Part shown: positions 1-64,000 of the stretch, in pieces
How positions within the stretch are numbered: position 1 is the stretch's first letter
Layout: the number at the start of each line of letters is the position of its first letter
Source of the DNA: Tetramitus jugosus
Taxonomy: Eukaryota > Protista > Heterolobosea
Length of the DNA stretch: 64,000 nt
Direction: 5' to 3'
Assembly (NCBI GenBank): GCA_937625935.1
Contig: OW569383.1
Location: forward strand, 372,001 to 436,000
Made by a program: the position numbers and the translations under genes
Notes under the pieces: generated by a model
Database searches by the model: none
Told to the model about the DNA's origin: nothing
What the model saw: the letters and a program-made list of their open reading frames with translations, nothing else

Positions 1-2162
1 TGAGTGTTGGTATTAAAATGGGTCATTCCCTGTTGCAAGATTGTCAGAATCATTTGATCTTGCGAGAATGCGCTAGGTCTGCTCCTCGAATAATACCGTT
101 CATAGCACAAGTGACCCCATGGCAACCAATCACCTGGTGCAAAGTTTGTACTCTCTGCCAGGTTGAATCCGTGGTTGAACCCAGCGTGATACGCCCTAGG
201 AAAGGTCACAATAAATGTTCCTGGTTCATGAATCATACGATACACTGGAATATCGTGCTCTCTCAATAAGCTAGGACTCACCATCGTGATCAAGCACTCT
301 AGTAATCTCGGATTCAATTGAAAGAGACCAGGGAATCGATCTCTCATGAATTTTTCAAACTTTTGGGCTGCCGATCCCGGTATGCAATACCAAGTCTTCT
401 TTGCACCATAGTGCAAATAATTGATGGCATAGAGATAGTGATCTTCAACGTGCCAACAAAAGGAACTGAACAGCATACCAACATAGATCATGGGAGAAGT
501 AATGCCAGGAACGTTCATGTACAGATACTTGAGAACAGAGTTATCTACGATGGGAAGCTTTGTCAGTGCCCAATCAGAGACACAATGCCTAGGGAAGCAT
601 GAATTGTTCTGAATGGGCATATTGATGAGATCACTGCCATACTGAACAGCCACATGTGATTTTGTAGCACTTGTATTGGATGTCGTTGTAGCTCGCTTGT
701 GCTCCACAATTTTCCAATACTCTGCTTCCACATCGTGATCATTCACATCTCTCCAATGATCAAAATACGTCACAGAAGAAACACGCAGTATTCCAGCTTT
801 TCGCGCCAATTTTCTCAGCTGCAATCGGGGTAATTCACGTTTACGATTGCGCAATCCACAATAAAAAAAGGAAGCACCACTGCTATGCTGCTTGCTTGTT
901 TGCTGCTGCTGCTGCAGCTGCTGGACTCTGTCAGAGAAGAATTGTCGCTTAAACGCGTGAGCCATCTTTTGAAATTGCTTGATTGAAATTGTGCCTTTGC
1001 TTCGATCAAAACCAAAATTACTACCATTGTCCATTTCATTGTCTTCCGTGTCCTTTGTTTGATTCCCTGCTTGTATCACTTGTTTGGGAGAAATGTGGCT
1101 CGCATTCTTTGCGGTTTCGTGCTTTGAGTCTGGTGTGGAAATTTTGGTTCGTTTTTGCGGTGATGACGATGATGCATCATCATTGTTCAAACTGGATCGT
1201 TTTCTTCTTCGACCACTTGAGCTACTACTGTTACTACTGTTACTACTACTGTTACTGCTCGTACTATCACTCACATGATACATAGAATCACTCTTTTCAT
1301 CTTGTTGTTGCGTTGCACCTACTACCATCATACTGTTATGATTTGCATTCATAGTGTTATTCCCATATCTGTACAATAATTGATCAATTTGTTGAATTTT
1401 CGTCTTGAAATGAAATGATTGTTCTTGAATGCCCAAATCACTCAATCCATCCACTCGATAGTACCCTCCATGCATCACCACACTATTGTCATCACTGTCA
1501 TGTTCATCATTTTCGTCATTTTCGTCATTTTCATCATCATCACTACTAGAATCGTCATCATCATCATCATTGCGACTCTTGCGTTTTTGCTTGTTTTGAA
1601 TAGGTCGGTTCGTTAATCGTACGTCAGCGTGTGGTGCAACAATTTTACAAATTCCATATGGCTCTGCAATAGATCGAATACTAGAGATAAATTTCATTGG
1701 ATCCTTGAACTCTTCTGCACTCGGATAGAATATGGGCCCAAAAGGAATGATATGACTTTCTGGCGTGCTGTCAAATGTCATTGTCGGAGAAAACTGAGGA
1801 GGGAGACGAGGAGAACGAGAGTGAGAAAGGATGGAGGGTGGTTGTTGATTGTGAGGTGCATTAGGAAAGATGTATCGTGTTTTTGTTGTTGTTGTTTCGT
1901 CATTTTCTTTAAGAGAAAGTTTGGTTGGTTCAACATTGTCAATGTTTGGTGGTGGTTGTTCAGGTTGTTGTAATGGATGAGTCATGATGTGTGTGATGAT
2001 TGTGTGGTGGTGACTCTTGTTGTTGTTGTTGTCGTCGTTGGTGTTGTGCATGGGAACGCGACGTTTAGGATAATTTGAGGTTGGAGGTGGGTAGTTGAAA
2101 GGAAGGTCGTTTATTTTTTTTGATATTTGTGTCTGCTTATTTGGGGTGTTTAGATCCAACAT
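1..2162 (-). CDS. JmjN/JmjC histone lysine demethylase, KDM5/JARID1-like; 3' end runs off the window
   Basis: Not in the ORF track, most likely because no stop occurs in the window. Manual translation from ATG 2162 gives JmjN 'GPIFYPSAEEFKDPMKFISSIRSIAEPYGICKIVAP' (~1630-1740), then 'FKTKIQQIDQL'. In the same frame comes JmjC 'VPGITSPMIYVGMLFSSFCWHVEDHYLYAINYLHYGAKKTWYCIP...PGTFIVTFPRAYHAGFNHGFNLAESTNFAP' (~130-515), with the HxE...H iron ligands intact. Confidence 0.92.
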   Translation of the reverse strand, partial: MLDLNTPNKQTQISKKINDLPFNYPPPTSNYPKRRVPMHNTNDDNNNNKSHHHTIITHIMTHPLQQPEQPPPNIDNVEPTKLSLKENDETTTTKTRYIFPNAPHNQQPPSILSHSRSPRLPPQFSPTMTFDSTPESHIIPFGPIFYPSAEEFKDPMKFISSIRSIAEPYGICKIVAPHADVRLTNRPIQNKQKRKSRNDDDDDDSSSDDDENDENDENDEHDSDDNSVVMHGGYYRVDGLSDLGIQEQSFHFKTKIQQIDQLLYRYGNNTMNANHNSMMVVGATQQQDEKSDSMYHVSDSTSSNSSSNSSNSSSSSGRRRKRSSLNNDDASSSSPQKRTKISTPDSKHETAKNASHISPKQVIQAGNQTKDTEDNEMDNGSNFGFDRSKGTISIKQFQKMAHAFKRQFFSDRVQQLQQQQQTSKQHSSGASFFYCGLRNRKRELPRLQLRKLARKAGILRVSSVTYFDHWRDVNDHDVEAEYWKIVEHKRATTTSNTSATKSHVAVQYGSDLINMPIQNNSCFPRHCVSDWALTKLPIVDNSVLKYLYMNVPGITSPMIYVGMLFSSFCWHVEDHYLYAINYLHYGAKKTWYCIPGSAAQKFEKFMRDRFPGLFQLNPRLLECLITMVSPSLLREHDIPVYRMIHEPGTFIVTFPRAYHAGFNHGFNLAESTNFAPGDWLPWGHLCYERYYSRSRPSAFSQDQMILTILQQGMTHFNTNT

Positions 2163-2214
2163 GTTTGTTTGAAGCTAATCTCCCCTCCGCTTTTCGAAAT
2201 AGAAAATCATTTCA

Positions 2215-4551
2215 ATGATGGTGATGATGAACAAGAAGTGTTGTTGGACGTTGTTCCGGATGAAGGATCAGTATAGATGTCACCATCAAAAACGACTGTT
2301 GAGTAGATCGACTTTTGGTATGGGAATGGCGCTTGTGCAACCACAAGAGAGATCGTATGTGCAATTGATTGACTTCTCCAAGAAGTTGAGAGAAGATCGT
2401 CAGAAACAACTGGATCAACGAAAGAAACAAGAGCTCTTCAAGAGAGGAGAGTTGGACACGAGTGACCTTGATGAATCTGATGTTTTTGTGGACATACTGT
2501 CGGATCGTTACCGACAATCAGTAGCCGCTGCGAAGCAACAAGAAGAAGCGTCCAAGGCCAAGAATTCGGAGAATGCTGCTGCTCCATCTACAGAAAGAGT
2601 GCCAAAAGAAAAGCTTACGCTGCGAGAGTTGAACCAAGCCTTGGTCAATGCACAACAGTTCATTAATGGCGCACAGTACTATCTAGCACAGAAACTATTG
2701 GAAGAATGTGCTGATCGTATTGATGAGCAAGCCACAGATGATGAGTCTATTGTTGTGCGCATGAAGAAATCCGCGATTAATTTCCTGTTGGCCAAGAGCT
2801 ATGTCCTGAAGGGTGAATTGGATCTTGCATTGGAAAAGTTTGATCAATGCATTGCTCAATCTTCGTCCAATATTGAAAAATGGTCACAGTTGTCCATGTC
2901 TAATGAGAATGACAATGAAAAATTGTTGTTGATTGATGCATTGTACAGTCGAGCAGTGTTGCACTTTAATTGCAACCGTACTAATCTGTCGTTGAAGGAC
3001 TATTGTCAATGCATTGATCAATTCCGCACCGAAATGAATCAGGATTCTCTGTTGCTTCAGAATCATGCAGCAGTTGAGCTTTATACATCTGCACTGAACA
3101 ATCGAGCATTTCTGTTGTTGGATAATCCATCTTTGCATTCATCCGAGGTCATGAGTGGAAAAGATGCGTACGCGATCATTGAATCAGACTTGCACGAGAG
3201 TATCAAACTGAACAAACAGATTGGACACGATGATCGGTACTCGATGCAAAACTTTTATAACTTGGCGAGACTCTACTTGATGGTGCATCGTTTCGAGGAT
3301 GCAATTATTAATTACCACAAATTTATTGATGTGTATGGAGACAAGGCCTCACCTCATTTAACAGCTCACTCGGCGCTCGCAGATTGTTTCATGGCCCTGG
3401 GTCAATTCTCAAAAGCTATACCTCACATCTCTATATGCATTGATTCTTTGTTGAAAGCCACACAAGAGTTGACTCAGAAGGATCGATCATACAAACCTGC
3501 ACGCAAAGAATTGGCAAAGGCTTACATGAAAAGGGCAGAATGCAATCTAGGACTGCTAGATGAACCTGTTTCTGTTCTCGATGATATATCGAAGTCTGTT
3601 GAATACGATAGAGCTGGCGCAACATTCTGGGTACACAGAGCACTATTTCACATGTTCCACCGTGGTGACTACGATAAGGCTATATTCGATTTTTCTGTTG
3701 CTCTACTGCGCTATCAGGGAAGCTCGAGTGGTGCTGTTCCCCAATCAACATCTACTGATACGTCAGTTGAATTGCAGCATCATGATGTTTTACTATTGCG
3801 ATCAATGTGCCATGAACGAATGAGTCAATGGGAAGATGCAATAGCAGATTACAATCAACTGATTGAACAACTACAACCGACAGTATCTCTTGATGATACC
3901 ATACCAGAAACTCGATTATCACGTGTTCTTAGCTTGCTAATGAACACCTACCAATCGCCCATACAATTGTTCTTGACCAGTGATGTCAGTAACCTGGAGT
4001 CAGTGGACAATATCACTAGTGCCAAGTTTCTGCTCTCTCGAGTACACACTAGAGTTGCTATGCTCTATTTGGAGCTTGGAAAGCAGATGATCATAACCAA
4101 ACAAGAGTTCGATTACAGCAAGTACATGGAGCTTGCGCTGAAACACTTGAGACAAGCGTTAGCACTTGACGCTAGCAACTATAGTGCTCTCTTTCAGCGA
4201 TCCCAACTCGCAATTCAACTGTACAAGAAGAGAGATCAGTTGAACGTGACCCTTCCCAACGAAAACAAGAAACCAAACGAATATTATAATCTCGTGATTG
4301 GCGACCTCAGTAAGTTGTTGGACAGTCCAAGCGAGGATCACAAGAGATACGCACTTTACAACAGAGCTGTCGTCAACTTCAAACGACAAGAATACGAAAG
4401 CACAATCAATGATCTCACAACGTACCTGACATCTGCGGACAACACCAAGTTATCGGCAGAAGAACAAGAGCGAGTGATCGATCTACGAAGAAGTGCTTAC
4501 CTGAAACAACAAAAGTATTGGACCTGGATCCAAGACCATTTATCAACATAA
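2215..4551 (+). CDS. TPR-repeat protein, possibly organelle-targeted
   Basis: 778-aa ORF with repeated TPR-like helical units (e.g. 'ALYSRAVLHF', 'FYNLARLYLMVHRFEDAIINYHKFI', 'ALYNRAVVNFKRQEYESTINDLT'). The N-terminus is basic and poor in acidic residues. Confidence 0.85.
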   Translation: MMVMMNKKCCWTLFRMKDQYRCHHQKRLLSRSTFGMGMALVQPQERSYVQLIDFSKKLREDRQKQLDQRKKQELFKRGELDTSDLDESDVFVDILSDRYRQSVAAAKQQEEASKAKNSENAAAPSTERVPKEKLTLRELNQALVNAQQFINGAQYYLAQKLLEECADRIDEQATDDESIVVRMKKSAINFLLAKSYVLKGELDLALEKFDQCIAQSSSNIEKWSQLSMSNENDNEKLLLIDALYSRAVLHFNCNRTNLSLKDYCQCIDQFRTEMNQDSLLLQNHAAVELYTSALNNRAFLLLDNPSLHSSEVMSGKDAYAIIESDLHESIKLNKQIGHDDRYSMQNFYNLARLYLMVHRFEDAIINYHKFIDVYGDKASPHLTAHSALADCFMALGQFSKAIPHISICIDSLLKATQELTQKDRSYKPARKELAKAYMKRAECNLGLLDEPVSVLDDISKSVEYDRAGATFWVHRALFHMFHRGDYDKAIFDFSVALLRYQGSSSGAVPQSTSTDTSVELQHHDVLLLRSMCHERMSQWEDAIADYNQLIEQLQPTVSLDDTIPETRLSRVLSLLMNTYQSPIQLFLTSDVSNLESVDNITSAKFLLSRVHTRVAMLYLELGKQMIITKQEFDYSKYMELALKHLRQALALDASNYSALFQRSQLAIQLYKKRDQLNVTLPNENKKPNEYYNLVIGDLSKLLDSPSEDHKRYALYNRAVVNFKRQEYESTINDLTTYLTSADNTKLSAEEQERVIDLRRSAYLKQQKYWTWIQDHLST

Positions 4552-4595
4552 ATTATTCGGTTTTCGAGCAATTGTATTTCAGTTTACAAAATAAT

Positions 4596-6074
4596 TTATA
4601 TGAGATGTGCTGCGATTGCTGTGAGCCCCAATCCCACGACATTGTACAAGAGAACCTTGTTCACCGTTCCTGTGGTGCTATTGCAGTAGATCATTACAAC
4701 AAAGAGCAAACACAGAACCAGTGCACTGTGAATCTTCTTGTCTGGTGAGTAGACGTGTGTTAGCACGTTAATCAGCAAGAAGTGACTCGCTACTGCCAGA
4801 AAACTACCATACAGAATCTGTCTCAGTGAATGATATCCATCATTATACGTTTCAATCATGCACAGCACTGCTGCCATCAACAATACACCATATAGTACAT
4901 AAAATATGGCAGAACGAGACGTTTGCTTTGCTCTTCTCGACGCCGAATTCGGCGACACGGGACTCAAACCCTCTTGCGTTGACCCGGACAACAAAACTGC
5001 AGATTCATGCTCCAAAAACGTGAACAGGAATGGCAGTGTCAACAGAGTAAAAACAAAAAAGTGATAGTGACCACTGATCGAATTCGGATGGATATTGCAC
5101 TTGTGATCATTCAGATATTGCTTGAAAAAGATGATGAATCCCCATGAGATGTGATACCAGGACAATGTGAACAACAAGAGGAAAAATGCACTGCGTTTCG
5201 GTGTTTTCACATGCTTGATTGCAATCATTGCAAAACTCAACACGATAAATATCGTTGCACTCGAAAACAACAATTTTCGACTCTTTGGTCTCGGATAAAA
5301 AATCATTTCTGGTTTCTCAACTGTTGATGCTTCACCTTCTACAGCACCAGCAGCAACATTAACATTAGCACCAACAACTGAAGTACTCTTTTCCAATGTG
5401 TTACTACAAGCATCCAAATTCAATGATGAATCACACTTATTTGTCACAGCAGTAGTTGTAGTCGTAGTAGGTATTGTCGCTGTAGTAGAAATTGTTTGTT
5501 TTTCTGGTGTGAACCGCATCGTATCCGTGTGATCATTTGCAAGTTTATGAACAGTATTCGTAGGTGCTGGATGATGACCAAATGGTCTTCTACAAAAATC
5601 TAAAATACCATCCGTAGTGACCTCTTGTTGTACAATTTGGATACAAGACAGGACACAAAGAAGACAAAAAACACCCATGATCAATCTCCACTTGATTAAA
5701 CATTCTTGACGATTATTACTATTGCTGTTGCTGTTGCTGTTACTATTGAAACCATTGCGCTGATGAGAAAATTTTTTAATGTGATGATTCAATGTTCGAT
5801 CGTCATGTTGTTGGGTGATATTATTAGAGTTGAGTACAATTTCAGAATTTTTGTTGTTGTTGTTGTTGTTGTTGACTGATGATGATGATGATGATGTTGT
5901 GGAATAGTGATGGTGTTTGTTGGATTTGGTCATGTTTATATTTCGTTTGATGAGTTTGGATAGTATGAAGGAATTGGGTTGTTGTTGATTGTGATGATTG
6001 TCTTGTTCGAATTCTTCTTCTTCGACAAACTCTACGACTTGTTGATTTCGCGCGTTTCTTTGCTTGTTGTGCAT
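4596..6074 (-). CDS. Multi-pass membrane protein of the PAP2/FIT-like lipid phosphatase superfamily
   Basis: Asn/Ser/Thr-rich N-terminus followed by ~7-8 hydrophobic segments. Motifs 'NSISGHYHFF' and 'DGYHSLRQILYG' match the PAP2 C2 (SGH) and C3 (H) motifs. Confidence 0.65.
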   Translation of the reverse strand: MHNKQRNARNQQVVEFVEEEEFEQDNHHNQQQPNSFILSKLIKRNINMTKSNKHHHYSTTSSSSSSVNNNNNNNKNSEIVLNSNNITQQHDDRTLNHHIKKFSHQRNGFNSNSNSNSNSNNRQECLIKWRLIMGVFCLLCVLSCIQIVQQEVTTDGILDFCRRPFGHHPAPTNTVHKLANDHTDTMRFTPEKQTISTTATIPTTTTTTAVTNKCDSSLNLDACSNTLEKSTSVVGANVNVAAGAVEGEASTVEKPEMIFYPRPKSRKLLFSSATIFIVLSFAMIAIKHVKTPKRSAFFLLLFTLSWYHISWGFIIFFKQYLNDHKCNIHPNSISGHYHFFVFTLLTLPFLFTFLEHESAVLLSGSTQEGLSPVSPNSASRRAKQTSRSAIFYVLYGVLLMAAVLCMIETYNDGYHSLRQILYGSFLAVASHFLLINVLTHVYSPDKKIHSALVLCLLFVVMIYCNSTTGTVNKVLLYNVVGLGLTAIAAHLI

Positions 6075-6338
6075 TTGTTTTTCTGCCTGATTGGCGGATA
6101 ATTTTTTTTTGGAACGGTGTGATGATTACAGTTCAATAGGCAGGTCAAACTTCCTAATGGTGTCGAATAGAAATCTTCTCATGACTAAAAAGAGATGAAT
6201 TTTCCACTTCTTTGACTAAACGCGAAATGTCCCAACTGTACGGTGAGACTGATTGTTCTACAACCGACACGAAGGTGCACAAAAAGGCTACATAATCGTT
6301 CAAAACCCCTGAAGAGAAAAGTAAACAACCCATGAAAG

Positions 6339-6797
6339 ATGGGAAGTAGAATCTCTAATCTTCGAGAGTCTGATCCTTCAGCTAGCAGTCTCTCGAAGAA
6401 TGTTGCAAGCTCATCAATGTCGAGCATCACAATGAGAAAACGAGCTATTCATGCCCGGAAAAGAAGACTCTCAGAGAGAATGATCACGTCTGTGGGTAGT
6501 CTGAAACACCAAGACTCCCTAAAACTACTAGAAGTTCCTATGTCTCTCACAAAATATCAATCATCGAACTCTTCTGATGTATCCAAGGGCATGAGTCATA
6601 TCTCATTTACTCGGTGGTCAGTGTCGTGTGAAGAATTGTATCTCAGTCCTGAGGAACAGAAAGAAGCTGATGAATTGAAAGAGAGTATGAACATGTATCA
6701 TTTTCCAATATCCAGAGAAACGGTCAGTATTAGAAAGCTACGATCACTCCTGTTCTCGTCCAAGGTGACTCCAATCAGATTATGTGCTTCGATTTGA
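6339..6797 (+). CDS. Hypothetical protein (uncertain)
   Basis: 152-aa ATG-initiated ORF filling an ~840-bp gap between two minus-strand genes. No recognisable domain. Confidence 0.3.
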   Translation: MGSRISNLRESDPSASSLSKNVASSSMSSITMRKRAIHARKRRLSERMITSVGSLKHQDSLKLLEVPMSLTKYQSSNSSDVSKGMSHISFTRWSVSCEELYLSPEEQKEADELKESMNMYHFPISRETVSIRKLRSLLFSSKVTPIRLCASI

Positions 6798-6917
6798 ACC
6801 AGATTGTTTTTCGCCTTTGGTTGATTAATCACTTGAGAGAACAAAGATACTTAGGAGGATGGCATCCACCTTTCAACAACTTCAATAGAAGTAAACAGAA
6901 CCAACCTCCATGATTTA

Positions 6918-7715
6918 TTAATCCCAGTCCATTTGACTTCGTCTTTGTACGGCTGATGACTGTTTCTTCCTCTGCTGTTCCATCTTGAATTGTTTTACCG
7001 TCTCTGCTCTCGCAACTACACCTGCTTGCTCCAACCTTGCCTCCAGCACAACAGTCTTAAAATCATCCCTATCTCCTAATTCTCCAAATCCAACGACTCT
7101 GTCAACTGCCACTCCATCCACAAAGCAAACAATTGTTGGAAGCATCCGAATCGTCAATTTGCCCACAAAGAACTTTGCCTTCTCAGCATCAATCTTGATG
7201 AACCTTGTAGGAAGGTGCTTAGGGGCCAATTGCGCCAAATGCATATCTACAATCTTACACCGCTCAAAATCCCGATGATAGAATGCGCACACGCAGTATT
7301 TACTTCCCGTGACTGCTTTCAAAAAATCCTCCTCAACTACCTCCTCGTATTTCCCGTGTCCTTTGATAATATTGTCCTGTAACTCTCTTCTCTGGTTCTT
7401 TAGAGCTTGAAGTCTCTGCTCTCTCAACATTCTGAAATCTGATTCCTCTTCATCATCGAAAAAGTCGTCGTCATCGTCTTCATTTTGAGCTCTTGATGAT
7501 TGATTTTCAGTGTTGTGGGCTGATAGGTCGGAAGTACCCTTGGTTTGGATACTGTTCTTGGTGGAGCTTGAAATATCATCCCGTGGCTTTCCTCCTCTTT
7601 CTTTTTGCACATTGGCCATGGCTTGTTGAAGAATAACCGATTGAGTAGCTTGTTCAAAGGCATTGGCTGCTTGAGCAGACTTATCTTCACTGTTGAAACC
7701 TTTAGCTTTGAACAT
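6918..7715 (-). CDS. TXNDC9: Phosducin-like thioredoxin-fold protein (TXNDC9/PhLP3/Plp1 family, CCT co-factor)
   Basis: 'LREQRLQALK...GHGKYEEV.EEDFLKAVTGSKYCVCAFYHRDFERCKIVDMHLAQLAPKHLPTRFIKIDAEKAKFFVGKLTIRMLPT...DRVVGFGELGDRDDF' is the family signature. Confidence 0.9.
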   Translation of the reverse strand: MFKAKGFNSEDKSAQAANAFEQATQSVILQQAMANVQKERGGKPRDDISSSTKNSIQTKGTSDLSAHNTENQSSRAQNEDDDDDFFDDEEESDFRMLREQRLQALKNQRRELQDNIIKGHGKYEEVVEEDFLKAVTGSKYCVCAFYHRDFERCKIVDMHLAQLAPKHLPTRFIKIDAEKAKFFVGKLTIRMLPTIVCFVDGVAVDRVVGFGELGDRDDFKTVVLEARLEQAGVVARAETVKQFKMEQQRKKQSSAVQRRSQMDWD

Positions 7716-8158
7716 CTTTTTAGAGGTAAAATATCAATGTCTGTTTTGTATTACGACAACAAGACTCTTGAACTTTGTGCTTTACTCGAAGAAAAAAGTT
7801 GTGTGGGCCCGCTTGTGAATCTCCTCCAGTAATGCGCTCGGAATCAGAACTGGCGCCAAAGGTTTTTTTCACCGGTCCGCATTGAGAAACACGACTTGAA
7901 CTCAGGAATATCCTTTGACAAAAATACTCCAACGCAGTATTTTTCTCCGAATACACAAAAAATTGTGCGCAGAGTTGCGTACGAAATTACACCGCAAGCA
8001 GAAACCTCGACACCACACCAAAAACAAAAACGACTTTCTAAGACGCACAAACGAGAACAAAAATTGTTCAATTCATTACATTAGGCACCATCAACACAAC
8101 ACGAAGCACAACTCGCTACCTGCCCTGACACCCACATACCAGCAGAAAACTATCCCCC

Positions 8159-11100
8159 ATGAAGCGTCATCGACTTTCCTGCACTTGCAACAACAACAAT
8201 AGCAATAGCAATAATACGAACAACAACAATGTTCACGAAAGCTCTTGCTCAGCTTCTTCATCCCCACCTGAAATGATGACTGATACCAATGATGCGACAT
8301 GCACCTTGGTGGACTCTGCGCGTGCCACTTTTCCCGGTGATATTCCCACTAGAAACATTCCTCGAAGAAAATATCACTATTCTCACCAACAACAACACCA
8401 TCAACACCATGATCACCTTCAGTATGATCACAACAACAACAACGGTGTGAATAATGTTGGTGGCTCTATTCATCCATCCAATCCAATGGATCATCATCAC
8501 CATGATGAACAGCACCACGCAAGCAATGCTGCTGCAACGACTCAAACTGCTGGTCCCAACAATATTTTTGAAGTACCCCATTTTTTAAAGAATAACACCG
8601 GTATGAACAATACTACGATGATTACCTTTAGTAACAATTACAATGACAAGAAGCAAACTTCGGATTGTACGGAAGGTATCATCATTTCTTCTGCGATCCC
8701 AAACTATAACAACAGCGAGGCCAATAATAATAATAATAAGATTACCTCTTATCAACAGAATGAAGGTGATGACAATGAATGCATTCCATGCATGCGTTTC
8801 ACAAAGAGACAGAAAAAAGCCTGCACCATTTGCAAACTTCCTACATCCATTCTCTCACTCGTGACTCGATATCTGAACAAGTTTGATTTGTTTTGCGTAT
8901 TGAGTCTCACATGTCGCGTATTTTACAATATTGTCCATAACGTGACATGTTGGCATGATCGGATGTTTGCTGTTTGTGATCAAAGCTTGGAGCACATGAC
9001 CCACACGACATTTATGACACTTGTCGAACAATGCCAGTTCAGACATTTGTGTATTTGGCAAGATGGCGAAACGAATCAAAACAATAATAACAACAATAAT
9101 AGTCGTCGTGGTTGTATATCTTCTCTCTTTAATTTGGGAGCATCGGTAAACAAAGTATTGTCGAGAGAAGTATTCGGAACAAAGTCGCTGTGTGCTCTAT
9201 TTCAATGTACAAAAGAAACAATACCTTTCCTGAGAAATTTGAAGACATTGGTATTGAAAACGAAATTTGCAACATCGAAACATATATTCTTGGCGATGCA
9301 AACATGCCCAGAACTTGAAACACTGACGTTTATATACGATGGCACGCAATCATCGCCCAGTACTGTCAAGAGTTTTGGTACTGCGACAATAAATGCTGTA
9401 GAAGGAGCTCTGTGTGATATTAGGAGAACATTGGCTGCCTCTACGGTCAAGAACTCTCCAATTGAACAATATGCTCCGAAAATTGCATTGCTCAAAGACA
9501 AGGTGAAATGTAGGACACTGACTCACTTCAAGATTATTCAAAACGATCCTCACTTGTGTCCATTTATGAAGCAGCAACTCACAGTGTTCACTCACTTGGT
9601 TCTCATAACTCAAAAGAATCTGAAGAAGATTGAATTGAGCTCACAAGTAAGCTTCCTGTGTTGTGATACCTTTGTGAAATATGGAAATGAATTATTCTTT
9701 GATCATCTACGGGAGATTGTGTTGAATGGCCATACGATCTCTAATGACGCTCTTAGTGCTCTACTATCCAAATGCCCCAATCTATCCGATCTCGTGCTAC
9801 ATAATATGCCATCGCTTACGACCCAATCTTTGGCTCACCTACCCTCGTCGCTCACTAGTCTCTGTATTTTGAACTGCCCTCGCATTGGTGTCTCGTCCAG
9901 CGATGTTATCATTCCACCACTGTGCAATCTGACAAAATTGAGCTTTACATCGAAATTGGACACTGCTGATGAAAATCTCATCAGAAGTGAGGCACTGCTA
10001 GTGTGGAAATTGTTCACATCCTGTGATTCGGCTAAGCTCAAGGACCTCATGTTTAACACTCATGGCATCTACAATCCCTATCAAGTATTTTGTTGCAATG
10101 TTGTGTGTGACAAACTCAGAAATCTGAGCAACATTTGTCTGATGAATAGTGACTTGAATGCTGATATTTGTAGTTTTATTAGCTCAAACGAACATAGCGA
10201 TATGACAGTAGCTGTGATTCAGGACAACTCAACGGCGTTGCCCAATTTACCAAAGTGTGCTGTCAAATCACTCTCCGAAAAATGCAAGTGTTTAGTTGTT
10301 AGATCGTATACATTGCCCGGTGATTGGCTAGAGACATTTGCAACCAATCACACGACTACAAAGAGCCTCCAGCTCATGAACTGTGCTGTCAACTATCAAC
10401 CGACTGTGTTCCCGCAGAACCGACCACAGAATTCATGCTCAACTGTGGAGGATCTGTCTCTACTGTCACATTGTGCATTCCCGCTCGACTTTTACACAAG
10501 GATCTTCTCCACATTTAACTGTGTGAAAACGTTGAAACTGTCAGAGCTGAATCCATTGCCAGTATATACATTGTCAATCATTTCCCAGCACTGCCCAATG
10601 CTCGAATCACTTTTCATTGACGATTGCACCTACCCTGTACTCTCGGATCAAGATGCGGAGAACTTTAGAGTTCCTCTATGCTCCTTTGAGAATCTGAAGG
10701 TACTAGAAGTTTGTAACTGTTCTAATCCATCGCTCCAACAGCTGTGTCTACTACTGTTGTCAATGAGGAATGTTGAGAAGATTTGCTTCAATGCTCGAAC
10801 CAGCAGTGGTATGGAGATTCAACACACACCGGGAGGTATTCAGCTCTCACTCGTGAATAATCTGAACTCTGGCTTCTTTGTCCAGATGAAGCAAATTATT
10901 CAACAAGTGATTTGCTGTCGCAAAACTTCATGCCTGTCCATGAAAACGTTTTGGGAATGGCAATTGTTTGTCGATGTGTTCCGCAATGTATACCATGAGA
11001 TATTTGAGGATCACAAAGTTCGTGTACAAACACGCTTAGCTACTCCACTCGTGGACCCAGAGAGATTCCCTTTCCAAGAGCTAAAAAGCTGTCTCGAGAG

Positions 11101-11305
11101 CTGGTTGACTGAAGATAACGCGTATATTGTGCTGCGACAGAAGCCAGATCGCCTGGCCTCACTCGGTGAAATCGAACAAACCAAGATACTGGAGAAGTTT
11201 ACAGCAGATGATTTGAAGATCAAGCAGGGTGCGATCAACAAAGGCTTCAGAGTTGCACTGCCCATCTTGTTCCACTACTTCATGGTATGCCTGGTTCAAG
11301 CGTAA
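8159..11305 (+). CDS. F-box / leucine-rich-repeat protein
   Basis: Asn/His-rich N-terminus, then an F-box-like segment 'LPTSILSLVTRYLNKFDLFCVLSLTCRVFYNIVHNVTCW' (~8835-8955). Cys-containing LRRs follow ('CPELETLTF', 'CPNLSDLVLHNMPSLT', 'CPMLESLFIDDC', 'NLKVLEVCNC'). Confidence 0.8.
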   Translation: MKRHRLSCTCNNNNSNSNNTNNNNVHESSCSASSSPPEMMTDTNDATCTLVDSARATFPGDIPTRNIPRRKYHYSHQQQHHQHHDHLQYDHNNNNGVNNVGGSIHPSNPMDHHHHDEQHHASNAAATTQTAGPNNIFEVPHFLKNNTGMNNTTMITFSNNYNDKKQTSDCTEGIIISSAIPNYNNSEANNNNNKITSYQQNEGDDNECIPCMRFTKRQKKACTICKLPTSILSLVTRYLNKFDLFCVLSLTCRVFYNIVHNVTCWHDRMFAVCDQSLEHMTHTTFMTLVEQCQFRHLCIWQDGETNQNNNNNNNSRRGCISSLFNLGASVNKVLSREVFGTKSLCALFQCTKETIPFLRNLKTLVLKTKFATSKHIFLAMQTCPELETLTFIYDGTQSSPSTVKSFGTATINAVEGALCDIRRTLAASTVKNSPIEQYAPKIALLKDKVKCRTLTHFKIIQNDPHLCPFMKQQLTVFTHLVLITQKNLKKIELSSQVSFLCCDTFVKYGNELFFDHLREIVLNGHTISNDALSALLSKCPNLSDLVLHNMPSLTTQSLAHLPSSLTSLCILNCPRIGVSSSDVIIPPLCNLTKLSFTSKLDTADENLIRSEALLVWKLFTSCDSAKLKDLMFNTHGIYNPYQVFCCNVVCDKLRNLSNICLMNSDLNADICSFISSNEHSDMTVAVIQDNSTALPNLPKCAVKSLSEKCKCLVVRSYTLPGDWLETFATNHTTTKSLQLMNCAVNYQPTVFPQNRPQNSCSTVEDLSLLSHCAFPLDFYTRIFSTFNCVKTLKLSELNPLPVYTLSIISQHCPMLESLFIDDCTYPVLSDQDAENFRVPLCSFENLKVLEVCNCSNPSLQQLCLLLLSMRNVEKICFNARTSSGMEIQHTPGGIQLSLVNNLNSGFFVQMKQIIQQVICCRKTSCLSMKTFWEWQLFVDVFRNVYHEIFEDHKVRVQTRLATPLVDPERFPFQELKSCLESWLTEDNAYIVLRQKPDRLASLGEIEQTKILEKFTADDLKIKQGAINKGFRVALPILFHYFMVCLVQA

Positions 11306-11642
11306 TTCTTAGAACGGAAAAAAGCGCGAATAATAAATTGTCCGCACTTGAGGAGAAATGCGCATCTTTTAGTCAACCGAACAAAAAATTTTATTTTGTA
11401 ACCCCATAAAAACTAAGTTCAAAGATACGAGTTCGGTCAATTTCGACTTTGCAGAGGAACCAGCTTGCCAGGAAACTTACAGGTTGCCCACCGAAACCAA
11501 AAAACTCAGCACACGAAACGAATTTACACACCACACAACTCTAAGAATTACCTTACCTTTCAAAGTGACTTTTACTACCACTTCAACCAATAACAACCAC
11601 AGCAACATTAGCTCCAACCACCAATTAGACGACTTATTCACA

Positions 11643-13142
11643 ATGATGACCACTACCAACGTCTCCACTCACAACAACAACAACATGAACGAACAATTAT
11701 TGTTATCTCCATTCGACATTGATGTGAACGACCAACTCTTTGACTCACCAATGTTTACCAACCATTCCAACCACAACCACAACAGCAACTCGAATAACCT
11801 TCAACTTCTTTCCCCTCTCTTGCTTTCACCACACCATGGCGAAGGTTTTGACGGCTTATTCAACGATATTATCCACAACAACAATCATTCTTATTACCAT
11901 CATCAGGATCCCTATCATCATAAGGACGGTGCGGCGAATGTGAATGCCGTGATGGCTGCCAATCATCCCACACCAACTGATACCACTGTTTATGACCAAA
12001 ATGATTTTCTCTCACAGTATTTGACCTCGAGTTCCTCCAGTGGTCAAGACTCCATGAATCGCTGGCATAATTCAGATCCACCTCCCTTGCCGCAACTAAT
12101 GGACAGTCCCACAACTACAACGCAACCTCAAGCTGCAGCTCCAATAAGACCCTCATTAATGAGACTTGAAGTCAACACTCAGTTTGACGAGACTCAAAAG
12201 GCAAAGAGAGTAATCACATCCACCAACAACACTACCTCAACTACTACATCAAACAATAACAATAATACCCAAAAAAATAATACAAAAAAAACAACAACAA
12301 CATCAGTAGTAGCAGTACAAGAGGAAGAAGACAATGAAACAGAAGAAGGAATGGAAGCTGGGTCCAGAGGATGGCAAACCGTGTTTGTCGATCCAAAGTA
12401 TGCCAACTCCATCTCTATTGAATTGAGCAGCAAGACACGATGTGAAGAACCGTGCTCTGAAGTACCATCCAAGATGTACAGCTCACTCAAGTATGAAATT
12501 AGACATCATGCTACTGGTGAACTGTGTGATCAAGTGGCCTTCCTGCTGGCAAGAATCTCTGTTGTCGACTCTGTCAACTTTGAAGAGATTAAGAAGGACA
12601 ACCGACCTGTGCTCAAGGGAGTTGTCGAATCCGCATTGACCAAACCACCTGGTGACACTAGATCTCAACAAAAGCTCTATGGTGTTCTCAAGTGTCAATT
12701 CACTGATGTGTCCTATCATCACAAGAAGAGAGACTTTTGTTGGCAGATTGGTCTGTTTAGACCTGATGACCTCGAAAGTCCAATCATGATTCTTCGAAGT
12801 GCACCTTACAAGGTGTTTGCTAGAAAGCCTGCCACCAACAAGAAGAGAAAAAGAGAGACTACTACTACCACCACTATGAACGCAGAGAATGATTCATCAT
12901 TCACTTCCACTTCTGCTGCCACAAGTAGTACTAGTAGTAGCAACAATGCCAATGGTTGGGACCAGTTCCAGAATCGTCTTGATGATTTGTTTAGAGATGC
13001 CAAGAGAATGAAGGTGGACGACAAGAGGAAGGTTGTAGGAATGTTGTGTGAGAAGATGATGGCCCTTGATGGTGCTCTCTTTTCACAAACTGTCATGAAT
13101 CTGCAACAACAATTTTCTGTTGTTGAAGAAGCACAGGACTAA
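11643..13142 (+). CDS. Putative Ig-fold DNA-binding transcription factor (Velvet/CBP60/CudA-like domain)
   Basis: First in-frame ATG is 11643 (the ORF-track start 11484 is TTG). A low-complexity N-half precedes a globular domain ending 'CQFTDVSYHHKKRDFCWQIGLF...ILRSAPYKVFARKP', followed by the NLS-like 'KKRKR'. Confidence 0.55.
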   Translation: MMTTTNVSTHNNNNMNEQLLLSPFDIDVNDQLFDSPMFTNHSNHNHNSNSNNLQLLSPLLLSPHHGEGFDGLFNDIIHNNNHSYYHHQDPYHHKDGAANVNAVMAANHPTPTDTTVYDQNDFLSQYLTSSSSSGQDSMNRWHNSDPPPLPQLMDSPTTTTQPQAAAPIRPSLMRLEVNTQFDETQKAKRVITSTNNTTSTTTSNNNNNTQKNNTKKTTTTSVVAVQEEEDNETEEGMEAGSRGWQTVFVDPKYANSISIELSSKTRCEEPCSEVPSKMYSSLKYEIRHHATGELCDQVAFLLARISVVDSVNFEEIKKDNRPVLKGVVESALTKPPGDTRSQQKLYGVLKCQFTDVSYHHKKRDFCWQIGLFRPDDLESPIMILRSAPYKVFARKPATNKKRKRETTTTTTMNAENDSSFTSTSAATSSTSSSNNANGWDQFQNRLDDLFRDAKRMKVDDKRKVVGMLCEKMMALDGALFSQTVMNLQQQFSVVEEAQD

Positions 13143-13998
13143 ACAACGTTCACTCCACACTATCAACCAAGTTGTTGGCACGCAGTCAACAACACCTCTC
13201 TGAAGCACCAATCTCTTGGTGATTTCAACAACTGGAATGATTCTCAATCAGCCATACCATGTGATTGCTCAACTTGAGCCTTTCACTATCAATCGTGCAC
13301 ATCCACTTGTCTGTGAAACCACATGTGTGAATACTGTGTTTACTTGTTGACCCCCATGTAAGAGTTTGGTCAACTGACGAGTTTCTCTCACATACAGACA
13401 TGCAAGTACAAAAGGTCGAGTTGCGTGCGATTGCTTTGTAAGAGTGATGATTTTTGCTGTTATCATTGCTCAGGTACACTTCGCAGCAACAACCTTTACT
13501 TGGATCTCTGCACACAATTTTCTTTGATCAGTGCTCTGAAAGCAAAGTACTTATCAACGAATTTCAAACCGGTGTTGGATGTTGCAATGTTTAACCCAAA
13601 CACGGCATCACCCCTCACCAAAACCACACCGATGATTCGTCATCAAAGAGATTTGTGACTAGGACTTCTCACGTGTCTTTTCATTGAGATGCGAGTTTAG
13701 TCGAGTAACAGATCGACATTTTTTCAAAGGAGTTGCCCATCCTCTGAGAAGTTGAACCACCGTTTAGCCTTCTTTCGCCCACCGTTGTCCCGCCTTAAAC
13801 ATTTTCTCATCGCTTCTTCGATGTACTTTTCGCGCATTTCACACCGAGTATTCACTCCCTGCTTTGTCCCACTCTCTCACATACAAACATGCAAGTCAAA
13901 CCAAGGCATGTCTCGTGATGAACCCAACAAAAAGAACTGACAGCAAGCAAATCATGTTTATTCATGACACATTGTCAAACAGTGATGCACATGACATC

Positions 13999-14316
13999 CT
14001 AGTTGTTCTTTGATTCTGCTTCTTCGAGCGATCGCATCAAAATATTGATTCTGTACTTTAGCTTCTCGTTCTCAGTCTTCAATTCATCTCTCTGCTGCAC
14101 CAATTGCTTCTTCTGACTGATAGCATCGGATGCTTCCTTTTGTTCCTTGACCAACGTTTCTCTCAAGTGTTTCAATTGCTTCAAAACTGATTGAGTGAAT
14201 TGTTGGTTATCATTTTGGTCTTGGCTCTTTTGTTGTTCCAATTGAGTGTTGAGTTGCTTCAATTCAGTTTCGGCCTTTGTTGCCCTTTGTTCCAATTGCT
14301 CGATTTGTGTCTCCAT
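13999..14316 (-). CDS. Small coiled-coil protein resembling the leucine zippers of AIMP1 and arginyl-tRNA synthetase
   Basis: 105 aa with heptads throughout. The C-terminal 'ENEKLKYRINILMRSLEEAE' resembles the metazoan ArgRS N-terminal zipper ([20 protein letters not shown], recalled from memory). Confidence 0.7.
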   Translation of the reverse strand: METQIEQLEQRATKAETELKQLNTQLEQQKSQDQNDNQQFTQSVLKQLKHLRETLVKEQKEASDAISQKKQLVQQRDELKTENEKLKYRINILMRSLEEAESKNN

Positions 14317-14391
14317 CTTTCGTTGTTCCTTGTTGTGTGTTTTCGAGATGTTTGTGTGTAATTTTGGGCAGGAAGGTTTTTTTCCTGCCTA

Positions 14392-16194
14392 ATGGAAAGC
14401 AAACGCCGAACAAGATCAACAACAGCAATATCTTCCATAAGTTCTGGCCAGAAAATGTTTCGTTCAACAACCTTTAAACCACTGACCAAGCCATTGAACA
14501 TGAGCAAGCTAACAAATGAGGATGATGTCGATCATTTGGAATATGTTGATTATTCAGTCGATGGCTCCTCAGACTTCTCATCCGACAAGGAAGAGATCCA
14601 TGCTTACTGTGAACATGTGCTTTGTGATGCAAAGCTCATGGAAGAGCATCGATGCATTGAGAACATGATCTCGGAGAGTGTTCAATTTCCGATTGGTCCG
14701 CTTGTGTTCAAGTCGAAAAAGCATCACAAGGTAGTTCATGCTGCACTCAAGGCCATTCTCGATTTCCACAGAGCAAGCGACGCAAGCAGTGGTGACGGAG
14801 ATTCGAGCTTGTTTACAGCGGAACAAATTGAGACGGTTCATGTGCTCATGAAGAGATATCCCGTGAAGCAAAATTCTCGTCTCGTTCTCTTGTCGATTCA
14901 CGACCCTCAATCGGAGGCGTTTGGTCCTCGTCAAGGCATTGATTTTTGGTGTTGTGATCTACCGTTGGCATCATCTTCGTCTGCTTCTTCTAAACCATTG
15001 AAACAATATTTGGTTTCATCCGCCGACATCTACGGAAAAAACAAGAGATCAGCCCTGGCTAAATTATTTGAAATTCTTCGTGCGTACATCTCTAGGTCTT
15101 GCCTATGCAATCTCAGAGCTGCATTGACATTGGATGCTGGTTATGACACCTTTTTTGGTTGCGAGTTCTTTATGGAGTCAGCGGACAAGTTGGAGATGTT
15201 GAAGCAAGTGGAGGCATATGCAGAGGCTAGTCGTGTCAACAGTAAGTTGCGCAACAGAGCTGATTATCAGAAATTTGTGTTGTCTCTGGAGCCAGAGGGT
15301 TCTGGCAATGAGGAGTCAGGGACTACAACCACAGGATCATCATCTTCTGCTTCTAACTCTGCTACTACTGGTCAAACAGATCAAGCAGAAACAACTCCTT
15401 CAACATCTGCTGCCACTTCTAGCGCTTCTGAGAACAACGAAAACAACGATGATGATGACGGAGACAGCGACGAAGAAGAAAAGGATGACGCAGATAAATT
15501 TGCGAACGTAAATCGTAGAGATCTAATTGGCTGCGCGACTCGTCTGCTTGCAGTTGCTCCATTTGAAGCAGATCCTATCAAAGTTCCAAAGCTAATGCAC
15601 AAGTACCTCAGTGTTTGTCTACAGTTTCCATTTGTTGCTGACTTTTATGGTCTACCTGTTTGGGTTACAGGTGTCGACCGCGGGTACAAACATGGAGTGT
15701 CTCTGGTCTGTCAATTTTTGAAACCGAGTGGTGTGGCCCATGCAATTGCTGAGGCGACAAGAGTACAATCACAAAATGCTACAACGACAGACACTCCATC
15801 AACAACCTCATCAGACAATGAAGAACACAGCGATGAGAATGACGGCGATAGCGATGAACCTAGTGGCAGACCTCCGAAGAGAGCGAGAATCACTTCTGAA
15901 GCATCAGGTAGTGCAAGTAACAGCACAAGTAGCAGTGCAAGTTCGACTGGTGTATCCGGTAGTAATAGTGTGGCTCGAGATATCGAACTGGTTGGTCCTT
16001 CATTTGTAGTGTCTGCGGACGAGATAACGTTTGTTCCGTTGGACAATAAGGATTCAAATCAGAAGGTCATTTCGGACTACCAACTGTGGCTCAACTCCTG
16101 TACCTACTTTACAAAGGACAATCTAGAGCGCTACTACGACATTGCCAGCAATCCTCCTCTTTGCCTCTTCGTGCCACCCAATGGTTTCCAGTAA
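14392..16194 (+). CDS. Hypothetical protein with acidic Ser/Thr-rich inserts and a possible split CcbP-like C-terminal domain
   Basis: 600-aa ATG-initiated ORF. Globular segments alternate with D/E/S/T-rich tracts and include an NLS-like 'RPPKRAR'. The C-terminal region reads 'YLSVCLQFPF...VWVTGVD...HGVSL...VSADEITFVPLDNKDSNQKVISDYQLW'. Confidence 0.7.
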   Translation: MESKRRTRSTTAISSISSGQKMFRSTTFKPLTKPLNMSKLTNEDDVDHLEYVDYSVDGSSDFSSDKEEIHAYCEHVLCDAKLMEEHRCIENMISESVQFPIGPLVFKSKKHHKVVHAALKAILDFHRASDASSGDGDSSLFTAEQIETVHVLMKRYPVKQNSRLVLLSIHDPQSEAFGPRQGIDFWCCDLPLASSSSASSKPLKQYLVSSADIYGKNKRSALAKLFEILRAYISRSCLCNLRAALTLDAGYDTFFGCEFFMESADKLEMLKQVEAYAEASRVNSKLRNRADYQKFVLSLEPEGSGNEESGTTTTGSSSSASNSATTGQTDQAETTPSTSAATSSASENNENNDDDDGDSDEEEKDDADKFANVNRRDLIGCATRLLAVAPFEADPIKVPKLMHKYLSVCLQFPFVADFYGLPVWVTGVDRGYKHGVSLVCQFLKPSGVAHAIAEATRVQSQNATTTDTPSTTSSDNEEHSDENDGDSDEPSGRPPKRARITSEASGSASNSTSSSASSTGVSGSNSVARDIELVGPSFVVSADEITFVPLDNKDSNQKVISDYQLWLNSCTYFTKDNLERYYDIASNPPLCLFVPPNGFQ

Positions 16195-16360
16195 TGAGTG
16201 GTGTTATCATTGTATAAAAACCGTTGATCTGTAACTTTGCGATTCCCTGTCGGAATAATAACGCACGATCTGATGTGTTGTCTTGATCTCTTTTTCAGCT
16301 GAGAGAAAACAGCAATTGATACCAATCAAAAACAATAGCAATCTGTTCATATTCAATATA

Positions 16361-18048
16361 ATGTCCATTCCATTTACTCAGTCCTACGATAGAGAAGCCA
16401 TCTTCCCAAAGAACCTTCAATTGTTCATTAACAATGAATGGGTTCCTGCAGACAGTGGCAAGACCTTTCCAGTGATCAAGTATGTTGCCTTTTTTTTTGT
16501 GTGTGATTGCACACATATCTGTTCTCTCCTCTCAGTCGATTAACAACTCGATCATGTGAAAGTCCTGTTGATGGATCAGAATTGTGTCGCGTGTCTGAAG
16601 CTGATAAATCTGATGTGAACAAGGCTGTCGAATGCGCTGAGAGTGCATTGAACGGTGAATGGAAGAAAATGGGAGCCAAGGGAAGGCAAGACTTGTTGCT
16701 CAAGCTTGGAGAGCTATGGAAGACAAAGGTTGAATCAATGTCCGTGTTGGAATCGTTGAACAATGGTACTTCTATTTCTTTGCAAAAGAGTGTGATTGAG
16801 TCATTGATCAATGAAATTCGTTATCATGCTGGATCCTGTGATAAGATTGATGGTAGAGTCGTTGGAGTCGATGGAGCCATGGGAGATTTTCACGTGTACA
16901 CTACAAGAGAGCCAATTGGTGTCTGCGGTATGATTATCGCATGGAATTTGCCATTGTGGTGCCTCATGGTGAAGCTCATGCCATGTCTCGCCATGGGCAA
17001 CACTGTTGTTGTAAAACCTGCTGAACAAACACCATTGACAGCGTTGGTTGTGGCCGATATGTTGAAGCAAGTTGGTTTTCCACCTGGAGTTGTCAATATT
17101 CTACCAGGTTTTGGACCAACGGCCGGTGCAGCCATCTCAGAGCACATGAAAGTGCGAAAGATTGCCTTTACTGGTTCCACTGAGGTTGGGCGTCTAATGT
17201 TGAAGGCCTCTGCTGATAGTAACTTGAAACAAATTCAATTGGAGCTCGGTGGAAAATCGCCACTCATTATATTTGAGGACTCTGATTTGGATGAGGCAGT
17301 AGAAATTGCTGCTTCGGCACTGTTTAGGTATGTGAATCTTTGTTCATTTTGTTCCATCATCATCTAACTAACTAACGTGTATACTTGTGTGTGACAACAC
17401 TTTATGATTGCCAATAATAGTAACAATGGACAGCAATGTGATGCTGGTAGCAGAACATTTGTTCACGAGAGTATTTATGACGCATTTGTCGAGAAGGCTG
17501 TGGCAAAAGCAAAGACATTGAAGATTGGAGATCCATTGAACCCTGAAACCGATATTGGACCACTGGTCAATATCGAGCAGTATGAAAGAGTGTTGCAATA
17601 TATTGAAACTGGTAAGAGAGAAGGTGCTAAGCTTGCTTACGGAGGGGCCAATCTCTCCAAGGAGCAGTACGGCGGCAAAGGTTACTATGTACAACCAACA
17701 GTGTTTGTTGACGTCACAGATGACATGACCATTTATCGCGAAGAAATATTCGGACCTGTTCAAAGTATTATCAAGTTCAGCTCATTGCAAGAAGTTATGG
17801 ATCGCGCCAATGACACTGCTTACGGCCTTGCCGGTGGTGTTATCAGCAAAGATATGTCCAAGATATTTGCAGTGACAAGAAATCTCAAGGCAGGAACAAT
17901 TTGGGTCAACAACTATGCCACGGTGATGCCAGAAGCTGAATTCGGAGGAGTCAAACAGTCCGGATTCGGAAGAGAAGGTGGTGTTACTGCTCTGAGCGAA
18001 TGGACAAACTTGAAAACAGTTTTCATGAAAGTTCCAAACATTCTCTAA
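16361..18048 (+). CDS. ALDH: NAD(P)+-dependent aldehyde dehydrogenase (ALDH1/2-like); exons 16361-16479, 16563-17327, 17421-18048
   Basis: Motifs present: 'LFINNEWV', 'IIAWNLP', 'KPAEQTPLTAL', 'FTGSTEVG', 'LELGGKSP', catalytic 'GQQCDAGSR', 'EEIFGPV', 'FGGVKQSGFGREGG'. Splicing the two GTATGT..AG introns restores 'VINPVDGSE' and 'LFSNNGQQC' in frame. Confidence 0.95.
16480..16562 (+). other. Spliceosomal intron 1 of ALDH (83 nt)
   Basis: GTATGT donor and AAG acceptor. Removal joins AA|T CCT, giving the conserved NP dipeptide. Confidence 0.8.
17328..17420 (+). other. Spliceosomal intron 2 of ALDH (93 nt)
   Basis: GTATGT donor, internal CTAAC repeats and TAG acceptor. Removal eliminates an in-frame stop just before the catalytic-Cys motif. 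Confidence 0.88.
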
Positions 18049-18268
18049 GAAGAAATCCTCGCTGTAATACAGCAAAGACTTTTTGTACTTTGTATAGTAG
18101 AGTGTATTGCATCCACCATAAAATCATCAATTTTGTAATGCACTCTGCCCATTTTTTCACACTCCGAAATTGTGGCGGACAAATATTTTCTTCTTCACCA
18201 TCAAAATTGACCAAAACAACACACGCACCACCAACATCAATTAACCACAACAACAACAAACAACAAAT

Positions 18269-19864
18269 ATGGCAGAATTCGATCTCACACCAAAGTTAAC
18301 TCCCTATCTCGATACTCATCTCGTTCTCCCAATCTTGAACTTTTTGAGATCAGACAACGTCAACGTATGTGAAAAACACGGTGCTTTTTTTTCCATGATC
18401 CACTCCACAGCAAGAACTCACAACAATAACTCACACATGATATCTTTTTTTTGATGCTTTTTACTATTGATGCTTTTTTGAACACACACTCGAAAAAAAA
18501 ACAATGATTTGCTTTCAACCATGACGCACACACGACTGCCGCACACATACACACATACACATTCACACATACAGATTTATGAAAAGAAGCAAGTTCTTGA
18601 GAATGAATACAACTTGCTCCGTGGATCCAAAATGAAGGATGCCCAGCTCGATGTCTATAAGCTATTAAATGGAGCTTCTGCTGCTGAACCACAAGAAATT
18701 GCACAAGAAAAAACTCAAATTATCAATCAACTAAAAGACTTGCAAGAAAAGTGTCAACCCATTCTCAAAGTCATCTCTGATGAAGAGTCTGTGAAGCAAG
18801 CAAAGGAACGCAATGAATTTTCAGTTGAATTTTTTGGTGCTGAAAATGTGGAACACTTGATTCAATTTGCAAAGCTTCAATATGAGATTGGAAACTATAA
18901 GGAGGCCTCTGGTTATTTGTATGATTTGTTGGAGCTCATTCAAAAGAGTCCTTCCACTACTGCTGCTGCTACCACTGGTGCCACCACCACTACTGGTGCA
19001 TCACCAAGTCTCAAGAGCCACCTACCAAGTTTGGCACTCGGAAAGCTTGCTTGTGAGATTGTGTTGAACAATTGGGAAGCAGTGAATGCTGATATGAGCA
19101 CTGTGAGAGAACTCTGTGTCAATGTTCACAGCAACAATGCAGAAGAAGAACAGAACCAACAATTGATGAGAGCTTTTGTGGCTCATTGGTCATTGTTTGG
19201 ATGGGCGTTCGGTAAGGGTAATTTGGACTGGTGGTTGTCTGATCATCGTATTGCAAACATTATTGCCTCTCGTTGTGCCTATTTGTCCCGATATTTGGTC
19301 ATTTACATTTGCTTGAAGCGTACTAGAAAGTCATTCTTGAAGGATTTGAAGTCTGCTGTTAAGATTATTGATCATAGTGGTAGTGTTTTGCGCAATGACC
19401 CAGTGACAAAGTTTGCTTCCTTGTTGGTTCAAGCTCAATTCCTCGATGCCGGTGAGCAATTGTTGAAGATGGAACCAGTGTTGAAGAATGATTTCTTCTG
19501 CCACGGTTTTGCCAATGAGATGATGTCTGCTGCCAGAAGCATTCTCTTTGAACAGTACACCAAGATTCACATTAGAATCAGTCTTGGAAAGGACTTCCCA
19601 TTGAGAAAGTATCTGTTTGTGAACAATGAATCTGAAGAAGAAGAACAAAACTGGGTTGCCAACTCATTGAGACAACGTATCGGTGGTATTGTCGGCTGCA
19701 GAATGGACACTGGAAACAAGCTGTTGACCATTACTGAAAATTATCCAAACATTTATCAAGTTGTTGTTGAACAATCGGAAGCTTCCTGCGTGATGAGAAC
19801 CAATCAACTCAAGTACATGATTCAAGACTTGGAGAAGAAGACACCTGCTGTGCAAAGCAAATAA
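18269..19864 (+). CDS. EIF3E: Translation initiation factor 3 subunit E (INT6); exons 18269-18364, 18575-19864
   Basis: N-terminus 'MAEFDLTPKLTPYLDTHLVLPILNFL'. Also 'FAKLQYEIGNYKEASGYL', 'GKLACEIVLNNWEAV', 'HWSLF', and the PCI C-terminus 'NDFF...ARSILFEQYTKIHIRISL...IYQVVVE'. Confidence 0.92.
18365..18574 (+). other. Spliceosomal intron of eIF3e (210 nt, phase 0)
   Basis: GTATGT donor after 32 codons and ACAG acceptor before ATT TAT GAA (IYE). Removal joins the two ORF-track fragments in frame. Confidence 0.85.
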
Positions 19865-20205
19865 ATACAATGTAAAAGCATTTCGTTTATTTGTCAAGAG
19901 TTTATGACGAAAAAAATGGAAGTGGATGAATGTTTACAGCAGATTCGACTTGTCGTAAAACATTCAAAAGGAATGATACACCAATCACAACAACACTCAA
20001 CAACAACACTCAACAGCAAATATCAAAAGTGCATTCATTGATCTTTTCGTGCCTTCTTCAGTTCACATGACTGTTGCAGGGCTGAAAAAAAATGATCACT
20101 AGAGTGACAATTAATGGCAGGCACTTTTGTGAGATTAATTTGAATGTTAAGATTGATGAGTGTGATGATAGATGAATGTATCAGTAGAGTGAGGAGATCA
20201 AGTGT

Positions 20206-20493
20206 TTAATATCCAAGAACTTCTTGTTGTTCAATCTTGCGCTTAGCTCTCTCCACAACCTCATAAATGGAGTTGAATGCATCTTGTTGTATTGGTTGAA
20301 TCAAATCATTAATCTTTTTCTTTTGTTGCTTATATTCTGGACTCACTGTTTGTGCCTCAGAGATGATGAGGAAAGACAAGACACCGAATGCAACGATGCA
20401 CTTGAGTGACTTCAAATTTTTTTCTCTCTTCTTTTCAGATACTATGAATTCGCGCTTGAAGAAATTGAGAACTGATCTAAATGGATTGAACAT
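20206..20493 (-). CDS. Small single-pass membrane protein, function unknown
   Basis: Likely start is ATG 20493 after an A/C-rich leader (the ORF track extends to 20646). One hydrophobic segment, 'CIVAFGVLSFLIISEA', is followed by a helical polar tail. Confidence 0.5.
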   Translation of the reverse strand: MFNPFRSVLNFFKREFIVSEKKREKNLKSLKCIVAFGVLSFLIISEAQTVSPEYKQQKKKINDLIQPIQQDAFNSIYEVVERAKRKIEQQEVLGY

Positions 20494-20918
20494 TTTTTGT
20501 TGTTGCTTGTTGTTTGATAAAAATGTTGTTGCTTGTTGTTGGGGAGTTGTGTGTGGAAACTTTTTTTGTGTCGGTGCGGGAAAAATGGGTCTGTGTGGGT
20601 AAACAACTTCTCGAATTGTAGATCTGTCAATCTTCTGGGCTTTCATAATTGATCACGATATCACAATGAGGAAAAATTTGCCCTCTCTTCATAGCTCCAC
20701 CTTCAGCTGAACGTGGATCAGAGACCTGCTGCAGTGGAGTCGTAGATTAATAGATCTAATAATTTCTCCTCTCTATTTCTTGTTGAACATTCAACCAAAA
20801 TGATGAACAACAATTTCGGCCCCAAAAATTCGGCCACACAAAAAACGAAAGCACAAAACTGCAAATTGCGCACCGCTCTCTCCATACGCCATAACCAACC
20901 TGCCTTCCATCAAAAAAA

Positions 20919-21701
20919 ATGACAAAAAAGATTAGAGTCGGTGTTGATCCCAACAACCTTCAATGGTCAGAAGACACATCCCGCTTCGGTTTCAAAATGC
21001 TTCAGAAAATGGGTTGGAAACAAGGTGAGGGTCTCGGTAAGAACGGAGAAGGTATCAACGAACACATCAAAGTTGTCAAGAGACAGGAAAATTTGGGTCT
21101 TGGCGCCAACAAGAGCACCGCCAGTACCGTGTGTGTGAAAACATCCGCTTTCTCCGACCTTTTGAAACAATTAAATGCCGCCAACGCTTCAAACCATTCT
21201 GGTGAGAGCTCAACTACGACTGTTAGCGAACACAAGGAAAAAACCAAGCGTGTTCATCATCAGAGAAGAGCTGCTAGAGCTACAAAAAAGTGGCAAGGTG
21301 CTGATTTGGCTGCCATCCTAGGTAAACCAGTTGGTGCCTTAAATCACTCGTCATTGACACCTACGACACCTACGACTCCATCATCTGTTGTTGAAACATC
21401 GTCCAATGAATCACTGACGCCCCTTTCAACCAAAATGAACGACTTGATTAGTGATGCTGAGGGAACAGAGACTGGAAGACGGAAATTGATTGATTTGAGC
21501 GCCATGGACAAGAAGGAGTTGAAAAAGTTGAAAAAGCAAATGAAATCAAAGGATGAAGAACAATCTGTGCAATTATTGCAGGGAATGGATAAGAAGGAAG
21601 TGAAGAATTTTAAGAAGCAACTAAAGAAGGAACTCAAGAAGAGAAAGTCGTCATCTGATAGCGAACAAAGCAGCAAGAAGAGAAAGACGTCATCCGATTA
21701 A
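20919..21701 (+). CDS. PINX1: G-patch protein PinX1/Gno1/Pxr1 (Prp43 co-factor, ribosome biogenesis)
   Basis: 'GVDPNNLQWSEDTSRFGFKMLQKMGWKQGEGLGKNGEGINEHIKVVKRQENLGLGA...FSDLLKQLN' plus a KKE/D-rich C-terminus. Confidence 0.9.
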   Translation: MTKKIRVGVDPNNLQWSEDTSRFGFKMLQKMGWKQGEGLGKNGEGINEHIKVVKRQENLGLGANKSTASTVCVKTSAFSDLLKQLNAANASNHSGESSTTTVSEHKEKTKRVHHQRRAARATKKWQGADLAAILGKPVGALNHSSLTPTTPTTPSSVVETSSNESLTPLSTKMNDLISDAEGTETGRRKLIDLSAMDKKELKKLKKQMKSKDEEQSVQLLQGMDKKEVKNFKKQLKKELKKRKSSSDSEQSSKKRKTSSD

Positions 21702-21762
21702 ATATGTTTTTTCAACAGAGTTTGGTGCATTCTTGTCCAGATCTCTCGGCTTTTCACTTTAT

Positions 21763-24243
21763 TCAGAGTACGAGCATGAAAATGAGCAGTAGAACACTTA
21801 TGATTGCCAGAAGGAGAAATCCAACCAGCAAGCGCTTCATCCACAGAGAATGATGCTTGATTTTCGTATTGTACGTGTAGAGGAAGCTGTCAATAATTCT
21901 TCGTATGCCTGTCCAGATGTACGACACTGGTTTCAAGCTCTCTTTCACCTGATCAAAGTATTCCTTCAAGTTGGAGTGTGGAATGGAATTGGGTGCTGCA
22001 CTGGACATGGATGTGACAGCTTCAGACACCATTCGAACTGCTTCCGTATTCCTCTTGTTGAACAGTTGACCCATGTAGAGGAATGGTGCTTTGACAATCT
22101 CGACCAATGAAAATAGTACGAATGATAGTGCTTCTAGCTGGCCGCCAATTGCATTGTACAAGGTCGATACGAATACGCCTAGTAATTCATAGACCATGAC
22201 CACGAGTTGTATCGGCAGTTTTATCAGTGTATAGACACCCATCGATACAAACTTTACCAATTGAGCAATTGCAGATATAGTGGTGAACAGTAGGAGGAAC
22301 AGGGGCCGCACAACATCGAATATGAGTGTGATGAAGCCCCAGACTCCACTATGAAGCCATTGCAGCACCACTATTATCGGATAGACTACATAGTACAGTA
22401 AGTGACCGATATGATATGCCACTGTGACAACGGGAGAAACGACAATGCTCTTCAGATAGGAACCAATCGTCACCATTACACTAATCATTGGTGAAAATAC
22501 ATAGAGAAAGTTGCTGAGCGTGAGGAACAGTCGATTCAGTATCAGTGGAAACAGTAGAATAACTCTGTTTCTCCAAATTGGCTCAAACCACGTGAGCAAG
22601 GGTCCAAATATTCGTCGCATGGCACCTCCCACATATGGTAAATTCTTGTAGAGATCATAAAAGCCCCATAGCAGCGAAAAGAGAATATAAAAGTTGACAA
22701 TTGTTGTGATCAACTGTCTCACGCGATACGAATAATAGACGGGAATAGAGTATCGATTCACAACAACACTCCATGTCGGTAAGCTCTGAATGGACAACTT
22801 GTACAACCGTTCATCAGATTTGAGCATGAGTTCGTCCAAGTAAGTCGCACAGTCCTGCTTTGTACAATAGAGAAAATAGACGACAGAGGAGAATTTGGAT
22901 GGGCAGATCTCTGGTGGTTTAAATAATTCGAATACGATCACCACGGGAGCACAGGGCGCATACTGGAAATCCAAACCAGAAATATTGTCCCAATCAATAA
23001 CAATCGTATTGTCTTTTTGATCCATATCATCATAGTTGTTGTTATTGTTGTTCTCATTATTGTCATCCTTATTTTCACTAGAATCATGCTGTTGCATCTT
23101 TTCTTTAAAACTGGCAGGACCAACATCATTGCGCATCATTCTTCTCGGTGTTTGTCGTATTATTGCACTGCCCGGATTTTCCTCCGTATTCGTCAATGAT
23201 GCACTGTTCGAAGAAGCAATACTGTTCCATGCAGCATTGGCCCATGATGTTAAATTGAGTGATTCTCGATGATTGACCATTCTTTTGTTGCTACTGCCAT
23301 GATTATGCACGCGGGGCAATGATATCTCTAATCGACGTCTCGTCAAATCCACACAAACACTCACATCTTCATGTCCAGTCAAGAAATGATCACCTTTTGT
23401 GATGCGCGATCCATGGAACGTATATTGATTGAATCTGCGTGCATGAAAATGTTGTTGTTGTTTCTCGGATGCTGTTGTTGCTGCGTCAATCACATTGTGC
23501 TTGGTGTTTGTACCATCAGAGGAAGTAGAGAATCTTCGAGGACTCTTCAGTGGAAAGTGAAGATGATTGAGTGATGGAATCATTGGAATTCGATGATTTG
23601 TTTTGCTGTTATTATTATTATTATTATTGTTGTTGTTGTTATTGTTATTGTTGTTATTGGTATGGATGGGAGTAAATGGAGAGTTGGGTTGAGCTGGAGA
23701 GTTGAAAAATAGTGATGATGATGATTGAGGTGTGGTAGTGGTGGTAGTGGAAGAGAGTGAGGATAGTGATGTAGAAGAGGATGATTTGACAAGAGAGGAT
23801 GGAAATCGATTTCGGAGTTGTGATGATGATTTAAAGTCATGCAGTGATGGTGTTCTTGACATTGTATTTATATGGTCATTGTGATTGTTGTTATTGTTCT
23901 GACTATGATTGTTGGGTGAGTTGGGTGATGATGGTGGATAGGTCGGATCAAAATTGGATAGTGTTTGCAAGGGAATGTTCACAGTTGGTATGATTGGTTT
24001 TGTTGTTGTTGTCATGGTGGTTGTGGTGGTAGTAGTAAAATAATTATTATTGTCATCCAGTTGTTGTTTATCGGCAGAATCATCATCAGACAATATCGAA
24101 TACTTTGATTTTCGATGTCTCAAATGTGATTGTTGTGATAATGATGGTGATGATGGTGGTGAAGGTGAAGGTGGTTGTTTGGATGAAGCAGAAGGATGAC
24201 AGAACAATGCATCAATTGAATGGATGGATTGCACGGTTGTCAT
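21763..24243 (-). CDS. Uncharacterised membrane protein with a long low-complexity N-terminus
   Basis: First ATG is 24243 (the ORF-track start 24279 is GTG). Poly-N/T/S N-half, then a conserved-looking core 'DERLYKLSIQSLPTW...LWGFYDLYKNLP', a long amphipathic/hydrophobic region and a C-terminal TM helix. Confidence 0.75.
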   Translation of the reverse strand: MTTVQSIHSIDALFCHPSASSKQPPSPSPPSSPSLSQQSHLRHRKSKYSILSDDDSADKQQLDDNNNYFTTTTTTTMTTTTKPIIPTVNIPLQTLSNFDPTYPPSSPNSPNNHSQNNNNNHNDHINTMSRTPSLHDFKSSSQLRNRFPSSLVKSSSSTSLSSLSSTTTTTTPQSSSSLFFNSPAQPNSPFTPIHTNNNNNNNNNNNNNNNNNSKTNHRIPMIPSLNHLHFPLKSPRRFSTSSDGTNTKHNVIDAATTASEKQQQHFHARRFNQYTFHGSRITKGDHFLTGHEDVSVCVDLTRRRLEISLPRVHNHGSSNKRMVNHRESLNLTSWANAAWNSIASSNSASLTNTEENPGSAIIRQTPRRMMRNDVGPASFKEKMQQHDSSENKDDNNENNNNNNYDDMDQKDNTIVIDWDNISGLDFQYAPCAPVVIVFELFKPPEICPSKFSSVVYFLYCTKQDCATYLDELMLKSDERLYKLSIQSLPTWSVVVNRYSIPVYYSYRVRQLITTIVNFYILFSLLWGFYDLYKNLPYVGGAMRRIFGPLLTWFEPIWRNRVILLFPLILNRLFLTLSNFLYVFSPMISVMVTIGSYLKSIVVSPVVTVAYHIGHLLYYVVYPIIVVLQWLHSGVWGFITLIFDVVRPLFLLLFTTISAIAQLVKFVSMGVYTLIKLPIQLVVMVYELLGVFVSTLYNAIGGQLEALSFVLFSLVEIVKAPFLYMGQLFNKRNTEAVRMVSEAVTSMSSAAPNSIPHSNLKEYFDQVKESLKPVSYIWTGIRRIIDSFLYTYNTKIKHHSLWMKRLLVGFLLLAIISVLLLIFMLVL
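23605..23660. repeat. Coding (AAC/AAT)n trinucleotide tract encoding poly-Asn; similar tracts near 5850-5873, 8187-8230 and 9075-9100
   Basis: Run of ttg/tta/att triplets on the + strand, translating as a long N run in the minus-strand ORF. Confidence 0.85.
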
Positions 24244-24494
24244 CTCGACTGATTTGGGGTGATAATGTTTGGAGGTCACAGATGACTTTTATGTACAAAT
24301 ACGTATGGATGGTTTTTGAAGCGGTTTCGAAGAATGTTGAGCTTGTATTTCTCTCGTTTTTTTTGTGTGTTTGTTTTTTGTGACGCGCTCATCCGAGTGT
24401 TCTGCTGCGCAGGAGATGAGCGGAATCATGACGTGGCAAAAAAAAACGAGGAAGTTTCCTTCATAACCACTTCTGGAGAGCCACGTGGGAGGTT

Positions 24495-25670
24495 TCAGTC
24501 TTTGGTCAAGAAGTGAGTCATCTTGAAGCATTCAACACAATAGGGAGTGTCACACTCGACACACCTGAAGAAAGTTTCAACTGATTGGCACAGATGACAC
24601 GTTTGGACTTGTTGATCTCCAAAGAACTGGCGGCCCCAGATATGTTTCCGCATAGATGTGGTTCGGTCACCACTAGTACTATGACTGGGAGAGGGTGCTG
24701 AATCTTCCTGATCAGGTGTCTTCTGGGTTTCTTCTTTGTTGAAGTGGAGTCTCTTGGCTATGATAGACGGAATAGGATGCGAACTAAGTTTTGGAGTAAC
24801 ATCGAAGTGTAGTTTCTGAGCGAATGAGTTCGGACTGGTGGATGAGGGTGCGTGACAGGAGCCAGTAAACATTGGACTTTCTTGTTTTGGTGTGGATACA
24901 GTACTTCTGATCGATGATTTCGGTGTGGATTGAGTAGGGCGTTGAGGACTACTAACGGACGCTCTGACCGTATTGACTTTTGGAGAGGAAGTTCGAGAGA
25001 TAGAGAGAGACTTTTTCGGTGAGTTGGAAGGAGAACTGGGAGCATTGTTGGAGGTACTTGTTCGGTTTGAACTGACACTTCCAGGGAGAGCTTTCGTAGA
25101 GGGACTCGACGATCGACTATTGGGAGTCATGAGAGAGAATGTCCTGTTTGACGAAGAGGGAGATGGTTTTGTTTCAGATGAAGATCGCTTTGGTGATAGA
25201 GTTCCTAAAGGTGCTGTTCTCGGTGAGGAACTCTTGGAGGAAGGAGAACTGGGCAGAGAAGAGCCACATGATGGTCTTTTGGGACTGCTTGTATACTTGT
25301 CCCTGAATTCTTTGGCCTCTTTCAGTACTTCTCTTGTGTCTCGGAGGGGCGAGCCACTTTGGACTCGTTTCCAATCTGGCTCCTTCACAAATTTTCGATC
25401 ATACTTTTCGTACTCTTGTCGCAGTCGTACTTGCATCTTCGTGTCGCTCACTTTCTCTTCCTTGCACAAGATATTATTCATGAGTCGGCTGGGGGAGGCA
25501 GATGGAGAAGAAGAGGATAGCTGTGGAGATCTCGTTCCACGTGCAGGACTTGTCGTTGTTATTGAACTTCTCATATTTTTTATTGTTGGGCTAGATACAC
25601 GCGAAGACTCTTTCCTGGTGGTAGGTGCACGCGAGGGGCTGTTCGTTTGTTGAGTGTTTTGCATTTGCAT
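24495..25670 (-). CDS. Ser/Pro-rich protein with a C-terminal B-box-type zinc finger
   Basis: Many SP/TP motifs. The C-terminus 'CHLCQSVETFFRCVECDTPYCVECFKMTH' has B-box-like CxxC-x8-CxxC-x4-CxxC-x4-H spacing. Confidence 0.7.
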   Translation of the reverse strand: MQMQNTQQTNSPSRAPTTRKESSRVSSPTIKNMRSSITTTSPARGTRSPQLSSSSPSASPSRLMNNILCKEEKVSDTKMQVRLRQEYEKYDRKFVKEPDWKRVQSGSPLRDTREVLKEAKEFRDKYTSSPKRPSCGSSLPSSPSSKSSSPRTAPLGTLSPKRSSSETKPSPSSSNRTFSLMTPNSRSSSPSTKALPGSVSSNRTSTSNNAPSSPSNSPKKSLSISRTSSPKVNTVRASVSSPQRPTQSTPKSSIRSTVSTPKQESPMFTGSCHAPSSTSPNSFAQKLHFDVTPKLSSHPIPSIIAKRLHFNKEETQKTPDQEDSAPSPSHSTSGDRTTSMRKHIWGRQFFGDQQVQTCHLCQSVETFFRCVECDTPYCVECFKMTHFLTKD

Positions 25671-25777
25671 TTGATGAAGGATCTTTTTGATTTGTTACTT
25701 GCCCTCTTCTTGAAATGTCCAAATGGTCTACTGTAGATGCGCGCATTTGTTCCCGACGATCGCTTCAGGGTCGAGCC

Positions 25778-28700
25778 TTATGAGAGCTCAAAAGCTCCAC
25801 GACCATGACGAATGGAGAGGAGCAATTTTTTGCGCAAGACCTCTTCGGATGAATAGTTTGGTAGCTTGATCAGATGGAAGCAAGTATTGCATGTGACGAG
25901 CACATCGTCATCACTGATTCTTCTTTTAGAATCTTGTTCTAGCACCTTCCTCGAGATTGTTAACTTTGGGCTGAGTGCACCACCTACTGGCAGTCTGCTT
26001 GTTCCTGTTGAGAATTCCAAAAACAGTTTTTGGTCCTCAGGGGTCATTTGAGACACGACGTTGATCAAGTACTGGACAGGCAAGGAGTCCATGGTATATC
26101 CATGAGATGTGGTAATATTCTCAACCACTTGTTCTCGCGAGGTCCACAGTTGATCATTGCCAGAGATCAATTGGCTCAACTCTGGTGCTGAAAACATGTT
26201 GAGGTAATTCATGTTGACAATCTCATGAAATCCATTGCAGAACGCATTTAACTGCTCTGAAAAACCATCGACAAGCAACAACTGTTGTAACAAGGTGAGG
26301 AATCGATCAAAATTGTCGTGCGTAACATCAATATCATCCCCATTATCTACCAAGTTCACTCCCTTAAAATTCATTGTAAGCATCATGTTATCAATCTCTG
26401 CACAGAGTTTGTTATACATTGTCTGATCACTCTTGTTGTATGTGGTGTATCGATCCAAGAGTGAGATCATTGGTTTGAGAGATCTCACAATAAATGGATC
26501 GATATCGTTGTAGTCTGGCAATTGAAGCTTCTTCTTTCCAAGAAGAAGTTCTAACCAAGGTTTGCTGAGTTCTATGTCACACAATCTTCCATCTTCCAAG
26601 CTCTTTGCTATCATTCGACCTGCCATCGTGAACCAAGATAGTTTTTTCATTCGGTCTCCTGCTGATAATGTGGATTCGAATAGAGAGGGGAATAAACCAG
26701 CCACACTATGGATATAGAGTTGTTCCTTCTTATTAAGATCTTCGTCACCCATTGAATAGCTGCTATTTGGATTGTCGTACCATATAGACAGCTCCTTGGA
26801 TTGCAGTTCCTGACAACAAGAAGTATAGAATTGAATAGTCGGACCTAGACCTGTACCTGGCTCACCCTCGTATTCAAACTCTAAAACTGTCTTATTCATT
26901 CCTTGTTCTGCTAGCTCTTTTCGGGCTTCTACGAGAATGTTATTACGGTCCTTGATTTTAATTCTCTGTGCGTGCTTGCGAATCATATTGTCACTATCTC
27001 GATTTTCTTCATCATTGATGCTATGATTCACATGAAGATATTGTTGTGGCGCATACTGGGTCATTATCGTTCTCTGAGCTCCTGAAACTACAAAGTTGAA
27101 AAACATGCGACGCACGTTGAATGGATACAAGAATGAGCAATGAGTGGTCGTGATCATATCCCAAGATGGTAGTTGCCCAGCGCAACATAGTGCTAGAGAC
27201 ATTGGAGAAATCATTTGTTGTGTCAGTTTCGATGTAATTTGGCTACTAATAAAGTGTTCGCTTGGTATGAGTGTTTCAGAGGTGGATCTACTTGAGTTCA
27301 CATAAAGCGACCAGTCTCGATTCAATGCATTGAATACTCTCATCACACACAATGTATGTACAAACAGAGCATTCACTTTTTTTCCATTGGCCAAGGGAGC
27401 TAGTTCCCGTTCGCTCAGATAATAATCTTGCAGGGATTGAACATCAATCGACTGAGAAGTGAAGCATCGAGATGATGGATAGCGTACATTATTATTTTTC
27501 TTATTGGTATAGGATATAGTGTAGCTGCTACTACCATCAAACGCTTCGCTGTATCCATAATTGTTCGACTTGGCGTAACGTCTGATACATTCGTAGAGAG
27601 TCAAACTGTACGGATTTTCCAAAAATTGATCGTCAATAAACAAGTCCAATCTTGCTACCTTTCTCTTTTGTGGATGAGAAACGCATTTGTTGACGATAAA
27701 CTGCTCAACAGCTCTCATACTGGCCAGAGGACTTATCGTATAGATATTCTCGGTCAAATCACTCAACACAGGGTCATATCTGTCTTTGAGTTTGAATTGG
27801 AGTGAGATTTTACTAGCTGCCAACAGTTCCAAGTCAGATGTACTACTAAATCCAGGGAGACGAACATCAGGTGTGCTTGCCGTGTTAGAGTCGTTCAGTG
27901 TAAAGTTAACATGAGAAACTTCATCGTCATCATCAAGTTCCTGTTGATCACTGACACTTGCAACTGATGGTAAAACATCCAACAGTTCTAATGAACTACT
28001 CAACGCATCGACTAGATTTGAGAACGTACTTTGATTATCATTGAAAAGTATAGCTAATGAGCTAATGATTTGATGCAGTTTGTTCGCATCATTCTTAAAG
28101 CGACACATAAAACTCCAGAGGTGAGTGGCGAATTTGGAGCTGATAAATTGATCAATTGATATTCCATTCACACCATGTAGATCACCAAATATTTGATTCA
28201 ATACTGAAAAATTGGTTGATGATTCCTCTGATGAAACCTGTGATAATGATGCACAAAATTCATTTAGCAAAGTAAGAGTTTGGTTGCTTCCTTGCTCCTC
28301 AGATAATGTTGCACCATATGAATCAACAAACTGCTTTGCAATATCGCAATTTGTTTGTTTGATCTCCTTTAGCATGTTCTCTCGAATGAAGAGATTGGTC
28401 AATGGTATTGACGAACTTGATGAACCATATTGCAGATCAGAAGCGAGGAGCTTTTGTGCTAGGTAAATCGTATGTGTGACTACTACAGCATTTGTTCTAT
28501 TTCTACGAAGAATTCGATGAATATACTTTGTTAATGATGCTTTCAGGTTATCGCTGCGCATTATCATCTCTGGGTTCGTGTTGCATATTATTTGAGTCAA
28601 ACTAACGACTGCACTCTCAGTAATGCTGGTGTTTGCACTGGTACTTGCTAGTTGCATCAACGGTTTAGATAGATTATTGATGTAGTCATCAGGAAGAGTC

Positions 28701-30341
28701 AAGCTATCTGAGAAAGAACTTTGAACAAAATCTGCACTACTATTACTGGCAAGTGTTGGAGAGGATTCTGAGGTTTTCTGCTTTTTGAACACCCGAGAAA
28801 ATAGTCCACCCTTCTTTTTTTTCTGATCATCTTCGTGTGATGGACTGGATGGACTGGATGGACTATTAATCTTTGAGCTTGCCTTTCTTTTCTTGTATGA
28901 ACTGGCAATTGGACAACGTGATACATTTCTCATAAGTCGTGAGCTTACATTGTACTGTTTCATACCAATAAGATCGATTCGATAGTTATTTCCTAACACT
29001 TGAATAGTTACTTCAGGAAGACCTTGCTCATAGGCCTTTTCCAACTGATTAGAAATGTTGCTATCATAAGGATAAAAATTATGGAAATCATCTTCCCATT
29101 TCCATTCGTGTTGTGGCTCCATCGAGAAGCGGACTACATCCACAGAGGACACCGGAGGACACAGCAAAAACAACAAATAACACACATCCAACAATAGCTG
29201 ATTAGATTTTGACAGTAAATTGTCACTTCCACTTGATGCACTAACGCTGGTTAGCATTTGTTCTTGAGGGCTCAACAACACTTTTAAGACTTGAGCAATT
29301 CCACAATGTGTCAGTTGTCGGCAGAGCTCAAAATCACCACCAGCATATTCTGCATTGAATTTTGCAAAACTCACTAAAACTTTCATGATAATGCTCTTTG
29401 TTGTCTGTCTTGTTGTTGCCTTATGCAATCTCATTAATAGTGGCTCCCATATGGTTGTACGATTTTCTACCGATTTGCTTGAGGTATTATGAACACCAAT
29501 CAATTGTTGGAAGTGAGACAGTGAGCGAGATTGATTGCACTTATCTACGAGATGAGCAAAAATTGTGCAAACTTTGTCAATTTCGGAATCAGAATTCACA
29601 TGTAAAATCATCTTTGCCAATTGAGGTACGTGCACAACGACATTGTCAAAATTGACTGTAGTTCCAGATCCAGTGCTCGTAGGGGAGCTACTCGTGGAGC
29701 AGGAGCACTTGCGAGCCACATTTGCAACAATGTCCAATGCCTTGAGTCTCAAGGGTTCAGAATAGGATTCATATTGAACTAAAATGGTTGATAGTACAGA
29801 TGTGGAATCAACGAGCAGAACATTAGGCTCCTGGATCGAAATTTTGTCCATTGATTTTAAAATTTCTTCAATCAAGGGATTCGTTGATGTGGTCATCTGC
29901 TGTTCTGAAGGACTCGTTGGCACAGTGTTATCCGCTGTTTGTTGCTGCTTCAACAAATTTGATAGTCTGGGAACAGTTCCACGAGAAACAACAGTTGTGC
30001 AACTATGAGGCACAATGTCAAGTATCAAAGCGATTGCTCTGCAAGTCAGAACGAGAACTTCTTGATTCTTGCTTGTTGACACAATGTTAATGAATGCAGG
30101 CAGGTACATGTTCAAGTTGAATGAACGTATATAGTCCTCCATACCTATGATGTTTTTCATATGAAAAAAAAAAGTCAACCACCATTATTCATTGTGTTTC
30201 TATTGCGCAAGTTGAATCAACAATAATGCGTCTAGGAGACGACATACCAATACAAAGCATTGTGCACACTTCATTGAGAATATCAATTTGCTTTTGAGGA
30301 CTAGCACAGTCCTCCAGATCATTCATCACACTTGCGTCCAT
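25778..30341 (-). CDS. TRIP12: HECT E3 ubiquitin ligase, TRIP12/UFD4/UPL3-like, with ARM repeats and a WWE domain; exons 30341-30248 and 30144-25778
   Basis: Splicing gives 'LNEVCTMLCIG|MEDYIRSF'. Domains: ARM region, WWE 'WKWEDDFHNFYPYD...LEKAY...YRIDLIGMKQYN', and HECT 'LEFEYEGEPGTGLGPTIQFY', 'FLEFSTGTSRLPVGG', catalytic 'TCNTCFHLIKLPNYSS', ending 'AFELS'. Confidence 0.92.
30145..30247 (-). other. Spliceosomal intron of the HECT ligase (103 nt)
   Basis: Minus-strand GTATGT donor at 30247 and ATAG acceptor at 30145. The phase-1 join to the 94-nt first exon (ATG 30341) is in frame. Confidence 0.85.
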
Positions 30342-30503
30342 TTTTTTCTTCACCTAAACAAGTTCGCCAACAAAAGAATAGCGGAGAAAATTTCAATGAA
30401 GGATCAAACCAAGACATAAAACAGCGGAGATGGAAAAATGTCAGGTTAGTTCTGGAGTTGAACAATACCTTGTGTGCACCCAACTATGTCAAAGAAAGTA
30501 AAA

Positions 30504-31019
30504 ATGAAAATTAGACCTCAAACAAACACGGAAGATGCAGCCATTCGTGAAGTGATTCAAGCTGCCTTTGAACGCGCAGAAGAAGCTGAACTCGTTGAAA
30601 ATATTCGCAAAACAGATGATTATCTGCAGGAGCTTTCCCTTGTTGCCGAATCCAGTGACGGAAGCATTGTTGGCCATGCGCTTTTCAGCCAAGTTGTTTT
30701 GGAGATGGAAGAAAAAACTCGCATTTTATTGGCTCTTGCCCCTGTTGCAGTGTTACCTTCTGAGCAGAATCGAGGATATGGGAGTGCACTCATCGAGGAA
30801 GGGATTCGTCTTTTGCGTGAAAAGTCCTACCCAGGTATTGTTGTCCTTGGTCACGAAACTTACTATCCCCGTTTTGGTTTTGAACCAAGTAGCAAGTACG
30901 GCATTAAGCCTCCATTTGAGGTACCTGAAGCAAACTTCATGATTCTTGAGCTATATCCAGAAAGCCTAAAGAGACAGGAAGGAACAATTATCTATCCAGC
31001 TTCCTTTCAAGGTGTATAA
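30504..31019 (+). CDS. GNAT N-acetyltransferase, bacterial YhbS-like (alternative ATG at 30486)
   Basis: 'MKIRP....D.AAIREVIQAAF...EEAELVENIR....ELSLVAE..GSIVGHALFS...LALAPVAVLPSEQNRGYGSALIEEG...IVVLGHETYYPRFGF...IIYPASF' follows the YhbS-family pattern along its whole length. No intron. Confidence 0.9.
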   Translation: MKIRPQTNTEDAAIREVIQAAFERAEEAELVENIRKTDDYLQELSLVAESSDGSIVGHALFSQVVLEMEEKTRILLALAPVAVLPSEQNRGYGSALIEEGIRLLREKSYPGIVVLGHETYYPRFGFEPSSKYGIKPPFEVPEANFMILELYPESLKRQEGTIIYPASFQGV

Positions 31020-31155
31020 ATGAAAATATCCATGAGGGTGATTCCCTCGATTAAATATGAGCTCTTCTTCAGACTCTGGAAGAAGAGCTCATTTGACGCC
31101 CAAATGGACGACTGAATAACACAATCCAATGAAAGAAAGCAACGTCACTGGTCCC

Positions 31156-32199
31156 TTAATATTTATACATGAATTGGCAAAAGAGTCCAAAGTGATCACT
31201 CGGAAAGACCTTCTGGTTGTCTTCGTCGTTCATAAATGGTTCTGCTCCGATCATTTCGATATGATTTGGTTGCCAACGGTTTTGGTGACTCTTCAATATG
31301 ATACGATCATATCTCATGACTTCATACCCACCCTTAATCATGGGATTCACTTCAGTGTCAAAAGTTTTTCCTTTTTCATTTGGAAGAAGAGTCTTCCACA
31401 CATCTTTGAACTCCTTGATGGGCTCCGATAGGAGCACTTCATTCTCTAGAGTGCAGTTCAAAGGAATTTCATCATCCTTCAATTCTCTATCCACCCAGTT
31501 CTTTTCGTCATCAAAGTTAAAATCTCCCATTAGCATCGCATGAGGAGAGTCAGCTAAAAGTTTTCCACATATCTCTGATATTTGTTGAGTTCTAAGCTTT
31601 TGAGAGTTTAGAGATTCGAGATGAACAGTAGCAATACGAATAAATGAATCATTAGGCGCACTCTCGCTATTATTTTCCTGATTGAGGTGGTGAATGTTAG
31701 GAGATACATCGATAGCGACACAGTTTCTGTTCATAAACGATTCAAGCTTATGGAAGTGCAATTTTGTGACTCGAAACGATGGATCAGTCTTCTTTACAAG
31801 TATTAACACACCATAATCGTTGATTGTGCGCATCTGAGAAGACGCATCTGTCATAAGATACTGTTCTCTAATCCAGTTCTCTTGCTCAATCATCTGCAGG
31901 AAAGGTTTAGTTACTTCCTGAAAGCATAGAACAGTGGGTGATCTCTTCTCGCATATTCGAAAAATTTCCTTGTATCTCTCCTCTCTTTGATAGTTGCTAA
32001 ACCAAACGTTCCACGTAATGACAGAGAGCTCCAACTCTTTGTGCAGCGCTTTGTTTGTTTCTGATGACCACTCTTGAACATCAGGTTGATACTCATAGAA
32101 CAATGGTGATGTATTGGTCGCTGTTCTGCGAATGGCAGAGGAAGATTGGAGAGATGTTTGAAGTTCCTCTCTTTGATGTTGGCTATGTTGGGAACCCAT
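31156..32199 (-). CDS. TDP2: Tyrosyl-DNA phosphodiesterase 2-like EEP-family phosphodiesterase
   Basis: EEP motifs 'ITWNVWF', 'CFQEV', 'ATVHLES', 'MGDFNF', 'RYDRI' and 'PSDHFGL'. The N-terminal MGSQHS is a possible myristoylation site. Confidence 0.8.
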   Translation of the reverse strand: MGSQHSQHQREELQTSLQSSSAIRRTATNTSPLFYEYQPDVQEWSSETNKALHKELELSVITWNVWFSNYQREERYKEIFRICEKRSPTVLCFQEVTKPFLQMIEQENWIREQYLMTDASSQMRTINDYGVLILVKKTDPSFRVTKLHFHKLESFMNRNCVAIDVSPNIHHLNQENNSESAPNDSFIRIATVHLESLNSQKLRTQQISEICGKLLADSPHAMLMGDFNFDDEKNWVDRELKDDEIPLNCTLENEVLLSEPIKEFKDVWKTLLPNEKGKTFDTEVNPMIKGGYEVMRYDRIILKSHQNRWQPNHIEMIGAEPFMNDEDNQKVFPSDHFGLFCQFMYKY

Positions 32200-32449
32200 G
32201 TTGCTTGGTTTCTTTAGGAACTTTGGTTTTTTTTGTGTTTTGTCCTGCGAACTCTGTGGTGTGTTTTATTGAACTTGTTTGACGAAAACCAGGTCTTAAG
32301 TTTTGATTGGCAAGTTGAAAGAGGAGTCCAAACAATGCTTGAAGAAATGTTTACTGATTTCTTGTAGTTTCTCTTTGTTAATTTTGTTGAGCACTTTTTG
32401 AGGTTTTCAGGCATTGTTTCTCACCCTTTTTCATAGATAGATATTGCAA

Positions 32450-33355
32450 CTATAGTTCCACTTCGAGTTGTTTGTCGATCATATGCAGATTAGACTTGGC
32501 TACTTGCAAGTATTCGCTGTAACATGGCAAACCATGTGGATGAGAAGTCATGAGTTCTATTGCTAAGATCAAGTCTTTTCGAGTGATTGCAATATCAGTG
32601 GGATAAAAAATGGCTGTTTCCACAAGCAGAATTGGTGTCCACAATGGATCTTCCTTTCGGAGAGCGCATCGATAAATATCTTCGGTAAGACTTCTCGGGG
32701 CATAGTACATTTCCAACAATTTTGCCAGAGAGAGTAACTCTGGAACTGAGAATTCCGTCCAATACAGAGAGACTAAACGGCTCAGTTTCTCAGCATCAAC
32801 TTGTCTTTGAGGCTTCAAGGAGCATACTTGTCCAATTTTTCCAAGTAGCATCATCAGAGAAACACCAAATATAACTCCACTCATGAGGACTGGGCTGACC
32901 AGTCTTTCACGCAATGGTGCTCGAAACAACACACCAATCAAGGCAAGCGACGATGTCAAAGGTAAAAGAACCAACGCACCAATAGGATAAACACTTAAAA
33001 TCAAGAACCAACTCCAGGGAAGTCCCTTATCAATCGTTGTGTTTGTTTCAAACATCAATAGTGTTTCGAGAGCTCGGGGAAGCACTGTTTGACACTGCTC
33101 ATTTCCAGATATGGCTTTCTCGCTTGGAAACACGAGCGATTTGGTCCAATGCTTCGCATTTGTGTTTTGCTCTTTATTCCTTTTCTTCTCAAATCTTTCC
33201 TCCAACAGTTTTTGCCAAAATGATACCCTGAACGAATCATCTGTGAACACTTGCAGACGTTTGGTGCTGAATAAAGCGACTCCAAAGTTGTTGTGTCTCG
33301 GTGGTATTGCGAGACACCCTTGTCTGTTCCAACCACGCAAACCGAGGCGCTTCAT
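32450..33355 (-). CDS. Hypothetical membrane protein, possibly mitochondrial
   Basis: Arg-rich, presequence-like N-terminus; 2-3 central hydrophobic segments; helical C-terminus. Confidence 0.6.
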   Translation of the reverse strand: MKRLGLRGWNRQGCLAIPPRHNNFGVALFSTKRLQVFTDDSFRVSFWQKLLEERFEKKRNKEQNTNAKHWTKSLVFPSEKAISGNEQCQTVLPRALETLLMFETNTTIDKGLPWSWFLILSVYPIGALVLLPLTSSLALIGVLFRAPLRERLVSPVLMSGVIFGVSLMMLLGKIGQVCSLKPQRQVDAEKLSRLVSLYWTEFSVPELLSLAKLLEMYYAPRSLTEDIYRCALRKEDPLWTPILLVETAIFYPTDIAITRKDLILAIELMTSHPHGLPCYSEYLQVAKSNLHMIDKQLEVEL

Positions 33356-33433
33356 ATTTTTGTTGTTTCGGCATCAAAAATTGTTACCCAGTTTTACTTC
33401 CGTGTTGTGAGTTCGACAGCCAAAACAACTGGT

Positions 33434-34646
33434 TCATGGGACTTTTTGTTGACCAAAGTCCAAAGTTCGAAGAATGCCTCCATGTGTTCGCGCAGATTCC
33501 ATCAGAAGCTCGACATCACATTTCAAACATTCGGATGCATATTCGATAGCACGTCCATCGTTACGAACAGCTTGCATGACTAGTTCTCTGTCATTGCGCA
33601 ATTCTTTAGATGCATATCTCAATGCCAATCCATCATTCTTTACAGCTTCAAGTACCACTTCTCTGTCATTATGCCACTTGATTGGTGAAATCTTAAGAAT
33701 CCATCCAATCTGACGAGCAGCTGTCATTACTACCTCCTTGTCATTTCGAGGTACCTGTCCCGCATAAATTAAAACAATTCCTTCCTTCTGGAGAGCTTTC
33801 ATTACTATTTCTTTGTCATTGCGCAACTTTGGTGATGCATATCGAAGAGAAAATCCACTTGAAGACAATAAAGATTCCATTACCACTTCTCTTTCGTTCT
33901 GCAATTGTGAAGAAGCATATTTCAGAGCTTCTCCTGTCTTTTTCACCGCTATTAGCACTAATTGTTTATGATTACGCAACTCTTGCGATGCGAATTCAAG
34001 GCTACTTCCATCCACTGTCACTGCTTCCAAAACTACATCTATGTTGCTACATAAGTCTTGCGATGCAAAGCAGAGCGAACTTGGTATATTCTTCACAGCT
34101 TCCAATACAACATCTCTGTCACAGAGCAGTTCTTGAGAAGCATATTCAAGAGCTCTTCCATCTCTTTGAACAGCTTGAATGACTACTTGTTTGTCATTTC
34201 TCAAATCGTGAGATGCATATTTGAGAGCCAATCCAGAGTTTTTTACAACTTCCATCACTGTTGTCTTATCTCGACGCAGACTCTGGGAAACAAACTTTAG
34301 AGATAATCCATCGTTCTTCACTGCCTCCAGGGCAACTTGTTTGTTGTTGCGTAAGTCTTGTGACACATATTTTAAAGCACTTCTGGTCTGTACTGCTTTC
34401 ATTACCACCTCTCTATCATTGCACAATTCTGGTGATGCATATTGAAGTATCCATCCAACTAGGGATTGCTCACTGTGTAGTGGCATCATCACCACATCTC
34501 TGTCATTTTTCAAGTCATCAGATGCAAACCTCAAAGCTCCTATGCTGTTCTTCACTGCTTCAACAACTACTTCTTTATCATTCCTAAGTTCAGGTGAAAC
34601 AAATTGAAGAGTATCCACAAATGTTCACAGCTGTCATCACGACTTC
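33434..34646 (-). pseudogene. DUF4116-repeat protein gene with an apparent frameshift near 34610 (pseudogene, truncated gene or sequencing error)
   Basis: About 15 tandem ~25-aa repeats of the form 'ALxYASxELRNDKEVVxEAVKNxG'. The ORF-track start is GTG. One more repeat, 'EVVMTAVNICG', lies immediately upstream in a different frame. Confidence 0.7.
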
Positions 34647-35619
34647 CTATGGCATCAGTATCTTCAGATGGATGGAATCTTCATCAATGTTGTCATGCTG
34701 ATTTTGTGCCTTGTGTTCGACAAGCACTTTGTAAGACTCGACAGCGTAAAACAAGAGATTCGAAAGTTTTCAAGTTCCTTTTCTCACGAACATGAGGACA
34801 GTTTCTTGGCTCTAACCGCAGCAAGAACACAATTCTATGTGTTGATTTGGAAAGCTTGTTCTTTTCGTCTTGCTGCTTCATTGCCCACCGCAAAGAATAC
34901 ATTCTTGTGTGGAGAGACTCCAATACTACCAAACTATGATTTGCGAAATACTTTATTGGGAGAGGATAGAAGATTTATTGAGCGACTTCAGTTGGACAAG
35001 ACAGGTTTCAAGTGTTCTTCTTTGGTATTGAATGGGGCAAGCAGAAAACTGGTCAGGGAGGACAGTTGCATAGAAGATGTCTCAGACGCAACCCATAAAT
35101 ATCAAGCAAATCACTTCAGAACCGACTGGTGTACAATGTGAAGTTAGAACCTGTCATTTGAGCATAGCTTCATCTAGAGTCATCTCAGTTTCAAATAGTA
35201 CTGCTGTAGGTGCTTCATTGTCATCAGAGTTACTCCCTAGTCTGTATATTGTGTTTTTAACACGAGCATACATCTCGGCACAACTGGAACCGATTTGAGT
35301 AATTGGCCCAAGAGAGAGTAGACCTAGTTGGTCACTCTCGTAGTGCCAACACTTGCCATGGAATTCCAAAATACTTATGCGAAAGGATCCACATCTGCTT
35401 AATGTGCCTGAAATTTATGAGATTAACCCATTCCAGAGAACAATCATTGTCGATACCAAGTAAAGAGATCGCACAACCCAGCCCTGAACAAGAAGTATAA
35501 CAAGCAAGTGATTCTTGTTGCTCAGCTTATTGTTAGTTAGTCCTTGTCAACCCTAGTGATTTTTGCCTCACCAAGAGGTGGGATCATGAAAAGAAAGCTC
35601 TCTTTTGCAGCGAAATTCT

Positions 35620-36111
35620 TTATTGACCTGGGGCAAGTTGTATATAATCGTCCGATGCTGATCTGACTTGAAGACAGATAATGCCAAGCAGCAATAGAGG
35701 AAATAATAACAACAGTACAATGGATGTGACTGCCCATCGGTAGGAGACCTTTTGGTGTTGCAGGAATTTGGGAACACTTTCTTGATTGATGGCTTTGTAG
35801 ACTCCTTTTCTGCACGTGTACCATACCGAGCAACCAACATCACTTCCTGGCGCAATCCATCCCACCTCACTGTAACTAAAGTATAACTTAAATTGATATT
35901 GTCCTAAACAAGGAAGATTGGCCGTCGCCACCGCAACCTGTGTTTCAGACCATGTAACAATCGTGCAATTGTCAGACATCCTTTCGAATCCCTTTCTGAT
36001 CACAATTTCATCACGGATGTAGAGTGGGATGAGCACCACTGCAAATAAAAGACCGACCCATGCACAGCCACAGAGGTAGGGCCACACAGTAAGTTCGTCG
36101 TCGCTTGCCAT
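35620..36111 (-). CDS. Small two-TM protein with a four-Cys loop between the helices
   Basis: ATG-initiated, 163 aa. TM1 'LCGCAWVGLLFAVVLIPLYI', then a loop with the N-glycosylation sequon NCT and 4 Cys, then TM2 'AVTSIVLLLLFPLLLLGIICL' and a short tail containing 'YIQL'. Confidence 0.7.
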   Translation of the reverse strand: MASDDELTVWPYLCGCAWVGLLFAVVLIPLYIRDEIVIRKGFERMSDNCTIVTWSETQVAVATANLPCLGQYQFKLYFSYSEVGWIAPGSDVGCSVWYTCRKGVYKAINQESVPKFLQHQKVSYRWAVTSIVLLLLFPLLLLGIICLQVRSASDDYIQLAPGQ

Positions 36112-37148
36112 TCCCTTTTCTTCGCTTTCGCTTTGGGCCTTGTTTTTATCGGTTGTTCTTTCTTTCCAACACCATTCTCTCAGAGAAAACAGAGGTTGTC
36201 AACCAATACACCATCTGGTTTAATACATGTGCAGCACATTTGCGATTCAATTTGTTTTTCCGTATCACGCAAAACAAACAAAGTCTCAATGGAATCAAAC
36301 ATGAAGAAATTCAAGCGATGTGAGAAAGACTATCGTATGTGTATGGCTGTAGTAACAGCAAATCATGACCGTAACACTATGACTTACTTTTTAGGTGCAA
36401 GGAGATGTCAAGACAATGTTCTATTATGCAAGTATGATTAACAATAGATTATTTACTTCGAATACTTTCTCATGCTCTCTCTCTGGTAACCATTGACACG
36501 TTTACAGTGATCTTGGATTCAGCAGACTTCAACATACCAGGATATCTATGTGGTTCGGTAAAGAATGTATTACCATCATGATCTAGTTCTGCTCTCAAGG
36601 TTGTTCTTGGACCAATTACACTGTATACTCTATATTGTCCAAAGAATTCTTAACATTCTCCTTATTTTCAACCAATAAGTCACCGCCTCCTTTGATAACA
36701 CTTCTCATATTGAACTGAGGTCAATGTCTTGTTGTGACCTTCAGATAACTTGTACACCAATGGAGTGATGGAAACAGTTGTAGGTTCTTCTGGCATCTCT
36801 TATTGATGAACCAGCTATTTACATAACTCCATCGTCATCATAATGTTGGTGCCGCATTCTATGATTCATCTTACTTGCTGTTTGCTATAAACAATCCGAT
36901 ACACAGTTTCATTCTGTTAAATCATTCTGTTAAATCATTGCTTCTATTTTCCCGATTCACTATCAATGAGATATGAGCTGCCGGTTGAAGTTGGACCAAG
37001 CAGCACACTTTCATTTACTTGCTAAAACACAAACAGTGTAAACCATGTCATTGTACCACTCATGAGAAGAGAGAAGGAGTTCTCAACGGTATTGGAGTAG
37101 TCATTTTGTTCAGTAGGTATTGAGAATTTATTGCTGGTGAACATTCTG

Positions 37149-40100
37149 TTATGACTGCCAAGCATTTCTTCTTCTTTCCAAATAGGGAGAAGTCTTGTTG
37201 ATCAAGTTAGCTTCACTCAATGAGCTAGTGTCCGGAGATGACATGTCAGACATTTCTACATCCATCGGCTGTGTGTATTTCCTCGACAACATGGTTCTTA
37301 ATTTGTTGTCATCTTCGTTCTTAACCTTGTACATTCTTCGAGCAAAACTAGAGAATTGTTCGTCTTCTAACGACGAGACATTCTTGTCCAGAACGAACTC
37401 AAACTTCCATGCGTCCAACTTGGCTTGTTTCTGTTTCTTTTTTCTCTTGGTGAGTATTCTCCAGAGTAAGAGGAAGGAGATGACCAGTAGCAGACCTAAC
37501 AATAGCAAGAGGAATAAAGACCCAGCTATGGATGCCACTGCAGTAACAACTCCCTTTGTAAATTGTTTCACTTCTTCAACAGCAGGAGTCACAACGATGA
37601 AATTTTTTGGAACGTCAGTAATGTTGCAAGTGTCATACTGGCATCCAATCCATATTCTATCGATTAGGACTGACACCACGGAATCTGAAACCTTTCTTTG
37701 AGGTTGGGTCAAACTTTGAGAAACTGCCAGGTAGCCTGTCGACAACCTTTGTTTGAACACATCAACGAGAGTTCTTTCGGTCTCGAATGACAAGGTACAA
37801 ACTTCAGAGTATCCTTGAATCACTTCGACATCTATTCGCCATGGTTCATCAGGAAGTGGATCAGAAGAATTAGTGGACACGTTTTGTGTCATGAGCCAGT
37901 TGTTAAATAATGTCTCGTTCATATGAATCATTTCTACCTCTGGTCTGACGAGCTTGAGGGAGAGTGTGTGTGGAACACCAAGTGAAAATCCAGGACAAGA
38001 TTCAGTGGCAGTGGAAACTAGGGATCCTAATTGATATGACAAAGATATTGTTTTCACGTCTTCAGAAACAACACTTACAGATGCTAATACATAATAGGAA
38101 TCGTCATGATCCGATATATACCATAGTTCAACAAGGTTACCTATCTGTCCCGGATCAATAACAAATTCGATAGAGAGTTGCTGATCAACCTGATCCACGA
38201 GTGCCATCTTGGATCTTACCATAGCTCTCGGATTCGAATCAGAGATGTATGAAGTGATTCTGGACATGGAACGACTAGAAAGCTCTTCAAACGGAATCCA
38301 GTCAATTGACAAAAGATTGTTCTGGGTTGGCTCAAAACTATTTAGCAAAGTATCTCTATCAAATGAATCATAGAATGTAAATAAGCTCGTATCAACATAG
38401 TAGAAGAATGCAGGTGAAATTCTTGGCGTAAATTCTCTGTTTAGCATTGTAACAGTTAGTTGTACTACATGATTATTTGCTTCTTCAAAAAGAGGAACCT
38501 CACACTCTACATGTCGAACATATACATTATTTGAAAGAACCTCTATTTTCATCTCTTCTCCATTATTTTTCTTCATCAGGAACGAACAAGTGATATTCCG
38601 ATCTGTAGAGAACCATGATCCATGAACAGTTATAATGTCGCCATGTTTAGCTGTAGTTGGATTGATACTGTGTATATGCGGCTGAAAGTAAATCAGTGAA
38701 ATTCCAGGTTGAGGAATAGGAGCAGAGCTTGTGACAGAATTGATAATAATCCGTGTAAACTCGACAGTCGATTCGCCATTTGGCCATACGAAGGATGGTT
38801 TGAAACATGCATCTCCAGTAAGCCCTATTGAGCGGCAGTCAAAAAGTTGGGCAGTTACATTGACTTTTGCATTTGTATCCTCCAGTGTAACTCTCGATTG
38901 ACTTTCTATTGTTAAGTGTAGTCCAGTTAACCGAATCCAAGTACTCGTTATAGAATCTGCAGGCACTCCAGAAGGATATAAATTATCAATATTCGGTTCC
39001 CATTTACCAAGAATTGTAAACTTTTTACCGTTTAACTCACTAGGATAGGTCGAAGTGAATAAGTCCATAACCTTGTTACGCGGAATTATAGAGAGTTGAT
39101 TTTTCGAAATATCATTGAGGTATACATAGGAATCGGACTCCAATTTCACACCAGCAAAGAATCCATCGTAGATATCAACAAGAATTAGTTGATTTCCGTG
39201 TACTCGTGATACAAAATTCCTGCGCATCACATGAACTTCGCCATTTACAAACAATAGCGCTTGGACATCTTCTATCGAAGGGAACGACTCTAACACAATT
39301 AGTTCTGAAACTTGATTAGACATAGAAACTTGAAGTATCACCATTGCACCACCCTGCTTCCTTTGTGCTAGAATAAAGAGAGTATCGCTCAGTGGGTCAA
39401 TAGTAACAAACCGGCTGTCATTTTCTTCCAAAAAAGGCAAATATTCCGTTAGTGTGTAAACTTGATCATTATTCTTGTTTGTTAAACTCAGAGAATGAAT
39501 TGTGATATCCTCCTTGACCGATACAATTATCAATGAAACTTTTCTGACAAAAACTGCGCAAGTACTCATATCTGGGATTGCCCGAGCAGGTGAAGCCCTC
39601 AGCAATGTTAATGATTGAGAGGAAACAGTGTAGATTCCTTCGTCTCTTATCAGATAGAAAGATCTTGAGTACTCACTGTAGAGTGTCTTTGAGGAGTTCA
39701 CTGAAGTGAAACTAAACACAGCTCTGCCAAAATTCATATCCACTAAAGAAATATTCTGCAGGTACCCATCAGGGGTAGAAACAAGTAAATATTCATGGCT
39801 CAATTCACTTTCACTCCTCACAATTTCACAATCTTTTCCAGAAAAACGTGGTTGACAAAGACAGTTATCAGGTGCAATGCACTCTCCTCTTCCACTACAG
39901 ACACTAGTTTGATTACCCAAATCACCGAAGCAGATGGGAATATCACATATATTAGATACATAACCATCGGCACAACTACAGAAGTCAGGTGTTCGGCAAG
40001 ATCCATGACCAGAACACACAGTTGATTCATTTGAGAGTGAACCGTGACACTGAACTATTTGGCACAGATCACCAAAATAACCATCTAAACAGGAGCAACT

Positions 40101-43100
40101 ATTGGGTTCAACACAGGCACCAACTCCGCTACAAACCAACGGATTTGAGGCTGCTAAATCATAACAAATAGGAACAGAACAATTAGTTCCAGTGTATTCG
40201 TTTGTACACAAACAAATATCTGGAGCTGTGCAGTTTCCTTTACCTGAACAAACCAAACTCGAATTTTGGCTAAAACCGAAGCAAATATTCAGCTCGCACC
40301 TATTTCCAGTTTTCCCATTATCACAAGAACAGACATCAGGAGCTAAGCAGTCTCCAAATCCGCTACACACACTTCTGTTATTTCCATCAGTACCAAAACA
40401 TATGGGAATTTCACACTCTTCCCCAGTGTACCCACTAGTACATTTACAATTATCAGGCAATATGCACGACCCATGTCCGTTACAAGTGTTCGAATCTGTT
40501 TCATTCAATCCAAAACATACATTGATTTCACATTGTAAACCAACTCTTCCTGCTCTACAAAGACAAGAGTCAGGAGCAATACAAGTACCATTTAAGTATG
40601 AACAAACCGCAACATCGGTCTCTAGCTTTCCATAACATAAAGGAGTATCACAATTAGGTCCGGTGTATCCTGCTTCAGCAAAACAAACACAATTGTTTGG
40701 AGAGACACATGTTCCATGACCTCCACAAACTAATGGATCAGTCTCATTTCGTGAAGAGCAAATGTTTAGATGGCACTGATCTCCTGTTCGACCTTCAAGA
40801 CATTCACATTTGTCCACGTCCGTGCAGGTCCCATTAGAGGAGCATACTGCAGGATCAGTCTCATTAACTCCAAAACACGTAGATAGCTGACATTCTAATC
40901 CTGTTCTTCCGAATGTTCGACTGCAATTGCATGTATCGGCATACACACAAGTACCAACACCAGAGCAGACATGGGGGAAGTAAGCAGCAACTCCGTAACA
41001 TTTTGGAATTGAACAATCCGCTCCTTCCCATCCATAGGAGCAGTTACATTTATCAACAGAGTAACATACTCCATGACCACTACAAACATTTGCATCAGAT
41101 TCATTTCGCCCATAACAAATATTCAACTCACATTCTGACCCTGTTCTACCTTCACCACACAGACATACATCTGTATACAGACAGTTTCCTCGACCAGAAC
41201 ATACATCCTCATAATTATTGGCAGCTATTCCAAAACAGATTGGAATATTACAATCAAACCCAGTCCATGAATTCCAGGTGCAGTTGCATTTGTGGGGTGC
41301 CACACATTTTCCATGTTGATTACACACGAAATCATCTGTTTCATTAAAACCAAAACAATAATTTAACTCACAATTGCTACCAGTTCTGCCTTCACTACAC
41401 CAACAACCATCCGGTTCATAACAGAATCCGTATCGAGAGCACACTGATCGGTTCGTGCCCCAAATACCATAACATAAGGGAATGCTACAATCTCTACTCA
41501 CCCATCCGTCCGTACAATTACATTTATCTGGCTGATAGCAAAGGCCATGACTTGAGCATACCTCAACATCAGTTGTATTCACTTCAAAACAACTTGGATA
41601 GAAACATTCAAGTCCAGAATATCCATAGTCACACTCACAGGTATCTGGAGAGAGACAGTTGCCATGATCAGAACAGACATTTGAAGTATCATTGGAAAGA
41701 ATTCCAAAACATATTGGATATTGACATTGAAGCCCAGCATAGCCAACATCACAAATGCATTCATCAGGTGAACTACAAATGCCATGCCCTGAACAGACTG
41801 AACTATCAACGTCCAACTTTCCATAACAATTGACATATTGACAATCAGTTCCATTGAATCCTGGCGAACAAGCACACTGATCTGGCAGTTTACAATATCC
41901 ACGACCATTACAAACAAAAGTCGAATTCAACTCAAGGATCCCGTTACATACATTCTGTTCACATTCTGCGCCACCGTAACCACGAGTACAGACACAAAAA
42001 TCAACGTTAATACAATTTCCGTGTCCTAAATGTGAGTTGCATGAAGGAGGAGTAGTGGTCAAATTTTTTCCGTAGCATGTCAACGGTATGCAGTCACCTT
42101 TGGCATCAAGTTTCGTTAGACAAGTGCAATTATTTGGTGCAACACACGTCCCATTCTTTCCATAGCCACAAGAGGCAGGATTTGTTGCATTCAGTCCGAA
42201 GCAAATTGGTGTGCTACAGAAACGGTCAGTATACCCAACGGAGCAATTGCATTTGTTGGGCGATACGCATGTACCATGGCCGGAGCAATCCAAATTCGTT
42301 GGGAGTACTAGTTCGATAGAAGTAGCTGGTGCTTGATAAATCGTTTCAACACCTGTGATTCTATCGAAATATCTACTATAGCATACAGGATAGCTGCAAT
42401 TTCCTCCTGTAAAACCAGGAATTGGAGAAGAGAGACATACACATGTCTCTGGCTCAAAACAATACCCTTTACCGCTACAGACTAGGGGATCATTTGTATT
42501 CCTACCATGGCAAATTGTGTATTGACATCTATCACCATTATAACCTGTTGTACAATTACATTCTCCTGGACCTATGCATGATCCACGAGAAGAGCAGACA
42601 CTGGGATCGTTTGACAACAACCCAAAGCAATTAATATATTGACATCTGTCTCCTGACCATTTTTTAGGATCGCAAATACATGTGTTTAAGTATTTGCACT
42701 CTCCACGACCAGAGCACACATTTGGAGTGTCGGTCATGTTGTAACCAAAACATGATGTGAATTCACAATTGTTTCCTGAGAAGCCTGGTTTGCATACACA
42801 TGTGTCTCTCGCAATACACGATCCATTTCCAGAACAAACATCTGGATCATCTGCTAGGATATTGAAGCAAGTGACTCCATTGTATAGTAACATTGAATGA
42901 GAAAATCCAGTTGAGAAGAACTCTGCGTACCGTTCCGTGAATTCACCACCTACGATTCTAGGCGTCATATGGTCCGCATTGGACGAATCTCCCATCTGAC
43001 CATTTGAGTTTGCACCCCAAGCAAATACTTTGCCAGCGTCAGTCAGTACAAATGTAGTGCCACTTCCACTCGAGCTAATACTCACAATATTGTAACCCAA

Positions 43101-46100
43101 GAGTGCTTCCAATCTTGTTGGTAGACACTGATCAATAGTTGAGTTAATACCTAATTGGCCTCTGCTGTTGGCTCCCCAGCACCAAACTTGTTTTTTCAAA
43201 GTGAGCGCACAGCTGAAATATTCACCACCAGACACTTGAACAACAATTTCGGATTCTAATCCTGATACTTTAACGGGCACCAAGGATTTTACTGAGGGGT
43301 GCCCTTGACCTTGTTGACACCTCGAATCATCACCCCAACTATATAAAGTACCATCGACTGTTGTTGCCAGTGAATGATAAGCACCAGCAAACACTGTAGC
43401 AGCATTTTTAATGCCAAATATACTTAGTACACGAATTGGTCGACCACCTGACTTGATTGAATCTTGTGTTCCATCCCCCAGTTGACCCAGTTCGTTATGC
43501 CCCCATGAGTAGACTGAACCACTCGCACTTAGGCCCAAACAGTGAACTCTACCGCATGAAACAAAAGACATCTTGGTCGACTTGAGCGGCATTACTAAAA
43601 CTGGTGATTGTGATGAAATGATTTGTTGTCCTATTCCGAGCTGGCCTTGTTGGTTATTACCCCAACTGTACAATGAACCTCCAGTAGTTGTTACAATGAC
43701 CGAAGAGTATCCAACTGCGACATGAGTTGCTGTAAGGTTCTTCTTGGAGAACTCAGTCAACACCAAGCTCGTTCTACTGACTGGTGTGTTGTCTCCCAAT
43801 TGTCCTAAAGAGTTTGCTCCAACTGAGTACATTCGACCATCACCACGAAGAATGATTGAGAATTCTTGACCTGCACCAACATATTGAACCGGAATGGTAT
43901 TCAGGCTAATTGATTTGATGATTTTGTTTGTACTATGTGTAGTTCCTTGAACTAATTCACCTTTGGATCCTTTTCCAGTTCCAAAAAGAAAGCCCATTGT
44001 AACTCCATCGCAGTTGCTTCCCTTGCGGTTCGGATGACAAACACAAGTATTATTTGGAATACAAACACCATGACCGGAGCAAACTGCTGGATCAATGTTG
44101 AGGATGCCATTGCAAGTCACGCCACTACAATCACTCAACAAGAATTGATCTCTACACATGCAGCTATTATCATTCACACATTGTCCTCTTCCAGAACAAG
44201 AATTCTCATCATCTGCTAAAAATCCGAAGCATGTCGTACCATTGTACAAAAATAGAGTGTGTTCGAATGAAGCAGCAATGTGATGAATAAATCTATGGGA
44301 ATACCTGTTCACTACTGGTACTGGTAGAGATTCCATGCTTGAAATTTCACCATTTCCCAGCTGGCCAACATTGTTGATTCCCCAAGAGAGAGATGATCCA
44401 TTTGATTTTAGGACAAACACGTAGTTACGCCCAGAAAATATCGATCTCGAATCTTGAATTCGCTCATCGTAGAGTCGTACAGGATATCTTCTACGCTGGA
44501 TACTAGTGTGATTATCTCCTATTTGCCCTCGAGATGCCCCTCCCCAAGCAAATACTGATCCATCAGCAAAGATTACATAGGTGTTCTCTTCGGAACCACT
44601 AATGGAAATGGGCGTCTTACCCTTGAACTGAGAGTTCAAGAGAGGAGTGGGTGAATATCTATTGAAGGAAACACCATCACCTAGCTGACCGAATGAATTT
44701 GACCCCCATACATACAACAGTCCATACGGACCAATGCCGATGACATGGTTCCATCCAGAAGCCAGTTTCGAAATTACTATTTGATCAATTACACCGACTC
44801 CCACTTGCAAGGGTGTGGACGAGAGCTGATTATCACCATTTCCTAATTGACCAGCATCATTTTGACCCCAAGCATATACGGTTCCATCGTCGATAAGAAC
44901 TGCCGTGTGAGCTTCTCCACATACTGTTTGAACCACTTTCCGACCCTGAAGATCTCCGGATACGAGAACTGGTTCATGCTTGTCAGCAAAGTCTCCCAAA
45001 CCCAACTGACCTCGATAGTTGTATCCCCAAGTATAGACTTGTCCATTAGAATCCACAATGACAGTATGAGCGACACCATTACATCCTGTGACTGCCTTTA
45101 CGCCACTCAATCCTAAAGGTGCTGTCGGTAATAATCTTGTTATGGTTGTTCCATCTCCCAATTGACCTCTATCGTTCAGACCCCAACCAAACACTTCACC
45201 AGTTACAGTAATTGCGATGGAATAGTCCTTACCAGAAGAGACATGAGAAACAACAGTGCCAAATAGCTCACCTCCAACAGCAACCGGATGTTTTTGTGGT
45301 AAGTTATAACCATTTCCTAATTGGCCAATTGATCCTTTACCCAAACTAAAGGCATATCCATTTACTACTTGACTACAATCATCACCAATATATCCGGGAA
45401 GACAAACACACGAATCAGCTGCAAGGCATGCTCCTCGACCAGAACACACCCGAGTATCGTTAGGATAATAATTGAAACAATAGAATCCACTACAATCTGG
45501 GGCATTATAGTCCGGAGGACACTCACAGTGGTCTTGAGCAGTACAATTGCCTTGAGAGGAACAAACACTTGGATCGTCCGCGAATTTCCCAAAGCACGCA
45601 GTACCATTGAACAAGTAGAAAGTAAAGTTGTCACCAGAAGCGACAGTAGTAGGATATATATTTGGAAATTGTTGTTGAACTTGCACCACGCTTCCTACTA
45701 TAGTTTCGCTGTAGTTACCATTTCCAAGTTGACCGAATGAATTTTCACCCCAAGAGAACAAGGTTCGATTATTGGTTAGCACATGAACAAATGATTCTCT
45801 TGCACTCACTCCTAAAATACGAACATCCGGCAAAACTGTTACCAAAGTGGGATTTTTTTTGCTCGTAGTTGTTCCATCACCTAGTTGGCCATGCCTGTTG
45901 TTACCCCAGCTATATAGTGAATTACTCATAGTTATTGCCATCGAAAAAGAGGAACTAGCAGTGACTTGTGACACTGGTTTTCCATACAAACCAGGAATCT
46001 GTATTGGCAAAAACTTGTCGATGTTTGTGGTATCTCCCAGTTGGGATTTGTCGTTCAGTCCCCAACTATACACAGCTCCATCCGAATCTAAGGCCAAAGA

Positions 46101-49100
46101 ATGGAACTTACCAGCTGCAATCTGAATAATTCTTTTCCTGGTCAAAATAGCTCCGACTTTAACAGGTGTGTACTTTGATACAAAATCTCCAATTCCCAAT
46201 TCTCCATCAAGGTTGAAACCCCAAGTGTATACGGATCCATTGAAAGAAAGTGCCATGCTGTGGTATCCTCCACAAGCGATTGCAACAATGTCTTCTGTCA
46301 ATAATTCACCGGTGACCTGAGTTGGAGTCAATTGCAAATCTTGAGGAGAGTTCATACCTATCTGGCCGTATTGATTGGAGCCCCAAGCGAAAACAGTTCC
46401 GTTACTATCTAGGGCCATTGCGTGATTGATACCACCACATAGTCCAATAATCGTCGAACCAGAGAGAATATGTTGTTGAACTCCTTTTGATATAGTTGTT
46501 CCGTCACCAAGTTGGCCATGCCAATTTTTACCCCATGAGTAAATCTCGCCACTCACCGTCTTTATGAGAGAATACTCGTAAGAAGGAGCCACTAAATTAA
46601 CTGGTGTAGAATAGAAGAGAGTTGATCTCTCAACAGTAGGACGAAAGCCTATACCTCTTACACCTAACTGAGCGAACGAATCTTGACCCGAAGCGTACAG
46701 ATAACCGTATGACTCCACTTCACAATTCGATCCCGAGAAGCCCTGGAAGCAAACGCAAGTATCTAACGAAAGGCATCTTCCGTGTCCAGAGCATACATTA
46801 GGCTCTGTCGCGTTCACTCCAGAACATTGTGCCACACTGCAGTCTTTTCCTCCGTAAGTAAAAGCACATTCGCATCGGTCCAACGCAGTGCAATTGCCTC
46901 TCCATGAACATACAGATGGATCATCAAATAATATTCCAAAACAAGATAGTCCAGAATACAAAAATAGTGAATGTGTTGTTCCAGCAGACACACTTGTAAT
47001 GTATCTTTCAGGGATTGTGTTACCGACTGCCGAGGAGTAATTTCGACTCATAAATGTATAATCTCCCAACTGACCATTTGAATTGACACCCCAACCATGT
47101 GCTGTTCCGTTTGATACAACCAGAATTAAAAAGTTGGCATTCTTTCCCACTGAAATTGACAGAATAGGATGATCAATATCTAATGATACAATTTCAGGAT
47201 AGTTGCGAGAAATGACGACAGAATTCTCTCCCAATTGTGCACTCGGAGTATTGGACCCCCATGAGAACAGAGAACCATTTCGCAAGAGGGTGTACGAGCT
47301 CTCGATACCAGCAGCAATAGCTATGACTGGTTCCTTGCCAAAAACATCATTAGAATGAACTCTATATGGCAAACTCCTACTCTTCGTTGTACCGTCTCCT
47401 AATTGACCCATGTTATTTCTACCCCACGAGTAGACGGATCCATCTTCATTCAGTGCTAGAGTATGATAATTACCTGCTGCTACCATCACTATTTTCTTTA
47501 TATTGAGCACACCTCCGACGACAGTAGGGAAAGAAACAACATTCATATTGTTCCCGATTCCTAATTCGCCAAACGTATTACTTCCCCAGGCGAACACTCT
47601 ACCTGATGCTGAAATAGCTAGTGAATGAGTATGACCACAAGCAATATCCACAATTGTTTCCAAAGCAAAGTACTGTGTGATATTGACAGGTACTAAAGAA
47701 GGCTCAGTATTTCCAGTACCCAATTGTCCATGAGTGTTAGTGCCCCAGGAATAAACTTGGTGATTTGAATCAACGGCTAATGTGTAGCCTGAACATGCAA
47801 CGAGCCGTATGATAGATTTGTCCTCAAAAAGTTGAATCGGATAGTATCGAGTGTAAGTTGTATTGTCACCAAGTTGTCCTTGGTCATTATTCCCAAAAGC
47901 AAACACGCCTCGATCTAAACTGACAGCATATGAACTGCCTGCCCCAGCACTGACAAAGCGAATTTTCTGATCTGTCAATAAACTTGCCTGTCTGGGGTAA
48001 TTTCGTGATATAAAGAATCCATCCCCCAATTGAGAACTAGTATCATCTCCTGAAGCAAACATAAATTGTTGATCAGTGCTGTTGCATGTAGTACCGTAAT
48101 GACCGGAATCACAAATGCATGTATCTTCGTATAAACACGATCCATGTCCAGAACAAACTAAAGGATGCGTTGCTGGAAGTCCATGACATGTAGCGATCGA
48201 GCAATTTGTGCCACCATAATCTCCCATACAAAGGCAGAAGTCATCGGATGTGCATATTCCCCGGAAAGAGCACACACTGACATCATCGGCCAGAACTCCA
48301 TCACAGAATATTCCATGATATATCATTAACGAATGAGAAGTTCCTGATGCAAATGAGAGAACAGAACTACTTTGATATTCTTGTCGATGCATTTTGAACG
48401 GATATGAGATGATCGATGATACATTACTTATGGTCAAGTGCCTGTTGGCATTGTTTCCCCAAGCATAACTCAATCCATCACTTGTTGTGACTTGAACACT
48501 GTCTGACCAAACACTTGCTGAAAGAACTGTGATATTTTGAATTCCAATGACTCTCACAGGTGTTGTTGACATTGGAATTGTTGAATTGATTCCAAGTTGA
48601 CCGAATGAATTGTCACCCCAAGCATACAAGAATCCATCTTCAGCAACTGCGTAAGCTGTTTGTCTTCCTGCTGCAATTTTCTTGACTGATAATCTCTTCA
48701 GCAGACCACCAACACGTCTGGCATGATAAGTATCTGTGCGAGTTGTTGTTCCATCTGCTATCTGACCTTTCGAATTGTCACCCCACACAAATACTTCACC
48801 TCTATCTGTCAGTGCCATTGAATAACTCTCACCTGCTGCAATTGATATCACTTTCTCAAATCCAAGCAATTCTCCATGGCCAGCATTTGCTTGAATCTTT
48901 CTTGTTTGTGTCAATGATGAATCATATTCGGAAAGACCGCCAATTTGGGTCTTGTCATTCTGTCCCCAACCATAAACACTACCATTTGTCGTTCGGATCA
49001 ATAGATGTTGATTTCCACAGGCCAACTCTTCAACTTTTCCTCCTCCGAAATTGTCCGAGGGAAGGGCGAGTGTGTGAGGGAGAGCAGAATTTTTTCCCCA

Positions 49101-52100
49101 GTAGAATATTTTCTCTCGATCGTCCGTTAGAGCAAACGCATGCGAAGCGCCAACACACACGTGCACAAATTTTGAACCACCCAAGATTCTAACTGGACGA
49201 TTTCGATTTGTGAATGAGCCATCACCCAACAGCGACAACAAACTTGTGCCACCTCGACCCCAGGAGTACAATTCTCCTTCTATCGAAACTGCAAACGAAT
49301 TCTCTGGTCCAGCAGACACATGTTTCACAAACTTTGCGTGGGTCAATGGATAAGCTGTTTGAACAGCAACTGTCTGACTGAAATAATAATCGTCGCCCAA
49401 TTGTCCCCAATTATTGGTTCCTGTCGCATATAACAATCCATACACGATATCCTCACACTGAAGACCCGAGTGTTGGAAGGAACAAGAACATGTGTCAAGG
49501 GCAACGCAATGACCTTTACCACCGCATACATGGGGATCAGTCGCACGCAATCCAAAACAAACATTGATGCTGCAATCATTGCCCAAATATCCTGCATCAC
49601 ACAAGCATTCATCTGGTCCTACACACGATCCTCTCCTTGAACAAGCATTCTCATCATCTGAAAGAATTCCAAAACAATATGTTCCATTGTAAATCATCAA
49701 TGAATGAGCACTTCCAGATGAGAATGAAACAATGAAGCTTGTTTGATTCTCAAATCTGACAGTGGGATGAGGAAACAGCACTTTGGGCATTGTTGTTTGC
49801 AAACTCAAGTGCCTGTTGGCATTGTTTCCCCACGCATAACTAATCCCATCACTTGTTGTGACTTGAACACTGTCTGACCAAACACTTGCTGAAAGCACGG
49901 TGATGTTTTGAATTCCAATGACTCTCACAGGTGTTGTTGACATTGGAATTGTTGAATTGATTCCAAGTTGACCGAATGAATTGTCACCCCAAGCATACAA
50001 GAATCCATCTTCTGCAACTGCATAAGCTGTTTGCCTTCCTGCTGCAATTTGTTTGACTGATAATCTCTTCAGAAGACCACCAACTCTTCTTGCATGATAA
50101 GTATCTGTGTTGCTTATTGTTCCATCTGCTATTTGACCTCTCGAATTGTCACCCCACACAAATACTTCACCTCTATCTGTCAGTGCCATTGAATAACTCT
50201 CACCTGCTGCAATTGATATCACTTTCTCAAATCCAAGCAATTCTCCTCTACTTTCGTTCCCTTGTACTGGGCAAGGAGTATCGAGCTGCCCACTGTACCA
50301 CACTTGTTCTCCGAGTTGATGATGAAGGTTATTACCCCAACCATACACCTTACCGTTTGATGTTAGAAGAAGTGTATGTTGAGCTCCACATACCAGAGTC
50401 TTGATCGTTGTGTCGACATAATTCTCCATGGGTGGGCGAAGCACAGATGGAAGGTTGCTATTTCCTCCCCAACTGAGAACACTGTTGTTTCCTGAGGCTG
50501 CAGCTACATATCTTGCACTTGCGCAAGCTGCAACAATATTGTACCCGTTTAAGATCGTCTTGGGACGATTTCTTTGGGTCACTGAACCATCTCCCAGTAG
50601 ACTTGACGCACCCACACTTCCTCGACCCCATGAATAGAGCACCTCAGCTACAGTGAGAGCGAATGAATTGTCAGAGCTCGTAGTCAAGAACTCAGCATAC
50701 TCACCGTAGGACAATGGAAACCATGTTTGAACAGGAAGCAGGCGATCAACAGAATAGTCATCACCAAGTTGACCATGGCTATTATCACCCACGGCATACA
50801 CAAGACCAAACACTGGCTTGTCACATTTAATTCCCAGGAACTGGGAGTCGCATGAGCAAGAGTCTAGAGCAACACAATGTCCATTTCCAGAGCAAATGTC
50901 AGGATCAGTCGCATTCAATCCATAACACACATTGATGCTGCAATCATTGCCCAAGTATCCTGCATCACACAAGCATTCATCTGGACCAACACATGCTCCT
51001 CTCCTTGAACAAGCATTCTCATCATCTGAAAGAATTCCAAAACAATATGTTCCATTGTAAATCATCAATGAATGAGCACTTCCTGATGAGAATGAAACAA
51101 TGAAGCTTGTTTGATTCTCAAATCTGACAGTGGGATGAGGAAACAGCACTTTGGACATTGTTGTTTCCAAACTCAAGTGCCTGTTGGCATTGTTTCCCCA
51201 AGCATAACTCAGTCCATCACTTGTTGTGACTTGAACACTGTCTGACCAAACACTTGCTGAAAGCACGGTGATGTTTTGAATTCCAATGACTCTCACAGGT
51301 GTTGTTGACATTGGAATTGTTGAATTGATTCCAAGTTGACCGAATGAATTGTCACCCCAAGCATACAAGAATCCATCTTCAGCAACTGCATAAGCTGTTT
51401 GCCTTCCTGCTGCAATTTTCTTGACTGACAATCTCTTCAGAAGACCACCAACTCTTCTTGCATGATAAGTATCTGTGTTGCTTATTGTTCCATCTGCTAT
51501 TTGACCTCTCGAATTGTCACCCCACACAAATACTTCACCTCTATCTGTCAGTGCCATTGAATAACTCTCACCTGCTGCAATTGATATCACTTTCTCAAAT
51601 CCAAGCAATTCCCCTCGATTTGCAGTTGCTTGAATGAGAGTGATGGAACTGATTGAACTGCCAATTTGACCCAATTGATTATACTTATTGGTTCCAAATC
51701 CATACACTCGCCCTTTAGATGTTCGAATCAGAGTATGTTGCCATCCACAAGCCAATTCCATCACTGTGGAGTTGTCATAGTTGTTTGAAGGCGCTGATCG
51801 AATTGTTGGAACTGCACCGTTGCTTCCCCAGACATATATCATGTTGTCTTGAGTGACAGCAACGGCATAGTCAACACTTGAGCACATGTGAATGACATGA
51901 GAATGGTCATTCATTATTCTCACCGGTCTGCGTCTAAGTGATATTGTACCATCTCCCAACAATCCTCTATTGACATTGACTGAATCACCACGACCCCATG
52001 AGTACAGTGATCCTTCCAATGTCAGTGCATATGATGTTTGATTTCCTGCTTCAATACACTTTACGTACGCACCATGACTCAAGGGATAGAAAGTTTGTGT

Positions 52101-55100
52101 TGGAAGAATGCGCTGTGGATCATCAAAGTCATCTCCCAGTTGACCATATTGATTGTTGCCAATGGCATACAAAATGCCATAGGATGATAATTCACACTTG
52201 GCACCTGTTGTAAAGACTTCACAACTGCATGTATCAAGCGCAACACAATATCCCTTACCACTGCATACATTAGGATCAGTCGAATTTAATCCATAACAAA
52301 CATTGATGCTGCAATCATTGCCCAAGTATCCTGCATCACACAAGCATTCATCTGGACCAACACATGCTCCTCTTCTCGAGCAAGCATTCTCATCATCTGA
52401 AAGAATTCCAAAACAATATGTTCCATTGTAAATTATCAATGCATGAGCACTTCCAGATGAGAATGAAACAATGAAGCTTGTTTGATTCTCGAATCTGAAA
52501 GTTGGATGAGGGAACAGCACTTTGGGCATTGTTGTTTGCAAACTCAAGTGCCTGTTGGCATTGTTTCCCCACGCATAACTAATCCCATCACTTGTTGTGA
52601 CTTGAACACTGTCTGACCAAACACTTGCTGAAAGCACGGTGATGTTTTGAATTCCAATGACTCTCACAGGTGTTGTTGACATTGGAATTGTTGAATTGAT
52701 TCCAAGTTGACCGAATGAATTGTCACCCCAAGCATACAAGAATCCATCTTCTGCAATTGCATAAGCTGTTTGTCTTCCTGCTGCGATACGAATCGCTGCA
52801 TTCTTTTGAAATTGATGCTCGACCTTTCTACCATTGGAAGTCACAGAATTACTCACTGCATCGCTTGCTACTTGCCCTCTTGAGTTGTCACCCCACACAA
52901 ATACCTCGCCTCTGTCAGTCAACGCCATTGAATAGTGATTTCCTGCCGCGATAGATACTACTTTTTTGAGACCAAGTAACTCACCGTTGTAGGCATCTCC
53001 TTGAATCTTCGTTGGTACTGAGACTGTTTGACCATACAAAACATGGTCACCCAATTGTTCAAACTGGTTACTTCCCAATCCATAGATAGAGCCGTTTGTA
53101 GTGCGAAGTAAGACATGTTCTCCACCACATTCCAACTGGGTGATGAAGTCTCTCCCATCAAGCGTATTGAGTGGAGCCGCTGAGAGAGTGTTATCCCACT
53201 TGAATAACAAATTATCTTCGGTAATTGCGATACCGAAAGTAAGGCAAGAACAAGCACGAAGAATACGTGGTGTATTCGGTAGGATTGGATATGGCCGATT
53301 TATCATACTTACTGAACTATCTCCAAGCCGTCCTCTACCCCAAGAGTACAACTTGTTAGCCATGGTGACAGCATAGGAGTTTTGGTCACCAGCTACTAAC
53401 GACTGTGCATACTCACCGTAAGACAATGGAAACCATGTTTGAACAGGAAGCAGGCGATCAACAGAATAGTCATCACCAAGTTGACCATGGCTATTATCAC
53501 CCACGGCATACACAAGACCAAACACTGGCTTGTCACATTTAATTCCCAGGAACTGGGAGTCGCATGAGCAAGAGTCTAGAGCAACACAATGTCCATTTCC
53601 AGAGCAAATGTCAGGATCAGTCGCATTCATTCCATAACAAACATTGATGCTGCAATCATTGCCCAAATATCCTTCATCACACAAGCATTCATCTGGCCCA
53701 ACACATGCTCCTCTCCTTGAACAAGCATTCTCATCATCTGAAAGAATTCCAAAACAATATGTTCCATCATAAATCATCATGGAATGAGATTCTCCTGCAG
53801 AAATCCCAACGATAACACTTGTTTGAATATTAGACGCAAAGATCTTAAGTGGGTAGAAAAGCACATCTGTCGTTGTATTCAGTATTAAGTGCCTGTTGGC
53901 ATTGTTTCCCCAAGCATAACTCAATCCATCACTTGTTGTGACTTGAACACTGTCTGACCAAACACTTGCTGAAAGCACGGTGATGTTTTGAATTCCAATG
54001 ACTCTCACAGGTGTTGTTGACATTGGAATTGTTGAGTTGATTCCAAGTTGACCGAATGAATTGTCACCCCATGCATACAAGAATCCATCTTCAGCAACTG
54101 CATAAGCTGTTTGTCTTCCTGCTGCAATTTTCTTGACTGACAATCTCTTCAGAAGACCACCAACTCTTCTTGCATGATAAGTATCTGTGCTACTTGTTGT
54201 TCCATCTGCAATCTGACCTCTCGAATTGTCACCCCACACAAATACTTCACCTCTATCTGTCAGTGCCATGGAGTACCTTTCACCTGCTGCAATTGATATC
54301 ACTCTCTCAAATCCAAGCAATTCTCCTTGACTCACATTCGCCTGAACAAGTGTGATTCTATCTATGTCCGCTCCATACACGTATTTGTGACCCAGCTGTT
54401 GGAAGTCATTCAAGCCGTATCCGTATACTCGGCCAGTATTTGTTCTGACCAATACATGATCAGTACCACAAGCACACTCAACAACCAATTCTTCAACGCC
54501 TTTGTCTTCTGAGTAGGTTAGAACTGTGGGGAGATTGTAACCTGTTCCCCAAATAGTAGTATTATGGCGAGTAAGTGCAATCGCAAAACCCTTTGCCGCA
54601 CAAGCTTGAAGCACTTGTTTTGTGTTTGTCATAATCCTAACAGGTCTGTTTCTTTGAATACTACCGTCTCCAAGGAGAGACCCACCAGAGCCCCCAAGTC
54701 CCCAAGAGTAAAGTTCCCCTTTTGTCGTGATAGCGAAGGAAGTGTGCCTACCCGTTGCGACATAGGAAACGTGAACCCCATTAGTAAGGGGGTACGAGGT
54801 TGGAGATGGGATAGAAATGTACAAGTCATCAAGGTTAATACCTAACTGCCCGTAATCATTATGGCCAACAGCATACAGAAGGCCGTGAACGGACTCGTTG
54901 CATCTGGAGCCTAAATACATTGTTTGACAAGAACAAGTGTCCTGGGCGACACATGCTCCGTGACTCGAGCAGACTCTCGGGTCAGTGTGGTTTTTACCGA
55001 AGCAGATATTGGTGCTGCAATCATTGCCCAAATATCCTTCATCACACAAGCATTCATCTGGCCCAACACATGCTCCTCTCCTTGAACATGCATTCTCATC

Positions 55101-58100
55101 ATCCGAAAGAATTCCAAAACAATATGTTCCATTGTAAATCATCAATGAGTGAGCACTTCCTGATGAGAATGAAACAATGAAGCTCGTTTGATTCTCAAAT
55201 CTGAAAGTTGGATGAGGGAACAGCACTTTGGACATTGTTGTTTCCAAACTCAAGTGCTTGTTGGCATTGTTTCCCCAAGCATAACTCAGTCCATCACTTG
55301 TTGTGACTTGAACACTGTCTGACCAAACACTTGCTGAAAGCACGGTGATGTTTTGAATTCCAATGACTCTCACAGGTGTTGTTGACATTGGAATTGTTGA
55401 GTTGATTCCGAGCTGACCGAATGAATTGTCACCCCATGCATACAAGAATCCATCTTCAGCAACTGCATAAGCTGTTTGTCTTCCTGCTGCAATTTTCTTG
55501 ACTGACAATCTTTTCAGTGGACCACCTACACATCTGGCATGGGTTGTGGAACTAACTCCATCACTCGCAACCTGACCTCGTGAATTATCTCCCCAAACAT
55601 ATACCTCTCCCTGATCTGTCAACCCCATTGAAAATGCCTCCCCCGCTGCTACTTGAATGAAAAAGATGTTGGCCAGTGCTTCTCCGAGTGCCACATTTGA
55701 TTGCTGTTCTACTGGTATACTCACAGTGGTACCGTAGACCCTACTGTCCCCTACTTGGTGGATCCAATTGCGTCCCCAACCGTAGACTTTGCCTGTTGAG
55801 ACGAGCAACAGCGCGTGTTGAGAACCACATTCTAACCCCACGACCCGCCCACCATTGTATTTGCTTGAAGATGAGGGCAAAATAGATGGAGAATTTGCAT
55901 TCATGCCCCAAACATACACTGTATTATCGCTGGTCAAAGCTAGTACGAAAGTCAATCCAACACAAGAATCAACAACCTGAGGCATTGCTTTCAGAATTCT
56001 CACTGGTCGATTTCGTTGAGTCGTAGTTCCATCTCCCAAGAGACCAAGCCAATTATTTATAGAGGTACCTGAACCCCATGAATATATTTCTCCATCCACA
56101 GTTAGGGCGAAGGAGTTTTCTATGCTCGCTTCCACTTGTTTAACATACTTCTTTGTGAGTGGATAGTAGGTTTTCGTAGCAGGTAAGTAGCGAGTTCCAT
56201 CATAGAAATCATCTCCTAGTTGGCCTTTGTCATTCCTTCCAAGAGAGTACAAGAGGCCAAACATTGATACTTCGCACCTCTCTCCTGAAAAGAACGTGTC
56301 ACAGGAGCATGAGTTATAATCGACACAGACACCACTTCCAGAGCAAACATCTGGATGACTCTCATTTAATCCAAAACATACATTTATGTTACAATCAAGA
56401 CCTAAGTAACCTGGTGAACAGACACATTCATCTGAAGATACACATGATCCTCTTGAGGAGCACACCTCATCATGTTCAGATAGAGTACCAAAACAGAAAG
56501 TGCCGTTGACTAACACTATAGAATGAGTCGAAGAGGCTTCAGCTCCGACAATAAAACTAGAATTATAAGGGTTTGATACTAAAGTTGGTGTTTTTGCAGA
56601 AAAGTTGGTCTCATCTCCCAATTGAAACGCTGAATTGTCTCCAAATCCCACCGCCGATCCATTTTTTAAAGTCACCAAAACATAATTGCTCCATTTTCCG
56701 GTCGTGATGAGCAAAGCATTTTCAATAGAAGTAAGGGTTGGAGATCTATGAGAGAGAGATGAGTTAGTTCCCAATTGGCCGACCTCATTTCCGCCCCAGG
56801 ACAAGAGTTGCCCTTCCGATGTGATGGCATACGAGGAATCTGCGCCGGCAGAAATGCTTACAACTTTCTTCCTCAAAAGCAATCCTTTCACTTGACGCGG
56901 ATGTCTATTGTTAATTAATGTTCCATCCCCCAATTGACCGTCTGAATTCCGTCCCCAAGAGTAGACATCCCCTCTGTTGGTCAAGGCTAAGCTATGGTAC
57001 TGTCCAGCGGATACCGAGATAACGTGCACATCAGAGAGTACTCCCTTGATAGGGCTAAAAGCTCCTACCCTCACAGGAACAGTTTCTATCTTGTCTCTCC
57101 CATAACCAACGGCACCATAGGACGAATCATCACCAAATCCCCACACTTGACCCTCTTGTGTTAAAACCAATGTATGCAGATGACCACAAGCCACTTGTAC
57201 CGGTGTTCCTGTAATTCCAGACAACAGTTGTGGAGAACTATTATTTGCAGAGTTACCTATACCCATTTGTCCAGAGATAAGTCCCGACGTTGTTCCGTTG
57301 GCAGTATTGAACCCCCACGAATATACCTCGTTGGTGCTCGCTATTGCTACTGTATGATATGTACCACTACAGATACTCAACACTTTTTTGTTCAGCCAAA
57401 CTCTGCTTGGATAGTGTCTGTTTGAGATTGTTCCAGTGCCTAATCTGAAATGGGAACCACTTCCCCAAGCAAATAAATCTCCTTGTGTAGAAATGGCGAA
57501 CGAAAGATCAGATCCAGAAGAGATTTGTTGGATTATTGTTTTTCTCAAGGATTCATAGGGTCTCACCCACTTAGTAGCGGGTATTGAATCACCAGTTCCT
57601 AGTTGACCGAGATGGTTGTTTCCTACAGAGATCAAAGTACCAGAGGCACGCTGTTCGCAATTGTTTCCCGCGTAACCCACAAAACATTTGCATGTATCAT
57701 ATGCAATGCATGTACCATGACCCGAGCAAACTTCAGACTGAGTGTTGTTGTACTGACGACAAGTCGTAAACTGACAAGATTCACCATAATAATTTTGGTC
57801 ACATTCGCAAGTGTCGGTGTCTGTGCAGTTCCCTCGAGTTGAACATGCCATCGTATCATCCATAGGATAATCAAAACAGAAGGTAGTGTTGAAGAGGACA
57901 ATACTAAACACATTCCCAGTGGATGCGGCTACAATTTTTCGATCCTTGAAGGGGTGTACAACGGGAGTTGGGACCGTCTTTGAGATTGTAGAACCATCCA
58001 CTGCCTGCCCTTGAGAATTCAATCCCCAAGAGAAGGCGGAGCCATCAGCTGAAATAGCTATAATCGTTTGATGACTTGCACTCACAGAGACTATCTTCAC

Positions 58101-61100
58101 CCCAATTAATCCAGAAACTAGAGTAGGATACAACCTTTTTGATTCCGTGCTGTTGATTCCTAGTTGCCCTACGGAATTATCACCCCATGAGTAGATTTCA
58201 CCAGTAGCCGAGAGAGCGTACGAAGAAAAAGCACACGCGGTCACTTGAATAATAGGGGCTCCCAACATTGATAATGAGACTCGAGATGGATGCACACTTG
58301 GAATGGTTGAGTTTTGTCCTAATTGCCCTACAGAGTTAGAACCCCATGTGTAAACCTCCCCGTTTCCACCTAGAGCTATACTATGTCTATCACCGACAGC
58401 AACATGAACAATGCGTATTGATGACAGTATTCCCTTGACAGGACTAGAAGTTGCAACCGGTGTAGGAACTATGCGGGTGTAGGCGTCACCCACACCCAGA
58501 CGTCCAAACTCTCCATTTCCCCAAGCATAGAGCTTCCCAGAAGAAGAGCGAGCTATTGCATGGTGTGTACCACAACTCACAGCAACTATTTTCTCATTGT
58601 TGGCCAAAGAAGGAAAAGTGATTGCTCTTGGATTTTTCGAGTAATAGTAGGTGCCCAAGCCCAACACACCCGAGATAGAAGGTGCCCAATGAGGATAATT
58701 ACAAGGACAAGCAGTTTCACTACAAGGTTTGTAGTTGTCCTTGCAGAAAATCGTCGCGTCAACAGTATTATAGCCCCAAGAGTACACTGTACCGCTAGAA
58801 GTAACAGCGATTGCATGATACCTTCCTGCACATGCACTAACAACCTGATGGTTGGTAAGAATATTCTTAGGTCTTATTGCTGTAGATGTTGTTCCGTCAC
58901 CTAAATTGTAGTAACTATTTTTACCCCATGCATACAAGGCATTCTTCCTTGTGATAGCCAGAGCGAAATCCCAACCTGCTGTTATGAACTTAACATGCTC
59001 CCCGTACGAAAGAGGATAAGATGTGCTGGTAAGAACCGTTTGACTTAAATAGTAGTCATCCCCCAGTTGTCCTGCTGTATTTGATCCGACAGTGTACGTC
59101 TCTCCATACAACCAAACACTACAATCTGAACCTGTGAATCCAGAGGAGCACGAACAGGAGTTGTGAGCGATACATATTCCCTGTCCTGAACACACCGAAG
59201 AATCTGTTGAATTTGTTCCAAAACAGGTTGTAAAACCACAATTCGGACCAAAGTAGCCCGACTGACAGATACACATGTCGGTTGCAACACAGATTCCTCT
59301 CCAAGAACATGCATAAGGATCATCAGAAAATAATCCATAACAATAGGTTCCATTCAATAGAATCAGAGAGTGCCGCCCCCCTGAAGAAACAGATACTATT
59401 GACCTGTTTGTGTAAGTTTGAGGGACAGGATTCACATACTTTTTGAACATTGGTGTAGGATGAGTCATCGACTCACTTCTTCCGTTCAACAGTTGGAAGT
59501 TCGATCCTTTTCCCCAACCATATCCATCTCCGTTCAAATGTCCTGCAATAACACTGTCCTCAAAAATGCTAGAGGACAAAGAATGGATTGATGTTAAGTT
59601 CAGCTTGATAGGGATGGGAGCAGGACCGATCGGCGAACCAATGCCCAGTTGATAATTCGAATTATCTCCCCACGAGTACACACTTCCCTCTGAACTGAGT
59701 CCATAAGATGATTTTGCACCTGCTGATATAGATTTGAAAGCTACTTTGTACATGGTTTCCTTGTAGAGCATCTTCGGAAATCTTCTCAATTTGGGGATTT
59801 TCTCAACTTCATCACCAATCTGTTCGTTGTCATTCCTTCCCCATACGTATATCTCCCCTTTCTCACTAAGAGCCATACTATGATACAATCCAGCAGCTAT
59901 CGAGATTATTTTAATATTGTCGAGAGTTCCTCCAGAGTTTAGATTTTGGGCCACCGGAACAGGAACCAATTCCTGAGCTCCAACACCATATTGTCCATTA
60001 CCTAATTGACCAAACTCATTATTTCCCCACCCCCATACTTCTCCGTTCCTCAATATGACCAAACAATGATACAACCCACATGAAACTGAAACTGCTTCTG
60101 CCGGGATTCCTGACACCTCATGAGGTGAGGTTCTTTGATAAATGTACCCCTGTCCTAAACTACCGATAATTGTGGGTTGAGAGATGCACAGAGATGGAGA
60201 AGAGTTAGGACAACATTGTGTATCAGAACACCAGTTATAGAAGATAGTACACGTTTCACAAGACCTATAGCTGTACCGCACATTACCGTTCAATGTGTTA
60301 GAACCCCAGGAGTACACCTTTCCATCTGTTGAAACTGCGGCAGCATGATACATGGAGGCAGAGGCTGAATTAAAAGTATTTGTCGAGAAAAGTCGCGGTC
60401 TATAGTATAAACCATAAGCTGAAGTTCTTCCCCACTCAAATATTTTTCCATCAAGAGTGATGGCCAACGAGAAGAATTGGCCTGCCGATATGAATTTGAC
60501 ATAAGCATCTGTGGACAAAGGAAAAGAGGTCATCCCTAACAGAGAACGACTCAAATAGGAATCATCACCTAGTTGCCCCTGATCGTTGTACCCTGCTGCA
60601 TACACATACCCAAAGACTGTTTTCTCACAATTCTCACCGGAATACAAACCATTGGTACAAGAACAGATATTATGAGCAATACATGTACCCCTACTGGAGC
60701 AAACACTTGGGTTTGTGGAATTTACCCCAAAACAGATCGTGGCTTCACATTCTTCCCCAAAATACCCAGAATCGCAAGTACAAATATCATCTGATGTGCA
60801 TCTACCTCTCCAGGAACAAACCAACGGGTCATCAGCCAACATACCGAAGCATCGTGTGCCATTAAACAACAAGAGAGAGTGCGTAGAACCTGCGCCAACT
60901 CCTACTAGACGAGTCGTAGGGAAGTGTATGTTGACTGTTTGAGCCACAGGTTCCAATCTTTGCTCTGTGGTTTTATCTCCTAGTATTGAATAAGTATTCG
61001 TACCCCAAGAGTAACCAACACCCTCAATTGTGATGCCCGTAACCCAGTTAGCCGATTTGCTCGGACATATCTCTCTAATAAACACACCCTCCAAAAGCCT

Positions 61101-64000
61101 CACGAGTCCAGGTATCTTTCGATAAGATCCAACAACTAGTGAGGAGTCTCCTAACAGGCCACCGGCGTTGTGTCCCCATGAAAAAACTGTTCCATTCTTT
61201 GAAACTGCGAAAGAAGTACTCATGGCTGCTGAAATGTGCACAACCTGTTTGGGAAGTGACCTTTCCAATAGAACTGGGACATTTTTTCCTGTAGTAGTGT
61301 TGTCTCCCAACTGACCATTTGGATTCGCTCCCCATGAATATACTTCTCCAAAAGAACCTAATGCAAGCGAATGATGGGCACCTGCTGCTAACTTGATAAT
61401 GTTCGAGAGCCCCCACACCTTCTGGGCCGTCCATGAGTGGCTCGTCGTTCCTGTACCCAGTTGACCATAGGTCCCGTAACCAAACGAGTAAACAGTTCCA
61501 ATACTGGTGAGCAACAAAGAATGAGAGGTTCCACAAAACACTGAAATAGGAATTTCTCCATTTTCCATTCCAATAATCTGTGTTGGTGTGTCATTAAATG
61601 ATGCACTAGTGACAAAAAGACCCCAACCCCAGACTGTTCCATCTAGTTTAACTACTACAACACGATAATTACCAGCACAGCAATCACCAACGTTGCTCAT
61701 TAAATGATGTGGTTTAGTATGATTGTATTTCGATCCATCTCTTAGTTGCCCCCAGGTAAAGAGTTCTCCATCCTTTGACAGAGCAACGGAAAACGATACT
61801 CCAGCTTCCACCTTCTTCAGTACCTTCTTGGTAAGAGAACCTTCCAGGAGCACTAATTCTGCGGTGTATCCTGATGAAGGAATTTCCTCGCTTGCTAGTT
61901 GACCGTAGTTACTAAGTCCCAGACCATACCCAATACCACTCACATCATTCTCACAATTCGAACCGGAATAGCCAGAGTGACAAAGACATAAATCAACATC
62001 TGTACAAACGCCTTTTCCTGAACAAACATTTGGAGCATCATTGTCAATACCGTTACATTGAAAAGAATTACAATTCGAACCCGAGACTGCTTCTTCACAC
62101 GAACATTGATTGAAACTCGTACAATTTCCATGATAGGAACAAACTAACAGATCATCACTCAACACTCCGAAACATGAGAGAGAATTATTGTAGATCACGA
62201 GAGTATGCTGGCTTCCTACTGCTAAACCAACGACCTGGCGGTCAGGAAAAAAAAGCCCATACTTGTTGGGGATGAGTTGCTTCGTAGTTGTTCCATCCCC
62301 AAGTTGACCATATCCATTACTTCCCCACACATATGCAGTCGATTGAGAAATAACACCAACTGAAGTGCCATAAGTTGATATTCTACGAGCAACATGACCC
62401 GAGAGAGTGGTGACAGGTCGATAAGTAGGCGAGTATTGGATGGTGAGAGAATTAATTCCCAATTGACCTTCCAGGTTACTGCCAGCAGAGTATACGATAC
62501 CATCGGCAATAACGTATGACGTGCAACAGGAACCTGCTATCTCTGTTACCTTTTTTCCGAAGAGAGGAGACGTATTCATAGCTTTTGGCTTCCTTACAGC
62601 TGTCCCAGAAGAACCGTCTCCCAACTGACCATTCCAGTTGTAACCCCATCGGTACAATGTTCCATCATCTGCGATAGCCATCGAGAAGTGGCTACCAGCC
62701 GTTATTGCGGCCACCTTCCGCTTGTAAAGCAAACCAGTCAATAGCACAGGCCTGGGGAGATATCGTCTATCTGCTACAAGTCCGTCACCCAGTTGTCCAT
62801 GAACATTGTAACCCCAGGTCAGGATAGTTCCATTTCTTAACATTGCTATGCTGTGATAGGCACCACAAGCAACAGATACCACCTCTCCCCCCAATAGTGA
62901 TCTTTCAATCAAAAACGGAGACGAGAAGTGAGAATTGTTTCCTGTTCCAAGTTGACCATAGCTATTATCACCAAACGACCAAACAGATCCAGTGTCATCA
63001 ACAACCATGGAATGTATGTATCCTGCACACACTGACACCACTTTTCCCTGAAACGGTCCAGGTATCAATACTGGGGTGAACTTGGCAGTGAGAGATCCAT
63101 CTCCTAACTGTCCTCTGTAGTTCTCTCCCACTCCGAACAACGAACCATTTGACAACAACACAAGAGAAAAAGATTGCCCAACTACTGCGAAGTGGACAGA
63201 TTGTTGAGAAAAGGCCGAAGAAACGACAGGTGACAATCGTGTCAATCCAGACTTTCCGAGGTTATCTCCGAGTTGTCCCACTGTATTCTCTCCTGAACCA
63301 TAGAGAAATCCTTCATCTTTTTTTTCACATGTAAGGCCAGAGTATCCTTGATCACAGAGGCAAGTATCGATAGTCATACACTGTCCATGACCAGAACACA
63401 CTGTTGGATCAGAAGAATTCAACCCATAGCAAAATGGTAAACTACAATCTCCTCCAGTGTATCCGTCAATACAAGAACAGACATCATTCCCTGTACAGTT
63501 ACCATGGTTGGAACATACCAAAGGATCAGATTGGAAAATAGAAAAACAAATAACCGAATCGACTAGAAAAAGAGTGTGGGAGGAACCGATAGCAACCTGA
63601 GAGATTTTGCTTAAAGAGATTGGAGGTACAATGTTCTGGACATTTGTTATGTGCAAGCCTGTTGATCCTATTCCAAACTGGCCGTTGGAATCTGTCCCCC
63701 AACCACAAAGTTCGTTCTCTGTGTCAACAGCAAAAACATTCTCGGCCACAAAACTAACATGAATTGTCTTGATCGGACGACCAGATAGTATAGTTGCTTC
63801 GACAGGGACCGTCGAGTATGATGTTACGGCGATGTTTCCAAGCATTCCCGCATTGTTATCTCCCCAAGACATGAGTGTTCCATTAGAAAACACTGCAAAT
63901 GTCGATCTGGGCCCGGCCCCGATCGCGACTGTAACTTCTCCAAGCGTAATTTTGTAAGGCGAAGGTACTGTTGCTCCATCAAGGTTACTCGAACCTAGTT
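37149..64000 (-). CDS. Giant type-I membrane protein: (RCC1 propeller + 2 EGF)n - 25 EGF stalk - beta-rich region - IPT/TIG-like domains - TM - tail; 5' end beyond the window
   Basis: 8,914-aa ORF in the track starts at a GTG, and the frame stays open to 64000 ('LGSSNLDGATVPSPY...STFAVFSNG'). RCC1 blades read 'WGxNxxGQLG...IAAGxxHSLAL' and EGF units read 'CFG...D..VCS.RG.C...D.C.C..GY.G..C'. The TM helix 'VVTAVASIAGSLFLLLLLGLLLVISFLLLW' is followed by 'RILTKRKKKQK'. Confidence 0.93.
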   Translation of the reverse strand, partial: LGSSNLDGATVPSPYKITLGEVTVAIGAGPRSTFAVFSNGTLMSWGDNNAGMLGNIAVTSYSTVPVEATILSGRPIKTIHVSFVAENVFAVDTENELCGWGTDSNGQFGIGSTGLHITNVQNIVPPISLSKISQVAIGSSHTLFLVDSVICFSIFQSDPLVCSNHGNCTGNDVCSCIDGYTGGDCSLPFCYGLNSSDPTVCSGHGQCMTIDTCLCDQGYSGLTCEKKDEGFLYGSGENTVGQLGDNLGKSGLTRLSPVVSSAFSQQSVHFAVVGQSFSLVLLSNGSLFGVGENYRGQLGDGSLTAKFTPVLIPGPFQGKVVSVCAGYIHSMVVDDTGSVWSFGDNSYGQLGTGNNSHFSSPFLIERSLLGGEVVSVACGAYHSIAMLRNGTILTWGYNVHGQLGDGLVADRRYLPRPVLLTGLLYKRKVAAITAGSHFSMAIADDGTLYRWGYNWNGQLGDGSSGTAVRKPKAMNTSPLFGKKVTEIAGSCCTSYVIADGIVYSAGSNLEGQLGINSLTIQYSPTYRPVTTLSGHVARRISTYGTSVGVISQSTAYVWGSNGYGQLGDGTTTKQLIPNKYGLFFPDRQVVGLAVGSQHTLVIYNNSLSCFGVLSDDLLVCSYHGNCTSFNQCSCEEAVSGSNCNSFQCNGIDNDAPNVCSGKGVCTDVDLCLCHSGYSGSNCENDVSGIGYGLGLSNYGQLASEEIPSSGYTAELVLLEGSLTKKVLKKVEAGVSFSVALSKDGELFTWGQLRDGSKYNHTKPHHLMSNVGDCCAGNYRVVVVKLDGTVWGWGLFVTSASFNDTPTQIIGMENGEIPISVFCGTSHSLLLTSIGTVYSFGYGTYGQLGTGTTSHSWTAQKVWGLSNIIKLAAGAHHSLALGSFGEVYSWGANPNGQLGDNTTTGKNVPVLLERSLPKQVVHISAAMSTSFAVSKNGTVFSWGHNAGGLLGDSSLVVGSYRKIPGLVRLLEGVFIREICPSKSANWVTGITIEGVGYSWGTNTYSILGDKTTEQRLEPVAQTVNIHFPTTRLVGVGAGSTHSLLLFNGTRCFGMLADDPLVCSWRGRCTSDDICTCDSGYFGEECEATICFGVNSTNPSVCSSRGTCIAHNICSCTNGLYSGENCEKTVFGYVYAAGYNDQGQLGDDSYLSRSLLGMTSFPLSTDAYVKFISAGQFFSLAITLDGKIFEWGRTSAYGLYYRPRLFSTNTFNSASASMYHAAAVSTDGKVYSWGSNTLNGNVRYSYRSCETCTIFYNWCSDTQCCPNSSPSLCISQPTIIGSLGQGYIYQRTSPHEVSGIPAEAVSVSCGLYHCLVILRNGEVWGWGNNEFGQLGNGQYGVGAQELVPVPVAQNLNSGGTLDNIKIISIAAGLYHSMALSEKGEIYVWGRNDNEQIGDEVEKIPKLRRFPKMLYKETMYKVAFKSISAGAKSSYGLSSEGSVYSWGDNSNYQLGIGSPIGPAPIPIKLNLTSIHSLSSSIFEDSVIAGHLNGDGYGWGKGSNFQLLNGRSESMTHPTPMFKKYVNPVPQTYTNRSIVSVSSGGRHSLILLNGTYCYGLFSDDPYACSWRGICVATDMCICQSGYFGPNCGFTTCFGTNSTDSSVCSGQGICIAHNSCSCSSGFTGSDCSVWLYGETYTVGSNTAGQLGDDYYLSQTVLTSTSYPLSYGEHVKFITAGWDFALAITRKNALYAWGKNSYYNLGDGTTSTAIRPKNILTNHQVVSACAGRYHAIAVTSSGTVYSWGYNTVDATIFCKDNYKPCSETACPCNYPHWAPSISGVLGLGTYYYSKNPRAITFPSLANNEKIVAVSCGTHHAIARSSSGKLYAWGNGEFGRLGVGDAYTRIVPTPVATSSPVKGILSSIRIVHVAVGDRHSIALGGNGEVYTWGSNSVGQLGQNSTIPSVHPSRVSLSMLGAPIIQVTACAFSSYALSATGEIYSWGDNSVGQLGINSTESKRLYPTLVSGLIGVKIVSVSASHQTIIAISADGSAFSWGLNSQGQAVDGSTISKTVPTPVVHPFKDRKIVAASTGNVFSIVLFNTTFCFDYPMDDTMACSTRGNCTDTDTCECDQNYYGESCQFTTCRQYNNTQSEVCSGHGTCIAYDTCKCFVGYAGNNCEQRASGTLISVGNNHLGQLGTGDSIPATKWVRPYESLRKTIIQQISSGSDLSFAISTQGDLFAWGSGSHFRLGTGTISNRHYPSRVWLNKKVLSICSGTYHTVAIASTNEVYSWGFNTANGTTSGLISGQMGIGNSANNSSPQLLSGITGTPVQVACGHLHTLVLTQEGQVWGFGDDSSYGAVGYGRDKIETVPVRVGAFSPIKGVLSDVHVISVSAGQYHSLALTNRGDVYSWGRNSDGQLGDGTLINNRHPRQVKGLLLRKKVVSISAGADSSYAITSEGQLLSWGGNEVGQLGTNSSLSHRSPTLTSIENALLITTGKWSNYVLVTLKNGSAVGFGDNSAFQLGDETNFSAKTPTLVSNPYNSSFIVGAEASSTHSIVLVNGTFCFGTLSEHDEVCSSRGSCVSSDECVCSPGYLGLDCNINVCFGLNESHPDVCSGSGVCVDYNSCSCDTFFSGERCEVSMFGLLYSLGRNDKGQLGDDFYDGTRYLPATKTYYPLTKKYVKQVEASIENSFALTVDGEIYSWGSGTSINNWLGLLGDGTTTQRNRPVRILKAMPQVVDSCVGLTFVLALTSDNTVYVWGMNANSPSILPSSSSKYNGGRVVGLECGSQHALLLVSTGKVYGWGRNWIHQVGDSRVYGTTVSIPVEQQSNVALGEALANIFFIQVAAGEAFSMGLTDQGEVYVWGDNSRGQVASDGVSSTTHARCVGGPLKRLSVKKIAAGRQTAYAVAEDGFLYAWGDNSFGQLGINSTIPMSTTPVRVIGIQNITVLSASVWSDSVQVTTSDGLSYAWGNNANKHLSLETTMSKVLFPHPTFRFENQTSFIVSFSSGSAHSLMIYNGTYCFGILSDDENACSRRGACVGPDECLCDEGYLGNDCSTNICFGKNHTDPRVCSSHGACVAQDTCSCQTMYLGSRCNESVHGLLYAVGHNDYGQLGINLDDLYISIPSPTSYPLTNGVHVSYVATGRHTSFAITTKGELYSWGLGGSGGSLLGDGSIQRNRPVRIMTNTKQVLQACAAKGFAIALTRHNTTIWGTGYNLPTVLTYSEDKGVEELVVECACGTDHVLVRTNTGRVYGYGLNDFQQLGHKYVYGADIDRITLVQANVSQGELLGFERVISIAAGERYSMALTDRGEVFVWGDNSRGQIADGTTSSTDTYHARRVGGLLKRLSVKKIAAGRQTAYAVAEDGFLYAWGDNSFGQLGINSTIPMSTTPVRVIGIQNITVLSASVWSDSVQVTTSDGLSYAWGNNANRHLILNTTTDVLFYPLKIFASNIQTSVIVGISAGESHSMMIYDGTYCFGILSDDENACSRRGACVGPDECLCDEGYLGNDCSINVCYGMNATDPDICSGNGHCVALDSCSCDSQFLGIKCDKPVFGLVYAVGDNSHGQLGDDYSVDRLLPVQTWFPLSYGEYAQSLVAGDQNSYAVTMANKLYSWGRGRLGDSSVSMINRPYPILPNTPRILRACSCLTFGIAITEDNLLFKWDNTLSAAPLNTLDGRDFITQLECGGEHVLLRTTNGSIYGLGSNQFEQLGDHVLYGQTVSVPTKIQGDAYNGELLGLKKVVSIAAGNHYSMALTDRGEVFVWGDNSRGQVASDAVSNSVTSNGRKVEHQFQKNAAIRIAAGRQTAYAIAEDGFLYAWGDNSFGQLGINSTIPMSTTPVRVIGIQNITVLSASVWSDSVQVTTSDGISYAWGNNANRHLSLQTTMPKVLFPHPTFRFENQTSFIVSFSSGSAHALIIYNGTYCFGILSDDENACSRRGACVGPDECLCDAGYLGNDCSINVCYGLNSTDPNVCSGKGYCVALDTCSCEVFTTGAKCELSSYGILYAIGNNQYGQLGDDFDDPQRILPTQTFYPLSHGAYVKCIEAGNQTSYALTLEGSLYSWGRGDSVNVNRGLLGDGTISLRRRPVRIMNDHSHVIHMCSSVDYAVAVTQDNMIYVWGSNGAVPTIRSAPSNNYDNSTVMELACGWQHTLIRTSKGRVYGFGTNKYNQLGQIGSSISSITLIQATANRGELLGFEKVISIAAGESYSMALTDRGEVFVWGDNSRGQIADGTISNTDTYHARRVGGLLKRLSVKKIAAGRQTAYAVAEDGFLYAWGDNSFGQLGINSTIPMSTTPVRVIGIQNITVLSASVWSDSVQVTTSDGLSYAWGNNANRHLSLETTMSKVLFPHPTVRFENQTSFIVSFSSGSAHSLMIYNGTYCFGILSDDENACSRRGACVGPDECLCDAGYLGNDCSINVCYGLNATDPDICSGNGHCVALDSCSCDSQFLGIKCDKPVFGLVYAVGDNSHGQLGDDYSVDRLLPVQTWFPLSYGEYAEFLTTSSDNSFALTVAEVLYSWGRGSVGASSLLGDGSVTQRNRPKTILNGYNIVAACASARYVAAASGNNSVLSWGGNSNLPSVLRPPMENYVDTTIKTLVCGAQHTLLLTSNGKVYGWGNNLHHQLGEQVWYSGQLDTPCPVQGNESRGELLGFEKVISIAAGESYSMALTDRGEVFVWGDNSRGQIADGTISNTDTYHARRVGGLLKRLSVKQIAAGRQTAYAVAEDGFLYAWGDNSFGQLGINSTIPMSTTPVRVIGIQNITVLSASVWSDSVQVTTSDGISYAWGNNANRHLSLQTTMPKVLFPHPTVRFENQTSFIVSFSSGSAHSLMIYNGTYCFGILSDDENACSRRGSCVGPDECLCDAGYLGNDCSINVCFGLRATDPHVCGGKGHCVALDTCSCSFQHSGLQCEDIVYGLLYATGTNNWGQLGDDYYFSQTVAVQTAYPLTHAKFVKHVSAGPENSFAVSIEGELYSWGRGGTSLLSLLGDGSFTNRNRPVRILGGSKFVHVCVGASHAFALTDDREKIFYWGKNSALPHTLALPSDNFGGGKVEELACGNQHLLIRTTNGSVYGWGQNDKTQIGGLSEYDSSLTQTRKIQANAGHGELLGFEKVISIAAGESYSMALTDRGEVFVWGDNSKGQIADGTTTRTDTYHARRVGGLLKRLSVKKIAAGRQTAYAVAEDGFLYAWGDNSFGQLGINSTIPMSTTPVRVIGIQNITVLSASVWSDSVQVTTSDGLSYAWGNNANRHLTISNVSSIISYPFKMHRQEYQSSSVLSFASGTSHSLMIYHGIFCDGVLADDVSVCSFRGICTSDDFCLCMGDYGGTNCSIATCHGLPATHPLVCSGHGSCLYEDTCICDSGHYGTTCNSTDQQFMFASGDDTSSQLGDGFFISRNYPRQASLLTDQKIRFVSAGAGSSYAVSLDRGVFAFGNNDQGQLGDNTTYTRYYPIQLFEDKSIIRLVACSGYTLAVDSNHQVYSWGTNTHGQLGTGNTEPSLVPVNITQYFALETIVDIACGHTHSLAISASGRVFAWGSNTFGELGIGNNMNVVSFPTVVGGVLNIKKIVMVAAGNYHTLALNEDGSVYSWGRNNMGQLGDGTTKSRSLPYRVHSNDVFGKEPVIAIAAGIESSYTLLRNGSLFSWGSNTPSAQLGENSVVISRNYPEIVSLDIDHPILSISVGKNANFLILVVSNGTAHGWGVNSNGQLGDYTFMSRNYSSAVGNTIPERYITSVSAGTTHSLFLYSGLSCFGILFDDPSVCSWRGNCTALDRCECAFTYGGKDCSVAQCSGVNATEPNVCSGHGRCLSLDTCVCFQGFSGSNCEVESYGYLYASGQDSFAQLGVRGIGFRPTVERSTLFYSTPVNLVAPSYEYSLIKTVSGEIYSWGKNWHGQLGDGTTISKGVQQHILSGSTIIGLCGGINHAMALDSNGTVFAWGSNQYGQIGMNSPQDLQLTPTQVTGELLTEDIVAIACGGYHSMALSFNGSVYTWGFNLDGELGIGDFVSKYTPVKVGAILTRKRIIQIAAGKFHSLALDSDGAVYSWGLNDKSQLGDTTNIDKFLPIQIPGLYGKPVSQVTASSSFSMAITMSNSLYSWGNNRHGQLGDGTTTSKKNPTLVTVLPDVRILGVSARESFVHVLTNNRTLFSWGENSFGQLGNGNYSETIVGSVVQVQQQFPNIYPTTVASGDNFTFYLFNGTACFGKFADDPSVCSSQGNCTAQDHCECPPDYNAPDCSGFYCFNYYPNDTRVCSGRGACLAADSCVCLPGYIGDDCSQVVNGYAFSLGKGSIGQLGNGYNLPQKHPVAVGGELFGTVVSHVSSGKDYSIAITVTGEVFGWGLNDRGQLGDGTTITRLLPTAPLGLSGVKAVTGCNGVAHTVIVDSNGQVYTWGYNYRGQLGLGDFADKHEPVLVSGDLQGRKVVQTVCGEAHTAVLIDDGTVYAWGQNDAGQLGNGDNQLSSTPLQVGVGVIDQIVISKLASGWNHVIGIGPYGLLYVWGSNSFGQLGDGVSFNRYSPTPLLNSQFKGKTPISISGSEENTYVIFADGSVFAWGGASRGQIGDNHTSIQRRRYPVRLYDERIQDSRSIFSGRNYVFVLKSNGSSLSWGINNVGQLGNGEISSMESLPVPVVNRYSHRFIHHIAASFEHTLFLYNGTTCFGFLADDENSCSGRGQCVNDNSCMCRDQFLLSDCSGVTCNGILNIDPAVCSGHGVCIPNNTCVCHPNRKGSNCDGVTMGFLFGTGKGSKGELVQGTTHSTNKIIKSISLNTIPVQYVGAGQEFSIILRGDGRMYSVGANSLGQLGDNTPVSRTSLVLTEFSKKNLTATHVAVGYSSVIVTTTGGSLYSWGNNQQGQLGIGQQIISSQSPVLVMPLKSTKMSFVSCGRVHCLGLSASGSVYSWGHNELGQLGDGTQDSIKSGGRPIRVLSIFGIKNAATVFAGAYHSLATTVDGTLYSWGDDSRCQQGQGHPSVKSLVPVKVSGLESEIVVQVSGGEYFSCALTLKKQVWCWGANSRGQLGINSTIDQCLPTRLEALLGYNIVSISSSGSGTTFVLTDAGKVFAWGANSNGQMGDSSNADHMTPRIVGGEFTERYAEFFSTGFSHSMLLYNGVTCFNILADDPDVCSGNGSCIARDTCVCKPGFSGNNCEFTSCFGYNMTDTPNVCSGRGECKYLNTCICDPKKWSGDRCQYINCFGLLSNDPSVCSSRGSCIGPGECNCTTGYNGDRCQYTICHGRNTNDPLVCSGKGYCFEPETCVCLSSPIPGFTGGNCSYPVCYSRYFDRITGVETIYQAPATSIELVLPTNLDCSGHGTCVSPNKCNCSVGYTDRFCSTPICFGLNATNPASCGYGKNGTCVAPNNCTCLTKLDAKGDCIPLTCYGKNLTTTPPSCNSHLGHGNCINVDFCVCTRGYGGAECEQNVCNGILELNSTFVCNGRGYCKLPDQCACSPGFNGTDCQYVNCYGKLDVDSSVCSGHGICSSPDECICDVGYAGLQCQYPICFGILSNDTSNVCSDHGNCLSPDTCECDYGYSGLECFYPSCFEVNTTDVEVCSSHGLCYQPDKCNCTDGWVSRDCSIPLCYGIWGTNRSVCSRYGFCYEPDGCWCSEGRTGSNCELNYCFGFNETDDFVCNQHGKCVAPHKCNCTWNSWTGFDCNIPICFGIAANNYEDVCSGRGNCLYTDVCLCGEGRTGSECELNICYGRNESDANVCSGHGVCYSVDKCNCSYGWEGADCSIPKCYGVAAYFPHVCSGVGTCVYADTCNCSRTFGRTGLECQLSTCFGVNETDPAVCSSNGTCTDVDKCECLEGRTGDQCHLNICSSRNETDPLVCGGHGTCVSPNNCVCFAEAGYTGPNCDTPLCYGKLETDVAVCSYLNGTCIAPDSCLCRAGRVGLQCEINVCFGLNETDSNTCNGHGSCILPDNCKCTSGYTGEECEIPICFGTDGNNRSVCSGFGDCLAPDVCSCDNGKTGNRCELNICFGFSQNSSLVCSGKGNCTAPDICLCTNEYTGTNCSVPICYDLAASNPLVCSGVGACVEPNSCSCLDGYFGDLCQIVQCHGSLSNESTVCSGHGSCRTPDFCSCADGYVSNICDIPICFGDLGNQTSVCSGRGECIAPDNCLCQPRFSGKDCEIVRSESELSHEYLLVSTPDGYLQNISLVDMNFGRAVFSFTSVNSSKTLYSEYSRSFYLIRDEGIYTVSSQSLTLLRASPARAIPDMSTCAVFVRKVSLIIVSVKEDITIHSLSLTNKNNDQVYTLTEYLPFLEENDSRFVTIDPLSDTLFILAQRKQGGAMVILQVSMSNQVSELIVLESFPSIEDVQALLFVNGEVHVMRRNFVSRVHGNQLILVDIYDGFFAGVKLESDSYVYLNDISKNQLSIIPRNKVMDLFTSTYPSELNGKKFTILGKWEPNIDNLYPSGVPADSITSTWIRLTGLHLTIESQSRVTLEDTNAKVNVTAQLFDCRSIGLTGDACFKPSFVWPNGESTVEFTRIIINSVTSSAPIPQPGISLIYFQPHIHSINPTTAKHGDIITVHGSWFSTDRNITCSFLMKKNNGEEMKIEVLSNNVYVRHVECEVPLFEEANNHVVQLTVTMLNREFTPRISPAFFYYVDTSLFTFYDSFDRDTLLNSFEPTQNNLLSIDWIPFEELSSRSMSRITSYISDSNPRAMVRSKMALVDQVDQQLSIEFVIDPGQIGNLVELWYISDHDDSYYVLASVSVVSEDVKTISLSYQLGSLVSTATESCPGFSLGVPHTLSLKLVRPEVEMIHMNETLFNNWLMTQNVSTNSSDPLPDEPWRIDVEVIQGYSEVCTLSFETERTLVDVFKQRLSTGYLAVSQSLTQPQRKVSDSVVSVLIDRIWIGCQYDTCNITDVPKNFIVVTPAVEEVKQFTKGVVTAVASIAGSLFLLLLLGLLLVISFLLLWRILTKRKKKQKQAKLDAWKFEFVLDKNVSSLEDEQFSSFARRMYKVKNEDDNKLRTMLSRKYTQPMDVEMSDMSSPDTSSLSEANLINKTSPYLERRRNAWQS
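39828..42869 (-). repeat. Tandem array of 25 EGF-like repeats (~39-41 aa, six Cys each) forming the stalk of the giant protein
   Basis: Counted by hand from 'CFNILADDPDVCSGNG' to 'CFGDLGNQTSVCSGRG...KDCE'. Confidence 0.9.
42870..64000 (-). repeat. Array of 15 complete plus 1 partial RCC1 propeller modules (~1.3-1.5 kb each) separated by EGF pairs
   Basis: Each module starts '(L/Y)xxxGxNxxGQLG' and ends 'HSxxxxNG(T)x'. Exactly two EGF units follow each one, except the last propeller, which runs into the stalk. Confidence 0.88.
48436..55490. repeat. Six near-identical ~240-bp core DNA blocks, with longer shared flanks in subsets, inside propellers 6-11
   Basis: The block starting 'aagtgc(c/t)tgttggcattgtttcccc' begins at 48436, 49807, 51175, 52546, 53887 and 55252. 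Spacings are 1371, 1368, 1371, 1341 and 1365 nt, all multiples of 3. Confidence 0.92.

Follow-up and report, generated by a model that had tools for sequence, protein, structure and literature searches.

What kind of protein is encoded by an open frame of almost 27 kb in an amoeba, and what might the organism use it for? The question arises from the window analysed here, a 64,000-nucleotide stretch of Tetramitus jugosus contig OW569383.1 (C40:372001-436000). To our knowledge, the prey-capture and adhesion receptors of Heterolobosea, a lineage far from animals and Dictyostelium, are essentially unknown, and the family of 0.5-1 MDa proteins to which the giant protein belongs, with propellers carried on EGF units, supplies concrete, testable receptor candidates.

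Gene model and assembly

The frame is open without a stop for 8,949 codons within the window (window:37152-63998, minus strand), bearing out the uninterrupted ~26.9 kb of the original prediction and extending past it. The contig has 7.3 kb more sequence beyond the window end, in which the frame runs on to extended position 64895, for a total of 9,248 codons without a stop (extended positions carry on the window numbering, and L004 positions are extended positions minus 63000). Further on, where an ATG and signal peptide had been proposed as the thing to look for, is a predicted first exon whose product is basic and then hydrophobic, as expected of a signal peptide, and a predicted intron joins it in frame to the giant exon. 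Lack of a signal peptide, one of the original grounds for refutation, therefore does not apply. Since the signal peptide has a separate exon, description of the gene as intron-less was wrong. The predicted layout is as follows.

Window 37149-64000, minus strand: the window part of exon 2, a 27.7-kb open frame, with layout as in four paralogues
L004:1879, minus strand: predicted start of exon 2, 879 nt beyond the window end
L004:1880-1938, minus strand: predicted intron, 59 nt, GT-AG, phase-1
L004:1939-2020 (extended 65020-64939), minus strand: predicted exon 1, 82 nt, signal peptide

Four paralogues likewise begin with a hydrophobic exon and have a phase-1 intron at the matching place, and in the homologue P0002 the signal peptide is in a single frame with the ectodomain. 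The predicted joined product, checked for frame and length, has 9,270 aa (~994 kDa); exon 2 was the reference in all searches. Because two more in-frame ATGs are present upstream, the start codon taken is the best candidate.

A GGGTTT telomere begins at extended 70417, ~5.4 kb from the giant gene, with a divergent kinase-like gene in between (L004:2502-3929, plus strand). The neighbors on the other side are unrelated, namely a TRIP12-like HECT/WWE ligase (window:25781-30184, minus), a DUF4116 repeat protein (33437-34624, minus) and an F-box/LRR protein (8159-11302, plus).

A haplotype break is evident at C40:436860 (L004:1860), 860 nt past the window end and 19 nt inside exon 2. Contigs from all three DNA runs (two samples from one study) diverge there from the reference into telomere repeats, read depth beyond it goes from 41.6 to 28.9 and from 64.7 to 38.7, and SNPs are absent until L004 2453. 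A second haplotype or copy, 2-3% divergent and constituting about one third of the molecules, seems to be telomere-ended inside the giant gene, without its promoter and signal exon. That one haplotype looks truncated would suit an explanation in which the repeat array is mis-assembled or the gene is an unexpressed relic. However, this is very improbable: the CCAP 1588/3C assembly (26.3 Mb, 55 scaffolds plus mitochondrion) derives from PacBio HiFi reads (PMC11106597), for which mis-assembly is unlikely because no exact internal repeat is longer than 244 nt, and 9,248 stop-free codons, purifying selection and recurrence of like architecture in independent data sets all count against it.

Domain architecture

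From its signal peptide, the predicted protein proceeds through an EGF unit, 16 repeats of an RCC1 propeller plus two EGF units, a stalk of 25 EGF units and a base (six-blade propeller, two Ig/IPT sandwiches and a ConA/L-lectin-fold domain) to a TM helix and a tail. RCC1/WD40_RLD and teneurin-like EGF Pfam matches occur all along. Each propeller with its EGF pair is termed a module, and modules are assigned to slots shared by the family. All features are on the minus strand.

56271-64000: modules 1-6, being slots 1-6 (RCC1 propeller and EGF pair), from the module alignment
48081-56270: modules 7-12, being six slot-7 copies, 52-70% identical, with mosaic DNA tracts
42879-48080: modules 13-16, being slots 8-11, the best conserved slots by module/slot comparison
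39816-42878: stalk made of 25 EGF units in tandem, each of 39 aa with six cysteines, teneurin-like by Pfam
39015-39800: predicted six-bladed, non-RCC1 beta-propeller, from AlphaFold and structure comparison
38406-39014: two beta-sandwich domains, the first assigned to no family, the second IPT/TIG (Pfam 24.9 bits, above cut-off)
37614-38402: predicted ConA/legume-lectin-like jelly roll, from structure comparison
37461-37550: single transmembrane helix (TM peak at aa 8827), with a basic cluster after it
37149-37460: cytoplasmic tail of 103 aa, with a Trp/acidic/basic motif conserved in the family

Where at least 16 propellers had been counted there are exactly 16, the first only partly within the window, its module beginning 748 nt beyond the window end. 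The earlier count of 55 EGF units holds in the window (15 pairs and a tandem run of 25 that takes in the stalk's first pair) and becomes 56 with the extension. Modules 4 and 5 have Cys-rich loop insertions. The strict period of a propeller and two EGF units, originally ascribed to the protein at large, applies to the distal ~7,400 aa and not to the remainder. N-glycosylation sequons, described as abundant, number 130 in comparison with 92 +/- 9 in 300 shuffles (shuffle maximum 112), and the single TM helix, basic stop-transfer and tail are also as predicted. With the signal peptide, the sequon excess and the cysteine pair described below, assignment as a type-I surface protein displaying extracellular RCC1 propellers on EGF pairs is upheld. 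As read from sequence, the architecture, the signal peptide/TM topology and the ordering of eleven propeller slots across paralogues and a distant homologue are well established.

The 777 aa adjoining the membrane have, apart from the one IPT match, no Pfam annotation, and the folds of the base come from AlphaFold predictions (pLDDT 88.6 and 91.5). For the predicted propeller, ROS1/ApoER2 YWTD, Kelch and Vps16 structures tie at Z 11.7-12.2 with rmsd ~4, so that there is no single best family; YWTD identity was considered and is unsupported, given the tie with Kelch and others. The predicted jelly roll has a ConA-like fold, with phage CBM, GH16 enzymes and L-type lectin domains all at VIA Z ~16 (rmsd 3.2-3.5, ~190-200 aligned residues) and with a Sialidase-like CBM as the Atlas lead; this domain has no Pfam match, and its alignment no GH16 ExDxxE-like motif. 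Exposed loops of the lectin fold, modelled at low confidence, carry RR/RK-x-L-like basic motifs that could be processing sites, both in the region of window:37690-37700 and in P0002, P0016, P0017 and P0031. In the tail, whose motif is conserved in paralogues and metagenomic homologues, a scan revealed no NPxY, no YxxPhi uptake motif and no catalytic domain.

Type of propeller

In the 16-module alignment each domain has the seven ~52-aa blades of an RCC1-like (RLD) propeller, some of them degenerate, and Pfam gives full-length PF25390 matches as well as PF00415. The propeller profile scores 325 bits with UVR8, 307 with RPGR, 289 with HERC2 and 210 with RCC1. BLIP-II reaches 72 bits, and the BLIP-II type put forward originally is rejected in favor of the UVR8/HERC type. 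Most propellers hold 2-4 Cys. A pair in blades 2 and 3, present in 12/14 and 14/14 Tetramitus propellers versus 1/14 and 2/14 bacterial ones, presumably forms a disulphide. A tree of bacterial and eukaryotic propellers gives no resolved descent from the bacterial multi-RCC1 proteins.

Resemblances to known receptors

The nearest designs are LDLR, LRP1 and megalin (LRP2), which are likewise very large type-I proteins with propellers alternating with EGF units, adjacent propeller ends, a stalk rich in EGF units and a tail with no catalytic domain. However, the propellers here are seven-blade RCC1 and not six-blade YWTD, the base has IPT and lectin-fold domains, and the length is about twice that of megalin. 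No LDL-A Pfam match, no YWTD motif or Pfam match, no calcium-binding EGF (a motif scan of the giant protein gave 0) and no NPxY is present. The term 'megalin-like' is thus apt for the design, and no feature that defines the LDLR family accompanies it; the protein converges on the LRP/megalin design using another type of propeller.

Extracellular RCC1-like propellers had been considered bacterial, but a eukaryotic precedent exists in plant CRINKLY4/ACR4, with an extracellular seven-blade RCC1/BLIP-II/UVR8-like propeller containing disulphides, a Cys-rich domain and one TM helix (PMC4617170; 10.1101/2020.08.10.245050); the propeller carries a putative ligand groove (10.1101/2020.08.10.245050). 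The propeller profile of the giant protein matches ACR4 at E 1e-5. CRINKLY4/ACR4 has a TNFR-like domain, a kinase and a single propeller whose short blades each carry a disulphide, whereas the 16 propellers here are long-bladed, have one Cys pair apiece and are accompanied by EGF units but no kinase; with 2-4 Cys in most propellers and no kinase in the 103-aa tail, the protein is not a CRINKLY4 member. Neither is it a teneurin, as its topology is type I rather than type II, NHL propeller and YD shell are absent, and the likeness is confined to EGF_TEN/EGF_Teneurin matches.

Giant EGF-free multi-RCC1 proteins are common in bacteria among the matches listed. Those at the surface (e.g. Verrucomicrobia cadherin/FN3 types) have 5,000-8,000 aa and many RCC1 repeats and are apparently extracellular, but they have no EGF spacers, mostly do not have the Cys pair and use other anchoring domains. 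Closer to home, Naegleria fowleri FDP41_004997 (XP_044560383.1; E 5e-6, 21% identity over 396 aa) shares the signal peptide, the base and the one TM helix and has six EGF units, but is 1,197 aa long with no RCC1 propellers. In ROS1/Sevenless and in plexin/MET ectodomain bases a propeller is also followed by beta-sandwich domains near the membrane (Foldseek/VIA); this likeness is at the level of fold only (8-14% identity, with ties to unrelated propellers), and the giant protein is without their kinase or GAP domain.

Slots and selection

Pairs of modules within the giant protein mostly show 27-40% identity, and in a tree each slot clusters with the same slot of paralogues. P0002 matches slots 1-11 in order, one to one, at 46-62% identity. 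The number of propellers in the family varies from 8 to 16, with slot 7 present as six copies in the giant gene and four in its nearest paralogue; by slot assignment, the giant gene is an 11-slot form enlarged by slot-7 amplification after loss of a Cys-rich insertion. The slot-7 copies are mosaics in which DNA tracts of 92-100% identity, which extends to synonymous sites, are interspersed with tracts of ~45-60%, a signature of gene conversion or unequal crossover. A hypervariable half and a constant half was tried as a general rule for slot 7 and abandoned, the homogenized tracts being different in the two genes.

Between paralogues pN/pS is ~0.2-0.3, and, as far as sequence comparison goes, the giant gene is demonstrably under purifying selection. 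In blades 1-3 of the six slot-7 copies pN is 0.32-0.43, versus ~0.25 for orthologous slots of the two genes. Conservation within slots is 0.35 and 0.29 for putative ligand-face loops versus 0.43 for the opposite face. No positive selection was found, with no pN>pS at the putative ligand face or slot 7, and no aromatic hot-spot is conserved across the propeller faces.

Relatives in Tetramitus and elsewhere

Six other loci in the assembly (G000; 26.35 Mb, 56 contigs) share modules and base, with open frames of 8,381, 6,971, 6,882, 6,312, 5,514 and 3,388 codons; paralogues on C43, C38, C28 and C14 were read in part, and the giant gene is the largest family member read here. The paralogue at C38:329036-344233 has split frames (1666, 5067 and 3388 codons) and a base that continues without an in-frame TM helix, with introns, frameshifts or a decaying copy as alternatives. 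A further locus, C15:176577-179636 (1,020 codons), has two EGF units and the same base without RCC1 propellers, and is likely a short form of the family resembling N. fowleri FDP41_004997.

A different output is exemplified by C51:196898-211036, read over its full length, where slots 1-6 and an EGF stalk are followed by REJ, GPS and several TM helices in polycystin-1-like fashion; by Pfam and TM scan REJ, GPS and multiple TM helices are all absent from the giant protein. Slots 2-6 of this C51 gene share ~95% identity with their counterparts in a neighboring single-TM paralogue at C51:153531-174176, and by this identity a recent ectodomain swap or conversion is indicated. RCC1 and REJ matches also co-occur on C28 (~36500-50600) and in two C2 frames. 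At C51:249415-260845 a 2,163-codon RCC1-EGF frame precedes a 2,598-codon frame with RCC1 and REJ matches, probably one interrupted gene.

Elsewhere, among the matches listed (protein searches covered lengths outside ~3,200-4,900 aa), the architecture recurs in P0002 (7,087 aa), P0031, P0010, P0032 and fragments from metagenomes and sequencing runs, while an EukProt protein, P0228, joins an RCC1-EGF ectodomain to multi-TM (7TM) and RGS. A word-index search of giant proteins with the C-terminal region gave no match; an exhaustive HMMER search with that region recovered homologues. In GCA_016850925.1 (JAESGV010000163.1) a homologue extends over >25 kb in many called pieces, probably due to introns, and its stalk numbers 50 EGF units or more. 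No description of an RCC1-EGF bead-string receptor was encountered in the searchable portions of the literature, N. fowleri and Acrasis papers included, in keeping with the earlier impression that no such protein has been characterized. The giant protein is one of a family that is undescribed as far as searched, though each of its domains has a known fold.

What the protein may do

RCC1, UVR8 and BLIP-II bind proteins via one particular face of the propeller. In the module alignment the propellers here start at strand C and end after strand B, which by RCC1 topology would place both ends on one face, the opposite of that used for binding. Tentatively, at a probability of about 0.45, this ~1-MDa type-I membrane glycoprotein is a long multivalent antenna for capture or adhesion. 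Judging from the RCC1 fold, its propellers would hang sideways from an unbroken EGF filament held by disulphides, leaving the face normally used for binding free and pointing outward. The 25-EGF stalk and the propeller/IPT/lectin-fold base might lift the array, on a rough estimate, ~100-250 nm off the membrane. Many different low-affinity sites could then act together to hold particulate targets avidly, bacterial prey or substratum being the most plausible of these. The tail, non-catalytic but with its conserved motif, may relay binding via an adaptor to uptake/actin machinery. Reach and valency would shift through gene conversion and through unequal crossover, propeller numbers ranging from 8 to 16. 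Avidity-based capture is the best fit for a long stalk bearing slots that are distinct and separately conserved, and since conservation runs slot by slot, single domains can be expressed and tested. The missing NPxY and YxxPhi count against capture and uptake, as does the loop result, since with no pN>pS the variability may be relaxed constraint; so does the one third or so of culture molecules that seem to be without exon 1, from which one copy appears dispensable in culture.

Several of the same observations could be accommodated by a structural surface filament (glycocalyx, cyst-wall or flagellar-hair) whose propellers are spacers or self-association beads rather than ligand sensors. Slot order fixed over long divergence suits a folded or polymeric superstructure, and heavy glycosylation (by sequons), lack of a catalytic or uptake motif and faces without a selection signal are all congenial to it. 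It is nevertheless unlikely, as slot number varies and the same ectodomain is found on REJ-GPS multi-TM and 7TM-RGS outputs, which implies sensing. Those outputs are what commends a sensory or mechanosensory co-receptor, the single-TM forms acting with REJ/GPS polycystin-1-like, RGS or kinase paralogues; the near-identical slots shared by the two C51 genes and the joining of RCC1 and REJ on C28 and C2 are in its favor, but with neither REJ, GPS nor signalling domain in the giant protein itself, it is rather unlikely.

Fungal HET WD40 arrays and Dictyostelium Tgr proteins offer analogues for self/non-self or mating recognition, in which the slot-7 array would be a strain-specific barcode shuffled by conversion. 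The unequal slot-7 copy numbers of the closest paralogues, the raised pN of slot-7 blades 1-3, the subtelomeric position and a second haplotype that differs at 14/30 variant codons are what such a barcode would lead one to expect. However, synonymous sites of these blades are saturated, implying that they are old and not provably fast, the homogenized patches are unlike between the two genes, and pN is never above pS in the one strain represented, making recognition of this kind decidedly doubtful.

A bolder reading, which is unlikely, would assign ligands slot by slot; recombination would move the ectodomain between silent, REJ/GPS, RGS or kinase outputs, and the slot-7 array would make new specificities, in effect a rapidly re-shuffled prey or kin repertoire evolved independently at megalin scale in heterolobosean amoebae.

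Sharing of the ectodomain with REJ/GPS outputs provides a link to the early evolution of polycystin-1/adhesion-GPCR-like sensors. Genome-wide there are ~20 further RCC1 frames of 1,000-1,400 codons and ~40 frames with REJ, numbers that represent large expansions of surface receptors.
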